A DNA stretch of 55,659 nt from a virus (IMGVR_UViG_3300028920_000083:1-55659); one strand, 5' to 3'. Shown: positions 1 to 55,659, counted from the first letter of the stretch. A program made the numbers and translations. Notes: a model not told the origin generated them from the letters alone.

Positions 1-1106
1 AAGCTAATCTCAGTCCCTCGCGGGAAAGCCTTAGCTTCAATACACTTTGGAACTTCTTTCTCTGGATTGTCATAAGCCCACTGCCACGCTAGTCTATCAG
101 GGAGACTATCAAGATTGAGTTCCCAATCAGGAAAGTCATGCTGGATTTCGTGAATCTCATCCGGCCACGGACAGTCATCACGCATGGTAAGTTCACGTTC
201 TTTATCTGTGAACCCGGATAGTTCTAGCCGCTTACCATTAGGAAGCTCAAGTATCATAGCTCCCATGAGGCCACGCAGCTTAGAGCCTAAGTCTGTAGCC
301 CTACCAGTTATGTATCCTCTCACGATTCCTTCCATATCATTACGCTGCTTGACCTTAAGCAGATTGTAAGATCGTTCAGGATACCATACGCCAGTTGTAT
401 GCCGCAGTATCAGACCCTCACCACCGGCTCTAACAATTCTATTAAGACGATCCTCCATGACATCAACAGCGTCTTTTGTACCAAAAGGTAGTTGCTCTTG
501 ATGGTGGTCTATAACAATTGATTTTGACATCCCGATGTTATGTTTGGGCAAGATATCTCGCATCAGATATAGAGTTGTCTCGAACCGTCTAAGAGGCTTG
601 GGCCTATGAACAAGTTCGTGATAACCTGTAGTATGTTTTATCCACTGCATTATACCCTTGAAAGTCTTTTTGTAATTTGTGTTATTGATTTTACCATCTG
701 CAAAGACCGTTTCATATGCAGGCATGTCGAACACAAAGTAGTTGACATCTTCCCATCCATCACCCGGAATGGTATCTTTAACAGTGGACATGAGTTTTTG
801 ACGGGCATCTTCAATCCATAGCTCCCCGTCTAGGGGTATACGTGGGAGACTATCAAGCCACCAGTCAGGTGCATGTATAACATTGCCGTAACGTGACCAC
901 AAACCTGTAGCTACAGGTGGCTGAATATATCTCTCGTCCTTATCTGTGTTAGCCCAAGGCACATCTGATTTCAACATCCCCCGACTAACTCCACCATCCC
1001 AATACGCGCGCATACCATCTAATTTCTCACTGAGAAAATAGCCACCTATCCCATGCTTCTTGGGATTATAGGTATGCGCTAACATTAGGAACTCACGCTT
1101 TGCCAT
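1..1106 (-). CDS. ATP-dependent DNA ligase (3' end runs off the window; absent from the ORF track)
   Basis: Manual translation from ATG 1106 gives MAKREFLMLAH...SEKLDGMRAYWDGG (motif I KxDG); downstream GGEGLILR (motif IV) and LLKVK (motif V), then an OB-fold-like region. Confidence 0.9.
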   Translation of the reverse strand, partial: MAKREFLMLAHTYNPKKHGIGGYFLSEKLDGMRAYWDGGVSRGMLKSDVPWANTDKDERYIQPPVATGLWSRYGNVIHAPDWWLDSLPRIPLDGELWIEDARQKLMSTVKDTIPGDGWEDVNYFVFDMPAYETVFADGKINNTNYKKTFKGIMQWIKHTTGYHELVHRPKPLRRFETTLYLMRDILPKHNIGMSKSIVIDHHQEQLPFGTKDAVDVMEDRLNRIVRAGGEGLILRHTTGVWYPERSYNLLKVKQRNDMEGIVRGYITGRATDLGSKLRGLMGAMILELPNGKRLELSGFTDKERELTMRDDCPWPDEIHEIQHDFPDWELNLDSLPDRLAWQWAYDNPEKEVPKCIEAKAFPRGTEIS

Positions 1107-1476
1107 CGTATTCCTCCATGTACTCGCGTGTATGCCCGACCATGTAAAGGAAAGGCATTACGTATACCTCGTTAAAAGCTATATCCAACTTCTTTTTCAT
1201 CATAATAGCTGCTGGAGTATTGCAGCTATGTATGTATATCCTAGCTGTAGCTGGATCTCCCATGAACTTAACGCCTTCAACAAGATACTCAGCCACATCC
1301 ATACCACTACCTGCGTTGATTCCGAGATCATGGTCAAGCCATATCTCGTCGAAAGCATGTAGATCCATTTGTAAAGCATCTGCCACAGTCTTAACTATAT
1401 GAAGATCATGCTTCCGCATAATTTCACGGAACCATTCATGCCTGAACTTATCGTCCTCGACTACAAGTATCTTCAT
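1093..1476 (-). CDS. Stand-alone receiver-like protein (cyclic-phosphate-processing receiver, cREC-type)
   Basis: MKILVVEDD...LDHDLG...GMDVAEYL...IYIHSCN signature; ATG 1476 overlaps the upstream TGA (ATGA). Confidence 0.75.
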   Translation of the reverse strand: MKILVVEDDKFRHEWFREIMRKHDLHIVKTVADALQMDLHAFDEIWLDHDLGINAGSGMDVAEYLVEGVKFMGDPATARIYIHSCNTPAAIMMKKKLDIAFNEVYVMPFLYMVGHTREYMEEYDGKA

Positions 1477-2138
1477 ACCTTGGCCCCTATCCTTCTGCAC
1501 TTGGCTTCTATCCTATCTAGGATCTTGACGATCCATACGTGAGATTTCTCAAATCTCCAACCTATCTCACGTACTGTGTAGCCCTCAGCTTTGAGCATTG
1601 CCACTTGCTTTTCAAACTCTGAAAGATCCAAAGCATCAAGAAGTTCTTCAAGAGGCACTTCGTTATCTATATGCTTATCGTGACTGAGGAAAGCATCTTC
1701 AAGATAGTTTTCTTCATCATCAGGATGGCTTACCTGTGACACACTCATAGTTATTGGTAAGAACTCCGGTATCGTCATCTTTTCTATGAACTCTTTGAAG
1801 GCGTGACGTGGTATTGGTATCAGGTGATCGGTTTCTAAGAAGTCTTTAATGAATCTTTTCACAGTAGCCACAATGTAGGGTGTGATTTGCAGATCAACTA
1901 GCCTACCCTGTGATGCCCACACAACCGCTTGCGTAAGCCCGACCATGCCGCTTGATATAATATCCTCGCGCTTGTGCGGATATTTATAAATGTATCGCGC
2001 GCATACGCGATGCACTAACTTTATATGTGCAGTTATGACATGGCCTATAGCCTCTTTATCTCCGGCCTTGACTTTTACTACATATTGCGATAGTTCTGAT
2101 TCTGGTATCTCTACCAGATATTCATAGTCTTTGCTCAT
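1473..2138 (-). CDS. Phage-encoded sigma70-family RNA polymerase sigma factor
   Basis: Region 2-like HIKLVHRVCARY...DIISSGMVGLTQAV; region 4 HTH LSEFEKQV...GYTVREIG. Confidence 0.8.
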   Translation of the reverse strand: MSKDYEYLVEIPESELSQYVVKVKAGDKEAIGHVITAHIKLVHRVCARYIYKYPHKREDIISSGMVGLTQAVVWASQGRLVDLQITPYIVATVKRFIKDFLETDHLIPIPRHAFKEFIEKMTIPEFLPITMSVSQVSHPDDEENYLEDAFLSHDKHIDNEVPLEELLDALDLSEFEKQVAMLKAEGYTVREIGWRFEKSHVWIVKILDRIEAKCRRIGAKV

Positions 2139-2545
2139 GCTTCCTCCTCCAGATTCTCGATACCCTTTGCGAAGTTCGGCAACTGCTTCTTGACCTTCTC
2201 GAAGATACCCCGCACATCCAAGTCATAGGTGCCATAGTCAGCTTTGGAAGCATTCTCCAACTCTTTGTAAGGTATAAGGCCCAACTGTGCAGCCCGCGTA
2301 AGCGCGATAAGATGCGCGAGACTTCTTTTGCAATAGTCGTTGTAGAGTATGTAGATATGAGATTCGTAAATCTCCAACGTGTCCAACATAAGGAGTGCGG
2401 ACACAGGCGCAAGTGCTTTTGCGTCCGGGTCTATCTTGGGGCCTTCGTGCATAAGTTCGACGCATACACTAAGAGCGCCGGGATTACCCCCGCCCATTTT
2501 GATGATGACATCACTGGCAGTATCAGTTAGCTTAATCTTAGCCAC
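2135..2545 (-). CDS. Hypothetical phage protein (GGGNPGAL motif)
   Basis: 136-aa ORF coupled to both neighbours. Confidence 0.7.
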   Translation of the reverse strand: MAKIKLTDTASDVIIKMGGGNPGALSVCVELMHEGPKIDPDAKALAPVSALLMLDTLEIYESHIYILYNDYCKRSLAHLIALTRAAQLGLIPYKELENASKADYGTYDLDVRGIFEKVKKQLPNFAKGIENLEEEA

Positions 2546-2831
2546 GTTCTGGTTCTCCTATATCAAGAGCCACCTTCAACGTCCCCTTTTTATAACCGGG
2601 ACACATACCCTTCTGCCCCGGACAACCACTCCTGATGTGATAATCACAGTTCTCACAACTCTTGGTGCTGTGAAACCGGATTTTAAGATCATACCACTTT
2701 CTAACTGCCTCTGCAAACGGGCCACTTCCCTTGACAAACTTACGCGCGATCTTATATTTCTCCGCCATACTACCCGCGCGCTTAATAAGGGATTTTATAA
2801 TCCGATCCCGTGTTTGTGATTTGATTTCCAT
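2538..2831 (-). CDS. Hypothetical protein with C-terminal Cys cluster
   Basis: ATG 2831 preceded by GGAGG and downstream of the sigma70 promoter; CENC...C...C. Confidence 0.6.
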   Translation of the reverse strand: MEIKSQTRDRIIKSLIKRAGSMAEKYKIARKFVKGSGPFAEAVRKWYDLKIRFHSTKSCENCDYHIRSGCPGQKGMCPGYKKGTLKVALDIGEPERG

Positions 2832-2872
2832 AACGGGCCAATCCTCCGATATTCCGCCGCTTTCCATACTGT

Positions 2873-2901
2873 AGTATATCATACTATGGTGGCCGAGTCA
2901 A
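2873..2901 (-). promoter_or_regulatory. sigma70-type promoter for the sigma factor/receiver/ligase operon
   Basis: TTGACT-N17-TATACT with extended -10 TG and AT-rich upstream tract. Confidence 0.75.
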
Positions 2902-2949
2902 TTACAAAATTAAATAAAATTTATAACCGACATTGGCCCCTTATTAAAA

Positions 2950-3420
2950 TCAAATCAGTTTTACTTTAATCCATGCCTCCTTAATTACGAACTGATCGAT
3001 TTTGTAAATCACTCCCATTGGATCATATATTTTCTCACCATCCCACGCTACAGCATGAGGGACTAGACTACCTTCGCGTTGTCCTGTCACTATACCTTCT
3101 TGACCTTCTATCAGATTTAGAAATCGTGCATCGCATTTATGGGCATCCCATATTATCTTCGGTTGTGCCATACCCACTGGTGGCACGTTGCAAGGATATA
3201 AATGTATAGGCATGAGTCCAAGTCCACGACGTATGAAGCAGTCTATAATCTCCTGAATATTGAAGCTACGTATCTGAAAACTCTTGCTAAGTTCGGGCCA
3301 CCATATCTCTTGCCCATCGTGACCGATCTCACGAATCAATATCTCAGGAGGCTCATCAAGTACCATAGCTGCTGAGTAGAGGAGACAGCTATCATTCGGC
3401 TGTTTTAAGAGCTTCATCAT
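2950..3420 (-). CDS. Papain-fold, C39-like cysteine peptidase
   Basis: Q-x4-C (KQPNDSC) near the N-terminus, then HAVAW and IYDP, matching the Cys-His-Asp order of C39-like enzymes. Confidence 0.65.
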   Translation of the reverse strand: MMKLLKQPNDSCLLYSAAMVLDEPPEILIREIGHDGQEIWWPELSKSFQIRSFNIQEIIDCFIRRGLGLMPIHLYPCNVPPVGMAQPKIIWDAHKCDARFLNLIEGQEGIVTGQREGSLVPHAVAWDGEKIYDPMGVIYKIDQFVIKEAWIKVKLI

Positions 3421-3721
3421 TTTCTCCTCTAATTATAAGTTTTGATAAAATTTGCTGTGTAAAAGGTACACCAGCTTCGTCTTTACATTCAACACTCTCT
3501 AAAACTCTCTCCACTGAAAATTCGGGTGCCACGCACTTAGGGTCCGAAGCCGGGAACCCATCATATAATGTAAGATACTCTATACTTTGCGTATCAAACC
3601 GAAACCTCGCCTCTATCACTACCATCCCGCTCAGGAGTCTCGCTACTAGTTCCGGGTAGTTCTGTATCGTCTCCATCCGTATGAAGAAGTGGCCTAGGTT
3701 CCTTTGTTCCACTAACGCCAT
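3392..3721 (-). CDS. Hypothetical protein
   Basis: ATG 3721 (MALVEQ) after GGAGG. Confidence 0.6.
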   Translation of the reverse strand: MALVEQRNLGHFFIRMETIQNYPELVARLLSGMVVIEARFRFDTQSIEYLTLYDGFPASDPKCVAPEFSVERVLESVECKDEAGVPFTQQILSKLIIRGENDEALKTAE

Positions 3722-4205
3722 CGTCTGGACCCTCCAGTAAGGATTCAGGAATCTCAATAAATTGTCTAGCTATATTTTTGAGATCCCTAGATATACCGCA
3801 AGCAAAGATTACCACATCTACACCACGCTGCTGCGCCCAATCAACAGCCGGAACCAAGTCACCGTCGGCTGTACCTAAGATTATCATATCGAATCTATCA
3901 ATCATATTTACGATGTCAATAGCAATCCCAACATCCCAATCAGCTTTACGCTTGAAGTTAGGTTGATGGCTATAGCTCTTAGGAGTTTTGTATTTAGTAT
4001 GGAAACCTACTTGCTTAAGACAGTATATAAAGTTAGCTGCCTCATTATTAATCTGAGCCCCATAAGCTATAGCTTGTTGAATGTCACCAAGCTCTTTAAT
4101 AAATGCTATGTATTTGGCATAGTCAAGCTTGCGGTCTTGATACTTCTTTGAAATGCAATAGTAAAGATTTGAGACATCTACAAAAACACCAATGCGCTTT
4201 GCCAT
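3594..4205 (-). CDS. NYN-domain (LabA/DUF88, PIN-like) protein
   Basis: VFVDVSNL, KADWDVGIAID and GTADGDLVP motifs. Confidence 0.85.
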   Translation of the reverse strand: MAKRIGVFVDVSNLYYCISKKYQDRKLDYAKYIAFIKELGDIQQAIAYGAQINNEAANFIYCLKQVGFHTKYKTPKSYSHQPNFKRKADWDVGIAIDIVNMIDRFDMIILGTADGDLVPAVDWAQQRGVDVVIFACGISRDLKNIARQFIEIPESLLEGPDDGVSGTKEPRPLLHTDGDDTELPGTSSETPERDGSDRGEVSV

Positions 4206-4206
4206 C

Positions 4207-4569
4207 TTATAGCCCCCTAGCTTTCCATGTATCAAGGTACTGGTACCAGTTGGGTGCTTCAAATAGCTTGGCATACTCATCATCGGTTGCCGCTATTAAT
4301 ATCCAAACACCCGAACCATTGGCACAAATCTTTGGGAAATGTTCCAATTGCGCTGGAGTAAATTTATAACTCTTAGGATTCTTAACCTCTACCCAACGCT
4401 GGCCGTACCTATAATGACATGCAAATAGATCTGGAAATCCGCTTTGGTACATATTACCATGCGTTTCCATCACATGCCAGCCCAAGTTACGAAGATACAT
4501 TATTATAGCAGCCTGTATCTTCGCCTCAGGCCCGGATTTCCCATATGTTTTTAAGTGTTTACGTTTCAA
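4207..4569 (-). CDS. VRR-NUC (PD-(D/E)XK) endonuclease
   Basis: EAKIQ...GFPDL...WVEVK...TPAQ pattern. Confidence 0.85.
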   Translation of the reverse strand: MKRKHLKTYGKSGPEAKIQAAIIMYLRNLGWHVMETHGNMYQSGFPDLFACHYRYGQRWVEVKNPKSYKFTPAQLEHFPKICANGSGVWILIAATDDEYAKLFEAPNWYQYLDTWKARGL

Positions 4570-4834
4570 TCATCACCGCCAGTGTCGCTAGACGTATCGC
4601 CTGTATCAGCTTCGCTTGATATGCTTCCTTCCTCCCGTGTATCCTCAGGGCTCTTGCCTCCTCCAGAGCTATCTGAATCGCTCTCTCCAGATAATTCGCG
4701 TCCTCCATCTGAGCTATCACCTTCATTGTTCCCGGTTCCTTCGGGTTGAAGGTCGCTTCCCTCAGGATTTTCCGAATCTTCGTTAGACTTGGCTGCCCGC
4801 AAGGCAGCGTCTTTGGCTCCGATTTCTTCGTCAT
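4559..4834 (-). CDS. Hypothetical helical protein, almost fully overlapped by the tail of 4566..5039
   Basis: 91-aa ORF with protein-like amphipathic composition; overlaps the VRR-NUC start. Confidence 0.55.
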   Translation of the reverse strand: MTKKSEPKTLPCGQPSLTKIRKILREATFNPKEPGTMKVIAQMEDANYLERAIQIALEEARALRIHGRKEAYQAKLIQAIRLATLAVMIET

Positions 4835-5039
4835 TGAGTATCCCCTTATCTTTAAGAACCATAATACAAACCGTAAAGTTCCTCATAATTGCGGATAATT
4901 GTCCAAGCTTCTTGGACATTATTTTCAACCGTATATCATGCTCCTCTAATATCCTAATCAGCGGTCCCCACTTCTGCTTTTTTCTTGCTTCCTCCCTTCT
5001 TTGCCTTCGACTTTTTTGATCTTCTCTTGATTTCGGCAT
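4566..5039 (-). CDS. Hypothetical protein with long acidic low-complexity tail
   Basis: ORF track; basic N-terminus, S/G/D/E-rich C-terminus. Confidence 0.55.
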   Translation of the reverse strand: MPKSREDQKSRRQRREEARKKQKWGPLIRILEEHDIRLKIMSKKLGQLSAIMRNFTVCIMVLKDKGILNDEEIGAKDAALRAAKSNEDSENPEGSDLQPEGTGNNEGDSSDGGRELSGESDSDSSGGGKSPEDTREEGSISSEADTGDTSSDTGGDD

Positions 5040-5403
5040 TATACTTACCCTTCTTAAAGAAGTCTGGTCTAGACCTACTAACGATGGCCTTTCTAAATAT
5101 TACCAACCGCTCTTTAAGCATCTTCACTTCACGGTGCTCATCAAAATCTTCACCCCACGCTTTATATCGTGTCCATAGCGTTTCGGGTAGAAGCTTACGA
5201 ACAGCCATAACATCTTTATACTCGGATTCATGAATCCTTTCTAACCACTTATGAGCCTCAATAACCATTTCTGATCTGCAAATCTCAGCATTCTCAGGAA
5301 CCTGTAAATATCCCTCCTTAATATTAGCCTCCTGCAACATCAGCCCCATTTCCACCAACATTATCCTCATCTTCTCTAGTCTCTCTACTTTGCTGTAAGC
5401 CAT
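4954..5403 (-). CDS. Hypothetical protein
   Basis: AAGGAG RBS before the ATG. Confidence 0.6.
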   Translation of the reverse strand: MAYSKVERLEKMRIMLVEMGLMLQEANIKEGYLQVPENAEICRSEMVIEAHKWLERIHESEYKDVMAVRKLLPETLWTRYKAWGEDFDEHREVKMLKERLVIFRKAIVSRSRPDFFKKGKYNAEIKRRSKKSKAKKGGSKKKAEVGTAD

Positions 5404-5725
5404 ACTGCTTCTCCTTTTCTTGAATGGCCTTAATAAGCTCGGCTTTTGTTATCCGAGAATAATTCTTTACCCCTAATCGACCGCCGATATCTCGTAACTG
5501 TCTTAGAGATTTCTCGCCTAAATCTATCGAAGGATGATTGCGTATCCATGCGTTCAACCTTCCTTTCGACTCGGCTCGTATAATCTCAAACACTTCATCT
5601 TTTTGTCTCTTACTTGAATCCGCCCAAAGCCTTTCAAACTTCGGTTGTAAAATAGTTGTCTCAAGGCTCCGTAATAGAAGAACCTTGTTGTGAACCTCCT
5701 CCCGCAATTTGATCAAACGTTCCAT
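5324..5725 (-). CDS. Protein with a Rho N-terminal-like (HEH) nucleic-acid-binding motif
   Basis: SLRQLRDIGGRLGVKNYSRITKAELIKAI resembles the Rho_N consensus. Confidence 0.6.
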   Translation of the reverse strand: MERLIKLREEVHNKVLLLRSLETTILQPKFERLWADSSKRQKDEVFEIIRAESKGRLNAWIRNHPSIDLGEKSLRQLRDIGGRLGVKNYSRITKAELIKAIQEKEKQYGLQQSRETREDEDNVGGNGADVAGG

Positions 5726-5921
5726 CTTCCATGTCCTTTTCTAGTTGTTTGCGTTGTCGTTCCATTAAAAGAACAGCAACCCGCAAATCCTCAGTAAAAC
5801 AATTTAAGGCTGTCTCTTTGAACAGTGCCTCCTCAGCCGATAGTTTTTTAGATGTTGATTTAACAATCAGGTTGTTAGTCATGGCTCGGTAACTAATCAT
5901 TTTTATCTCATGTTCATTCAT
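5661..5921 (-). CDS. Hypothetical protein
   Basis: TAATG coupling to the polymerase stop. Confidence 0.6.
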   Translation of the reverse strand: MNEHEIKMISYRAMTNNLIVKSTSKKLSAEEALFKETALNCFTEDLRVAVLLMERQRKQLEKDMEDGTFDQIAGGGSQQGSSITEP

Positions 5922-8227
5922 TATTTATCCGCCCAAGATTTAAGCTTATCACTCCAATCAATAGCGATAAGGGGGACTTTCGCTTTTAATCTTTCTACAA
6001 GTGCATCAACTTTTTCTTTTATCAGTGGCACTACCTCCTTTAATGCTGGACACTCTATTTCATCATGGACATTAAGAGGAATAACTCGCCAACGATTTAT
6101 TCCTTCTGGTTGCAATTCCCAAATATCATTTTGCAGCATCTTTGTTATCTCTGCACCCGATGATTGTATCTCATGATTAGCTGCTGCCCTCATGTTAGCA
6201 GCTTGCATAGCAAAGGCCGCAGCAAATAATGCAGACCTACACGCTCCCGAAGCAGACTGTACTCTATCTCGTCGTACCACATTGATCTTGATTTGCTGCC
6301 AGTGCTTTGGAGGATCTTCTGCAAGTGTAAATAAAGTTTTACAAATTTGATTTTCAAGTGTAAAGTAACGTTTGAATCCAAATATTGATTCAACGTAATC
6401 TGCTGGCTCATGCCATTCTACTTTTGTTCCTATACCACCGGGCTGACGCATTGAGCAAAACTTATCAAACGTTTCTTTACGACGCATACCCCAAACTTTA
6501 TATTTATTAATCCAAGCTTGATAAGCTACATTAGCAGCTTCTTCTGTGATTCCTACTCTAGTCTGTAGGGTATAGGCTTCACCGCCATACAACATGGCGA
6601 ATACACCATTCTTAGATCTAATATATTTGTCAGCTTCATCAGGTAATCCTGATGTAGCAAGTATCTCATCATAAGCCATACCGGGGAATAAGAACATTCC
6701 AAATAGACCATGTATCTTTTTACCACTTAATAGATCGATTCTAAGATCAGGATCACCATATACCGCATCAGCTAAAACAACTTCAAAACCTGCAAAATCG
6801 CCACCACACAAAATATAATCAGGGTCAGCGAGTAGAAAACAAGCCCGGACTTCTTTTGTCCTTTTGATACCTTGTGCATTAAGGTCGTCCCCTCCAGACA
6901 TCCTTGAAGAACGAGTGCCAATAACATTGAAACTAGCATGAAAACGACCTGCCCTAATAAGCTTGTCATAAAGTTCTATTTCTTTCTGCGCGTGTCTTGC
7001 CGCTAAAATATCCTGTGCCCTAAGTGCAGCAGGATGAGGTTCACCTGATTCTAGTAATCCTTCACGACAATTATTACAACCCATACCCTCACACTTAGGG
7101 CAGATATCTTCTTTATTCCATCTGGATACCTCCTCCAATATTGGGGCTTTAGTAGTTATCTTCCCACCCACGCGCATCGTGAGTTTTTCTGTTTCACTCA
7201 TCACTTCTTCAAGATACTTACGACAAACGGCAGGTGAATTAAAATTAAACTCGAATTGATGTAACTTCTCCTCAGACTTAACTCTAAGATTTTTTAATCC
7301 TTCTACATCTATTCTGAAACCATGCCATCTAACTGCACCAACCATACAAGCTAGTATACTATCAATATCATCTGGTTCAGGCTTCTTGAAATATTCATAA
7401 AGCATCCGAGTATACTTCACATCATCACTTGCATACGCTCGCGCCAACGAATTGTATGTCCAATGTGATGCGTGCATATGCACAACGTCTGGCCATGCCC
7501 CGCGCCAATTGCCGGGTTCACCAATAGCTAATGCAAAAGGTGCGTAACCCAATTCAACAGGCATAGCCTTGGGCGGTGGCTCAACATCTGCGAACAATTT
7601 TATAGACTCGGTTTCGATACCAAGTGCATCTTGAGCTAGAGCTTTAAGCGCACTTGATGGCGCAAACTTAAGAACAACATCCTTGAATTCAGGCTCAACA
7701 TCCCCGAAGTCATCATGGCGATCTTGAACCTGCCATCTTACTGACTTATCCTTGCGACGGGCAAAATAGACATCATTAAGAGGGATTCTAGAATCAAGCT
7801 CACGGGCTAGTTCCCAAGCTAAAGCTGTTGGAACCTTTTTAATACGGATGTCGTTACGGTCCATTGTAGACTGGTATGGACCTTTACGAGCATGAAGCAT
7901 TAAGTCAAGTGCATGAGCCGGTTTCAGGCATGGTCCCCATCTAGCTTTATCCTCAGCCAGTGCATATTCTTCAATACAATCTATAGGATGCCTACGTGGG
8001 TCTGGTAGACTAATAAGTGTAGTATAAGTTTGACAAAGATGGAACCAATCAAAAGCTAAATTAAAACCACAAATGCCTTCTTCGACAAATGCCTCAATCA
8101 ACTCAATTGTTTCAGAGATTGGAGAATGCCACACAGAATGCAGAATGATTTCGCCATCATCCTGCGCGTACTGTATTAGTACGGTAGGGCCGTGCAAGCC
8201 ACAAGTTTCTGTGTCTACAAAATACAC
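5921..8227 (-). CDS. polA: Family A DNA polymerase with 3'-5' exonuclease
   Basis: ExoI DTET, ExoII FNLAFD, ExoIII YASDD, motif A DFAGFE, motif B RSKNGVFAMLYG, motif C VHDE; GTG 8227 after GGAG, overlapping the upstream TAG. Confidence 0.92.
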   Translation of the reverse strand: MYFVDTETCGLHGPTVLIQYAQDDGEIILHSVWHSPISETIELIEAFVEEGICGFNLAFDWFHLCQTYTTLISLPDPRRHPIDCIEEYALAEDKARWGPCLKPAHALDLMLHARKGPYQSTMDRNDIRIKKVPTALAWELARELDSRIPLNDVYFARRKDKSVRWQVQDRHDDFGDVEPEFKDVVLKFAPSSALKALAQDALGIETESIKLFADVEPPPKAMPVELGYAPFALAIGEPGNWRGAWPDVVHMHASHWTYNSLARAYASDDVKYTRMLYEYFKKPEPDDIDSILACMVGAVRWHGFRIDVEGLKNLRVKSEEKLHQFEFNFNSPAVCRKYLEEVMSETEKLTMRVGGKITTKAPILEEVSRWNKEDICPKCEGMGCNNCREGLLESGEPHPAALRAQDILAARHAQKEIELYDKLIRAGRFHASFNVIGTRSSRMSGGDDLNAQGIKRTKEVRACFLLADPDYILCGGDFAGFEVVLADAVYGDPDLRIDLLSGKKIHGLFGMFLFPGMAYDEILATSGLPDEADKYIRSKNGVFAMLYGGEAYTLQTRVGITEEAANVAYQAWINKYKVWGMRRKETFDKFCSMRQPGGIGTKVEWHEPADYVESIFGFKRYFTLENQICKTLFTLAEDPPKHWQQIKINVVRRDRVQSASGACRSALFAAAFAMQAANMRAAANHEIQSSGAEITKMLQNDIWELQPEGINRWRVIPLNVHDEIECPALKEVVPLIKEKVDALVERLKAKVPLIAIDWSDKLKSWADK

Positions 8228-8310
8228 TAACTTAAACTCCACAATAAGAGCCAAATTAAAACTATTGACCCAAAAACCGCAAAAAGGATTTTGAGATCAC
8301 TTTTGTCCAT
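8227..8310 (-). CDS. 27-aa single-pass membrane peptide
   Basis: MDKSDLKILFAVFGSIVLIWLLLWSLS; AAGGAG RBS; stop coupled to the pol start. Confidence 0.55.
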   Translation of the reverse strand: MDKSDLKILFAVFGSIVLIWLLLWSLS

Positions 8311-8410
8311 CTTTCTCCTTAGCATCACGTCGTTCAAAATACCAAGCATACAAAGCAGCACACCCTAACCATGCTATAGGTATTGCTGCTAATAGTATAA
8401 CCTCAAGCAT
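8297..8410 (-). CDS. 37-aa membrane peptide
   Basis: MLEVILLAAIPIAWLGCAALYAWYFERRDAKEKDGQK; GGAG RBS. Confidence 0.55.
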   Translation of the reverse strand: MLEVILLAAIPIAWLGCAALYAWYFERRDAKEKDGQK

Positions 8411-8412
8411 AA

Positions 8413-8544
8413 TCACTCCGCCATTAATTGTTGTATATCATAAGCAATATCACAAGCACATTCGTAACAAACTTTTTGAGGCCAGTAATTAGTTTCTACT
8501 AACCCACTTACCCACTCTCTACAGTGTGGGCACCTTATCTTCAT
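8413..8544 (-). CDS. Small zinc-ribbon protein
   Basis: MKIRCPHC...CYEC; fills the gap between neighbours. Confidence 0.5.
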   Translation of the reverse strand: MKIRCPHCREWVSGLVETNYWPQKVCYECACDIAYDIQQLMAE

Positions 8545-9385
8545 CCTTAATAGGATTAGTATAACTAAGCCCATTTTCCGCAGCATATTCTTCAAGCGTC
8601 TGATGAAGTTCCACATTACTAATCTCCCCGGCACACCAAGCTAAACAGCGTGTACCTATATGATTGCCCATTTGAGTTTGAATATAATCCATCATCTCAA
8701 AGATTTCACTGCGCTTTCTGTGGTGCTTAGAGCTAGGCTTAGTAGCATTTGGATTAACTGTCATGGCTTTACGGCCAGAGATTTTAGCATCCTTCAACTT
8801 ACGTGCTGCCTCAAAACAAGACTCTTTACCAGCCGTATTATTGATAGCGAATAGCTCACGGATATTAGCCTGCGTGATAAAACCTGCTGCACACTCGTCC
8901 TGAATCTCTTGAGGCAGAGCCAAAAGCATATACCGAATTTGTACCCAACCTCTTGACATCCCGAGACGTTCGGCTGTAGCCCCCTCAGAGACACCTAAAT
9001 CCTTGAGTCTTTTAATAGCCTTAGCTTCCTGAACAATATTCAAATCCTTACGCTTGATATTTTCAGACAGATTAAAGAATCTGGCTACTGTCTCATCCAT
9101 CATATCAGGACGTATGATCGCTGGAATATGTGTACGCTTAAGCACTTTATGAGACATGAACCTACGATAACCCGCCACCAGTCGATACTTGTAACCAGTT
9201 TCTTTTGCTTGTTCTTCGTCGTAAGGTGCTATTGTTACAGGTTGTATAAGGCCGTTAGCCTCAATATCTTTAGCCAAATCAACAACATCGATTGGTGCAA
9301 TCTTTCCTCGACAATTGAATTCCTCATCCATATGGATGAGTTCAAGTGCCACACTTTGATACTCCCCCATTTCTTGCTTACTCAT
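8519..9385 (-). CDS. ParB/RepB/Spo0J-like protein 1
   Basis: GLIQPVTI...LVAGYRR (GxxR), ENIKRKDL, HTH TAERLGMSRGWV. Confidence 0.85.
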   Translation of the reverse strand: MSKQEMGEYQSVALELIHMDEEFNCRGKIAPIDVVDLAKDIEANGLIQPVTIAPYDEEQAKETGYKYRLVAGYRRFMSHKVLKRTHIPAIIRPDMMDETVARFFNLSENIKRKDLNIVQEAKAIKRLKDLGVSEGATAERLGMSRGWVQIRYMLLALPQEIQDECAAGFITQANIRELFAINNTAGKESCFEAARKLKDAKISGRKAMTVNPNATKPSSKHHRKRSEIFEMMDYIQTQMGNHIGTRCLAWCAGEISNVELHQTLEEYAAENGLSYTNPIKDEDKVPTL

Positions 9386-9386
9386 T

Positions 9387-11348
9387 TTAATATACCCTTT
9401 CTTCTGCGTTATCCATTTGCTCCAAAATATCTCCCAACTCTCCCATACTAATACTTTGTAACTTCTTTTTCTTTTTGAGATTATCCAGCACTAACTTATC
9501 GGTAGCTAGATGTATGATGTCCTTAATCGTCGCTCCGCGATTCTCATCCATACCCATACGGTGGATACGATCCTCAGCCTGCATACGTGCTTCACCATTG
9601 AAACAATTAGAATAAAACAAGGCAGTGGGTGAAGCTGTCAAATTTAAAGCCATACCACCAGCCTGTGGGTGTCCTACGACGCAGAGTTTGGGATACGTCT
9701 CAAGCAACTCGTTATATCTCGGATGGGTTCTATCCATCGCAATAAGGAGTTCTTCGTCACTAATAGACTCTCCTGTTGCAGCTTGTCCAATAAATCCGCG
9801 TCCATCAATACGCAGAGTCGCCCATCCATATTTATGGCAAACGTCAACAAGTCTATCAATTGTTCCTGTGAATCCTCCCCAAACGACGTAACGACCGCAA
9901 TCTTCATGCATGTCAAGTTCGTCGATAAGGACTTGATCTTTAGGAGACTCAACTGCATCAGTTGCACGTCTGTATCGCTTAACTTTGCCAACCCCGCCAC
10001 AGGTATCACAATGTATTTCACGGATTTCGAAATCTTGCTCTCCAACATTTTGAGGAGCCATGATGTCAATATCTCGTGTAGAAACTCGGACTTTCGATTT
10101 TCCGGTTCCATTACACTGCGGGCAGATATCTTCTCCGATAACTTCGTCGGTATATTGAAAACCGTCTGACAACTCTCTAAGCAAAGTGAGAGCTTCAATG
10201 GCTCTCGCGGACTTTTTCTTAATAATTCTAGCTGCACGAAGCATGTCGGGGGTAGGCTTGACTCGGATAAGTTCATATTGCTTATCGGGGAGGTCGAGAC
10301 AATTTTTCTTAAATTTAACCAGTACAAGGCCCTTCATCCTCCTATAAAGACGGGCAACCTCATTCTCAGATTTTTCAAATCTGTGGCCTTCATTCATCAC
10401 CACAGACATTTCTTCATGGTTTAAATGTTCTTTTGGTTGACCACAAATTCTACATTTATTCTCATCATCAAGCCATGTAACAACATGTGGATAGACACCC
10501 CCGGTAATACTTTGACGTTCTTCAATAAGACAGAGACGCGATTTAAACTTGTTAACTTGACCTTCGCGGAGGAACCCCGGACAGGCAACTTCACATTGAT
10601 GCCACCAATCAGTAGGAGCCTTTGGAGCCGGGGTTCCACTCATCTCTAAGATTATACCATCATAACCATATTCCTCACGGAGAGCATCAGCAACATGCAT
10701 AGCTGCTTGTGACCGCTGTGCTGTCGGTGTTTTTATTTTACTTGACTCATCTAATATAATGATTTTAGGAGCAGGATCACCATCGGCCCATGCCTTGACA
10801 CGGGTAACTAGACCCTCATAAGTGAACATCACAGGTCGTACTTTAGAGTTCCATTTATCTAATTCTAGAGACACGGCACGGATACCAGAACGCGGACCAA
10901 CATACCATGCCTCATGATCTTCTAATCCTAAACGCTCCATAGCTTCAATAGCTACAAGCGTCTTACCAGTGCCCATTTCACCTGCTATGATACCGTGTCG
11001 TATAGTCATAATAAACGATAACATCTCTCCTTGATGTATACGTAAAGGACGCTCAAATTGAATATCAGGAATTTCTTGATCGTACCAAGCATAAGGATTA
11101 TTACCTTGGAGATATTCAAGCTGAAAATGATTACGTGAACTGTTTGCTATTGACCATATCTTACGAGGCGGATCATCGAATCCATGCCACTTAGCACCCT
11201 GCATTGACTTGATTTCATCAATCAATGTTTTATTGTATTTGAACTTAACAAAGATTCTGCTACCCTTATAAATAAGGGTAACAGGCTTTAGATACTTACC
11301 TGCGCGTACCTTTATATGCTGTTCACCTTCTTTCACTTTCCACCCCAC
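9387..11348 (-). CDS. SNF2-family (SF2) helicase with zinc-finger insertions
   Basis: GEMGTGKT, DESS, SGTP, QAEDRIHRMG; CPQCNGTG/CDTCGGVG insertion; true start may be GTG 11336. Confidence 0.88.
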   Translation of the reverse strand: MGWKVKEGEQHIKVRAGKYLKPVTLIYKGSRIFVKFKYNKTLIDEIKSMQGAKWHGFDDPPRKIWSIANSSRNHFQLEYLQGNNPYAWYDQEIPDIQFERPLRIHQGEMLSFIMTIRHGIIAGEMGTGKTLVAIEAMERLGLEDHEAWYVGPRSGIRAVSLELDKWNSKVRPVMFTYEGLVTRVKAWADGDPAPKIIILDESSKIKTPTAQRSQAAMHVADALREEYGYDGIILEMSGTPAPKAPTDWWHQCEVACPGFLREGQVNKFKSRLCLIEERQSITGGVYPHVVTWLDDENKCRICGQPKEHLNHEEMSVVMNEGHRFEKSENEVARLYRRMKGLVLVKFKKNCLDLPDKQYELIRVKPTPDMLRAARIIKKKSARAIEALTLLRELSDGFQYTDEVIGEDICPQCNGTGKSKVRVSTRDIDIMAPQNVGEQDFEIREIHCDTCGGVGKVKRYRRATDAVESPKDQVLIDELDMHEDCGRYVVWGGFTGTIDRLVDVCHKYGWATLRIDGRGFIGQAATGESISDEELLIAMDRTHPRYNELLETYPKLCVVGHPQAGGMALNLTASPTALFYSNCFNGEARMQAEDRIHRMGMDENRGATIKDIIHLATDKLVLDNLKKKKKLQSISMGELGDILEQMDNAEERVY

Positions 11349-11857
11349 AATATGAATGTACCATCTTCTAATTCACGCTCGGAGAATGATGTCCACAATT
11401 CTCGATAGCCTGTTTGTCTAAAAAAGTTATAACACTTATTCATTACTTTACGCGCCGCTTTAGGAGCTACTTCTCTACACCCACGTAAAATAGCTTGATA
11501 CCATTGTGCCATGTTACCAGATACAATTGCAAGACATTCATCATGGTCATAAAAACGATCATAGATTTCTAAATCAAAATTATAGTAAAGAGAGTCAAGA
11601 CCGCGTTTATCTAATACCACAAGAAAGGAGAACGTGACATGCCGGAATGTAAAGTTTCTAGTGAACCCATGCCGAAGATTTAGAAGTGGTTCGTTATCCA
11701 TAGGCAGACACCCAAGGAATGAAGCCGGATCTTTCGGCTGCATACCTTGATTGTCTAATCCGCGAGTAGGACTATATCCAAGATGTTCTTGACATACCTT
11801 GATAAAGGTAGCCCAATCAGGGTGAGTGTATGCAAGTGGTACGATTTTATAATCCAC
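11333..11857 (-). CDS. Degenerate ThyX-like protein
   Basis: FRHVTFSF and IVSGNMAQW...RGC...ARKV resemble ThyX EHxSFTF and VTxNxRxW...LR...EIR; RHR motif absent. Confidence 0.4.
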   Translation of the reverse strand: MDYKIVPLAYTHPDWATFIKVCQEHLGYSPTRGLDNQGMQPKDPASFLGCLPMDNEPLLNLRHGFTRNFTFRHVTFSFLVVLDKRGLDSLYYNFDLEIYDRFYDHDECLAIVSGNMAQWYQAILRGCREVAPKAARKVMNKCYNFFRQTGYRELWTSFSERELEDGTFILWGGK

Positions 11858-11880
11858 AACTCTATCTCCAAATATAGGGA

Positions 11881-11918
11881 GAGTGGGAACCACTGTGGCG
11901 AATCAGTGGCCCCACTCC
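11881..11918 (-). terminator. Stable stem-loop without U-tract downstream of the SSB-like gene
   Basis: 15-bp stem GAGTGGGGGCCACTG/CAGTGGTTCCCACTC; its G-U pairs form only in the minus-strand RNA. Confidence 0.55.
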
Positions 11919-11937
11919 CCCACTTGGCTGCTATACC

Positions 11938-12645
11938 TTACCGCTCGCGCCCGTTGTCAGAGGAATCATCATCCTCAGGAATACGTTCAACTTCGCTCTT
12001 AGGCGGGTTATTGAACTTATCAACCTGAGTCTGAATATCCTCAACAGGAGGAATATCCATCGGTGTCGAACAAGGAACAATCGTAGGCGCATACCATGAA
12101 TACTTCTTCGTCTCGATGAGATGCGATTTCAGTGTAGCAGCCTTACCAACTCGCGCTCTCAGATTCGGAGCTTCCCGTCTGGAAGACTTACTACCCATGA
12201 AGAAGGTAGCGAACTGCTCCTTAGACGGAATATACAGCAAGAACTCTGGCCCAAACATGCAGCCAGAATCCTGTTCGTTAGACTTCTCCTGAATACGCTT
12301 GAACTCCTCGTCCTCAGGATCATAGACTGTGATGATTTCATCATCAATCTCAAGAGCCTTCGGACGCCAAGTAACAACCGCAACATCCAGTGCCTCACCA
12401 AGATCGATAAGATTCTGACCTTGGACTAGGGCATAATGATTAATCGGGAACAATCCCTTTTTGCACTGATCGGAGTTAGCCGTCATAAGCTGGAGCCTCG
12501 GAAGGAAATCTCCAGCCTTTGTGGCAGCAGCAAACGCATCGTCATCAAACTTCTCGATTGTGCCACCAGAAACCTCTGCGGGGATAATATTTGCTTCTGA
12601 CTCATCCCCGTATACAAGCCTGAACTTCATTTGCGTACCGCGCAT
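11938..12645 (-). CDS. Putative ssDNA-binding/replication accessory protein
   Basis: Within the replication module, acidic C-terminal tail, strong AGGAG RBS; function inferred from context only. Confidence 0.45.
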   Translation of the reverse strand: MRGTQMKFRLVYGDESEANIIPAEVSGGTIEKFDDDAFAAATKAGDFLPRLQLMTANSDQCKKGLFPINHYALVQGQNLIDLGEALDVAVVTWRPKALEIDDEIITVYDPEDEEFKRIQEKSNEQDSGCMFGPEFLLYIPSKEQFATFFMGSKSSRREAPNLRARVGKAATLKSHLIETKKYSWYAPTIVPCSTPMDIPPVEDIQTQVDKFNNPPKSEVERIPEDDDSSDNGRER

Positions 12646-12741
12646 GTTAAATCTCCTATGATCTTAGAATCCGAAATTGTGGCACGAACTCCCACCCCGT
12701 TTGTGCCGAACGCGCCATATAACCGCGTCTCCCTAGTCATG

Positions 12742-13716
12742 TTAGTTACCAGACAGATCGGCCGCAGCCTTCGCGGCTTCCTCGGCCTCCTTCTTCTTCT
12801 TCTCAGCGATCTTCTGAGCCCTCTCTGCATCACGCTGCTTCTTCTTCTCCTCCTTGAGACGCTTCCGCTCCTCGTCCTTCGCCTTCTGAGCTTCCACGCT
12901 CTTGGGGTCAAGATGAAGCACCCACTTGATTGCAAGATCAAAGCCCTCAGCCGCAGTCTTGACGCCGGTTTCCTTGATCAGCGCCTTAGCAATCTTACCA
13001 GCCTCCATCTCATCCTTGATGTCCTTAAGCTTCTGCATGAAAGCAACAGGCTGGAAAACAGCGGCCTCAGCATCCTTGCCCTTACGCTTGGCGTCCCGAA
13101 TCTCCTTCACGCGCGCGTTCACAGCGGGAACGAACTCGTCAGGAGCCTGAGTCATGGCACGATCTACGAAATCAGCCATCTCCTCCGGCGGGAGCTTCGC
13201 CATAGCATAAGCATTGGCGAGCTTGATCTTACCCTCGTTAACGAGTGCCGCAATGTCGGCGTTTGTGATCTTGGTCAGACCCAAACGCTCCTTGATCCAT
13301 TGCGTAGACTTGCCAAGCTTCGTGGCAAGCTCCGCCTCAGTCATCAGCGGATTACGTGACAGAATACGGAGTAGCTGCTTAGAATACTCCACAGGCTTTG
13401 TCTCAATCTTGTGGATGTTCGCCATGATTTGTGCTTCCATCACAGCGTCGTCGTCAAGCGTGACAACATCCACGTTGATTTGCTCAATCCCTGCGTCCTT
13501 AGCAGCCGAGAATCGGTGAAGTCCATCCACCAGCTCATAGAACTCATCGCCCGTCTCATCGTCCTTCTTGGAACGAACCGTAATAGCTCCAAGGAATCCC
13601 TTGTTGCGAATCGAATCAACAAGACCGAGATATTCCTCGGACTCTCGATTCACGCTGCGAAGCGCAACAGGATTCTCCCTGATTGCAGCAATCGCAATAA
13701 CAGCCAGCTTACCCAT
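12742..13716 (-). CDS. ParB/RepB/Spo0J-like protein 2
   Basis: GFLGAITVR...LVDGLHR, HTH ELATKLGKSTQWI, charged coiled-coil C-terminus. Confidence 0.85.
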   Translation of the reverse strand: MGKLAVIAIAAIRENPVALRSVNRESEEYLGLVDSIRNKGFLGAITVRSKKDDETGDEFYELVDGLHRFSAAKDAGIEQINVDVVTLDDDAVMEAQIMANIHKIETKPVEYSKQLLRILSRNPLMTEAELATKLGKSTQWIKERLGLTKITNADIAALVNEGKIKLANAYAMAKLPPEEMADFVDRAMTQAPDEFVPAVNARVKEIRDAKRKGKDAEAAVFQPVAFMQKLKDIKDEMEAGKIAKALIKETGVKTAAEGFDLAIKWVLHLDPKSVEAQKAKDEERKRLKEEKKKQRDAERAQKIAEKKKKEAEEAAKAAADLSGN

Positions 13717-13754
13717 TGTAATGATTCCCCAAAATCAGACCTGAATGATTTCCC

Positions 13755-13783
13755 AAATCAAATCCCGTTGCATGATTTGATTT
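13755..13783. repeat. Inverted repeat AAATCAAATC-N9-GATTTGATTT
   Basis: Perfect 10-bp inverted repeat; the same motif recurs at 14035-14078 and 2817-2957. Confidence 0.7.
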
Positions 13784-13840
13784 CACATGGGGCACCCCCT
13801 TTCGCATGGTAACGTCTCCACGGCAGGACTATACATTACT

Positions 13841-13872
13841 TATTACGGGATTTTTTCGCTTTTGGTAACTAA
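13841..13872 (-). promoter_or_regulatory. Bipartite motif copy 1 (putative phage-sigma promoter, leftward replication operon)
   Basis: TTAGTTACCAAA-N12-CCGTAATA on the minus strand. Confidence 0.7.
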
Positions 13873-13931
13873 AAAGTTTTTATACTACTGACTAATTACT
13901 GACTTACTCTTTTTCAAGAGTATATAAGGAA

Positions 13932-13947
13932 AGCAATTAACATGCCA
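13932..13947 (-). promoter_or_regulatory. sigma54 (-24/-12) promoter motif
   Basis: TGGCAT-GTTAA-TTGCT, GG-N10-GC spacing. Confidence 0.7.
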
Positions 13948-13973
13948 ATAATTATACAATAAAATAAAAAAAG

Positions 13974-14005
13974 TTAGTTACCAAATTCCAGTAATTGCCG
14001 TAATA
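13974..14005 (+). promoter_or_regulatory. Bipartite motif copy 2 (putative phage-sigma promoter, primase operon)
   Basis: TTAGTTACCAAA-TTCCAGTAATTG-CCGTAATA. Confidence 0.7.
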
Positions 14006-14034
14006 GATAATGGAGTAGTATATAATAACCGCAG

Positions 14035-14078
14035 TGATTTGATTTCAATATTTCCACCCGGTTTACAGAATCAAATCA
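14035..14078. repeat. Inverted repeat TGATTTGATT-N24-AATCAAATCA
   Basis: Perfect 10-bp inverted repeat just upstream of the primase start. Confidence 0.65.
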
Positions 14079-14093
14079 GGAAAGTCTGCCATT

Positions 14094-16793
14094 ATGCCCA
14101 CAAGGACAGAAGCAATTGGACGATTTTTAAATCATATAGCTGAACACGACCTTGCAGAACTCTATACTCCAGATATGGAAGTCCAAGTTAATGTAGCACA
14201 AGATGGCGGGGAGCGTATTGACGGGGATTTCAAAGGTAAGAAGTGGCATGGCTGGACAGATGGATTGACAACATGGAAGTCCTTCCGTATACCCCACCAT
14301 GCAAATACAGAGCCAGAGTATACTGATTCTGAAATCAGATTCGACCTTGAGGCTCATGCCGAAGGTATAGGCATGACAGGTTGGGATTGGAAGTCCCGAT
14401 GCAGCAAGTGGGTGGCCTTTGATTTTGATGCCATAATGGGACATTCCGATAAGCATACTCACAAACTTACAAACGAGCAGCTTGAAGAAGTTAAGCAAAC
14501 AGCAATTGCTATTGAGTGGGTAACGATTCGAAAATCTTCTTCTGGCAAGGGTCTACATTTATATGTATTCCTTGATGATGTATCTACCCAAAACCATAAT
14601 GAGCATTCAGCTTTAGCTAGAGCTATTATCGGTAAGATGTCTGCCATCACTGGCTTTGATTTTCAAAGTCATGTAGATATCTGCGGCGGTAATATGTGGG
14701 TTTGGCATCGTAAGACCGCTGGTACAGATGGTTTTAAATTAATTAAAAAAGGTATGATACTTCGTGATATTCCTCTTAACTGGCGTGACCATATTCAAGT
14801 TGTTAGTGGTCGGCGTCGAAAGAATATGCCTCAAGATATTACTGGTGCAGATAATTTAGACCTATTTGAAGAACTTGCAGGTCAAAGGCCAAAGGTTAGT
14901 TTAGAAGAATCTCATAAAAAGCTTATACAATATCTTACAGATATTGATGCTGTTTGGTGGTGGGATCAGGATCATCACATGTTAGTTACTCATACTATTT
15001 ATCTGAAAGAAGCCCACAAAGATTTGCAAATGCGGGGTTTCTTTAATACCGAAGCTGTCGGTACTGAACGTGGTGCTGACCATAATTGCTTCCTCTTTCC
15101 GATGCGGCGTGGTGCTTGGGCTGTTAGACGATTTTCACCGGGTACTCAAGAACATGAATCATGGGATCAAGACGGTGCTGGCTGGACTCGTACTTACTTG
15201 AATCGAGAACCTGATCTTAAAGCAGCTTGTAGAGCTTATGGCGGATTAGAAGATCCGTCTGGTGGATTCGTATTTCGTGAAGCTGAAATGGCTATGAAGG
15301 CAGCAGCACTTCTTGGTGTTACACTTAATATAGGTGCCCCGCTACTGTCGCGGGAGACGAAACTCAAACAACATAAAGACGGGCGGCTTGTTGCAATAGT
15401 CGAACGTAAAGAAGCAGATCGTGCTGACGAGATGGAAGGTTGGCTGCCGAAGAAAGGTGATTGGACAAAGATTCATAATACTCAAGTTACTGCACCGACA
15501 GAACCAGACATGGGTAATTATGACGATATGGTTAGACATCTAGTTACAGAGTCCGGTGAAGATTATGGTTGGATGATTAAGAGTGATGGGTATTGGCGTA
15601 ATGAACCACTTGCCCATGTTAGAATAGCATTAGGTTCACTTGGCCTCAAGTCAGGTGAAGTCTCTACGATTTTGGGATCATCCATTTTTAAATGTTGGAA
15701 AGTTGTTAACAAACCTTTCCAGCCTGAATATCCCGGTGATCGAGAATGGAACCGTAATGCTGCACAGTTCCGATTCTTGCCATCAAAAGATCGTGATCTC
15801 CATGTATATCCTACGTGGTTTAAAATCTTGCAGCATTGTGGCTCGGGTCTTGATGAAACAATCAAGAATAATGGTTGGTGTAAAGCTAATGGTATTTTGA
15901 CGGGTGCTGATTATCTTAAGTGTTGGATAGCTTCACTCTTTAGAGAGCCACTTGAACCCTTACCATATCTCTTTATGTATGGACCACAGAATAGTGGTAA
16001 ATCTATTTTCCATGAAGCACTTAGTCTACTATTAACTAAAGGCTACAAGCGAGCCGATGCGGCTCTTATAAGTCAGGCAGGTTTCAATGCCGAACTTGAG
16101 GGAGCTATAATTTGTGTCGTTGAAGAAACAGATCTTAAAAAGAATCGTACTGCTTACAATAGGATTAAGGATTGGGTAACTTCGCGTGATTTATTAATCC
16201 ATTGTAAAGGTAAAACACCTTATCATATACCAAATGCTACACACTGGATACAGTGCGCTAATGAACATCAAGCTTGTCCTATATTCACAGGTGATACTCG
16301 TATTACCATGTGCTTTGTAGAGCATCTTGATCCTACTATTATGATCCCTAAAAAGAAACTGATACCGATGTTGGAGCGTGAGGCTCCTGATTTCTTGGCA
16401 GAGATTATAGGATTAGAATTACCTCCTTCTTCTGATCGTCTTAATGTCCCGGTTATTGAAACTGAGGATAAAAATATTGCACAAAAACTCAATCAAACTC
16501 AGCTTGAATTATTTGTTGATGAAAAGACTCAACATGCTAACGGTCACATGATTAAATTTAGTGAGTTCTACGATAAGTTTTTAGAGTGGATGGACCCGAA
16601 TGAAGTCCACTTATGGAGTAAAATTAGGGTTGGGCGGGAGTTACCGCCTCAACTGCCTAAGGGTAGACGCCGATATGATGGACAATTTTATATCGGTAAT
16701 ATTTGTTGGGCAGGTATCGAATCTACTGAGGAAACAGAAAGCAAGAAACTTGTTTCCAGAAATGATTATTTAGTTGAAATCGAAAATGATTAA
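14094..16793 (+). CDS. AEP primase fused to SF3 (D5-like) helicase
   Basis: AFDFD (motif I), SSSGKGLHLY (motif II); Walker A GPQNSGKS, Walker B ICVVEE, motif C QCAN. Confidence 0.88.
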   Translation: MPTRTEAIGRFLNHIAEHDLAELYTPDMEVQVNVAQDGGERIDGDFKGKKWHGWTDGLTTWKSFRIPHHANTEPEYTDSEIRFDLEAHAEGIGMTGWDWKSRCSKWVAFDFDAIMGHSDKHTHKLTNEQLEEVKQTAIAIEWVTIRKSSSGKGLHLYVFLDDVSTQNHNEHSALARAIIGKMSAITGFDFQSHVDICGGNMWVWHRKTAGTDGFKLIKKGMILRDIPLNWRDHIQVVSGRRRKNMPQDITGADNLDLFEELAGQRPKVSLEESHKKLIQYLTDIDAVWWWDQDHHMLVTHTIYLKEAHKDLQMRGFFNTEAVGTERGADHNCFLFPMRRGAWAVRRFSPGTQEHESWDQDGAGWTRTYLNREPDLKAACRAYGGLEDPSGGFVFREAEMAMKAAALLGVTLNIGAPLLSRETKLKQHKDGRLVAIVERKEADRADEMEGWLPKKGDWTKIHNTQVTAPTEPDMGNYDDMVRHLVTESGEDYGWMIKSDGYWRNEPLAHVRIALGSLGLKSGEVSTILGSSIFKCWKVVNKPFQPEYPGDREWNRNAAQFRFLPSKDRDLHVYPTWFKILQHCGSGLDETIKNNGWCKANGILTGADYLKCWIASLFREPLEPLPYLFMYGPQNSGKSIFHEALSLLLTKGYKRADAALISQAGFNAELEGAIICVVEETDLKKNRTAYNRIKDWVTSRDLLIHCKGKTPYHIPNATHWIQCANEHQACPIFTGDTRITMCFVEHLDPTIMIPKKKLIPMLEREAPDFLAEIIGLELPPSSDRLNVPVIETEDKNIAQKLNQTQLELFVDEKTQHANGHMIKFSEFYDKFLEWMDPNEVHLWSKIRVGRELPPQLPKGRRRYDGQFYIGNICWAGIESTEETESKKLVSRNDYLVEIEND

Positions 16794-16992
16794 AGACATT
16801 TTGGATAAGCTACCTGAGGAACAGCGTAAGCAACTCATGCACGCTTTTGAGCATGAGTTTGCTCAATACGTTGAATTACCTGATGGTAAATTCATCGGTG
16901 TTAATGTAACACCGGTTAAGCATTTAAAGATTCGAGAATCAGCAGGTAATTGGCATTATGGTGATGTTATGAAAGGTACAAAGGATGAGTGA
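16786..16992 (+). CDS. Hypothetical protein
   Basis: Overlaps the primase stop. Confidence 0.6.
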   Translation: MIKDILDKLPEEQRKQLMHAFEHEFAQYVELPDGKFIGVNVTPVKHLKIRESAGNWHYGDVMKGTKDE

Positions 16993-17167
16993 ACAATTTA
17001 GAGAACATTTATCAGCAGCCATTAACCTAGCGATTGAGCGGACTCTTGCAGAGTATGATGATATAACTTACTCAGAAGTGATAGGTGTTTTAGAGACAAT
17101 CAAGATGGAAACATTCTTTGAGTATTTGGAGGCTAAGAGAGATGGCGAAGAAGAAATCGGAACTTAA
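16985..17167 (+). CDS. Hypothetical protein
   Basis: Coupled small acidic ORF. Confidence 0.6.
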   Translation: MSEQFREHLSAAINLAIERTLAEYDDITYSEVIGVLETIKMETFFEYLEAKRDGEEEIGT

Positions 17168-17528
17168 GGATTCTGGGAAGCGTCGGAAATTCCAGACAGG
17201 AGCAGTCAGGGATGTGACGACTCTCAAGGGAGCATACCACCTTCTGAGCCCGATAGCGAAACGCCGACTAGCTATACATAGCCAGCGTGGAGCTATAAAA
17301 TATAGCGATCGGAATTGGGAAAAAGGTATTCCTCTTTCTTCGTTCTTTGATTCTGCTTGTCGGCATCTAGATGATTACCTTGAAGGTAAAGATGATGAAG
17401 ATCATCTTGCGGCAGCATTTTGGAATATACAAGGACTCATCCATACTGAGGAGATGATTAAAAGAGGCTTACTGCCAGAGCATCTTAACGATTTACCCGT
17501 CTATATAAAGGGTAAAAAACGTGACTGA
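17142..17528 (+). CDS. dATP/dGTP diphosphohydrolase domain protein (DUF5664-like)
   Basis: F-x-TGAVRD...KG...GAIKYSDRNWEKGIP...RHL...EDHLAAAFWN. Confidence 0.8.
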   Translation: MAKKKSELKDSGKRRKFQTGAVRDVTTLKGAYHLLSPIAKRRLAIHSQRGAIKYSDRNWEKGIPLSSFFDSACRHLDDYLEGKDDEDHLAAAFWNIQGLIHTEEMIKRGLLPEHLNDLPVYIKGKKRD

Positions 17529-18393
17529 CCTACTAAGTATGTTTGAAGATTTAGATCGTAACGCGGAACAATCTACCCGTGAGACAATCTTAAGAGCACC
17601 ATTCAAATATCCGGGCGGAAAGTCTCGGTCTATAAAATTCATTATACCACGACTGCCTTATCGTGGTATGTATATTGAGCCTTTCGGTGGATCGGCTGCT
17701 GTTTTACTTGCTAGACACCCTAGTAAAATGGAGGTTTTCAATGATAGATATGCTGGTGTCGTTGCCTTTTATCGTTGCCTACGTGATCCGAAACGTATGG
17801 CAAGACTATGTGAAGCTATCGAACTATCTGTCCATAGTCGAGAAGATTTTATAATCAATCGGGATTGGCAAAATCCGGATGATGATATCGAGCGAGCCTT
17901 TAGATGGTATTATATGACTGAGTATTCTTTTGCAGGTCTTGGCCGAAACTTCGGACGCTCAACATCTGCAAAAGCGTCGTTAGCTAGTATAAGAGATAAG
18001 CTTCCATTATTCCCATTAATACATGACCGGTTCAAAAAGGTACAGGTCGAGAATCAAGATTGGTATGACTGCATACAAGATTATGATAATCCTGATGCTG
18101 TATTCTATATTGATCCTCCATATATTGATGCTGACACAGGTATCTATAAAAGTAAAATGACGCATGATGATCATCGACGGCTTCTCGATGTTATCATGCA
18201 TCTACAAGGTTTTGCAGCAGTATCCGGTTATTCCAATCCTTTGTACGAGAATCAAGAGTGGGATGCCCGCTACGAGTGGGAATCTTTTGTGTCAATACAG
18301 TCTCAAGCCTATACTGAGACAAATCGTAAGGCTCATTTAAAAGGTGTGGATAAAAGATCCACAGCTAAGGAGGTACTGTGGGTGAAAGAATAA
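17521..18393 (+). CDS. Dam/D12-class DNA adenine methyltransferase
   Basis: YPGGKS, YIEPFGGS, ND, DPPY. Confidence 0.9.
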   Translation: MTDLLSMFEDLDRNAEQSTRETILRAPFKYPGGKSRSIKFIIPRLPYRGMYIEPFGGSAAVLLARHPSKMEVFNDRYAGVVAFYRCLRDPKRMARLCEAIELSVHSREDFIINRDWQNPDDDIERAFRWYYMTEYSFAGLGRNFGRSTSAKASLASIRDKLPLFPLIHDRFKKVQVENQDWYDCIQDYDNPDAVFYIDPPYIDADTGIYKSKMTHDDHRRLLDVIMHLQGFAAVSGYSNPLYENQEWDARYEWESFVSIQSQAYTETNRKAHLKGVDKRSTAKEVLWVKE

Positions 18394-18965
18394 AGCAGCA
18401 TTGGTGGGATGAAGAAGATAATATTTATTCGTGGCTTTACGGTGAGAAAGGATATGGTAGTGGCCCTATTGATGAGTTACTCAAACATACATATAACCGC
18501 ATGGTAACTTGTCAAAAGATTCTAGATGCAGGTTGCGGTAAATGTGATTTCACTCGTAAGATGCGGAGTCGTGGTTACACTAATATGACTTATGGTGTTG
18601 ATGTTAGTAAGCATGTTATTGACCATGCTCCAACTAGTTGCTGTGCTATACATCGTTCACTAGACGATATGCCATTTGATACAGACTTCTTCGACGGTAT
18701 ATGGTGCTGTGATGTTATGGAACATATACCACCGGAAAAAGTGGACAAGGTTCTCGCTGAACTGCGACGAGTCCTGCAACCTGATGGTAAAATCGCCTTC
18801 TCAATTAGCGGACTGCCTGCAAGGTGGAAAGGCCCGAAAGGTCAGGAACTACATTTGACAATCCGAGATCTTGATTGGTGGGTATCGGTGCTTGCAAGTC
18901 ATGGATTACCGATAGGTTTCCAGTATATCATTCCGAGGCGTCAAGCTTATATTATTTGGGGTTAG
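18378..18965 (+). CDS. Class I SAM-dependent methyltransferase (small-molecule/sugar type)
   Basis: ILDAGCG, GVDVS, DVMEHIP...LRRVLQPDG. Confidence 0.85.
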   Translation: MGERIKQHWWDEEDNIYSWLYGEKGYGSGPIDELLKHTYNRMVTCQKILDAGCGKCDFTRKMRSRGYTNMTYGVDVSKHVIDHAPTSCCAIHRSLDDMPFDTDFFDGIWCCDVMEHIPPEKVDKVLAELRRVLQPDGKIAFSISGLPARWKGPKGQELHLTIRDLDWWVSVLASHGLPIGFQYIIPRRQAYIIWG

Positions 18966-18966
18966 C

Positions 18967-19428
18967 ATGTCTGAGGATAGATGCGTCCGTTGCGGAGTAA
19001 CTGCCAATGTGGTCCCGCATCTTGAACGTAGACGCGATGGATTAATTTGTAAATCTTGTGCTAATAATGAGATGATATATATTGCTACCCCGTATTCGCA
19101 TAAGAATCCTGAGATTCGGGAAATCCGTTTCAAACAGGCTTGCATAATAGCCGGGACACTTATACAAGAAAGCCATAGAGTTTTCTCTCCAATCATTGCT
19201 TGTCACCCAATTGCGCGATATTTTAATTTACCTTATGATCATGTCTGGTGGCAACGTGTTGATGAAATTTTTATGAGTATGTGTACTATTATATACGTAA
19301 TCAAGTATAGTGGATGGGAGGATAGTGATGGTATAGCTTTTGAAATATACCTTGCTAACCAGCTTAACCTGCCCGTCTTTTACGTAGAGATTCCCAATGC
19401 CTTAATCGAGGAGACTACCAATGGCTAA
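18967..19428 (+). CDS. DUF1937-like (nucleoside deoxyribosyltransferase-fold) protein with N-terminal zinc ribbon
   Basis: IYIATPYSH...VFSPI...HPIA...GWEDSDGIAFE; CVRC...CKSC. Confidence 0.7.
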   Translation: MSEDRCVRCGVTANVVPHLERRRDGLICKSCANNEMIYIATPYSHKNPEIREIRFKQACIIAGTLIQESHRVFSPIIACHPIARYFNLPYDHVWWQRVDEIFMSMCTIIYVIKYSGWEDSDGIAFEIYLANQLNLPVFYVEIPNALIEETTNG

Positions 19429-20050
19429 TTCGATGCAGCACTGGAATGGCAACCAGTTATGTGTTATAGATACCGAGACAACGGGTCTTGATGCATACTG
19501 GCATGAGATGATTCAGATTGCTATTGTAGCTTTGGATTCTGACATCAAACCACGCCAAGATGTTCTGCCATTTTATATTGAAATTATTCCTGAGCATCCA
19601 GAACGTGCAGATAAGAAAGCTATGGAAGTTAATCGTAAAACTTTCACCGAGATAGCACAACGCGGGCATGATCGTGAGAAAGCTAAGGATCTCCTTGAGG
19701 AATGGATTAAAACCTTGGGGCTCCCTACAACGAAGTATGGGAACCCCAAGAAGATTATCCCATTAGGCCAGAATTACGCCTTCGACATGGGATTCATTAA
19801 ACAGTGGTTAGGTGTCGATCTATATAATGACCTCTTTGATTACCATTATGTCGATACAATGATTACTGCTCACTTTCTGAATGATCGGGCTGCTGCTCAT
19901 GCTGAGAAGGTTCCGTTTTCAAAGACGAATCTCCAGTGGCTGGCTCGGACTCTTGGGGTTCAACGGGATCGGGCTCACGATGCTCTACAGGACTGTCTAT
20001 CAACGGCTGATGTGTATCGGTTGATGCTTTTACAGGGGCTTTTACTTTGA
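19421..20050 (+). CDS. DEDDh 3'-5' exonuclease (DnaQ-like)
   Basis: IDTETTG, QNYAFD, HDALQD. Confidence 0.88.
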   Translation: MANSMQHWNGNQLCVIDTETTGLDAYWHEMIQIAIVALDSDIKPRQDVLPFYIEIIPEHPERADKKAMEVNRKTFTEIAQRGHDREKAKDLLEEWIKTLGLPTTKYGNPKKIIPLGQNYAFDMGFIKQWLGVDLYNDLFDYHYVDTMITAHFLNDRAAAHAEKVPFSKTNLQWLARTLGVQRDRAHDALQDCLSTADVYRLMLLQGLLL

Positions 20051-20762
20051 CAAATTCGTGAGGATGTCCATCAAGAGCAAGCTTAATACGCTGACAGTGC
20101 TCTAAGAATCGCCGAGGATCGCCGCCTCGGGCGGGAGTATGGCCTATGCAATCCGCATAGTCTAAGCTGCCATCAATACAGGCATCAAAACACAGGAAAG
20201 TGATTTTAAGACATCCAAACTTTTTAGCAAGTTTTAATCCTAAAATCGAAGTAAGACATGCCCGAGGTTCACCAACGAAAGGCGGGGCTAATACATACTT
20301 ATTCTTTATATCGTGATACCAATGAATTAATCCCGGATTAATAATTATTGCAGCACGCTTTGGGAGACATTCACGCTGTAGTCTAACATCGTGCTGCATT
20401 GCTAATGTTACATGCGGCAAATTTAAAGTTTCAATCTTATGGATAGATTCATTAACACACATGATAACAGCGTCTTGATTCGGGAAATCCACCGCAGAAA
20501 TACGATCAAGACTTGAACCCTTACCAACCATATAAATCTGCTTACCCTTTAAGATTGGTCTAAGCTTATTAATATCGTGACCGGCTTCACCCTTAGCATA
20601 CCACTTAAGTTCACCCGGTACACGTACAAAATTAGCATCAAGCTCGGCCATAGCTTGTCGATGCTTACGTGGAATACCGAATGTTCCATCTCCAAATCGG
20701 CGAACACGCTGTTTACAAACTTCCGAAGGTACTCCGACAAAAGCTTCATCACTAAGATCCAT
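19863..20762 (-). CDS. DUF115/Maf-like (sialyltransferase-like Rossmann fold) putative glycosyltransferase
   Basis: IYMVGKGSSL, MCVNES and GCLKITFLCFD motifs; C-terminal tail overlaps the convergent exonuclease gene. Confidence 0.55.
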   Translation of the reverse strand: MDLSDEAFVGVPSEVCKQRVRRFGDGTFGIPRKHRQAMAELDANFVRVPGELKWYAKGEAGHDINKLRPILKGKQIYMVGKGSSLDRISAVDFPNQDAVIMCVNESIHKIETLNLPHVTLAMQHDVRLQRECLPKRAAIIINPGLIHWYHDIKNKYVLAPPFVGEPRACLTSILGLKLAKKFGCLKITFLCFDACIDGSLDYADCIGHTPARGGDPRRFLEHCQRIKLALDGHPHEFVKVKAPVKASTDTHQPLIDSPVEHREPDPVEPQESEPATGDSSLKTEPSQHEQQPDHSESEQ

Positions 20763-20764
20763 CT

Positions 20765-21472
20765 TTAGTCTCCTAAGTCAATAGCCCAAGCGTCTGTTTT
20801 AACATAATTGCCCTTAGCACTACTTCTGTGTTTAGCAGACAATAATGTATAATCCGTCTCAGGACACTGCTTCCAAACTTCTAGATTATCAAAGTCACCA
20901 GTTTCAAGACATTTCAGGTACTGACCATTTTTGTCTATGTGAATTTGACTAAAACAATTAACAGTAACATCCTCTAGTATGGGAGCTACTAGAGTTTCAA
21001 TGCAATCAACAAGTTGATATATTCTGGAATAAGTTGTTACCCAAATTTGACCAGTCGGTTCACCATTATACCGAGCTTCATATTTCTCACATAGATTTTG
21101 AACATCCCCACCATGAATGATAATTTCCATATTATCAAGTTGCTGCCTATATAAAGATTGTAGAAGTTTTTCAAGATGCCTCGATGGAGGATCATTTTGT
21201 ATAATAATACTTATCTTTACAGCCTTATCTTCACAGGCTAGGCAGTCGGATTTTAAAATCACTTTATTATTTTTAGCAGCACATTTCATAATTCTAATTT
21301 TCCCGCAACATCCTGATTGCTCACTTATGATAGTACGATGTTCGCAATCATCTAATATCGGTACAAACCGATATGGGTCCATTGGATCTTGTTCGTACCC
21401 ATCGGGGCAAGCAGGTGGCTTACCCCGATGGGGAGCGAACAAACTACCGTCCGTTGATCTTCTTAATCGCAT
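20765..21472 (-). CDS. Cys-rich N-terminal domain plus degenerate GT2-like domain
   Basis: KISIIIQND...LEKLLQSLYRQQLDNMEIII resembles the start of the GT2 fold; no clear DxD. Confidence 0.45.
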   Translation of the reverse strand: MRLRRSTDGSLFAPHRGKPPACPDGYEQDPMDPYRFVPILDDCEHRTIISEQSGCCGKIRIMKCAAKNNKVILKSDCLACEDKAVKISIIIQNDPPSRHLEKLLQSLYRQQLDNMEIIIHGGDVQNLCEKYEARYNGEPTGQIWVTTYSRIYQLVDCIETLVAPILEDVTVNCFSQIHIDKNGQYLKCLETGDFDNLEVWKQCPETDYTLLSAKHRSSAKGNYVKTDAWAIDLGD

Positions 21473-21776
21473 TTATGAACGCCTTTAAATCCCTAGCACT
21501 AACCGCGTAGTATCCACCTAAATCCATCTTTGTTACTATATCCTTTTCACCTTCAACTGTGACCAGAATCGGTTTATTCGTCGCAATCTTAATCGCGCCT
21601 TTTGCCTCTTCCGGTGCTGCTGCAAAGGATGCATATACAAGAGTCTGTTTCTCCTTAACCCCTATTGAGCATCCTGTCATAACGATTAACAAGATCATCA
21701 GCAGGAGTAGAGACAGTATCAAGCGATCCCTCCACATTGGAGACATCAGTTTCAACTGCTGGTGTTGACAAAACAT
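21444..21776 (-). CDS. Lipoprotein, o-spanin (Rz1-like) candidate
   Basis: Basic/hydrophobic signal RDRLILSLLLLMILLIV plus lipobox MTG-C; overlaps the i-spanin candidate in a shifted frame. Confidence 0.65.
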   Translation of the reverse strand: MFCQHQQLKLMSPMWRDRLILSLLLLMILLIVMTGCSIGVKEKQTLVYASFAAAPEEAKGAIKIATNKPILVTVEGEKDIVTKMDLGGYYAVSARDLKAFINAIKKINGR

Positions 21777-21831
21777 TTGTAAAAACCTCCGCTATGATCT
21801 TGCTTAAAAATCCTAGCAAGATTTCTATCAT
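21655..21831 (-). CDS. 58-aa i-spanin (Rz-like) candidate, not in the ORF track
   Basis: MIEILLGFLSKIIAEVFTNV...RYDRMLNRG; TGATG coupling to the upstream gene; overlapped by the lipoprotein gene. Confidence 0.5.
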   Translation of the reverse strand: MIEILLGFLSKIIAEVFTNVLSTPAVETDVSNVEGSLDTVSTPADDLVNRYDRMLNRG

Positions 21832-22013
21832 CACAGTTTCCTCAACGTCTTGGCCAAAGCTATTTGACGCTTGGTTGTAGGATCATCACCAGCCTTCTTA
21901 GACATACATGCTAAATCAATTGTTCCATCTTTATTCATACAGCCTAATTTTTTAGCCTTTTTCCCTAATGCTCCGGGTCTTTTAATCGCACCCTGTATCC
22001 ATTTCTTAGCCAT
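21831..22013 (-). CDS. Small basic phage protein (KWIQ-x-AIK-x-PGAL)
   Basis: MAKKWIQGAIKRPGAL...RQIALAKTLRKL. Confidence 0.65.
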   Translation of the reverse strand: MAKKWIQGAIKRPGALGKKAKKLGCMNKDGTIDLACMSKKAGDDPTTKRQIALAKTLRKL

Positions 22014-22428
22014 TACCACTTGCTCCTGATACATCCTCAACCTTAGGCTTCTTGAACTTGGCGAGAAGTTGCTTGATTAAGGAATCAAGTCGGTCCTCAC
22101 CCCAAGATAACAGAAGCTCCTTAGCTGGCCCCGTAGCAACTTCTCTAGCATGGCTGATAGCGGTAAGTCGAGCCGTCTTAATTTCCTCCTTCGTAAGCTT
22201 ACCATCGGCAGCAGCCTTCTTAGCTTCACGCACAACCTCATCTTGTGCCTTAGCCATACCAGCAAGAAGCGCCTGCACTGCTTCACGCTCCGCATCATCC
22301 ATGTCCATTTTCTTAACAATACGATTAATGAGTTTCCTAATAAAATATCCTATCAGCCCCACAACGGCTGTTGCCACGGTGCCAATCAGCGGTACCCACC
22401 AAGCCTCGGCAACAATTTCCTCACCCAT
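22006..22428 (-). CDS. Holin-like protein (single N-terminal TM, LL-H-like)
   Basis: N-terminal TM helix, then DGKLTKEE; lies upstream of the spanin candidates. Confidence 0.55.
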   Translation of the reverse strand: MGEEIVAEAWWVPLIGTVATAVVGLIGYFIRKLINRIVKKMDMDDAEREAVQALLAGMAKAQDEVVREAKKAAADGKLTKEEIKTARLTAISHAREVATGPAKELLLSWGEDRLDSLIKQLLAKFKKPKVEDVSGASGNG

Positions 22429-22436
22429 AACTCCTC

Positions 22437-23237
22437 CTAAACTAGCCCTAGTTTTCTAAGACTTTGAACATGTCGAAGGCCATTCTTACGAATAACCTCC
22501 TCATAACATTCACGAAGATTCCCACTTAACGCCATCTTATTATCATCATCAGGATCAGCTTTAATATATTTAAGCCCTTTAAAATAATCATCATCCTCAG
22601 GAGCTTTACCATATTTATACTCTATTAATAATCTCATTATTCTAACTGTCTTATGTCTATCTGATTGAGCAAATCTTCTTAAAGATGTCCTCCCTCCTGT
22701 ATGATGGAAAACTGCACCAAAACACTGATACAATTTTAATCCTGCTCGTACCAATTGTTTTTGATATTCAACTTCTTCAAAATCACCCCCTAACCAACCA
22801 TTCCGTAATCCTATATATTGATCCCATTTTACGGATTCTGGAATCCGATCTAAATCTAACATCATACAAGCAGCCGGCCCCTTGGGTGTTTCAAATTCTT
22901 GATACTCAGATGTATCAATAATAACTTCTGGTTCAGTACCCCACCACTCACCAGCAAAAACTGCTCCTGCATCTTGTTGCCTCTGTAGTGTCTCATACAT
23001 AGCATCAAGCCACTCAGGATGTACCATCTCTGAATCATAGTCAAGAAAACAGATAACCCGATTTTTAGCCATTTCATCCATAGCTTTTTGTCGAGCTTCT
23101 GATACATTTAAATCGGGCTCATTGACAAGTATCAAATTAAAGTTTTTTGTATACTGTTCAATTAACCCGAGGGTCTTATCTAGCTGTGCGCTAGTCTTTT
23201 CTACAGGGATTATTAAATCTATTTCTGGCCTACTCAT
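22437..23237 (-). CDS. Glycosyltransferase family 2
   Basis: IDLIIPV, CFLDYD (DxD), AACMM, FEEVE; ATGA coupling to the tail gene. Confidence 0.8.
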   Translation of the reverse strand: MSRPEIDLIIPVEKTSAQLDKTLGLIEQYTKNFNLILVNEPDLNVSEARQKAMDEMAKNRVICFLDYDSEMVHPEWLDAMYETLQRQQDAGAVFAGEWWGTEPEVIIDTSEYQEFETPKGPAACMMLDLDRIPESVKWDQYIGLRNGWLGGDFEEVEYQKQLVRAGLKLYQCFGAVFHHTGGRTSLRRFAQSDRHKTVRIMRLLIEYKYGKAPEDDDYFKGLKYIKADPDDDNKMALSGNLRECYEEVIRKNGLRHVQSLRKLGLV

Positions 23238-26200
23238 TTGTATATCTCCAAATTTTGAACAATAAAGTTTGCTTCCCACTGCCTATGACTGATACCTGAT
23301 CCACCACTCCACAGGAAGGTATCATAATTTAAAATAGGACATAAGATATGCGCCCATAGATATAGGTAATTTGTTGATGGACTAATATAATTAAGGAGGC
23401 TCAAAGGTACTTGAATCTTAAAAGTACCCGGTACCGTTGGTGTACCACCCACCTCAGCACTTTTTTGATTAGCCCATGTCATAACGTATTGTGAGAAAGC
23501 TGTAGCATAGGCAAGGCTATAACCACTAGCAATATCTAATGCAGACCTAGCAATAATACGACCAAAAACAGCCCCGGCTTTTGACGACCATGCCCAATTC
23601 GGCCAAGATAAATTACCTTTATCCCGACAATTCATAGCTACATTTAGAAGTAATGCAACTGCTCCAGATTTTTGTGCTGGAGTTATTGTATAGCGTTTAT
23701 AACCACCTGCCTCATTACAAAGCATATCAGCATATGGATGGATATCCCATTTAGATATTTTTGCTTCACCATTACCACTCAAAGCTGTATCATTAAAGAA
23801 ATTTACTCTTGCGTCATTTTGAGTATCCCACCACGCATCCTCACCTTCAACTGTACCATCGACAGCATCTTCGTCATAAGTAGTATCAAGACCAAAATAA
23901 TCACCACCATTTACAGGTGTAATAATCGTAGGAGCAGGAACAGTTGTATAAACTGTAAGATCAGTTTCACCATTATGAGCAGTATCAGCATCAACACATT
24001 CAATAATAGCCGGATCACTACCTGATCCACCTGTTATTGAACAAGATACAACTTTTGCACCATTACTCCATCCAGTATTATCTGTGTATAAGGGAGCAAT
24101 AGCATCACTAGGATCACCACTTGTCAAATTAATATCAACTTGTGTAGGTGGTACATAAGTAGTTAAAAGATTACCTTCGGCATCCTTGGCCTGAATTGTT
24201 AGATTAAAACTCACACCGCGTGTAACAGGATTTGTATCTACACTAACATCGAATTCAAGTGTACCAATTTGAGAAACAGCATTTCCAATAAGGTCACTAT
24301 CTAAATCTTCTCCGACAAATGTAATTGGATTAACGGCTGATTCAGGAATCAATAGTCTGCAATCATCTGATTCCCACTGCCCACTTACAACATCAACAAC
24401 TATAAATGAGCCATAATTCTGTGCATCCGGTCCTGCACCAAGCCATGTTAATTTATTACCGACATCATCATAGGCTGTAATCATTACATTACCTACCCAT
24501 GATGTATCTATTTCTCCAGTAGATTTTCGAATCGCTATGCCATTATGAAATAACACAGAACTTGTAACAATACCATCAGGATCAACCTGTAATTGTAAAC
24601 CATTTGCTTCCATTATTTGAGTAAAACTTAATGACTGTGTTAGTTGTTGTGGTGATAATTCAGCGATACTAAATTGTGGACAAGCTTCATCTTCATATTC
24701 TCTAGCTGGATCATGAAGATTAAGATGTCCGTTATCATCACCATTACCACCAAGTATATACCAATCACTTGCTGAGTAATTACCTGAGCCATCTAATGTA
24801 ATTTGCGTTAAGAGGCCAGAGCCATTATACAAACGATCAAGACCGTCAGTAGAATTAAGCTGAACGTCAAGTGTACCTCCATTCTTACCTCCACTTATCT
24901 GAACACTAAAAGTAACATTACGATTAACAGAACTTGGTGATACATCCCAAGATAGTGTTGTTGCCATTGCATCTATAATATCAAAAGACTCAGTTGAAGC
25001 TGTTTCAAAACGAGTTGTCAATCCACCTTCTATAATATTTGGGGCACTAACTTGTATGATGCCAGAATCATCGCCAGAACCACCAGTAATTTGAACACTA
25101 TTCGACGACCAAATTCCATTTACAAAATTAATATTACTAACATTAAGAACATCACTACCATCAGAACTACCAAGTACAAGTGTACCTGAAACATTTTTAC
25201 TAGCAAGATTACCAAAAGAATCTCGTATACTCACCTGTATACTAAAGTTTGTGCCACGTTCAACTTCAACAGGGGCTACATCAAAACTTAAATAAAGAGT
25301 AGGATTTTCTCCTTCTTCCTCTTCATCCTCATCAGGACCGGGATCATCCGGATTTGTTTGATTATCTCCCGGAATATCATAATCTACTTCTTCTCGACCT
25401 GCCCCCGGATCTTCGGGATCAGTTGGATTATTTATTGGATCAATAGGATTAGTAGGATCACCAAGATAATACCCTTCATCCTCAACTGGCTCATCAAAAG
25501 CATCAACATCACCAGCTTTTGACCATAACTCCGCTTCAATAGTTACAGCCGATTCTTCACTATCATAAGATATATGTTCCACAAGTGCCCTAATATTATT
25601 AGCACTAAATTTAGCTACAGCTATTTCCAGAATATCATATGTATCTAAGACGACCCCTTCAAGGAAAGTATTAAAAGCACATCGCCGCCAGATATTAGAC
25701 TTTTTATAACCCCAATAATCAACAAATAGTTGTAAAATAGATGATGTATTATAGATGAAGAAATCTATTTCTTTCTCTTTAAGACCATAGATATCTTCAT
25801 TATTACGATAGATATATTCTTTTTCTGAATCTTCATCACCAGAATAATCAGTTTTCCATGTAGCAATTAGCTTTGTCCAAATTTCCTCAGTTTCAGTGAA
25901 ACCTAATTGTAGTGTTTTGAGTTCAACATGAGTCTCAGTGATTCCAAAATCTGCGTCATGCTGAACAGCAAGAAAACGTATAAACGCTTGGTTATCACGT
26001 ATAACTAAAGATAGGGCAGCTTGCCACGCAATTTTATCCACCAGACTGAGCACATTAGGTCTATCAAAGACAGCAAAACTAGACAGATAAGGTGCCACAT
26101 CTGTAATTGCTTGATTAAAAGTAGTAGCGTCAGGAATAATATTTGAATAATTCTCAAGTAAGTAACGAACCGTCGAAGCCGAGTTAGAGCCTTGACTCGA

Positions 26201-27574
26201 CCGTAAAGAGACATAGACATCACCATTCCATCCTTCGTCTAAATAATCTTCTAAAGCAATCTCAAATTCAAAAGTAGTGGGTGATTGCCCATCAAGACTA
26301 TCGCTAAGATTTACAGTATAGTAGCTACTTGGTATCGGTTCAAAACGTCTATCACCTTGAACATTACGATATCCGAATACATCTAAAATCTCAACACTTG
26401 GAATCAAATTTGCAACATATAAATCATTATAGTCTTTACGGAGACGAACTTTAGCACCACTTGGAAGTCTCCAAACACCAGCAAGAACTATAAGTTGATA
26501 TCCAGCTAAGTAACCTTCCTGTGTTTCAGCACCAAAAATTCCTCTGTAAATAACTTCAACAACAAAATTAGCACCCCATGATGCCCGAGGTACTGATGAA
26601 GTTTCATTAATTGTACTGTAGTGATCAAGTATTAAATCTTGGAATGGGTTTGTTACTGACCTAAACGGCTTACGGAAGAAACACTTTTTGCCAACTTGAG
26701 ATACACAATAATTAATACATGTACCATAAGTAGGATGTGTAACCTTAACATATAATCCTGCTATATGATCATCAGAATCAATCCAAATTACACTAGAATC
26801 TTGAACATGAGTATCACTAAGCTTACGATCTTGTAAAGCTATACTAGTATGCCATGCATCATTACGTGTAGTAGCTGTAAACACATTGCCATCAAAACTA
26901 CCAGTATAAAGTACACCACCAACATTAATTTGTATAGATGTATCCTGTGGAAAATCTTCGCCACCTTCAACTACAAAACTACCAAAATTCTGATTAATAC
27001 CATATCGTAATCTTCCACTAGGAGCATGACGAATACGTACACACGGTACATGGATTACTGTACCAAAACATAGAGGCCAAGGAACATCTATTGCATCAGG
27101 ATGAAGATTAGCTATATCACCTTCTTCTGGCGCATAACCAACTTCATTATCTTCCACGTAGGTTTCAACATCAAAGCTAAGTTCTCGATCACCCTCATGC
27201 CAGTTAATTGGACTTATGATTCGACCAACAAGTAATGGAGCTAAATCAGTTTGAGCATTACCATCAAAATGTTGGTAGATTATACAATCAAGACCCTCAA
27301 TAATTTCAGTATTAAGTCTAGCTTTTAATGAACCATCATTATCAAATAAAGTCACCCCGACACTTGAAACTTCACTAAGACTATCAAGCTTTTCTTGAGC
27401 ATTAACAGGCTCACACTCAGTTAATTTACCTTGAATAGTTATAGCATCAAGTGGAAAAGACTTATCTCCATAGTATTCTGTACCAGCATTCCAGTCAACA
27501 CGGACAATTATAATTGGCTCAGTACCAAGATTCTGGTCTACTTTAGCCTGAGCATGAGCCGATAATACTCTCAT
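23234..27574 (-). CDS. Tail tip/hub protein with Ig-like repeats and C-terminal receptor-binding region
   Basis: 1446 aa after the distal tail genes; PWPLCFG; three repeats of V-x-R-x-x-x-F-x-(I/V/L)-x-(I/V)...G-G-(S/N)-G. Confidence 0.7.
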   Translation of the reverse strand: MRVLSAHAQAKVDQNLGTEPIIIVRVDWNAGTEYYGDKSFPLDAITIQGKLTECEPVNAQEKLDSLSEVSSVGVTLFDNDGSLKARLNTEIIEGLDCIIYQHFDGNAQTDLAPLLVGRIISPINWHEGDRELSFDVETYVEDNEVGYAPEEGDIANLHPDAIDVPWPLCFGTVIHVPCVRIRHAPSGRLRYGINQNFGSFVVEGGEDFPQDTSIQINVGGVLYTGSFDGNVFTATTRNDAWHTSIALQDRKLSDTHVQDSSVIWIDSDDHIAGLYVKVTHPTYGTCINYCVSQVGKKCFFRKPFRSVTNPFQDLILDHYSTINETSSVPRASWGANFVVEVIYRGIFGAETQEGYLAGYQLIVLAGVWRLPSGAKVRLRKDYNDLYVANLIPSVEILDVFGYRNVQGDRRFEPIPSSYYTVNLSDSLDGQSPTTFEFEIALEDYLDEGWNGDVYVSLRSSQGSNSASTVRYLLENYSNIIPDATTFNQAITDVAPYLSSFAVFDRPNVLSLVDKIAWQAALSLVIRDNQAFIRFLAVQHDADFGITETHVELKTLQLGFTETEEIWTKLIATWKTDYSGDEDSEKEYIYRNNEDIYGLKEKEIDFFIYNTSSILQLFVDYWGYKKSNIWRRCAFNTFLEGVVLDTYDILEIAVAKFSANNIRALVEHISYDSEESAVTIEAELWSKAGDVDAFDEPVEDEGYYLGDPTNPIDPINNPTDPEDPGAGREEVDYDIPGDNQTNPDDPGPDEDEEEEGENPTLYLSFDVAPVEVERGTNFSIQVSIRDSFGNLASKNVSGTLVLGSSDGSDVLNVSNINFVNGIWSSNSVQITGGSGDDSGIIQVSAPNIIEGGLTTRFETASTESFDIIDAMATTLSWDVSPSSVNRNVTFSVQISGGKNGGTLDVQLNSTDGLDRLYNGSGLLTQITLDGSGNYSASDWYILGGNGDDNGHLNLHDPAREYEDEACPQFSIAELSPQQLTQSLSFTQIMEANGLQLQVDPDGIVTSSVLFHNGIAIRKSTGEIDTSWVGNVMITAYDDVGNKLTWLGAGPDAQNYGSFIVVDVVSGQWESDDCRLLIPESAVNPITFVGEDLDSDLIGNAVSQIGTLEFDVSVDTNPVTRGVSFNLTIQAKDAEGNLLTTYVPPTQVDINLTSGDPSDAIAPLYTDNTGWSNGAKVVSCSITGGSGSDPAIIECVDADTAHNGETDLTVYTTVPAPTIITPVNGGDYFGLDTTYDEDAVDGTVEGEDAWWDTQNDARVNFFNDTALSGNGEAKISKWDIHPYADMLCNEAGGYKRYTITPAQKSGAVALLLNVAMNCRDKGNLSWPNWAWSSKAGAVFGRIIARSALDIASGYSLAYATAFSQYVMTWANQKSAEVGGTPTVPGTFKIQVPLSLLNYISPSTNYLYLWAHILCPILNYDTFLWSGGSGISHRQWEANFIVQNLEIYK

Positions 27575-28032
27575 TATACTTTGTCTCCTACCATAGTCTC
27601 GGAGAATATAATAGACTGTTGCATACGCTCAACTGCTGGTCTACATCTAAATTCTATAGTTACTGTACTAACTTCCATACGATTTAAAGATCCGGCACTA
27701 GGTTCATCAGCAGGACCAACTGATATAGCTTCAAAAGGTTGATTTATTATAAAACCTCTCCATGTAATTCCACGGTGGTCAACTAATTTTATCTCATTAC
27801 CACCAGAATTACTAAAGAAAGTAAGAAGCTCATCAATCTTAGCTTTATCTAAGTCTACAAACGTCATTAATAACGTATGTAATTCTGGTGTAGACTTATA
27901 ACTTCGTAATGTATCATCCATCGATTTACGAAATCTTGTTTTAATATCAAACTGATCGGAATTCCCCAATACAGGATTCCTTAACGTGATGCTATCAACA
28001 GGATTCCGTGCTGGATATGACATAGTTATCAT
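27574..28032 (-). CDS. Distal tail protein-like
   Basis: Position downstream of the TMP; similar to the adjacent ORF (EIKLVDHRGITWRG vs EINLIDHFDQLWTG). Confidence 0.55.
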   Translation of the reverse strand: MITMSYPARNPVDSITLRNPVLGNSDQFDIKTRFRKSMDDTLRSYKSTPELHTLLMTFVDLDKAKIDELLTFFSNSGGNEIKLVDHRGITWRGFIINQPFEAISVGPADEPSAGSLNRMEVSTVTIEFRCRPAVERMQQSIIFSETMVGDKV

Positions 28033-28415
28033 GTTAAGATGTCTCCCATAAATTCAAAACTTACATCATAACTACACGTTTCACGTACTTCTATAATTTC
28101 ATTAACAGGAGTAACTATAACTCCAGTCCAGAGTTGATCGAAATGATCTATAAGATTAATCTCAAGACCAGCAGTCTTTATAAGAAAAGCTTTAAGCTCC
28201 TCAATAACGGATTCTTGAATCCGTTCAAACTGGTATACATTAGTTTTACTAATAGGCCAATTAGCGTCCTTAACTGACATCAAGTCGCCACCACGCGACT
28301 CCACAACAAGAGCTTCATTATTAACACGTTGGATATCACCAATACGTGGCCCACGTAAGGTCACAAGATCAGTAGCACCAGAAAGTGTTCCAACTGGATA
28401 ATATAGTCTCAACAT
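28029..28415 (-). CDS. Distal tail protein-like
   Basis: Paralog-like similarity to 27574..28032. Confidence 0.55.
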   Translation of the reverse strand: MLRLYYPVGTLSGATDLVTLRGPRIGDIQRVNNEALVVESRGGDLMSVKDANWPISKTNVYQFERIQESVIEELKAFLIKTAGLEINLIDHFDQLWTGVIVTPVNEIIEVRETCSYDVSFEFMGDILT

Positions 28416-28417
28416 AT

Positions 28418-28912
28418 TTAGCCACTCGCATTTAATGTATACTTAAGTCTCACGGTATCACCATTAGTGACCGCTAAGTCACCACCGGAGAATAAAGCTG
28501 TTGACCATAAGGTTCCAGAAGAACCACCCTTCGTATTGTCACTAGCCAAGAAGGCACCCTTAAGTGTTCCCGCACCAGTAATACTAAAATTAGCTAAGGT
28601 TGTATTTGTTATAGACTGTCCACTCGCGGCATCCTCAGGCCATGCTTGCCGATTAGCTTCCGAATAAGTTGTAAATTCAGTCCAACCTGCATGACTACCC
28701 ATCGTATCACTAGGGCTTAAACCTGTGTATCCTGAGGCATTAATAAGACCAAAATACCATGCTGTTATCTGTGAAGATCCATGAAACATTATATCTAAAA
28801 GTGCATCAAGACCACCATTAGTAATTCCGTTAAGAAATTCCCTAACTTCAATCACTTTACCATCACGTACAAGCTCAAGATAATATTTACCTTTTAACTT
28901 TAACTTATTCAT
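28418..28912 (-). CDS. Virion structural (tail/baseplate-associated) protein
   Basis: NGITNGG...WTEFT-x-Y...GTLWS...VTNGDTVRLKY beta-rich pattern; follows the TMP. Confidence 0.55.
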   Translation of the reverse strand: MNKLKLKGKYYLELVRDGKVIEVREFLNGITNGGLDALLDIMFHGSSQITAWYFGLINASGYTGLSPSDTMGSHAGWTEFTTYSEANRQAWPEDAASGQSITNTTLANFSITGAGTLKGAFLASDNTKGGSSGTLWSTALFSGGDLAVTNGDTVRLKYTLNASG

Positions 28913-31900
28913 AATGCAATCGTTCCTCTCCTGATACCACGCCTCAGAATCTTACCAAGCCTGACGGCATCATAATCAGGCGATGTTGTACTTGGAAGAT
29001 TAACATTTACATCTCCCACATTTACATTAGTCACTTGACCACCACGGTCAAATGTTTGTACACCAGAGTTCATACGTACAAGTTGACTATAGAATCTTCG
29101 CGTAGCCGCTGCATTAACAACAAATTCACCCGGACTCAAAAGAGCCGGAACAGTGTCTCGACCATGTAATGATCCACCCTTTGCAAATCCAACCTCCTCG
29201 GCTACTGCTGGAACCTGAATATTTTGGAACATCATAGCTTCACGAACCTTATCAAGTTGTATTTCTAAATTACGTAGTGATTGTGTTAAATCTTTAACCT
29301 TTGTATCATAACTTTCTATTGTACCAGCAGCAGTTTCCTCAACCTCGGCACCTTCTTTAAGTGACTCATTAGCAGCTATTCTACTTTTGAGCAACTCAAT
29401 AGTAAGATTCCTAAGTTGTTGTTCTTGATCAGCAAGCCGTTCAGATTTTTGAATCAAGTCCTCTTGAGCATCCTTTTGGTCTAATAATTCAATAACAACG
29501 GCTGTAATATTTTCTCTTAATTTCTCAGTTTGAATATTGAGTTCCTGAGACAGTCGTGAATAATTTCCAATAGGGACTACTCGAATTGAGCTTCGTAATT
29601 TACTTAATGCTGACACAACTTCGTCTATATTTTCAACAGCCGGCACTTCTGCAAATTCTGCTAATACTTGTTCAATAGGTAATAAAGTTTGCCTTAACTT
29701 CTCGATTTGAGCGGCTTCAAATGTACCGGCTGATCCAAGAGAGGGAGCAGTACCTTTGAATAATTCACGCTCACCAGCAAGACCCTTCTGGATCGCACGA
29801 CGTATAGCTTCAAATCGATTATCTAGTTGTACTAATTCGACTTGTTCTGCTTCAATACCCTGTCGAATAGCTTCAAACCGAGTTTTAATAACCTCACTTT
29901 CAGCTTTCAGATTCTCAAGAGCAGCACGCTTTTCTAACTCAAAAATACGTTCACGTAATACTCGCTCCTCATTAATATTACGTATACGTAATCTAGCTTG
30001 AGCTTCCTCAGAAACACCAATTTCTTGTAGAGCATTAAACAATTCTCGCGTAGTTTGACGCCTTGCCTCAAGAGCTTCCTTTGCAGCAGCCGCATCAGTA
30101 AGTTTAAGAACTTCCTTAAGATTAAAGTCTTGAAATTTTCTATAGGCTTCTTCAAGTTGAATCTTTTGTAAAACAAGATCAATCTCTCGTTGATGTGCTT
30201 CTGCTGCTAATTTCTCAGCAGATTCCGCCCAAGCTGTGCGCTGTTGCGCTTCCTCTGCTATAAGTTCTAAATATCGTTCTTGGAAATTAATTTGAGTAAC
30301 ACTGTTATCAACTAACTTTTTCTCTGCTTCTTGTATACGCTTTATCTTAGCTTCATGGTCCTCAACAAGACGATTCATCTGGAGGCGGATTTTATGAATC
30401 GCGTCTTGATTCTTACGTTCATTATTAAGCTGATCTATTAACTTTAAATGTAAATCTAGCCTACGCCTTGCATACTGCTGATTCTCTTTTGCAACCTGTT
30501 CTTCGAGTTTAATTCGTTCAGCTGCATTATCACGATTTTCATCTTGCGCTTCACGACGGATTTCACGATCCTGTTTTGCAAGATCAAGAATCTCTTGACG
30601 CAATTCATCAAAAGCTTCTTTATCTTCAAGAGCCAGAGCAAAGACACTTGCTTCTCTAAGCTGTTCAATACGATTTTGGATTTCTCGAATCTTACCTTCG
30701 AAACCCTGATCCTCAATTTGCACTTCAAAGAGGAAACGACCAGCCTCACGAAACACATCAGTAGTTTCTTCTCGTAATTGTTCAGCTAACCTACTAAATT
30801 CTTTGAATTCTTTACGAGCTTGTCGAATACCCTCTGTTAAAGTTTTAGTTACATCTTTATTTATATTTGTTAAATCTCTACCAAAATCTTTTGTATCCTT
30901 AACTGTATCACGCCGTAGCCTTGCAAACTCACCAAATACGGTAGCAGCAAACCGCTCAACTCTTAATATTCTAGCTGTAAGTTCCTCTTCAAAGTCTGTT
31001 GTAATTTGTTGTGAAGCACGCTTTTCATCTTCTACACGCTGTTTAGCTGCATTCTCAAATGCTTTACGCTCTGCTTCCGCAGCTTCCTCTGCACTAATTT
31101 GGATTGTTCGAATCAATCCAATAAGTGCAGTCGCACCTACAATTGCAGCACTAAATGGATTAGTCACTGCTAAAACAGCTAATTTAACTGTTAAAGCAGT
31201 TAATGCCGGAATCAACACTAAGAGTATAGCTTGCGTAAATCCCTTTACAACATCGGTTAATCCTTCAAAACCATTAGTTGATTCTGCAATAAATTGCAGT
31301 ATTGTATCACCAAGTTCAACTAAGAAGAAATTTTTAATTTTTGTTAATTCAATTTCGAGCTTTTTGCCCGAAGCTTCAAGAACAAGAGCTTGAGCTTGAA
31401 CATACGATGCTGTGGAATTTTTAATTTGTTCTTGATTTCGAACAAAGAGTTCTGCATCTTTATTGACAATAGCAAGAATACCAGATAGTCCTCTAATTCG
31501 ACTAATATATTTAGCAATCTTTGTTGAACTACCTTCTGTAACCTCATTAAGCTTCCGTAAAAATCCTAAAAGACCATAAATACGGATTGCATCTTCACCA
31601 GAGGCAACGCCTAATTCCTCAAAGAGTTCCTTCATATCTTGAGTAGGCTTCAAGAGCTTAACAAAAATACCACGTAGCTGTGTATTAGATTTATTGTATG
31701 CAATACCCTGAATAGTTAGAGTATCAATAAGTGCTTGCAGATCTGTAAGTGGTATATTAAGTTGTCTTGCTAAAACTGCCACATCACCAAAAGATGTAGC
31801 CATATCTGCAATACGTACACGACCTAATTCAACTGTTTTAAAGAAACTTGCTGCAACTCTTTCAGCATCAGATACATCAAGTTGATATGCATTAATAGCT

Positions 31901-32871
31901 GCTGTTAAAAGATTAACAGCCTCAGATGTCGAAGAAACAGATGCAAGTGCAAGCTTATTTGCTTCCTCTAAGAAAGCAAATGTTTCTGCACCCTCAGCAA
32001 CCTGATTTGATAAAGTCTGATAAGTAGCTTCAACTTGATCTAAAACAGGAATACCAAAAGCATTGGAAAGAGCAACTAGCTCATCTCGCCATCTTTGGAA
32101 CGGTAATTGAGATTCTTGTGATATTGTTCTAACTTCTGCAATACGTTTCTCAAGCTCAATAGCCTGTCTAACCCCATCGGCTATGGCTCTGGTCAAAGCA
32201 CTTACGGCTTGACGAGCAAGCTGTAATCCCACAAGTCGGATCATACTCTGCCATGAAATATTCATGGTCCGTATTTGCTTATTAGCATCCTGTAATGGCG
32301 CTTTTAATTGTTCCTCAGCACGCCTAACTGCAGCCACTTGATTACGTATACGACGCATATTACCTGAATATGCATCGGTAACACCATTTAATCCTGTCCA
32401 TGCAGTTTTTACATTCTTAAGACTACCAACCTGTTGTTGAATAAGTTCCTTAAGCTTACCAACTTCATTTTTATAACGAAGAATAGCAGCAGGATCAGCA
32501 CCAATAAACGATACTCCACGCTGAACATATTTACCAACAGCTTGAGCTTGTCTATTAAAATCAGCTTGAACAGCAGCTAGTTGCCGTAAAGACTGTTGAT
32601 ATGCTACTGACTTAACTGTAGCCTCTGTTAAACTAGCTGAAACTGTTTTATAATCTGTGCCAGCTTGCTGCATAACAATATTAAGCTTACGTTGTTCATC
32701 AGCCTGTTTCGCTGTAACACGAATCTGTTGCTCACCAGCTTTATTAAATGTAAGAGTAGCAGTAACAGCAGCATCTTCAAGCCGTATGTAATCTTTCCAC
32801 GCTTGAATAGCTTTATTAACTGCTGCTACTAGCGTATCTGAATTAGCATTGATTCTAATATCATCACCCAT
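28909..32871 (-). CDS. Tape measure protein
   Basis: 1320 aa, helical, TP901-like core, C-terminal GFAKGG...DTVPALLSPGEFVV. Confidence 0.9.
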   Translation of the reverse strand: MGDDIRINANSDTLVAAVNKAIQAWKDYIRLEDAAVTATLTFNKAGEQQIRVTAKQADEQRKLNIVMQQAGTDYKTVSASLTEATVKSVAYQQSLRQLAAVQADFNRQAQAVGKYVQRGVSFIGADPAAILRYKNEVGKLKELIQQQVGSLKNVKTAWTGLNGVTDAYSGNMRRIRNQVAAVRRAEEQLKAPLQDANKQIRTMNISWQSMIRLVGLQLARQAVSALTRAIADGVRQAIELEKRIAEVRTISQESQLPFQRWRDELVALSNAFGIPVLDQVEATYQTLSNQVAEGAETFAFLEEANKLALASVSSTSEAVNLLTAAINAYQLDVSDAERVAASFFKTVELGRVRIADMATSFGDVAVLARQLNIPLTDLQALIDTLTIQGIAYNKSNTQLRGIFVKLLKPTQDMKELFEELGVASGEDAIRIYGLLGFLRKLNEVTEGSSTKIAKYISRIRGLSGILAIVNKDAELFVRNQEQIKNSTASYVQAQALVLEASGKKLEIELTKIKNFFLVELGDTILQFIAESTNGFEGLTDVVKGFTQAILLVLIPALTALTVKLAVLAVTNPFSAAIVGATALIGLIRTIQISAEEAAEAERKAFENAAKQRVEDEKRASQQITTDFEEELTARILRVERFAATVFGEFARLRRDTVKDTKDFGRDLTNINKDVTKTLTEGIRQARKEFKEFSRLAEQLREETTDVFREAGRFLFEVQIEDQGFEGKIREIQNRIEQLREASVFALALEDKEAFDELRQEILDLAKQDREIRREAQDENRDNAAERIKLEEQVAKENQQYARRRLDLHLKLIDQLNNERKNQDAIHKIRLQMNRLVEDHEAKIKRIQEAEKKLVDNSVTQINFQERYLELIAEEAQQRTAWAESAEKLAAEAHQREIDLVLQKIQLEEAYRKFQDFNLKEVLKLTDAAAAKEALEARRQTTRELFNALQEIGVSEEAQARLRIRNINEERVLRERIFELEKRAALENLKAESEVIKTRFEAIRQGIEAEQVELVQLDNRFEAIRRAIQKGLAGERELFKGTAPSLGSAGTFEAAQIEKLRQTLLPIEQVLAEFAEVPAVENIDEVVSALSKLRSSIRVVPIGNYSRLSQELNIQTEKLRENITAVVIELLDQKDAQEDLIQKSERLADQEQQLRNLTIELLKSRIAANESLKEGAEVEETAAGTIESYDTKVKDLTQSLRNLEIQLDKVREAMMFQNIQVPAVAEEVGFAKGGSLHGRDTVPALLSPGEFVVNAAATRRFYSQLVRMNSGVQTFDRGGQVTNVNVGDVNVNLPSTTSPDYDAVRLGKILRRGIRRGTIAL

Positions 32872-32872
32872 C

Positions 32873-33469
32873 TTATACCCTCTCAGTTACGAATACAGAT
32901 GCCGGAACAACAAACCCTCGTAACTCCATCAACAGCGCAACAATATAGTCACCACGTAAGTATTCATTATTTTGTATGCCAGTATTAAAAGTTTCTAAAA
33001 ACGCTGTACGTGCTTGTGACATACTCTGCCAATTTCCACTATACTGATATCTAGGCTCATCATGTAAGAAATGTTGAAACACTACAATATGAAATTGAAA
33101 ACTTAAATTTGGAGACTTATCAGTACCAAACTTAATATCAAAAGCTTCACGACCAAGTTGTTCACCAAAAGTCTTAGACTTGAACCTAGCATTATTGGAA
33201 GCAAATTGGCCCGTAAGATTTTTAAATCCAGCTTTAGCCGGGTTTGTAAGTGCTAATGCACTTCCCACTTCCTCCCGCAGTCTAACTTGTGCAGCTAGTG
33301 GCATCAAAGAAGCATATGACATTCCTGTATCAATATGTATATGCTTAACTGCTTCACGAACAAAAGCACGTATGCTTTCTTTCCATAATTTTATAAGAGC
33401 ATTATGAACATAGCGAAATACCGCTTGCTCATTCACTCTACGAACTGGTCTATCAAATTTTACTTCCAT
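32873..33469 (-). CDS. Neck/tail-completion protein (HK97 gp10-like)
   Basis: HIDTG motif; position in the tail operon. Confidence 0.45.
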   Translation of the reverse strand: MEVKFDRPVRRVNEQAVFRYVHNALIKLWKESIRAFVREAVKHIHIDTGMSYASLMPLAAQVRLREEVGSALALTNPAKAGFKNLTGQFASNNARFKSKTFGEQLGREAFDIKFGTDKSPNLSFQFHIVVFQHFLHDEPRYQYSGNWQSMSQARTAFLETFNTGIQNNEYLRGDYIVALLMELRGFVVPASVFVTERV

Positions 33470-33476
33470 TTTATAT

Positions 33477-33507
33477 CTTGGGTGGCCCCACTAGGAGGCC
33501 ACCCAAG
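33477..33507 (-). terminator. Stem-loop after the tail chaperone genes
   Basis: CTTGGGTGGCC...GGCCACCCAAG inverted repeat, no U-tract. Confidence 0.55.
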
Positions 33508-33511
33508 CCTC

Positions 33512-33751
33512 CTATAGTTTAACACCTAATGCTTTGTACATATTTATCTTATCTTCTTCTTCCTCGTAACCTCTTATTTGGTCGTAAGCTATCAATTGTG
33601 CTTGTCTCCACACGTCATTATCATCCCACGTACCCTGTACTCCCGGCGGCATTATTCCGAACCGTTCGCAGCTTCGCCAGATGGCGTACTGCTCAGTTCT
33701 GAACCGAGGGAGACTACGCTGCCTTGCTCCTCGGCCAGACCAGCTAAAAAA
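33512..33751 (-). CDS. -1 frameshift extension of the tail assembly chaperone (lambda gpGT-like)
   Basis: Slippery T-TTT-TTA at 33745-33751; the -1 frame is open to TAG 33512 (...YAIWRSCERFGIMPPG...WRQAQLIAYDQIR...). Confidence 0.8.
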   Translation of the reverse strand, partial: FFSWSGRGARQRSLPRFRTEQYAIWRSCERFGIMPPGVQGTWDDNDVWRQAQLIAYDQIRGYEEEEDKINMYKALGVKL

Positions 33752-34188
33752 GCTGCTGTAGCCTCATCAATCTTCTTTTGATCAAGCCCGCAAGCTATCG
33801 TAACTGCATTAACGATTCGCGCAATCTCCGGTGGAGATAACGATGCCGCCCTCAACTCCTCCTGATAGTTGGCCCAAGTATCAGAATCATCCATATTGAC
33901 TGTTTCCCATTCCAGACCTTCTGTGGCCTGTAGGGACTTAAGAACCATCCAGTCAGTTTTACTAGATGCCCACTTCTGCAAGGCATCCTGATACGATTTC
34001 TCGTTAACAGCTAAGGTCCGCTCACCACCGGCCTTAATAATTTCCCGTGGTAGCGGTGCCGGATAAATTGACTCAAACTCCTCATAATCCAACACCGCCT
34101 GAGCCTTAAACACAAGGTTTCCTGTAGATCGCGGAATCACCACGATCTCAGTATTCGGACCTTCGATTTTCTTACCGTGCATCTTCAT
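33652..34188 (-). CDS. Tail assembly chaperone (gpG-like)
   Basis: Between the tail tube and TMP; carries the slippery site. Confidence 0.8.
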   Translation of the reverse strand: MKMHGKKIEGPNTEIVVIPRSTGNLVFKAQAVLDYEEFESIYPAPLPREIIKAGGERTLAVNEKSYQDALQKWASSKTDWMVLKSLQATEGLEWETVNMDDSDTWANYQEELRAASLSPPEIARIVNAVTIACGLDQKKIDEATAAFLAGLAEEQGSVVSLGSELSSTPSGEAANGSE

Positions 34189-34218
34189 TTTAATATCTCC
34201 TTACTTTAGCCCCGTAAG

Positions 34219-34758
34219 TTAGGGTGTCGTGGGATACCTAACGCTACTGGCTTCCTTCACATTGCACCTACCGGAACAAGCAACCGTGCCCGCACGGGCA
34301 TCATGGTCAAGCTGCTCCCACCGGAAATCTGCCAAGGTGATTACCTCCGTATCACCGGGCTGGCAGTCAGGCACGTAGGTAATGATGATGTCAACTGCAT
34401 ACGGACGACATATATCAGAGTCCGTTGACACCCACGCTGACGCATTACCCCGCTTCTTGAGTGCATCCTCAATAGTCGGAGCAGCACCAGTCGCAGAGGA
34501 GCCAAGCAGATACTCCCATACGAAGTCCATACGGACATCCATCGGAACTTCATCACCCTCGCGAACCTCATCGAGTACGCCTCGGTCTAAGGTGTACTCC
34601 ATGTTACGACGTTCCGAGAAGGTAAGATTACCCTCTCCAATCTTGACCTCGATACTGTTGGGACTAGTAGACCCATCCTGTATCGTGATCGTAGCGTTCT
34701 TGAGATCAATCTGAGCACAGACCGTTGCCCAAACTGATACAAGACCCTTCAATCGCAT
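34219..34758 (-). CDS. Major tail tube protein
   Basis: Position between terminator and chaperone; strong AGGAG RBS; beta-rich. Confidence 0.7.
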   Translation of the reverse strand: MRLKGLVSVWATVCAQIDLKNATITIQDGSTSPNSIEVKIGEGNLTFSERRNMEYTLDRGVLDEVREGDEVPMDVRMDFVWEYLLGSSATGAAPTIEDALKKRGNASAWVSTDSDICRPYAVDIIITYVPDCQPGDTEVITLADFRWEQLDHDARAGTVACSGRCNVKEASSVRYPTTP

Positions 34759-34773
34759 TCCTTAACTCCTAAC

Positions 34774-35250
34774 TTAAGGTTGCAAAAACATCTCGTAATG
34801 AGCTTCCACAGTTGCCTGCATAACCCTAGTTTTGGGCTCAATTTGGCCGAAGTGAGAAATCTGAATCCTCTCTTTACCCCGAGCATCTGTCACCAATTGG
34901 AGACAGCCAAGATAGGAATCATCATCATCAACTCCGTTACCGTACTTGAACACCTTTATACCATTCCAAAATGCTGCTGCTGCAATACCCACGTTCGCGT
35001 GTATTCTGTGATAACTACTTTGATCCTTTGTAGACTGTACCAATACATTAACTTCTATGTAAAGACGGAAGTAATTATGACTAACCTCCGTAATATATGG
35101 TCCATCCATGCGAAGTTCAAGAAAATCTTTCAAGTCCCGTGTAGCACGGTGTTGGCCTTCAATATACATATCAAGACCTTGCCGCTGGTCCATGAAATGC
35201 TGTGAGATGGATGCAAAAATCCATCTAGGCCAGTTTTTATTAACAGCCAT
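34774..35250 (-). CDS. Tail terminator-like protein
   Basis: Size and synteny. Confidence 0.55.
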   Translation of the reverse strand: MAVNKNWPRWIFASISQHFMDQRQGLDMYIEGQHRATRDLKDFLELRMDGPYITEVSHNYFRLYIEVNVLVQSTKDQSSYHRIHANVGIAAAAFWNGIKVFKYGNGVDDDDSYLGCLQLVTDARGKERIQISHFGQIEPKTRVMQATVEAHYEMFLQP

Positions 35251-35681
35251 TATACAGTCTCCGTACTAGCAACATGCTTACAAATCAGAATATAACCACG
35301 ATCCATCTCAAACCTGTGTACTTCTAGTATATCATATTGTTCGGTATCAAATATAATAATCATATCTTGTGTAGGACGGACACCTACTGGTAAATCTTTG
35401 GTATCAATAATTATCGCGCGCTTATCAGCATCAAAAAGTCCACCATAGGTGAAGTTTTTATTAGCTGCAATGAATGAAAGATCGTAGACGAAATCTCTCA
35501 AACTACGACGCGGCAATAATATAACTCTCCTTATCGCATAGTCAGTGTTAGATGGTGTAACAACACCAGTCTGCACATTGTAAGCATCACTTACAACACG
35601 CAATCTAGCAGGAAGCCCAAAATTCCGCTTCATGCGATAGAGTATAGTGCTAATTTGTCTTAATACATTAGCCATTATCAT
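35250..35681 (-). CDS. Head-closure/stopper-like protein
   Basis: YNVQTG motif, beta-rich, synteny. Confidence 0.55.
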   Translation of the reverse strand: MIMANVLRQISTILYRMKRNFGLPARLRVVSDAYNVQTGVVTPSNTDYAIRRVILLPRRSLRDFVYDLSFIAANKNFTYGGLFDADKRAIIIDTKDLPVGVRPTQDMIIIFDTEQYDILEVHRFEMDRGYILICKHVASTETV

Positions 35682-35967
35682 TTTCCTCTGCCATACACGG
35701 ACGCTTTAATAAGGCTTTAGAAAAACCTTTCATCGTTTCCGTTTGCTGCTCAATTGCCATAGTATTCTTAACTACAACTTCCTTATTCTCAACAGCTAAT
35801 GCTGTTAATTGATTCTTTTGAAAATCTTCTGTAGCCTGTAATTTACTAGCTAAGTCAATACGGATCTTTTCATCACTTTTAGAACGCATATAATCACGCC
35901 ATATAAAGAATACTAATAAAGCTACAGGTAGCCCAAATACTTTTGCTATCTCTATGAACTGTTGCAT
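35668..35967 (-). CDS. Membrane protein, BhlA/UviB-like holin candidate
   Basis: N-terminal TM FGLPVALLVFFIW followed by a coiled coil. Confidence 0.5.
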   Translation of the reverse strand: MQQFIEIAKVFGLPVALLVFFIWRDYMRSKSDEKIRIDLASKLQATEDFQKNQLTALAVENKEVVVKNTMAIEQQTETMKGFSKALLKRPCMAEENDNG

Positions 35968-35982
35968 ATTTGGCTCCTGTTA

Positions 35983-36016
35983 GGTGGGGAGCAGATTTTG
36001 AAATCTACTCCCCACC
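35983..36016 (-). terminator. Stem-loop after the major capsid gene
   Basis: GGTGGGGAGTAGATTT/AATCTGCTCCCCACC hairpin, no U-tract. Confidence 0.6.
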
Positions 36017-36027
36017 CACCCATACTC

Positions 36028-37413
36028 CTAACCGAACATCACAGCGCCAAGATCCGTATTCAGAACCTTGACACCGCACAGAATATCGACAGTCACCAGA
36101 TGGCCCTGCTTCGTGCCATCATAAGTGATCGTCACGCGCAGCGACAGGCCGTTGTAATTGGCCGTGTACGACAGCGCGCCAGTACCCGCAGCAGGAGCCG
36201 CCAGCGGACGCATAACCAGCGCAAGCGCATTGCGATGGAAAGCGAAGCCATAAGCACCTGCCGGCCCAATACCAACCACATCATTATCTGCAATCGCAGC
36301 CACAAGCGGCCGATCAAGCAGAAGTCCAGTGGTAGTCGGAGCCGTGAGAGCACCGTACCTGTTAGCACCAGCAGCCTTGAACGTAACAAGCTGACCTGTG
36401 CGCGGGGCGACCGTGAAGCCGTCCACAACTATCGACTTGGCGTAACCAGCCGCATAGCCTGCAAGCAGATCAACAGCACCCGGCTCGTACACAGTGACAA
36501 CAGCGTTATCAGCAACCGCATAACGAAGGCCCGGCGACTCAAGCGTAATCTGAGTCGCAGGATCAGCGTCACGGGCAACAATCAGATGAGGCGTATCATC
36601 ACCCGCAATCGTACACCACGAACCGGCTATGATAGTAGTACCACCATCAACCGTCAGAACAGTGTCACCGGCTGCATAGCCAGCAAGATTGTTAATCAGT
36701 GTCGTAATAGTAATCGTGTTACCCACAGCGATATCAGGCGCATTCTGACACATGAAGGTATTCAGACCAAACTTCCGGCCAAGAGAACCCTCACGTAACG
36801 CCGTACCATCATCGCCCACCTTCTCAGCGTTCACGAAATCTGCAACGTTAAGAAGGGCACCCTCCATCGACGGAGGAATAATGAGGTTGCGGCCCATCGA
36901 CGGAACCTTATTGGCATTCATAACCTCACGAATACCAATAACGGTCCCCTTCGTCGGGTCCGTGCCGAGCTTACCAGCCGTATTAGCCATGAACTGATAA
37001 AGCTGCGCCAGCACGATCTCATCAACACCCTGAGCCAGCGACAGAAGTGCAGGCTCAAGATACTCATCACGAAGCTGCTTGAAACTCTTAGACTCCTCCC
37101 CATCCCTAATCATGAAGGAGGTATGAGGATGCTGATCGAGCGGCACAGGCACATTCACCGCCGTCGCATCTTGGATTGTGACATCATCAGTATCAACCTT
37201 CCGCTGCATCACGAACTCAGCAGGCTGGCGGGTATTGACAATATCACCGAAGTTGGCAATCTCATTCTCGAAATCTCGATGAACAAGATTTGCCGCCACC
37301 ATATTAGCCTCAAGAATCATCAGTGACTCTTGAGCCCACAACTCAGGAATAAAAGCGTCAAGGTCATTCGCACCATGCGAAACCCAAACGCTAAGTAACC
37401 TTCTCGGGTGCAT
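36028..37413 (-). CDS. Major capsid protein (P22-coat-like HK97 fold) with tandem insertion domains
   Basis: AFIPELWA...LVHRDFENE...GD-x-V; C-terminal AFHRNALALVMRPL...DILCG. Confidence 0.88.
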   Translation of the reverse strand: MHPRRLLSVWVSHGANDLDAFIPELWAQESLMILEANMVAANLVHRDFENEIANFGDIVNTRQPAEFVMQRKVDTDDVTIQDATAVNVPVPLDQHPHTSFMIRDGEESKSFKQLRDEYLEPALLSLAQGVDEIVLAQLYQFMANTAGKLGTDPTKGTVIGIREVMNANKVPSMGRNLIIPPSMEGALLNVADFVNAEKVGDDGTALREGSLGRKFGLNTFMCQNAPDIAVGNTITITTLINNLAGYAAGDTVLTVDGGTTIIAGSWCTIAGDDTPHLIVARDADPATQITLESPGLRYAVADNAVVTVYEPGAVDLLAGYAAGYAKSIVVDGFTVAPRTGQLVTFKAAGANRYGALTAPTTTGLLLDRPLVAAIADNDVVGIGPAGAYGFAFHRNALALVMRPLAAPAAGTGALSYTANYNGLSLRVTITYDGTKQGHLVTVDILCGVKVLNTDLGAVMFG

Positions 37414-37423
37414 TACTTCTCTC

Positions 37424-38260
37424 CTAACTTAATCCGGGTACTTGACCCTTCTTACGAGCCTCACGATACTTAGCTGGATCTTTTGCAAGCTCAGATACAT
37501 CCGGTGCTTTACCACCGGGGCGGGTAGATGAACCGATACCACCAGTACCATCACCCTTGAAAAGATTCAGATATTGATCCATTTCAGACATCCTCTTGAC
37601 CGCATCCTGCGGAGACAACTCAAGAGTAACTGGCTTACCATCCTTATCCTTGTCCATAAAGCTAACCTTTGGGACAAGATTTCCGGTTGGCTTACCTTCG
37701 GCATCAAGCTCCTCAGCAAGCTGAGTGTTTGACCGTAAAATAGCAACGACCTGCTCAGGGTTGAAGGCGTTGTTGATTACGGCTGCATCAGTTATTGATC
37801 TCATAATAGTTGCATCAGTGTAACGACCCTTCCACTGATCTCTTTCACCCGTCAGACCTTCAATTTGATTTTGAAAATCCTTCTGTAACTTTGTCTTTTC
37901 TTGAGCAGCAAGTTCCTCCTTTGTTAAAAGTTGCTTGTTTAACTCTGTTATCCTACCCTCTAATTCCTCACGTTCCTTAGCTGTTAAATTTGCTCTTGAC
38001 TTTATAGCCTCAAGTTCATCTATTGCTTTTTGTGTTTGTTGCTTATGCTTTCGGCGGTCCTCAGCAAGCAATTTATTCACCTGCTCCTGAGTAAACGTTC
38101 TTTCTCCGCCACCAGTGCCACCACCGTCTCCGCCACCGGTGCCTCCACCATCTCCAGCACCGCCGCCATCTCCGGCACCATCACCAGCACCAGCGCCGTC
38201 GCCACCGCCTTCACCTTCATACAGCACTGACCAGATTGTATAAAGCTTTTGAGAAATCAT
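37424..38260 (-). CDS. Capsid scaffolding protein
   Basis: ATG 38260 after TAGGAG; Gly-rich linker, TFTQEQVN motif, coiled coil; directly upstream of the MCP. Confidence 0.85.
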   Translation of the reverse strand: MISQKLYTIWSVLYEGEGGGDGAGAGDGAGDGGGAGDGGGTGGGDGGGTGGGERTFTQEQVNKLLAEDRRKHKQQTQKAIDELEAIKSRANLTAKEREELEGRITELNKQLLTKEELAAQEKTKLQKDFQNQIEGLTGERDQWKGRYTDATIMRSITDAAVINNAFNPEQVVAILRSNTQLAEELDAEGKPTGNLVPKVSFMDKDKDGKPVTLELSPQDAVKRMSEMDQYLNLFKGDGTGGIGSSTRPGGKAPDVSELAKDPAKYREARKKGQVPGLS

Positions 38261-38270
38261 TTTGTCTCTC

Positions 38271-38717
38271 CTAAGACGCCCTCTCAAGATCCACCGTATG
38301 CACATCCCGAATATACGGTTTCAGATATCTCCAAGCTGTTACACTTGGAATACCTGCAAGGATATGCTCTGCCGGTCGTGATCTATCGTAGGTAGACCTG
38401 ACATTAGAATAACCCTGAGCTACCATGCTCAGGTTCTCAAACTCCATTTCCGGGTCTACGCCATCAAGAAGTGCGCTTGCACATTCAATACAAGCATTCT
38501 TGATGTCGTCAGGGACATCCGTATCAGCGTCCCTTGGGAACTGCAATTCTTGATCTTCGTCAGTTTTTTCTCCTAAAAAGTTAAGACGATCAATTAACTT
38601 GGTTGCCCATTGCAACCCCTTATTCTTGTCAGCATCAGCGGCAGCATCCCATGCGGCGGTATTTAGCCGTTCACCCATATAGGTGTTGCCTTCGGCTAGA
38701 GTTGCATATTGCGCCAT
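38271..38717 (-). CDS. Head-tail adaptor (DnaT-like family)
   Basis: YATLAE...W...ATKLID...Q-x-LQFPR...VP-x-DIK-x-A-x-x-E. Confidence 0.7.
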   Translation of the reverse strand: MAQYATLAEGNTYMGERLNTAAWDAAADADKNKGLQWATKLIDRLNFLGEKTDEDQELQFPRDADTDVPDDIKNACIECASALLDGVDPEMEFENLSMVAQGYSNVRSTYDRSRPAEHILAGIPSVTAWRYLKPYIRDVHTVDLERAS

Positions 38718-38728
38718 TTCAGATTCTC

Positions 38729-41700
38729 CTAATCATCTGCATACATTAACCGTCGCCGGGCATTTCTTCTCATCACACTACTGACAAGAGCCACACTTGC
38801 ATCGTCACCTTCACCACCATTTTCGGAATACTCAAGAGCACCTATATCCCACGGAACAACACGGGTACGCCCTGACAAATCAGTATTAAATGCTAAATCA
38901 GCATCAGCACTTAAGTCTGCACCCTTATCTCTTGCCGGATCTGTAGTAATAAGATTATAATTATCAGCAGCCTTATTCTTAAAGGTAAGCGTTTTGTTAA
39001 TCTCAGGATTACTCCCCGGAGCCGTTGCGTCACCAGAGAGATTATCTGTCGATGCAACATTAAAGCTATTAACATAATCAATCGGCGTTGTACCAGCAGC
39101 TTGACTAATATTATTCTTAGCAATTATGTCAGAACCATTACCATCATCATAAATACCATAGCGTGATTTGGCTAATGTATTATTGTAGAGGAAGGCTATA
39201 GCCTTACGGATTTTAATAGCACATTCCTTATAACCAGTAGCACCAAAGTCATATATAACATTGTTCCAAGCTTTGACAATTTGATTATACCCATAATTCC
39301 ATGATACGTCAATACCAGCATGATTACCAGCCGCCCCAACACCACCACCCTTAATTATACAACCCTCAACTTGACAAATCGAAGGTGAAGGTGTCCCGCT
39401 TACATTTACATTAAACTGTACAGCCGAATTAGCAGCAGTATTATTCTTATGAATTTGTAGATGTTTTAACCAAATATGCTTGAGTGGTCCATCTGTAAGA
39501 TTAACACAGACACCATTAACAACTAGTCTATATGCAGTAGAGGTCCAGATACCTCCAGAATGCTTACCTGCTCCTGTAGCTTCAACCTTAATATAATTAG
39601 CAGAAGTAGTTACCCATCCTGTACCAGTACAATCAGCTTGAGTAGTATCATCAGCAGACCATGCTCCACTGATTGTGGCAACAAGATAGACTGCATCATG
39701 GACAAGATCAGCTTCCTCACCAACAAGGAAAGCATTAAAGCTAGAGTAATCTCCACCTGATTCTCTAATCGTCTTAGAACGCATAGCAGGAGTAACAACT
39801 TCACTTGCACCTATATCCCACGTTGCGCCTCGCGTATGCCCATCAATATCAGTGTTAAACGCGATTGCTGAATCAGCACTAAGGTCTACACCATTATCAA
39901 TTGCGTCTGTATCTTGAGGTATGATTCGATAATCATCAAACTCGAAGCCCACGAATTGTAGGGACTTATTATTCTGAGGATTACTACCGGGTGCTGTAGC
40001 ATCACTCGCAAGGTTACTATCAGAAGCTGCATCAAATGTGCCACTATAATCTGTACCAGCACCTTGAACAATATTATTCTTAAGGACTGCCTCTGCTAAA
40101 GCAGCACCAGATAATATACCTGTAATACCTCCGTAACAAGTATTATTATAGACCCACATATAATGAAGATTATTTGTGCCACCAATCTGCATAGGTCCAC
40201 CTGATCCAGCACCAGTGAACCCATAAATAATATTATTCCAAAGTCTATATTCAGCCCCTGCACGGGCGGAAGCAAGATAATAACCGTACTGACCACCACC
40301 TGCGGTATCATTACCCTTAATAATACAATTTGAAATTTTAATATTATGCCTTAAAGAATTAGTTATCCAGATACCATTATCACCAGAATTACTACCATCT
40401 AAATGAATTTGTAAACCATCAAGCCAGAACTCTTTGACCATTGAAGTAACAACACCATTAGAAGCACCTACTACACGATAAGCAGAAGTTGTCCACTTAC
40501 CATGATGACGCGCACCATCGTCAAGAGTAGTAATCTTGATGCCATTACCTTTACCTGTATACCAACCATCAGCCTGTCTGAACCAATACTGATTCTCAGA
40601 AACACCAGTACCACTTATCTCTGCTACAACCTGCGTACCAGCATACACAAGATCATCAGCTTCACCAGCTTCAAAAGCATCGACATCACTGTAATCACCA
40701 CCAGATGTTGCTATTGTCCTAGTAATCACTGAACCAATATATTCACGGGCTCCAGCATCCCAAGTACCACTACGTGTATTACCAAGGATATCAGTATTGA
40801 ATGCATACTTAGCATCAGCACTCAAATCAGTACCCTGATCTATTGAAGAAGTATCTTCACCATTGATTCTATAATCATAACCCGTTGTATATTCGCCGGG
40901 GTCAATATAATCAGGTGTCTGATTCTTACGTTCAGGTGACGAGCCATCACCACTTACATTTGTTGCACTTGCTGTATAAGCCATTAAGTAATCAGCAGTA
41001 ACATTCTGATCACAAAGATTATTCTTAACATATAGAGGCATCGAGGTAGCAATAGCTCTATGAATACCATACCTACCATTCTTGTAGCAAGTATTATTGT
41101 AAGCAATTACTTCCATATTTGCTTGCCACTGGCAGGCATGTATACCATCGTGTTCATTACCATAAATGATGTTATTAACAAGTACATATTGACCAACTGC
41201 ACCACTTATGCCACTAACTGCACAAGCTATACCATGTGAGCCTGTATTACCTGCACCACCAAGAGCATTGTGGATTAAGCATTCCGTAGCTCTAAGATCT
41301 ATGAATTTACCATTAGCTAATCCACTTGTGCCAAGTGATATACAGGAACCAATTTGAGCGGCAGTTGTAGTTGTATTCTGAACTTCAAGACCCTCAAAAC
41401 GTATACAATGTGTCCAAGCTCGGATAGCATCATAATACGTGCCAACAGTAATAAGACGATAATGCTGGAGGTAACTGATTGATGGTCTACCTCGGTGACG
41501 GGCTGTAGGAGTAGTGTATACACGTATGTAATTACCCTTAGCCGTACACCAACCATCAGAATCTTGGAAAAGTACCTTAGTTGTATCATTAACCGTCCAT
41601 GCACCATCTATCTTACCTTCTAATATTATACCAGTATGCACAAGATCTTGACGTTCACCAGCTTCAAAAGCTGCTAGGCTGGTGTAGTCTCCACCTGATT

Positions 41701-43660
41701 GCATAATCGTTTTTTCAACAACAGTTTGTTCAAATTGATCAGCACCAATATCCCAAGCCATTGAATCATCACGAACCTTACCATTTATATCTTCTTGCCA
41801 AGGTAGTTGTAAGTCCCAACTAAGCCACGCACCTGCACCCTTAGCATCAGTATCATCAACACTGATTCGATAATCATCATTAGCTTCATCAATAAAGTCT
41901 ACAGCTTTACTGCGGTATGCTGAATCAGGGCTTGAAGTATCTTCACTAAGATTATTACTATGCACATAAGTAGTGAAAGATGTTATTGCATAATCAGTAG
42001 GATTACCATTACAAATATTATTCTTAAGGTATAATGCAACATCACCCGCACTATCTTCAATCTGAATACCTCTATTAACATTATCTACAAGCGTATTATT
42101 ATAGATAACAAATGTATTACCTGTTCCACCATAATCATAATATATGCCTACATACCAGTCATAAATTATATTATTCCACATACGATGGACACCATCAGCG
42201 CAACCATCTTGCTGGATACCTGCATCACTAACACTGTCAGGAGTACCACCACCTGTCCAACGTATAATATTATTAAAAATCTCATCGCCCATAGCATTAT
42301 TACGGATGCCCATAACATTGCCAGTTGTCGCATCAGTCCAGTCATTAGCAATTTGTAGACCTTCAACAGTTACATAATCAGTATCAATAAAGAGGGCACC
42401 ATTCCACTGACTAGCTACCTCAAGAATATATTTATCAGTATTCCATTTACCAGTATGTGCAGCCGTCGCCTCATTACAACATATCCAAATTCTACGCTGT
42501 GCATCTGTTACCCAAGCTGCATCATCAATAGCACAATAAGTAGTATCAGGGCCACCACTCCAATCACCTTCAATACTTGCCATAGCAAGATGATCAGCCG
42601 TCACAAGATCAGCAGCTTCACCAGCTTCCCATGCACTAAGACTTGTATAATCACCACCCGAGGGCTTAACAGTTCTTTTAGACCTTGCAGGTGCTTCACT
42701 AGCACCTATATCCCAAGTACCAGCAACTGGTCGTGTTCTGCCAGATATGTCTGTATTAAATGCAAGATAAGGATCAGCACTAAGGTCTGCACCATGATTA
42801 CGTGCATGTGTAGTTTTATCAATACGTGATAAGCGGAAGTCCTTTGTCTGATACTGTGCAAACATCGGCACCTTCTGCCTATAGTCCTGACCATCCGGTG
42901 AAGTCTGATCCATAGAAATATTAGCAACAGTTTGTAATGTACTCACACCACTAAGACTGTAATTAGCTTGGCTACCATTGCCAATAATATTATTCTTAAG
43001 GCGGACAGTAGAAACTGTTGCAGAATCATTGAAAAGTATGCCGTAATTGACAAGATCATAAAGTGTATTGTTATAGGCTATAAGCGTTATATTGCCACCA
43101 GCACTAAAGCGTATGCCATGATAGAAGTTATGTGCTATACAATTCCACATCTTAATTGTAGTATTATCACCCACAGTACCAAGATCAAGGAAACAATCAA
43201 GGTTACTAGAAGGATTTGCACCAGTACCCTTAGCAAGTATTGCTTCAAACTCATATTCAGGATTAAGCACTGGATTACCATCGGGGCGGAAACACTTTGT
43301 TGCAACAGTAGTACGGTTACATTCTATCTGGATATAACGAATCTTAACATGGCTGGCCTGTAACCGTATTACTCCATGAACACTTTCACCCTTTAAAATA
43401 TACTTATTAGAATCCCAAACACCAGAAGTATGATTTGCTGAATCTGCTTTAATCTCGATATATCGAGTAGAATCAGTAGTCCAATCAGTGCCAAGTTCAA
43501 CAGCAGCAGTATCAGGACCACCGCTCCAGTCACCTTCAATAGAAGCGATCGCTATCTCATCAGCCGTAACAAGATTACGTGCCTCACCTGCATCAAAAGC
43601 AGCAAGTGAAGAATAATCGCCGCCTGACGGCTTTACTGTTTTGGTTACTGGAGTTGCCAT
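38729..43660 (-). CDS. 1643-aa protein of five tandem right-handed beta-helix modules (putative head fibre or depolymerase)
   Basis: Five ~320-aa repeats, each starting T-[VI]-x-x-SGGDY and ending WD[IA]GA-x-[EQ], with NNT/KNN beta-helix signatures. Confidence 0.75.
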   Translation of the reverse strand: MATPVTKTVKPSGGDYSSLAAFDAGEARNLVTADEIAIASIEGDWSGGPDTAAVELGTDWTTDSTRYIEIKADSANHTSGVWDSNKYILKGESVHGVIRLQASHVKIRYIQIECNRTTVATKCFRPDGNPVLNPEYEFEAILAKGTGANPSSNLDCFLDLGTVGDNTTIKMWNCIAHNFYHGIRFSAGGNITLIAYNNTLYDLVNYGILFNDSATVSTVRLKNNIIGNGSQANYSLSGVSTLQTVANISMDQTSPDGQDYRQKVPMFAQYQTKDFRLSRIDKTTHARNHGADLSADPYLAFNTDISGRTRPVAGTWDIGASEAPARSKRTVKPSGGDYTSLSAWEAGEAADLVTADHLAMASIEGDWSGGPDTTYCAIDDAAWVTDAQRRIWICCNEATAAHTGKWNTDKYILEVASQWNGALFIDTDYVTVEGLQIANDWTDATTGNVMGIRNNAMGDEIFNNIIRWTGGGTPDSVSDAGIQQDGCADGVHRMWNNIIYDWYVGIYYDYGGTGNTFVIYNNTLVDNVNRGIQIEDSAGDVALYLKNNICNGNPTDYAITSFTTYVHSNNLSEDTSSPDSAYRSKAVDFIDEANDDYRISVDDTDAKGAGAWLSWDLQLPWQEDINGKVRDDSMAWDIGADQFEQTVVEKTIMQSGGDYTSLAAFEAGERQDLVHTGIILEGKIDGAWTVNDTTKVLFQDSDGWCTAKGNYIRVYTTPTARHRGRPSISYLQHYRLITVGTYYDAIRAWTHCIRFEGLEVQNTTTTAAQIGSCISLGTSGLANGKFIDLRATECLIHNALGGAGNTGSHGIACAVSGISGAVGQYVLVNNIIYGNEHDGIHACQWQANMEVIAYNNTCYKNGRYGIHRAIATSMPLYVKNNLCDQNVTADYLMAYTASATNVSGDGSSPERKNQTPDYIDPGEYTTGYDYRINGEDTSSIDQGTDLSADAKYAFNTDILGNTRSGTWDAGAREYIGSVITRTIATSGGDYSDVDAFEAGEADDLVYAGTQVVAEISGTGVSENQYWFRQADGWYTGKGNGIKITTLDDGARHHGKWTTSAYRVVGASNGVVTSMVKEFWLDGLQIHLDGSNSGDNGIWITNSLRHNIKISNCIIKGNDTAGGGQYGYYLASARAGAEYRLWNNIIYGFTGAGSGGPMQIGGTNNLHYMWVYNNTCYGGITGILSGAALAEAVLKNNIVQGAGTDYSGTFDAASDSNLASDATAPGSNPQNNKSLQFVGFEFDDYRIIPQDTDAIDNGVDLSADSAIAFNTDIDGHTRGATWDIGASEVVTPAMRSKTIRESGGDYSSFNAFLVGEEADLVHDAVYLVATISGAWSADDTTQADCTGTGWVTTSANYIKVEATGAGKHSGGIWTSTAYRLVVNGVCVNLTDGPLKHIWLKHLQIHKNNTAANSAVQFNVNVSGTPSPSICQVEGCIIKGGGVGAAGNHAGIDVSWNYGYNQIVKAWNNVIYDFGATGYKECAIKIRKAIAFLYNNTLAKSRYGIYDDGNGSDIIAKNNISQAAGTTPIDYVNSFNVASTDNLSGDATAPGSNPEINKTLTFKNKAADNYNLITTDPARDKGADLSADADLAFNTDLSGRTRVVPWDIGALEYSENGGEGDDASVALVSSVMRRNARRRLMYADD

Positions 43661-43665
43661 ATTAC

Positions 43666-43998
43666 TTAGCCCTCGTTATCAGTAATATCTTTAACCGCAA
43701 TAGCCTTCTTGCCACCAGCAGCAAGAATGTCATCAACCTGTGCATTTGTAAAACTATACTTCTTTGCAGTTTCCTTCATCACAGTTGGCACACCAGTCGC
43801 AGGATCAGGTTCGCCAAGAGACTGCTCACCTGTCTCATATCGAGCAAGGAAATCAGTTTTATCATCATCAACTTCAATAATCACAAACTTCTCAGTATTA
43901 AGTTCCTCAGTACCCCACTGCTTGCCGGAAGGTCCAACAGAGATAATCTCTCCACGCCTATTACCTTCTCTTGCAAGTACCAATAACTCCCTAGCCAT
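43666..43998 (-). CDS. Hypothetical virion-associated protein
   Basis: TAATG coupling; in the head operon. Confidence 0.6.
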   Translation of the reverse strand: MARELLVLAREGNRRGEIISVGPSGKQWGTEELNTEKFVIIEVDDDKTDFLARYETGEQSLGEPDPATGVPTVMKETAKKYSFTNAQVDDILAAGGKKAIAVKDITDNEG

Positions 43999-44132
43999 TA
44001 TCCCTTCCTCCCACGGCCTTTACCCCGGCCACCGCCTTTACCATAGCCGGGGCCTCCACGGCTACAGCCACCTTTATTTCGATTAGCTCCGACACCCTTG
44101 CCAGAACCATTACGCCTCGGTCTGCCTGCCAT
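43998..44132 (-). CDS. 44-aa Gly/Arg/Lys-rich basic protein
   Basis: MAGRPRRNGSGKG...GRGKGRGRKG; AAGGA RBS; overlaps the portal stop. Confidence 0.6.
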   Translation of the reverse strand: MAGRPRRNGSGKGVGANRNKGGCSRGGPGYGKGGGRGKGRGRKG

Positions 44133-45837
44133 TTTCCTTTTCCTTTTCTCCTGCCTTATCATCGGCAGATAAATCACTAACGCCCCTTGCGCCAGCTTCA
44201 CTCTGAGCGAGCGCAATACGCGCCGCCCGTTCAGCATGATCCTTCTTAGCTTGTTCAACTTGTCCAGCAGGATAACCACGGATTTTAGAAGCAAGCTCTG
44301 TAGAAACAAAGCCTGCTTCATGGTCCGTATTAATTGTCTCAGCATCACTAACTATAACTTCTGCTTGCTCAATTTCTCCATAAATAAGTTCAAGAGTATC
44401 ATTAGATATTTTATGACCAACAATCACATTTGCAATGTTCTTAGCAAGTTCTTTCTGATAAGTTTTCGATGGGATAGATTCCATTAATTCTTTGAGTTCA
44501 TCAGCTTCCTTACGGCGTTCAGCGTCACTACGTAGATTATAACGAGTCGGATACTTGACAGTAGGAACATCACTACCGCCTTCATATGCTGTCCATATAA
44601 TACCAACTTCACGCTCGCCGTGTTCAAGCTCAAGACCAATACAAGATAAGCCAGCCTCAAGACCATGCTCGTCAATACTCTTACTCTCGGCACTTGCCCT
44701 CTGTGGAGCAATATTAGTTATAGCAAGATTAACAAGCTGACGTATCTCTTGTTTAATCTTCTCTTGCTTCTCCATACTAGCGATAAGCGGTTCTGCGGAC
44801 GGATGTATAAATCCGGGCCTCTCAACATCCTTCGGATATCTACGACCTTGTGTAGCTCCAACCTTAATAGACTTACCAGAAGCTTTCTGAGTAGGAGCAG
44901 ATTCGCCCGCCTTCTCATCACTAGTCTTAGGTACTGCTGTTCTAGTGAACACCATCTCTGAGTTAGGATTATATTGCTCAGTATAGAATGGGAAGTTAGC
45001 TTTGAGAGCATAGTTAATATCTGAGGAAGCCAAATTAAGTAAAGCGATTTGATAATCAGCCACATCAGTAAGTAGAGACTGGCCGATATCAAAGACCACA
45101 AACGGTATTACTGGAATCTCTATAGTAGTAGCTTTGTCATTAAGTTCATTACCAACATCATCATAGAATTTGACTTCAACTTTACCCTCAATAAGTCTTA
45201 GTAACCTGTACTCCTCAACTTGATCACATACTAATCCATAATCATCACAAGTAACATCCTTATGGTCACGTAATAAGACAGATGTGAAATTACCAGCCTT
45301 ATCAGTAGCCCAAGACCGGATATCTTCGACCTGATACATATATAGATACGGGTGTATCGTGCGCGTGTCCGCGCGTGAGGCACCTTCCTTCACTTCTGGC
45401 TTATCTATAAAGACGCCTACCTTACCCATCGCAAGAAGCTCAGGTAAGATACCTGTACCTACAAAACTAGTCATAGTATTGGCTTGAAGATCAACACCAC
45501 CAAGCTCACCTACTACTGCTTTGCGATAAGAGTCAGGACCACTAGTCCTTGTAATATCTACCATACGCTGATAGATAGCATTCTTGATATCAATTATTGC
45601 AGCCTTAGCATGACTAGGTGAATAAGAAATCTTCTTTCTAGATGTAAAATCTCCACTATCTTCACGCGCGCTGAACCGCTCAAGGTATTCATCTACGAAA
45701 TCATGCCCACCCTCATAGGTGTATCTATACTTCTCCCAATCCGATACCATAGCATCGTAATCAGGATGCGTAATCGAATTTGGCTTAGAAACGGCCTCAC
45801 CCTGATAGCAGAGTTGCCATATCTTATACAACACCAC
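44110..45837 (-). CDS. Portal protein
   Basis: THPDY...W...Y-x-GG...YL...E...R N-terminal portal pattern, IPFV; follows TerL; GTG 45837 after GGAGG. Confidence 0.85.
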   Translation of the reverse strand: MVLYKIWQLCYQGEAVSKPNSITHPDYDAMVSDWEKYRYTYEGGHDFVDEYLERFSAREDSGDFTSRKKISYSPSHAKAAIIDIKNAIYQRMVDITRTSGPDSYRKAVVGELGGVDLQANTMTSFVGTGILPELLAMGKVGVFIDKPEVKEGASRADTRTIHPYLYMYQVEDIRSWATDKAGNFTSVLLRDHKDVTCDDYGLVCDQVEEYRLLRLIEGKVEVKFYDDVGNELNDKATTIEIPVIPFVVFDIGQSLLTDVADYQIALLNLASSDINYALKANFPFYTEQYNPNSEMVFTRTAVPKTSDEKAGESAPTQKASGKSIKVGATQGRRYPKDVERPGFIHPSAEPLIASMEKQEKIKQEIRQLVNLAITNIAPQRASAESKSIDEHGLEAGLSCIGLELEHGEREVGIIWTAYEGGSDVPTVKYPTRYNLRSDAERRKEADELKELMESIPSKTYQKELAKNIANVIVGHKISNDTLELIYGEIEQAEVIVSDAETINTDHEAGFVSTELASKIRGYPAGQVEQAKKDHAERAARIALAQSEAGARGVSDLSADDKAGEKEKENGRQTEA

Positions 45838-47470
45838 GGATATCCTCCGATCTTGCAAGACCAACAGCTAATTGTATGGCTAACTCCGCGTATGTTCGGG
45901 CATGAGCGAAGTGATCCTCCTCATTCCCTGTTACATACTTACCCACCGGATTGCCCAATATATCCTTAGAGTAGATACGAACAAGAGCCTTAAGATGTTC
46001 TTTGTACTCATGGGATAAGTCTTTTGGAAGGATCATCTTCTCACGTCTAAATCTACTTAAGGCTAGGTCAATCCAAGATGTTCGATCCACAGACATCGTA
46101 TGCTCTTCTTCGGCATGTATATGTATAGCCTTACTATTAATCCCGGTGCCATAGAAACAAAGCTTAACATGGCCCCAAAAGCGTTGTGCAAATTCCAGAG
46201 CTTTACGCCGCTCCGGGTTAGCGTCGATAACCGCGAAGGCTACACCGTATTGCTGGATCAGATAATCAAGTTCCTCGAAGTGTTGTACTTTACCCTCAGT
46301 CAACAACCGAGTAGTTGTTGCTAAATTAATATCGTTAGTCGAAGTTTCACGGTCAATAAAGACCTGATCAATCTCATAATGCAGCCATTTGCCAACGTCA
46401 ATACCCATAACAACCATACCTTGGCCTGTACTAGTCTTAACATGAGTACCAGTACATTTCTCAATATCTGCATCTGTAATACGTGCGCCTTCTACTATAT
46501 GTGTTAAGCCAAGCTTAGAGTTATAAAACTCTTGCTCATCAGTAGGGTTACTCTGAGCCTTCAAATAGAGTGTTGCAATTTCATAAGGCTTCACGGTCAT
46601 GGAGTAAAGTTGATTAATATGATAACCTTCTATTAGTCTGTCAGTATGACCACGTACCCATCGTGCATTACGGAGCCAATCGATTTTAGAATCATGCTCC
46701 AACTTATGGTCACATTCTTTACACTTAAGATGAGTATCAAGAATAGCGATATCATCAGGATCATCACCGATTATGACAAGACACTCAGGGAATACTAGCT
46801 CAGTCAGCCTGTTACAGTGTGGACACCGGAAGAAGAAATGACTTTGAGAGGATTTCTTGAAATACTGATTGATGCCAAAATTATCAATAGTAGGTGTTGA
46901 CAACGCAAGAGCTTGCTTCTCAAGCTGACCACTAGTTCTCTCAAGAGCCAAGCTTATATTGTCCTGCATCATCTCGTCAAGCTCATCAAAAACTATGAGC
47001 CCGACTGGTACAGACTTAAGCTGACTCCGTGACCTACTCCCGCGTATATATAGATTCGCGTGACCCGCGCGCTTATGGTGAATATTCTTGACATCCGTGA
47101 ACAGTGTTTCTAGATGTGGAGAACCTTCAAGAGCAGGATCGAAACGTGCTGTAGAGAAGTCTGTAGCGTCAGGATTATTAGCTGGTAGCACATAGAGGAC
47201 GCTGATACCATCTATGTCGATAGCCTTAAACGTCTTATTAAGTGCCCACTCAGTGAAGCCCATCTGAGCAGCCTTTTGACCGACCACCATTTCAGCATCT
47301 GCATCATGCATCTCGCGCGTCCACGGGTGATGATCAAAAGTCCATGGACCGGGGAACGGCGCACCCATGACACGATACATCTCTGCCCATCGTGAGCAGG
47401 ATGTCGCAGTCTTACGGCGTAAGCCGTCAGAGACTCGTTGGGTGAGCATCTCTATCAAACCCGTTCCCAT
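45824..47470 (-). CDS. terL: Terminase large subunit (lambda GpA-like)
   Basis: KAAQMGFTE, FDELDEM, STPT, CPHC, MGIDVG, DHFAHA. Confidence 0.9.
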   Translation of the reverse strand: MGTGLIEMLTQRVSDGLRRKTATSCSRWAEMYRVMGAPFPGPWTFDHHPWTREMHDADAEMVVGQKAAQMGFTEWALNKTFKAIDIDGISVLYVLPANNPDATDFSTARFDPALEGSPHLETLFTDVKNIHHKRAGHANLYIRGSRSRSQLKSVPVGLIVFDELDEMMQDNISLALERTSGQLEKQALALSTPTIDNFGINQYFKKSSQSHFFFRCPHCNRLTELVFPECLVIIGDDPDDIAILDTHLKCKECDHKLEHDSKIDWLRNARWVRGHTDRLIEGYHINQLYSMTVKPYEIATLYLKAQSNPTDEQEFYNSKLGLTHIVEGARITDADIEKCTGTHVKTSTGQGMVVMGIDVGKWLHYEIDQVFIDRETSTNDINLATTTRLLTEGKVQHFEELDYLIQQYGVAFAVIDANPERRKALEFAQRFWGHVKLCFYGTGINSKAIHIHAEEEHTMSVDRTSWIDLALSRFRREKMILPKDLSHEYKEHLKALVRIYSKDILGNPVGKYVTGNEEDHFAHARTYAELAIQLAVGLARSEDIRGVV

Positions 47471-47488
47471 AACTACTATCCTTTGGAC

Positions 47489-47749
47489 CTAGACCACTGT
47501 AACTACAATCACGTCTGACCCGTCGCCCTTGAGCCAAAGATTCTTGGTACTAAACGCAGGCAGGGCAACATTCTTACCCGGAGACACGTAACCGCCCATA
47601 TCACTATTACCGCCGTGCTCAAAATTAATGTCATTAGTATTGGTTTCTGGACCTTGTAATAGGATTCCAGAATCCACATGTCTTTTCTGACTACCTAACA
47701 ACTCATAAAGAGTTGTAGGCGTCGTTGTTGGTGTAATCGTTCTAGTCAT
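47489..47749 (-). CDS. Hypothetical small beta-rich protein
   Basis: Coupled ORF between TerS and TerL. Confidence 0.6.
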   Translation of the reverse strand: MTRTITPTTTPTTLYELLGSQKRHVDSGILLQGPETNTNDINFEHGGNSDMGGYVSPGKNVALPAFSTKNLWLKGDGSDVIVVTVV

Positions 47750-48296
47750 CTTTACCTATCCTCCCTACAATCTCCAGTATCCCTGTACTGATTTGGTCAA
47801 TCTTCTCTGGCTCATCCAGATGCTCGGTTATCACAGTGATAACCTCATTAGCAAACTGGAGTATTGCTTGCTTATCAAGAAGCTGACCAAGAGAACCCTC
47901 AAGCTTGTGACAAGAATTAACAACCTTATCAATCTTCATCACAAGGTCAGAGATAGGACCGGATTGTAAAATCAGGTCAAGCTCTGTGGAGCAATGCTCA
48001 AGACGCTCCTGCATCAGCATTCTTAAAATCGCTATCTCATCCCGGAGGCTTTTCACGTCCGGGGCATCTCTATGCTGGTCAAGTTTTGCTTGCCACTTTG
48101 TCAACACATAGTTTCTCATGGCTTCTCGATTCCGCCTTTTTATGGCGTGCGCGCCGCCGTGGCAAATACAATAATCCGAGCCATCGACAGCTTTATTCAT
48201 ACACTGCCCATATTGCGTGTTGGTAGCCTGACACCTTCTAGGGTCATCCTCAGCTACCTTAATGATTTTGCGATCCTCTTCACCCACTGTGTTCAC
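47742..48296 (-). CDS. Terminase small subunit candidate (HGG zinc-finger type)
   Basis: RCQA...C...C-x-x-HGG, then helical domain; first gene of the late operon. Confidence 0.6.
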   Translation of the reverse strand: MNTVGEEDRKIIKVAEDDPRRCQATNTQYGQCMNKAVDGSDYCICHGGAHAIKRRNREAMRNYVLTKWQAKLDQHRDAPDVKSLRDEIAILRMLMQERLEHCSTELDLILQSGPISDLVMKIDKVVNSCHKLEGSLGQLLDKQAILQFANEVITVITEHLDEPEKIDQISTGILEIVGRIGKDD

Positions 48297-48343
48297 GTTT
48301 CCTTGTCAAAATCATTCCCAATACAGCCACAGTATCCACTAGG

Positions 48344-48375
48344 TATTACGGCAAATTCTGCAATATGGTAACTAA
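48344..48375 (-). promoter_or_regulatory. Bipartite motif copy 3 (putative phage-sigma late promoter)
   Basis: TTAGTTACCATA-N12-CCGTAATA ending 48 nt upstream of the TerS start. Confidence 0.72.
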
Positions 48376-48535
48376 AAATTTTAGAAATTTTTTGACGCCC
48401 TACCGTGTACAGTGCCATGATTTTACAATCATGAGTTGTGATTTTACCCACCCTGTAGGGTGTATAGCATATAGCGTCTTGTGTCAAGCGTCGGGATTCT
48501 GTGATTTTGCAGATCTGATACAATGGGGAGGGGGT

Positions 48536-48551
48536 AGCAAATTTTATGCCA
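48536..48551 (-). promoter_or_regulatory. sigma54 promoter motif facing the morphogenesis operon
   Basis: TGGCAT-AAAAT-TTGCT. Confidence 0.7.
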
Positions 48552-48649
48552 TATACCATCTTATTATAGATTTTAAACCCACCCGGTATTTTTATACTCC
48601 TTTATACTATTCTCATAGATTTATTGACATTATTAACAGTTTGGCATAG

Positions 48650-48685
48650 GTCATTATGACACGGTTGTTTTGTCATTCTGACACG
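48650..48685. promoter_or_regulatory. Tandem quasi-palindromic sites, candidate enhancer (UAS)
   Basis: GTCATTATGACACG and GTCATTCTGACACG, 22 bp apart, core (T)GTCA-N3-TGACA. Confidence 0.55.
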
Positions 48686-48822
48686 TAGGATTACACCACG
48701 TCTAGATTGGTAGTATTTGGCTTATACTATCATTTTAGAGTCGTTGTGGGGTATTCCGCCACAATCGATGTAGGAATTCAAGACTCTCGGCGCTACCATA
48801 TAGGTAACTATCACAGATTGGC

Positions 48823-48851
48823 TTGAAAAGGCCATTTCAAAGCATTATAAT
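48823..48851 (+). promoter_or_regulatory. sigma70-type promoter
   Basis: TTGAAA-N17-TATAAT. Confidence 0.7.
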
Positions 48852-48872
48852 GCTACCGATTTTTGTATCGTT

Positions 48873-48888
48873 TGGCATGGCCTTTGCT
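48873..48888 (+). promoter_or_regulatory. sigma54 promoter motif facing the rightward block
   Basis: TGGCAT-GGCCT-TTGCT. Confidence 0.68.
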
Positions 48889-48916
48889 CTATATACAATC
48901 GATTGGAGTCAAGAGG

Positions 48917-49318
48917 ATGCCAAACGGGCCGAAAACCTCGAAGATACGCCGAAAGTATGATATACTTCAGGATAATTGGGAGTCTATTCTAGATCAGGAT
49001 ATCCCAAGTAAGCCTATTAAACCTAACAAGCATATCCCTCTAGAGTCTCAACCGCATATACATAGACGGGATATACGTGACTGGCAAGACGGTGGTAGTA
49101 TATGCGAGGATACTAAACAGGAAAACGAGTCACGTTCAAAACTACATCAGCATAACTACGGAAGTATAAAAGTACGTCTACAGTATCATCCCAAACAGGG
49201 ACGGGATGGCGCGAATTTCCACAGAAGTATACAGCTTATGTCAAACAGGGATAGACGCCGGATGACGGCGTATAATGCCAAAAAGGCAAGGGAGGTGCAA
49301 GGGACTAGCTTAGTATAA
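48917..49318 (+). CDS. Hypothetical basic protein
   Basis: ATG after GGAG/GAGG, directly downstream of two promoter motifs. Confidence 0.45.
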   Translation: MPNGPKTSKIRRKYDILQDNWESILDQDIPSKPIKPNKHIPLESQPHIHRRDIRDWQDGGSICEDTKQENESRSKLHQHNYGSIKVRLQYHPKQGRDGANFHRSIQLMSNRDRRRMTAYNAKKAREVQGTSLV

Positions 49319-49475
49319 TACCGCGAGCGTATAGTGCCGAGAAATCGAGAAACATCTGGAATTCCAGACGAGTATCGAGAGCGGACGGCATACCAAATAG
49401 GAAAATCACGGCCTAGCATTTGGCCCCCGGTAGGTTAAACGCGGGGCCAGCTACGGGCGGCGGCGGGAGGATTCT

Positions 49476-49721
49476 ATGCTCTTGACCGTCGATCCATCGG
49501 CTGATTTGCTAGTCGAGTCCGAACGGATAGTCAACTACTACTATCAAGTAGAGTCGGACATCAAGAGACTGTGCGATCCGTACTTTCGTGAGGTCACGCA
49601 CGATGACATCACGATGGCACAGCAAAGAGCGGCACTTGCCGTCGAGCAGTTTTTGCCAGTATGCAGCCTAACGGCGCATCTGCTGGCAAACATGTATTTC
49701 GAGAATACCTACACAGGATGA
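49476..49721 (+). CDS. Hypothetical protein
   Basis: GGGAGG RBS. Confidence 0.55.
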   Translation: MLLTVDPSADLLVESERIVNYYYQVESDIKRLCDPYFREVTHDDITMAQQRAALAVEQFLPVCSLTAHLLANMYFENTYTG

Positions 49722-49777
49722 TGTACAGAATCAGCCGCCGTCTGTAACTGGCCCCGCAAACCGAAAGGGGTCCATGC

Positions 49778-50848
49778 ATGGACGCAGTGATCAGTCTCAT
49801 CGCCATGGTGGCGATCAAGATGGCTCAGAACGTCAGGCTTGAGAGTCGATACAACGTCCCGCCGCTGATGGAGGATATCAGGGTCAACGGACTCAAGACG
49901 CCGATATCCGTCTGGAAGGACGGGGATGCGTATTCGATCCTTCAGGGCCATCGGCGTTTCCGGGCCATCACACTGCTGAAAGAGACAGATCCTAAGCGAT
50001 TCGAGGAACTCTTCGGGCAGGGAATACCCTGTATCGTAAGGGAAATCTCGGACCCAAGGGACATTGCTCGGTTCAAGGTTGACCACGGCAATGAGCTGTC
50101 TCTGACAGATCCGTTCGAGTTGCAGCTTTGCGCCTCAATGCTTTTCAATGCCGGCTTCTCGGAGAAGGAAGTTGTCGTGGAGCTGGCGGGGCTGATGGAC
50201 AGAATCAGCCCGATGAAGGCTGAAAGGCGCAAAGAGATCGACGCGCTCAAGACTGCATCTGAGCGCGATCAGAAGGTCTTCGAGTACAGAAGGGGCCTTG
50301 TCCAGAATCTTCACAATGCCCACAGATGTCCGGGCATCGTGATGGCTGCTCTGGAGCGTAAGGCCACGGGCCTGCCCATCGAAGGCTTCGAGAAGGAGTA
50401 TCTTCCGAAGCTGACCACGGCTCAGGTAACTGAGCTGTGGAAGGCCCACTCGAAGGATCTCGAAATCACCGACGACAAAGGTCGTCAGGTGTTCAGCCAG
50501 CGAAAGACCGGCCCGAAGTTCAGGGAGAAGTGGTCGAAGCTGTGCGAGTCGGCGCAGAAGGCCGAGCAGGACAAGGCCGAAGGCGTCGTGAGAGAGAAGG
50601 CGATGTCCGGCAAGGAGATGAAGGCCGAGGTCAAGGATGGCAAGTGGCTGTCCAGCTTCGGCCAGCTCATCACAAAGCACCATGCCGGGGACAAGTCAAT
50701 CGGCGACTTGTCCGAATACGATCTCACCTGCTACTTCGCCGAGTTGGTGAAGGAAGCCGATCCGAAGCTGTGGAAGCAGGTCGAGAAGGCTGCAAAGGCT
50801 GTCGAAGCCAAGCTCCAAGCCGAGGTCGAAGCCGCGGTCGGAGCATAG
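49778..50848 (+). CDS. ParB-like protein 3 (ParB/Srx N-terminal domain)
   Basis: IRVNGLKTPISV...ILQGHRR; strongly G/C-ending codons. Confidence 0.8.
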   Translation: MDAVISLIAMVAIKMAQNVRLESRYNVPPLMEDIRVNGLKTPISVWKDGDAYSILQGHRRFRAITLLKETDPKRFEELFGQGIPCIVREISDPRDIARFKVDHGNELSLTDPFELQLCASMLFNAGFSEKEVVVELAGLMDRISPMKAERRKEIDALKTASERDQKVFEYRRGLVQNLHNAHRCPGIVMAALERKATGLPIEGFEKEYLPKLTTAQVTELWKAHSKDLEITDDKGRQVFSQRKTGPKFREKWSKLCESAQKAEQDKAEGVVREKAMSGKEMKAEVKDGKWLSSFGQLITKHHAGDKSIGDLSEYDLTCYFAELVKEADPKLWKQVEKAAKAVEAKLQAEVEAAVGA

Positions 50849-51006
50849 CTTGATCTTGTGATCAAGCTTATCCCGCTTGCCGGGGGCCAAATACTGGGCC
50901 GTGATTGCTGCAAGCCTTAGACACTAAAATGCCGAGACGGGCGTTAATGTCCAATTTGGCGAGTCTAAGGCCCCGGGCGGTTGACACCATAAGAACCAGC
51001 CGCCCA

Positions 51007-51092
51007 TGATTCGGGAATCCTGCAGCCTCAGAGTAGGTGGTGGTTGCCGGAATGCCGGCCATGAATGGATCACCAGCAGGATTCCCGAATCA
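51007..51092. repeat. 17-bp perfect inverted repeat enclosing smaller hairpins
   Basis: TGATTCGGGAATCCTGC (51007-51023) / GCAGGATTCCCGAATCA (51076-51092). Confidence 0.75.
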
Positions 51093-51606
51093 ATGCTAGG
51101 CCAAAGGGAGATCCCTATATTATATTATATCTAGTTACTTGTATGATATTAAAACCCAATGGGACACAGCACCGGTCTGCCTGCACACAATGCAGGATTT
51201 TAGAATCCGCTGCCAGAGTCTTGCTGCCTGCTGCTTGACAAATGCCGCTAGATGCTTGCAGTTTTTGCATGAAAATCTAGGCATGATAAACGATTTTGAG
51301 TGATTTTAACATCAAATCTCTCAGTGTCTGCAGCCCGCTTGAAAATGCCTTTTGTTACTTGATTCTAAAATCCGTTGCAGGCTGCAACATGCTTTACACC
51401 CAATGCTTGATCACGTTTAGGCGTCAACTTTATTCCCAATGCCAATGCCGAATATTATACCTTTAACTGCTTACTAACTTACTATTTATATATTCTATAA
51501 TCTAAATAAAATATAGAGTATATAAATATATATAATGAATATTTTTCCTGCATTTCAGTAAGCTGCAAGGCTCCCAACTACAACTAAATCCGCCCAAATA
51601 CCGCGA

Positions 51607-51969
51607 TCATTCCCCTCTAGTATCAATGCCCTTCTTCTGCCAAGCTCCCTCGGATTTCAGAATCTCCTCAACATGCTTCAATGCCTCCCACCACTTGCCA
51701 AAATAATGCCCGCGGGCCATCATATAACTGATTCTCAACATCCGAGTCTTGTTCACGGGGTGTATATACCCCGGTAATTCCTCATACGTCACAATCAATG
51801 TATATTCTACTAGATGCGGTTTAACCTGAAAGGCATGTTGCTCCGTACTACCATTGAAGAATGGTATTATCAATGCTTGTTTCCCGATTCTGTATCTTAT
51901 GTTCTTACTACTAAGCTCTGCTGCAAATGACTTAAGCTCTCTGTGCAAGCTCTTCAATGATTTAGACAT
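51607..51969 (-). CDS. Hypothetical protein
   Basis: GGAGG RBS; last gene of the leftward block. Confidence 0.6.
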   Translation of the reverse strand: MSKSLKSLHRELKSFAAELSSKNIRYRIGKQALIIPFFNGSTEQHAFQVKPHLVEYTLIVTYEELPGYIHPVNKTRMLRISYMMARGHYFGKWWEALKHVEEILKSEGAWQKKGIDTRGE

Positions 51970-52231
51970 CTCTAAAAAGCCTCCCGTCCACCCAAGCGTT
52001 CTGCTTCTTCAAGATCAACACAATAGCTATCAGTGCATTGGTAGCTTGATCCCACCATTCTGCATCTGCAATCCTGATACCGCCATCCTCCACATAAGCT
52101 ACAATCAATCCCGGTATATCTAACCCCTTCACTTGATGTATATAATCAACCCTAATACCATAATCACAAAGCTCCGTATACTTGATATCTTGATCCTTAA
52201 GCATAGTCTTGAGTAGCTTAAGCTTACTCAT
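51962..52231 (-). CDS. Hypothetical protein
   Basis: MSKLKLLK start overlapping the upstream stop. Confidence 0.55.
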   Translation of the reverse strand: MSKLKLLKTMLKDQDIKYTELCDYGIRVDYIHQVKGLDIPGLIVAYVEDGGIRIADAEWWDQATNALIAIVLILKKQNAWVDGRLFRDV

Positions 52232-52439
52232 GGTCTTTTTCATCCTTAATAGCATACCACCACGCATAACTAGCAAATCCCGCCACTAGCCACATGGATA
52301 TATAGATAGACCACATGCCTACCCTATCCCCGGTATCCCAATTGGTATCAGTATAAATCTCCATAGCTATAATGCCTTGCGTCAATACCACAAGACTCCA
52401 GAAGATAGCTGCCAGATTCTTGAATCCCTTTTTATTCAT
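52224..52439 (-). CDS. Small two-TM membrane protein
   Basis: Two hydrophobic segments. Confidence 0.6.
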   Translation of the reverse strand: MNKKGFKNLAAIFWSLVVLTQGIIAMEIYTDTNWDTGDRVGMWSIYISMWLVAGFASYAWWYAIKDEKDHE

Positions 52440-52707
52440 TATAGCTCTCCCAAATCGAACGCTTCATGACCACCACAGTCCCGACGATACGCTGCCCGGC
52501 TATCTTACTAGCTACCTCATTATGCATAAGATTCTTAATTAGTCCCTCCTCATTCACAATCAGGATATGACTGCCACAAGACACCACTTCGATATACCCG
52601 CCAACCGCTTCTTGTAGCACTTGCAATAGCTCCGCACTCGACCATCCTTCCGCTAAATGCAGAGAACACTTGGAACCATCCGGCGCAACAATCGTGGCCT
52701 CAAACAT
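52432..52707 (-). CDS. DUF3846-like protein
   Basis: LQEAVGGYIE...VNEEG...N-x-x-AS...IVG. Confidence 0.75.
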   Translation of the reverse strand: MFEATIVAPDGSKCSLHLAEGWSSAELLQVLQEAVGGYIEVVSCGSHILIVNEEGLIKNLMHNEVASKIAGQRIVGTVVVMKRSIWESYNE

Positions 52708-53275
52708 TTTTTAGCTCCAATATTTGATTCCAGATTTGACTTGCTCTGGATTCTGAGAATCCCATTACAATACCTACTTCTCTAAGTGTATATCCTTCAT
52801 ATATATAAAGCTCCACTATACGACGTTCTTGCCTAGTGAGCCCTCTTAAGACTTTTTCCACTTGTTCTGCATCTTCAATCTGCTGGAACCTTGAGTCAAT
52901 AAAACTAAGCTGCTGATATATATCTATACCCTCCTCTGGTTTCAAGTGTACTTGCTCATGGATTTCAAAATCCGGGTTATCTCTATGCTTCTTTCTATCA
53001 ATACGGGCAACCCAATCCTCATGTCTCATATAATCACGCATACATCCATCAATACGTATTGACGCATACTTCCAGAAGCCTTGATACAGTGGTACATAAT
53101 GCTTGGCTGCATCTATCAAGCCCATGATACATATACTCTCAGCATCATCACCAAGTAAAGGCATCTTTTGTACCCATCTTCTACCCTTAGCCTTAGCCCT
53201 CTCCAAAAACTCCATTACTAACTCGTTGCGCCATGCCGTGAGCTTTGTTTGTCCTCTCCATCCTCTTCTGTCCAT
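52700..53275 (-). CDS. FliA/WhiG (sigma28)-like phage sigma factor
   Basis: RNELV...MGLIDAA...FWKYASIRIDG-x-MRDYMR-x-x-DW; region 4 LTRQERRIVELY...TLREVG...SESRASQI; probable start ATG 53275. Confidence 0.8.
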   Translation of the reverse strand: MDRRGWRGQTKLTAWRNELVMEFLERAKAKGRRWVQKMPLLGDDAESICIMGLIDAAKHYVPLYQGFWKYASIRIDGCMRDYMRHEDWVARIDRKKHRDNPDFEIHEQVHLKPEEGIDIYQQLSFIDSRFQQIEDAEQVEKVLRGLTRQERRIVELYIYEGYTLREVGIVMGFSESRASQIWNQILELKNV

Positions 53276-53571
53276 TCCCTCAGTGGGCCTTTGCACTCTG
53301 TCTGCCGACACTTGTATTGATGTTCTCCTGCCGGCTGATTTAAGCCGCATTTTTCGCAGGTTTTCCAAACGCGACCGGGTGCCAGCATAGAGCCGGGCAT
53401 CTTCCTGCGACCAGATGGCTTGGCGCGTGACTTTGGATGGCCGTCTGCAAGGGCCAGCATACTTGCGTAAAGCCTCCTCTCGCGTTGGCATTCCTGAATA
53501 TGCTTGTCGAGCAATTCTATCTCTTCCGTTAATGCCACATGCCATAGCTCAACCCTGTCCTTCGCCATCAC
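53218..53571 (-). CDS. Hypothetical coiled-coil plus zinc-ribbon protein
   Basis: CEKC...CRQTEC; occupies the region upstream of the sigma start. Confidence 0.55.
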   Translation of the reverse strand: MMAKDRVELWHVALTEEIELLDKHIQECQRERRLYASMLALADGHPKSRAKPSGRRKMPGSMLAPGRVWKTCEKCGLNQPAGEHQYKCRQTECKGPLREWTEEDGEDKQSSRHGATS

Positions 53572-54013
53572 AAGCCTCGCCTTCCGGTCGGACTATCTCA
53601 ATCGGTATAGCCTTATCCCAATCATAGAACTTACCAGATCCATCATAGATATCATGCAGGAGTTGACAGATAACCCCAAGCGTGTAAGGATTAAGCTTCA
53701 TATTAAGCTTATCCTCAATATAACCCGGAGTCACGGTTATCGGCTCACAGTCTACAATCAGTGACCATCCAACTTGTGGCATAGCAATTGCTAAACTGCC
53801 ACCACATTGTATCAGCAAGAACTCGTAATGCGTAGCGTCACCCGGCTCTAACACCACTAACACATTACCCTCGGATTCCATAATCCGCTTGAGACATTCC
53901 ACAAAATTACTGATACTCTCATAGAAAACATCAAGACAGAATCGTGGTCTACGCCGGTAGTATGAGATCGTCCTAATCATAATACACACACTCCTTATCT
54001 GGCCTCTCGTCAA
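53549..54013 (-). CDS. Hypothetical protein
   Basis: EPGDATHYE motif; start uncertain. Confidence 0.55.
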   Translation of the reverse strand: MTRGQIRSVCIMIRTISYYRRRPRFCLDVFYESISNFVECLKRIMESEGNVLVVLEPGDATHYEFLLIQCGGSLAIAMPQVGWSLIVDCEPITVTPGYIEDKLNMKLNPYTLGVICQLLHDIYDGSGKFYDWDKAIPIEIVRPEGEACDGEGQG

Positions 54014-54344
54014 AGACGCCCTTGTGATCCATCACCAATTCAGCCGGTGGTACACGCAGCTTTACCCATACGTTATAGGAGTCCTTGAACTTTTTCCCGA
54101 AGATCCTACCTCCGCATGGCCTCAGGTTGCCCGCCGGCTCTATCGGGCATCCCCGTTTCCTGAAATGTGATTCAACAATCCTGTATTTTACCCTTGCTGA
54201 TCCGATGCTTTTAGCTGCTATCACAAGCTCTATAGGATCATCATCGTCATAGCATATGAACCATGTCATGTCCATGCCTAAAGTTGGATGGCTATACCAT
54301 TTGCCATCACTACACTTGACGTAGACTCCTACTTTAGACATCAC
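53973..54344 (-). CDS. Hypothetical protein
   Basis: GGAGGAG RBS. Confidence 0.55.
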   Translation of the reverse strand: MMSKVGVYVKCSDGKWYSHPTLGMDMTWFICYDDDDPIELVIAAKSIGSARVKYRIVESHFRKRGCPIEPAGNLRPCGGRIFGKKFKDSYNVWVKLRVPPAELVMDHKGVFDERPDKECVYYD

Positions 54345-54456
54345 TCCTCCCTACCATAAGGCGTCTCCATCGTAGCCAGCCTCATACAAATCCCCGTATA
54401 TATCGTCATACTCCCCTTCGTAATCCTCCTCATTCAACCAATCGAACCACTCGATG

Positions 54457-54544
54457 TGGTGCCGGGGATGGGAGTCGAACCCACATAGCCTCTTGAGGCC
54501 ACCGGATTTTAAGTCCGGTGCGTATGCCTTTCCGCCACCCCGGC
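54457..54544 (-). tRNA. tRNA-Leu (anticodon TAA) with encoded CCA
   Basis: GCCGGGG/CCCCGGC acceptor stem, CCGGA-CTTAAAA-TCCGG anticodon arm, long variable arm, GGTTCGACTCC T-arm, A-CCA end. Confidence 0.93.
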
Positions 54545-54550
54545 CCTGTG

Positions 54551-54754
54551 TCATTCCTCAACCTCCGGCTCAGGATTCACACCTTCCGGTGTCACCTTAA
54601 ATAGCTTATAGCCATCAGATGTGAAATACTGGAACCTCTCCTTAACCTTCTCCTGTACACGTGCCCTGAATACTGCGTCATTACTCTTGCAAGCATCATC
54701 AAGAGTATCAATATCATCAATAATCTGCCATAGCCTATGTTCAGTTTTAGTCAT
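54551..54754 (-). CDS. Hypothetical protein
   Basis: ATGA-coupled to the upstream gene. Confidence 0.6.
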   Translation of the reverse strand: MTKTEHRLWQIIDDIDTLDDACKSNDAVFRARVQEKVKERFQYFTSDGYKLFKVTPEGVNPEPEVEE

Positions 54755-55515
54755 CCTACCTCCCCGAACTCTATAGCCTTAACAATACTATGCATGTTGA
54801 GTCTAAAGTCCTTATCAGATTCCTCTTTATCTTCGGAGTGCTTCTTCATATCAGACACAAGATTCTGGTAATCATGTGCCTGTCTCTCGATTATCCGAAT
54901 CGCTGCATCACAAGCATGTTCACCCTTTTCTACAGAGGCACAAGATGTAAGAAAGTTAACTAGCCTTTCAACTTTGCGTCCATCATTTAGTAAATCACAA
55001 AGTCTTTGTGCATCCTTTTCAGTGCGACATTTAGCAACATCACTAAGACCTTGGCCAGCGCCATAGCTTTTGACGTAAGACTCAGGAAAATCATATCTTT
55101 CAACTATCTTGTTACCTACAACCTCAAAGCCTACCTCACCTTGTGGCTTCTCCAGTAGCCTCTGAGTAGTAGGCATGGAGTCAGGCACCGGCTCGCCTTC
55201 CTCGGGCAACCCTAGTTCAGCATATGTAGCATCAGCAATTTCACCTGTCTTATACTCAGGTTCATAAGTCTCAGCAAAGATGTCAGGCTTACAAGAATAC
55301 AACTCACCTTTGACGCCACGGATTACGTAATCACCCGGCATAACCTCCATCACACCTTCAAGAGTCTCTATACACCAAGCCCATTTCTTTAAGTTCCCTG
55401 CACCTGTTGGTATTTCCTTAAAAATTATACCTTCAGGTGGCTGCCAGTCACCATCCTCAGGTGGATTAAACTGCACAGCCTCAATCACAACAGGTTTCTT
55501 CCTGTATTTAGGCAT
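54751..55515 (-). CDS. Phage protein with conserved N-terminal KKPV...PGDY...KPDIF domain
   Basis: KYRKKPVVIEAVQF...TLEG...GDYVIRGVKGELYSCKPDIF-x-x-TYE. Confidence 0.7.
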   Translation of the reverse strand: MPKYRKKPVVIEAVQFNPPEDGDWQPPEGIIFKEIPTGAGNLKKWAWCIETLEGVMEVMPGDYVIRGVKGELYSCKPDIFAETYEPEYKTGEIADATYAELGLPEEGEPVPDSMPTTQRLLEKPQGEVGFEVVGNKIVERYDFPESYVKSYGAGQGLSDVAKCRTEKDAQRLCDLLNDGRKVERLVNFLTSCASVEKGEHACDAAIRIIERQAHDYQNLVSDMKKHSEDKEESDKDFRLNMHSIVKAIEFGEVG

Positions 55516-55659
55516 TATCTATCTCCTCCTGTGGCCACTCGAAACAGCGTACTCCGTCTATCTTAAGACAGATGAAGAAGCATGGGCCACTCGACCACGG
55601 GACATCTTGCACAACTTCCTTAGCCACGCGCCCATCCTTGAGATTATACTCAAGCAGTG
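55508..55659 (-). CDS. 3' part of a hypothetical gene entering from outside the window
   Basis: Open frame ...AKEVVQDVPWSSGPCFF...EEIDNA-stop overlapping the next ATG. Confidence 0.5.
   Translation of the reverse strand, partial: LLEYNLKDGRVAKEVVQDVPWSSGPCFFICLKIDGVRCFEWPQEEIDNA

Follow-up and report, generated by a model that had tools for sequence, protein, structure and literature searches.

The window, by which we mean the whole stretch of DNA analysed (55,659 nt of an uncultured marine-sediment phage, IMGVR_UViG_3300028920_000083), carries four exact sigma-54-type boxes. With a probability of about 0.6, we regard them as real sites for host sigma-54, most likely activator-dependent promoters, and the phage probably expresses part of its genes in dependence on a host signal. 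Direct observation covers the sites with their statistics and placement and the absence of a recognisable phage activator, whereas sigma-54 binding, firing and which activator would act are inferred. The initial annotation had already read three of the boxes as sigma-54 promoters. This reading is supported in part, by their beyond-chance number, strict spacing, promoter-like placement, consensus purine, recurrence in some relatives and the absence of a recognisable phage activator, while its claim of an unknown circuit does not hold, as discussed below.

Sigma-54-type boxes in the window

An exact search for TGGCAT-N5-TTGCT returned four matches in the window. The expected number is 0.03, the value that had been estimated initially. 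Three of the sites, 13932-13947(-), 48536-48551(-) and 48873-48888(+), had been listed before and were found again; that list was incomplete, as a fourth exact site at 53777-53792(+) had been overlooked. The boxes and the starts predicted from their positions are as follows.

13932..13947, minus strand: box 1, TGGCATGTTAATTGCT, sigma-54-type, 216 nt from the ParB-like gene, the first of the replication operon
near 13921, minus strand: predicted start of box 1
48536..48551, minus strand: box 2, TGGCATAAAATTTGCT, sigma-54-type, 240 nt from the 184-aa first gene of the packaging/virion operon
near 48525, minus strand: predicted start of box 2
48873..48888, plus strand: box 3, TGGCATGGCCTTTGCT, sigma-54-type, facing the rightward unit 48917..50848
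53777..53792, plus strand: box 4, TGGCATAGCAATTGCT, sigma-54-type, antisense within the ORF 53549..54013(-)

Control patterns (reversed, with the blocks swapped, or with a spacer of 3, 4, 6 or 7) gave no match in the window. Allowing one or two mismatches revealed no excess there either, with 17 further matches against about 20 expected in all; the four exact boxes are distinct from this background of near-matches. In all four the GG and GC doublets are exactly 10 nt apart, which is the sigma-54 spacing. A chance origin has only the small number of sites in its favour. It is virtually negligible given that none of 100 dinucleotide shuffles reached four exact boxes and that three of the four fall in non-coding DNA, which makes up a few percent of the window.

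The genes that surround the boxes were assigned by domain, family and homology searches.

12742..13716, minus strand: ParB-like protein, first gene behind box 1 (domain/family searches)
14094..16793, plus strand: primase/helicase-like protein with a DUF5906 domain (homology search)
45824..47470: large terminase gene, following the 184-aa gene in the packaging operon
47742..48296, minus strand: 184-aa protein, first gene of the packaging operon (homology searches)
49778..50848, plus strand: ParB-N-like protein closing the rightward unit behind box 3 (Pfam match below the curated cut-off)
52700..53545, minus strand: phage sigma-70-family sigma factor, 281 aa (Pfam Sigma70_r4, 1.3e-9; PHROG 351)
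1473..2138, minus strand: second phage sigma-70-family sigma factor, 221 aa (PHROG 351, 2.3e-14)

Boxes 1 to 3 lie within two divergent non-coding control regions, 13717-14093 and 48297-48916, and each is oriented toward the first gene of an operon. The three boxes reported initially are thus indeed non-coding and operon-facing; only short, unsupported ORFs overlap boxes 2 and 3. The unit 48917..50848 behind box 3 consists of a doubtful 133-aa ORF, an 81-aa ORF and the ParB-like gene. For the 133-aa ORF we found no family, no Atlas lead and no homologue in any locus, and its predicted fold is poor (mean pLDDT 53.8), so it may not be a gene. Boxes 1 to 3 are upstream of the genes that they face, but box 4 is not placed in this way. 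It has no ORF to serve and, as seen in the direction of transcription, closely precedes the phage sigma gene at 52700..53545; the ORF around it gave a single 20-residue match in a homology search. Among the differences listed for the contigs of four DNA runs compared with 48200-54000, none falls within boxes 2 to 4, but a further 71 differences lie outside this listing and these strains are nearly identical, so that their comparison is no test of constraint.

The sigma-54 consensus is TGGCAC-N5-TTGCW, and the base that follows TGGCAC is G or A, mostly G. This base was left free in our searches. Of the 23 distinct sites of the window and its relatives, 14 have G at this position and the other 9 have A; none has C or T. 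A purine at this unselected position is what the extended sigma-54 consensus would predict.

Boxes in relatives and in other viral contigs

We searched 60 related viral loci (597,726 nt, duplicate contigs counted) for TGGCAY-N5-TTGCW and found 12 boxes, against 2.0 expected from Markov simulations of the same loci (sd 1.4, maximum 6 in 40 runs) and 0-5 matches for control patterns. A further 52 metagenome loci contained 10, against 0-2 for the controls (duplicate contigs again counted). In the relatives, hardly any box falls within an ORF of 100 aa or more. Orthologues of box 1, with the same place and orientation between the primase and ParB-like genes, are present in three loci (L038, L044 and L056), whose ParB-like proteins are 45-62% identical to that of the window. 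Divergent sites resembling box 3 are found in relatives of two types (L002 and L008) at 521-609 nt from the homologue of the 184-aa gene, the distance in the window being 577 nt.

Conservation in relatives, which the initial annotation had proposed as a check, was thus borne out in part: boxes recur at matching control regions in some relatives, but their distribution is patchy. An orthologous box 1 is present in only 3 of 36 primase loci and is missing from the closest relatives, whose primase is 71-72% identical. On a quick primase tree its carriers are scattered, with three changes, no better than shuffled labels. Boxes are wholly absent from three of five long relatives, which were chosen by length. 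The metagenome scan returned no relative closer than 67% identity in the terminase.

In viral contigs at large, correctly spaced pairs of the box were found in at least 120 stretches, compared to 5 for a control with a 7-nt spacer, and are thus at least 24 times commoner than with the wrong spacing. Among the stretches listed, the free position holds a purine in 291 of 307 distinct 16-mers (G 197, A 94), and 52 of the 120 paired-box stretches have boxes on both strands. This spacing-strict enrichment fits best with one factor that would be common to many hosts, and it suggests that sigma-54-type boxes are common in uncultured phage contigs. Our literature search found no publication on such boxes being common in uncultured phages.

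The motif might instead be the operator of another DNA-binding protein, of phage or host, that resembles a sigma-54 box. In one relative (L109) a segment of 130 nt holds five strict boxes, distributed over both strands and some of them convergent and overlapping, so that not all can be working promoters; they build 37-nt palindromes, AGCAA-N5-ATRCCA-N5-TGGCAC-N5-TTGCT, with an 11-nt phasing as for an oligomeric binder. In the window, an imperfect inverted copy at 48907-48922 accompanies box 3, and the region 48297-48916 is somewhat richer in TGGCAY half-sites than the window as a whole (5 against about 0.7 expected from the window-wide density). We nevertheless consider an operator improbable. 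The motif agrees with the sigma-54 consensus at 11 fixed positions and at the free purine, and its enrichment with strict spacing over many viral contigs makes a phage-specific protein inadequate as an explanation. Core phage proteins, including the neighbouring conserved ParB-like and 184-aa proteins, are found both with and without the box, which makes a conserved phage protein unlikely as its reader. For the small ORFs adjoining box 3, none of the loci contains a homologue.

Candidate neighbouring promoters, search for an activator and proposed circuit

Several other promoter-like or candidate control elements are associated with the boxes.

13841..13872, minus strand: phage-type promoter candidate, copy 1, TTAGTTACCA-N14-CCGTAATA, 59 nt downstream of box 1
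13974..14005, plus strand: phage-type promoter candidate, copy 2, exact repeat facing the primase gene
48344..48375, minus strand: phage-type promoter candidate, copy 3, exact repeat 160 nt downstream of box 2
48515..48525, minus strand: CATTGTATCAG, copy 1, at the predicted start of box 2
48649..48685, no strand assigned: pair of tandem near-palindromes located between boxes 2 and 3 and 22 nt apart, GGTCATTATGACACG and TGTCATTCTGACACG
48823..48851, plus strand: near-consensus sigma-70-type promoter TTGAAA-17-TATAAT (11/12), ending 21 nt before box 3
53805..53815, plus strand: CATTGTATCAG, copy 2, 12 nt past box 4

The exact repeat occurs three times in the window against 0.03 expected and looks like a promoter for a phage-encoded sigma factor. 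Boxes 1 and 2 are upstream of copies of it, in agreement with the tandem arrangement described initially. In a search of relatives, its core matched none of 257 loci. Of the two phage sigma factors, the product of 1473..2138(-) also matches Sigma70_r2 (8.2e-5), just under the curated cut-off. A search for the phage sigma factor in relatives yielded no locus in viral contigs and no match in the five long relatives. The sigma-70-type promoter at 48823..48851 is a consensus match only, the regional count of such matches not exceeding that in shuffles. Counted from the predicted start of box 2, the two near-palindromes are centred about 131 and 153 nt upstream, and they are a candidate enhancer or operator. 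Their GTCAT-type sequence has no further occurrence in the window, and no candidate enhancer was seen near boxes 1 and 4, the only one being that between boxes 2 and 3. The 11-mer CATTGTATCAG has exactly two exact copies in the window. A search for a tyrosine integrase found none.

Boxes 1 and 3 also allow a reading as ordinary sigma-70 promoters with TTGGCA as the -35 hexamer (TTGGCA-18-TATACT and TTGGCA-16-TACAAT, each 10/12), the sigma-54 match being incidental. Such matches are no more numerous in the two regions than in shuffles, the invariant TTGCT within the spacer is left unexplained, boxes 2 and 4 lack a -10 hexamer, and G+C-rich DNA follows the boxes of many relatives. A purely sigma-70 nature is thus very improbable; a dual sigma-70/sigma-54 promoter is possible at boxes 1 and 3.

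DNA opening by the sigma-54 polymerase requires an AAA+ activator. Searches of the window, of 10 related records, 4 of which have terminal repeats, and of the phage YuA revealed no Sigma54_activat domain (PF00158), and no GAFTGA motif occurs in an open frame of the window, in accordance with the initial remark that no GAFTGA-type activator is visible. The phage itself encodes no Sigma54_DBD. Since sigma-54 needs an activator and the phage has no recognisable one, the promoters should fire only with an active host activator. A search of RNA runs for the sequence gave no run that contains it. A sigma-54 DNA-binding domain is present in all four MAGs into which relatives were binned, binning being weak host evidence. 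A host call from these MAGs was rejected: the relatives fall into MAGs of four different phyla and are most likely binned phage contigs.

With their -24/-12 layout, box 1 would read into the ParB-like/replication operon, box 2 into the terminase/virion operon and box 3, placed just after the sigma-70-type promoter, into the small rightward unit that closes with the ParB-like gene. The phage-specific promoters downstream of boxes 1 and 2 would most likely be read by one of the two phage sigma-70-family factors. Box 4 may fire, or may merely sit, antisense, in the early block leading to the phage sigma gene. Through the sigma-54 boxes, the state of the host would then become a further input to a programme that otherwise depends on sigma-70 and the phage sigma factors.

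The boxes could also bind the sigma-54 polymerase mainly without firing, as closed-complex roadblocks, promoter competitors or a sink for host sigma-54. The absence of an activator gene from the window and the 10 related records points in this direction. Box 3 starts 22 nt past the -10 hexamer of the near-consensus sigma-70 promoter, so near that a complex on the box would overlap this promoter or block it, and box 4, which serves no ORF, would be met by leftward transcription on its way to the phage sigma gene. The boxes overlapping in both directions in L109 and the frequency of both-strand boxes in the viral stretches listed are also in line with it. However, boxes 1 and 2 are upstream of the phage-type promoters and outside their path, so blocking of those transcripts is impossible, and the operon-facing orientation that recurs in relatives is needed by a promoter, not by a roadblock. 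We therefore hold non-firing sites to be rather unlikely.

A further reading, which we consider doubtful, is that boxes without a recognisable activator gene are a widespread, undescribed device of uncultured phages, in which the polymerase is parked and released in a non-classical manner; the window phage would then be a clear case of it. The releaser might be an unrecognised phage-encoded activator or a ParB/KorB-like DNA-loading clamp acting from the phage-specific repeats that adjoin the boxes. The antisense box 4 and the CATTGTATCAG sequence shared at the starts of boxes 2 and 4 might then act together as a switch for the amount of phage sigma factor.

Comparison with known systems and significance

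Activator-dependent promoters for host sigma-54, the reading that we prefer, can be compared to three known systems. Bacterial enhancer-dependent sigma-54 promoters (glnAp2/NtrC, pspA/PspF and Pu/XylR types) have GG and GC exactly 10 nt apart and an extended box TGGCAY(G/A)-N4-TTGCW upstream of operons. The boxes of the window share this spacing, extended box and placement, and the paired repeats about 130-150 nt upstream of box 2 are at the usual enhancer distance. In contrast to bacterial promoters, they lie on a phage genome with no cognate activator gene nearby, leaders of about 200 nt with a second, putative promoter follow boxes 1 and 2, and one box is antisense and intragenic. In phage sigma-factor cascades, such as that of SPO1 gp28 and gp33/34, the phage encodes its own factors. 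The window phage likewise encodes sigma-70-family factors and has an exact promoter-like repeat before three operons, but differs in the host sigma-54 boxes stacked upstream of two phage-type elements; we are not aware of a description of such an arrangement in SPO1-type cascades.

The Pseudomonas aeruginosa phage YuA (Yuavirus), reported by Ceyssens et al. 2008 (J Bacteriol 190:1429), has a siphovirus-sized genome (58.7 kb) like the window phage. Its GenBank record lists two sigma-70 promoters, three '-24/-12 consensus' promoters in the virion region and five repeats labelled 'putative sigma70 promoter requiring phage-encoded cofactor'. These annotations and the lack of Sigma54_activat in YuA indicate the same overall regulatory logic: host sigma-70, host sigma-54 and phage-specific promoters without a recognisable phage activator, identified in the window phage by sequence only. 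The initial annotation did not recognise such a three-tier circuit from characterised phages; all three classes are in fact annotated in the YuA record. The two phages nevertheless differ. YuA contains no strict TGGCAY-N5-TTGCW in its first 50 kb, and its annotated fragments show only weak GG-N10-GC matches, the third none at all, whereas the boxes of the window phage are canonical. These are located in two divergent control regions before the replication and packaging operons, with one antisense box, and are in tandem with phage-sigma-type promoters; the window phage also encodes two sigma factors of its own. No kinship to Yuavirus was detected. Nucleotide searches with 13000-20000 and 47000-51000 gave no match to cultured phages, and protein searches returned only remote terminase, primase and sigma matches, those of the primase covering 13-21% at 26-32% identity and not including YuA. 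According to the passages of PMC5053324 and PMC10914365 that deal with YuA, its development depends on host sigma-54 and nine of its promoters share a phage-specific motif; phage use of host sigma-54 is termed rare in the corresponding part of PMC5053324.

YuA is the single cultured phage for which host sigma-54 use is documented, and with only remote matches in cultured searches, the window phage has no cultured relative for comparison. Its compact control region is suited to the direct study of how such promoters are activated. If the boxes are working promoters, phage output would depend on a stress or nutrient signal of the host, since no activator is recognisable in the phage itself. Such dependence would bear on the behaviour of phages in starved sediment communities.

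Exact sigma-54-type boxes and their genomic setting

The window, which is the entire linear IMG/VR virus record (55,659 nt), has a G+C content of 42.7% and is about 60% complete according to the CheckV estimate; near-identical DNA is present in three marine-sediment metagenome runs. Nucleotide and protein searches found no close relative among cultured phages. Related uncultured contigs are plentiful; of the five long relatives, four carry terminal repeats and are 64-68 kb in size. The genes of the window are organized as follows.

13716 down to 3, leftward: replication block (ParB-like protein, SNF2-type helicase, second ParB-like protein, family-A DNA polymerase, NYN-domain protein, 221-aa sigma factor, ligase)
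14094-20050, plus strand: rightward block (DUF5906 primase/helicase, methyltransferases, deoxyribosyltransferase, exonuclease)
48296 down to 19863, leftward: long packaging and virion block (184-aa protein, large terminase, 1643-aa repeat protein, P22-type coat protein, tape-measure protein)
48917-50848, rightward: short unit, the last gene of which is ParB-N-like
55515 down to 51607, leftward: block with tRNA-Leu and a 281-aa sigma-70-family sigma factor

A sigma cascade is suggested by the presence of two sigma-70-family sigma factors, the gene for one (1473-2138, minus strand) located distally in the replication operon and that for the other (52700-53545, minus strand) in the leftward block with the tRNA gene. 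Three ParB-N/HTH_ParB-like proteins are found in this one phage (12742-13716 and 8519-9385, minus strand; 49778-50848, plus strand), two of whose genes are the first or last of units served by sigma-54-type boxes. A tyrosine integrase was looked for in the window and not found. The 1643-aa protein (38729-43660, minus strand), sited between the portal-side genes and the coat gene, has no Pfam family and is made up of some five internal repeats whose period is 945-993 nt (about 320 aa). At 17521-19428 (plus strand), a DNA methyltransferase, a second methyltransferase and a nucleoside 2-deoxyribosyltransferase are clustered, which hints at modified DNA bases.

The initial annotation had reported three sigma-54 promoter sites. 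All three stand, but the count does not, as a fourth exact site is present on the plus strand.

13932-13947, minus strand: box 1, exact TGGCAT-N5-TTGCT
48536-48551, minus strand: box 2, exact TGGCAT-N5-TTGCT
48873-48888, plus strand: box 3, exact TGGCAT-N5-TTGCT
53777-53792, plus strand: box 4, exact TGGCAT-N5-TTGCT

Shuffled sequences gave 0.03 matches, the chance level also estimated initially, and none of 100 shuffles reached four. Control patterns with a spacer of 3, 4, 6 or 7 nt, reversed or with swapped blocks had no match in the window. When one or two mismatches were allowed, only 17 extra matches appeared, while about 20 were expected in all; there is no excess of near-matches, and the exact boxes thus form a distinct class. 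Boxes 1-3 lie inside two large divergent non-coding regions and are aimed at the first genes of operons, in agreement with the intergenic location and correct orientation first assigned to them. Box 4 lies within an ORF on the opposite strand (53549..54013, minus strand), and no ORF of at least 60 aa was found downstream of it. Boxes 2 and 4 constitute a subclass, TGGCATA...TTGCTA, and have CATTGTATCAG in common, located at the predicted start or immediately behind it and present in no further exact copy in the window; a similar doubled CATTGTGCA follows the box of the L002 type of related contig. The initial observation is therefore confirmed and extended.

Box 1 (TTGGCA-18-TATACT) and box 3 (TTGGCA-16-TACAAT) also match a sigma-70 promoter, each at 10/12 positions, and dual promoters are possible. 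Such matches are, however, no commoner than in shuffles, and a sigma-70 reading leaves the invariant TTGCT unexplained.

The putative phage-type promoter reported in tandem with the leftward boxes is a real element: TTAGTTACCA-N14-CCGTAATA occurs in exactly three copies in the window, against 0.03 expected. The first is 59 nt past box 1, the second 160 nt past box 2, and the third faces the primase gene. With its GTTACC and CGTAAT, 16 nt apart, the element resembles an ECF-type promoter. No copy was found in 257 loci, nor was the 281-aa sigma factor found in the five long relatives, a pattern compatible with a sigma factor and a promoter that form a pair specific to this lineage.

Other repeats accompany the control regions. 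Inverted repeats AATCAAATCA/TGATTTGATT at 13773, 14035/14069 and 2817/2948 stand in leaders directly before the ParB-like, primase and other genes, and the motif recurs in leaders of five related loci (L032, L040, L044, L055, L067); it may be an operator or a leader hairpin that the family has conserved. Two long-range pairs of G+C-rich inverted repeats (49404-49430 with 50880-50906, 93% complementary; 49441-49464 with 49734-49757, 88%) bracket a ParB-like gene and an 81-aa ORF, and strain differences among the sediment runs are densest at 49580-49670, between these repeats. The 133-aa ORF behind box 3 (48917-49318, plus strand) could be assigned to no family and has homologues in none of the loci; its model is unlike a folded protein (mean pLDDT 53.8), and a related strain carries a 4-nt insertion in it near 48937-48939. 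A leader or a non-coding RNA may occupy the 560 nt that follow box 3.

The motif in related viral contigs

In order to assess the motif beyond the window, we counted TGGCAY-N5-TTGCW in 60 related viral loci (597,726 nt) selected without regard to it. Twelve matches were observed, against 2.0 in Markov simulation (maximum 6 in 40 runs) and 0-5 for control patterns; in 52 metagenome loci, 10 boxes were found against 0-2 for controls. Duplicate contigs were kept in both sets (L052 = L058; L086 = L087; L091 = L092 = L002 type). The base following TGGCAY, which no search had fixed, is always a purine (G at 14 and A at 9 of 23 distinct sites), in agreement with the textbook sigma-54 consensus TGGCAC(G/A). 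Nearly all of the relatives' boxes lie outside ORFs of at least 100 aa, the exceptions being those in L024 (113-aa ORF) and L052/L058 (321-aa ORF).

Binding of a different protein to the motif has to be taken seriously. This reading was raised by one relative, L109, in which five strict boxes and a sixth TGGTAT variant are packed into about 130 nt on both strands (836-980). Within the array are a convergent overlapping pair and two palindromes of 37 nt that stand 64 nt apart; a consensus sigma-70 promoter and a (CCCCGAA)n run adjoin it. Its boxes cannot all be working promoters. Against such a protein, the conserved neighbour proteins are present with and without a box, no locus holds a homologue of the small ORFs beside box 3, and the motif equals the sigma-54 consensus at every informative position. 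Moreover, a scan of viral contigs for two boxes 20-50 nt apart returned at least 120 stretches, against 5 with a 7-nt spacer. Among the 120 stretches listed (L133-L252), 92 have three or more boxes, 52 have boxes on both strands, and 291 of 307 distinct 16-mers carry a purine at the unfixed position; the stretches hold up to 9 boxes within 400 nt and have a G+C content of 31-64%. Recurrence of a spacing-bound motif across so many unrelated contigs, some of which may include host DNA, points to one common host factor as its putative reader.

In L038, L044 and L056, a box lies between the primase and ParB-like genes and is aimed at the latter, as is box 1; these ParB-like proteins are 62%, 45% and 51% identical to that of the window, a divergence at which intergenic DNA no longer aligns. 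In a pool of 36 loci that have at least 700 nt of sequence upstream of the packaging operon, duplicates included, six distinct phage types carry boxes there, and a divergent box stands 521-609 nt from the homologue of the 184-aa gene, the first of that operon, in the L002 and L008 types, compared with 577 nt in the window. A scan of relatives had been proposed initially as a check: the box is enriched and occupies matching positions in some of them, but its conservation is patchy. An orthologous box 1 is absent in 33 of 36 primase loci, including the closest relatives (primase 71-72% identical). Box carriers are dispersed on a quick primase tree (3 changes needed, no better than shuffled labels), and no box occurs in three of the five long relatives, which were selected by length. 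Relatives picked for having a box have one each, which makes the four of the window unusual.

Short repeats of the GTAAGTC/ACTGAC type stand beside boxes in three phages (window 13880-13915, L056, L008). Simple repeats also lie directly upstream of boxes, (GGTCCCC) about 17 times in L043 (~3610-3730) and CAGAGGCCCG-type iterons in L008 (~4580-4760), each phage having its own type.

Activator, host and comparison with phage YuA

Searches of the window, of 10 related records and of YuA detected no Sigma54_activat domain, and the open frames of the window hold no GAFTGA motif, which bears out the initial remark that no such activator is visible. A 2026 preprint describes a T4-like phage protein with an enhancer-binding-protein-like fold without GAFTGA; our Pfam search of the window proteins returned nothing comparable. 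All four MAGs holding binned relatives encode a sigma-54 DNA-binding domain, which hints at a host carrying sigma-54.

The closest case is Pseudomonas phage YuA, to which the window phage is not kin. Its development is described as strictly dependent on host sigma-54, a use that is rare but not unprecedented (PMC5053324), and another article attributes to it one sigma-54-like promoter, one sigma-70-like promoter and nine with a phage-specific motif (PMC10914365). The YuA GenBank record holds two sigma-70 promoters, three '-24/-12 consensus' promoter fragments in the virion region and five repeats annotated as promoters requiring a phage cofactor. All three promoter classes being present in YuA, the three-tier logic is known, although the initial annotation did not recognise such a circuit from characterised phages. 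The boxes of the window phage are far more canonical than those of YuA, and differ in lying in divergent control regions, in tandem with phage-sigma promoters and, for one of them, antisense. A literature search found no paper on sigma-54 boxes across phage genomes.

Proposed working of the boxes

We propose, with a probability of roughly 0.6, that the boxes are host sigma-54 promoters needing a host activator. The sigma-54-driven operon switch suggested at the outset is partly supported: motif statistics, spacing and placement fit promoters, and the patchy conservation speaks against a simple picture. The reading ranked next, in which the boxes are docking sites that do not fire, appears unlikely.

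Two tandem near-palindromes at 48649-48685, the only such repeats in the window, have their centres about 131 and 153 nt ahead of the predicted start of box 2 and are equally good candidates for an enhancer and for a phage operator; the repeats beside relatives' boxes are quite unlike them.

As sigma-54 promoters, with the C of GC taken as -12, the boxes would start transcription at about 13921 (minus strand), 48525 (minus strand), 48899 (plus strand) and 53803 (plus strand). A near-consensus sigma-70 promoter (TTGAAA-17-TATAAT) stands so close ahead of box 3, which begins 22 nt past its -10 hexamer, that the two polymerases would compete there, or a parked sigma-54 complex would block. Transcription from box 4 would run against that directed at the phage sigma gene. 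From boxes 1 and 2, upstream of the phage-type promoters, transcripts would read through into the replication operon and the virion operon, respectively.
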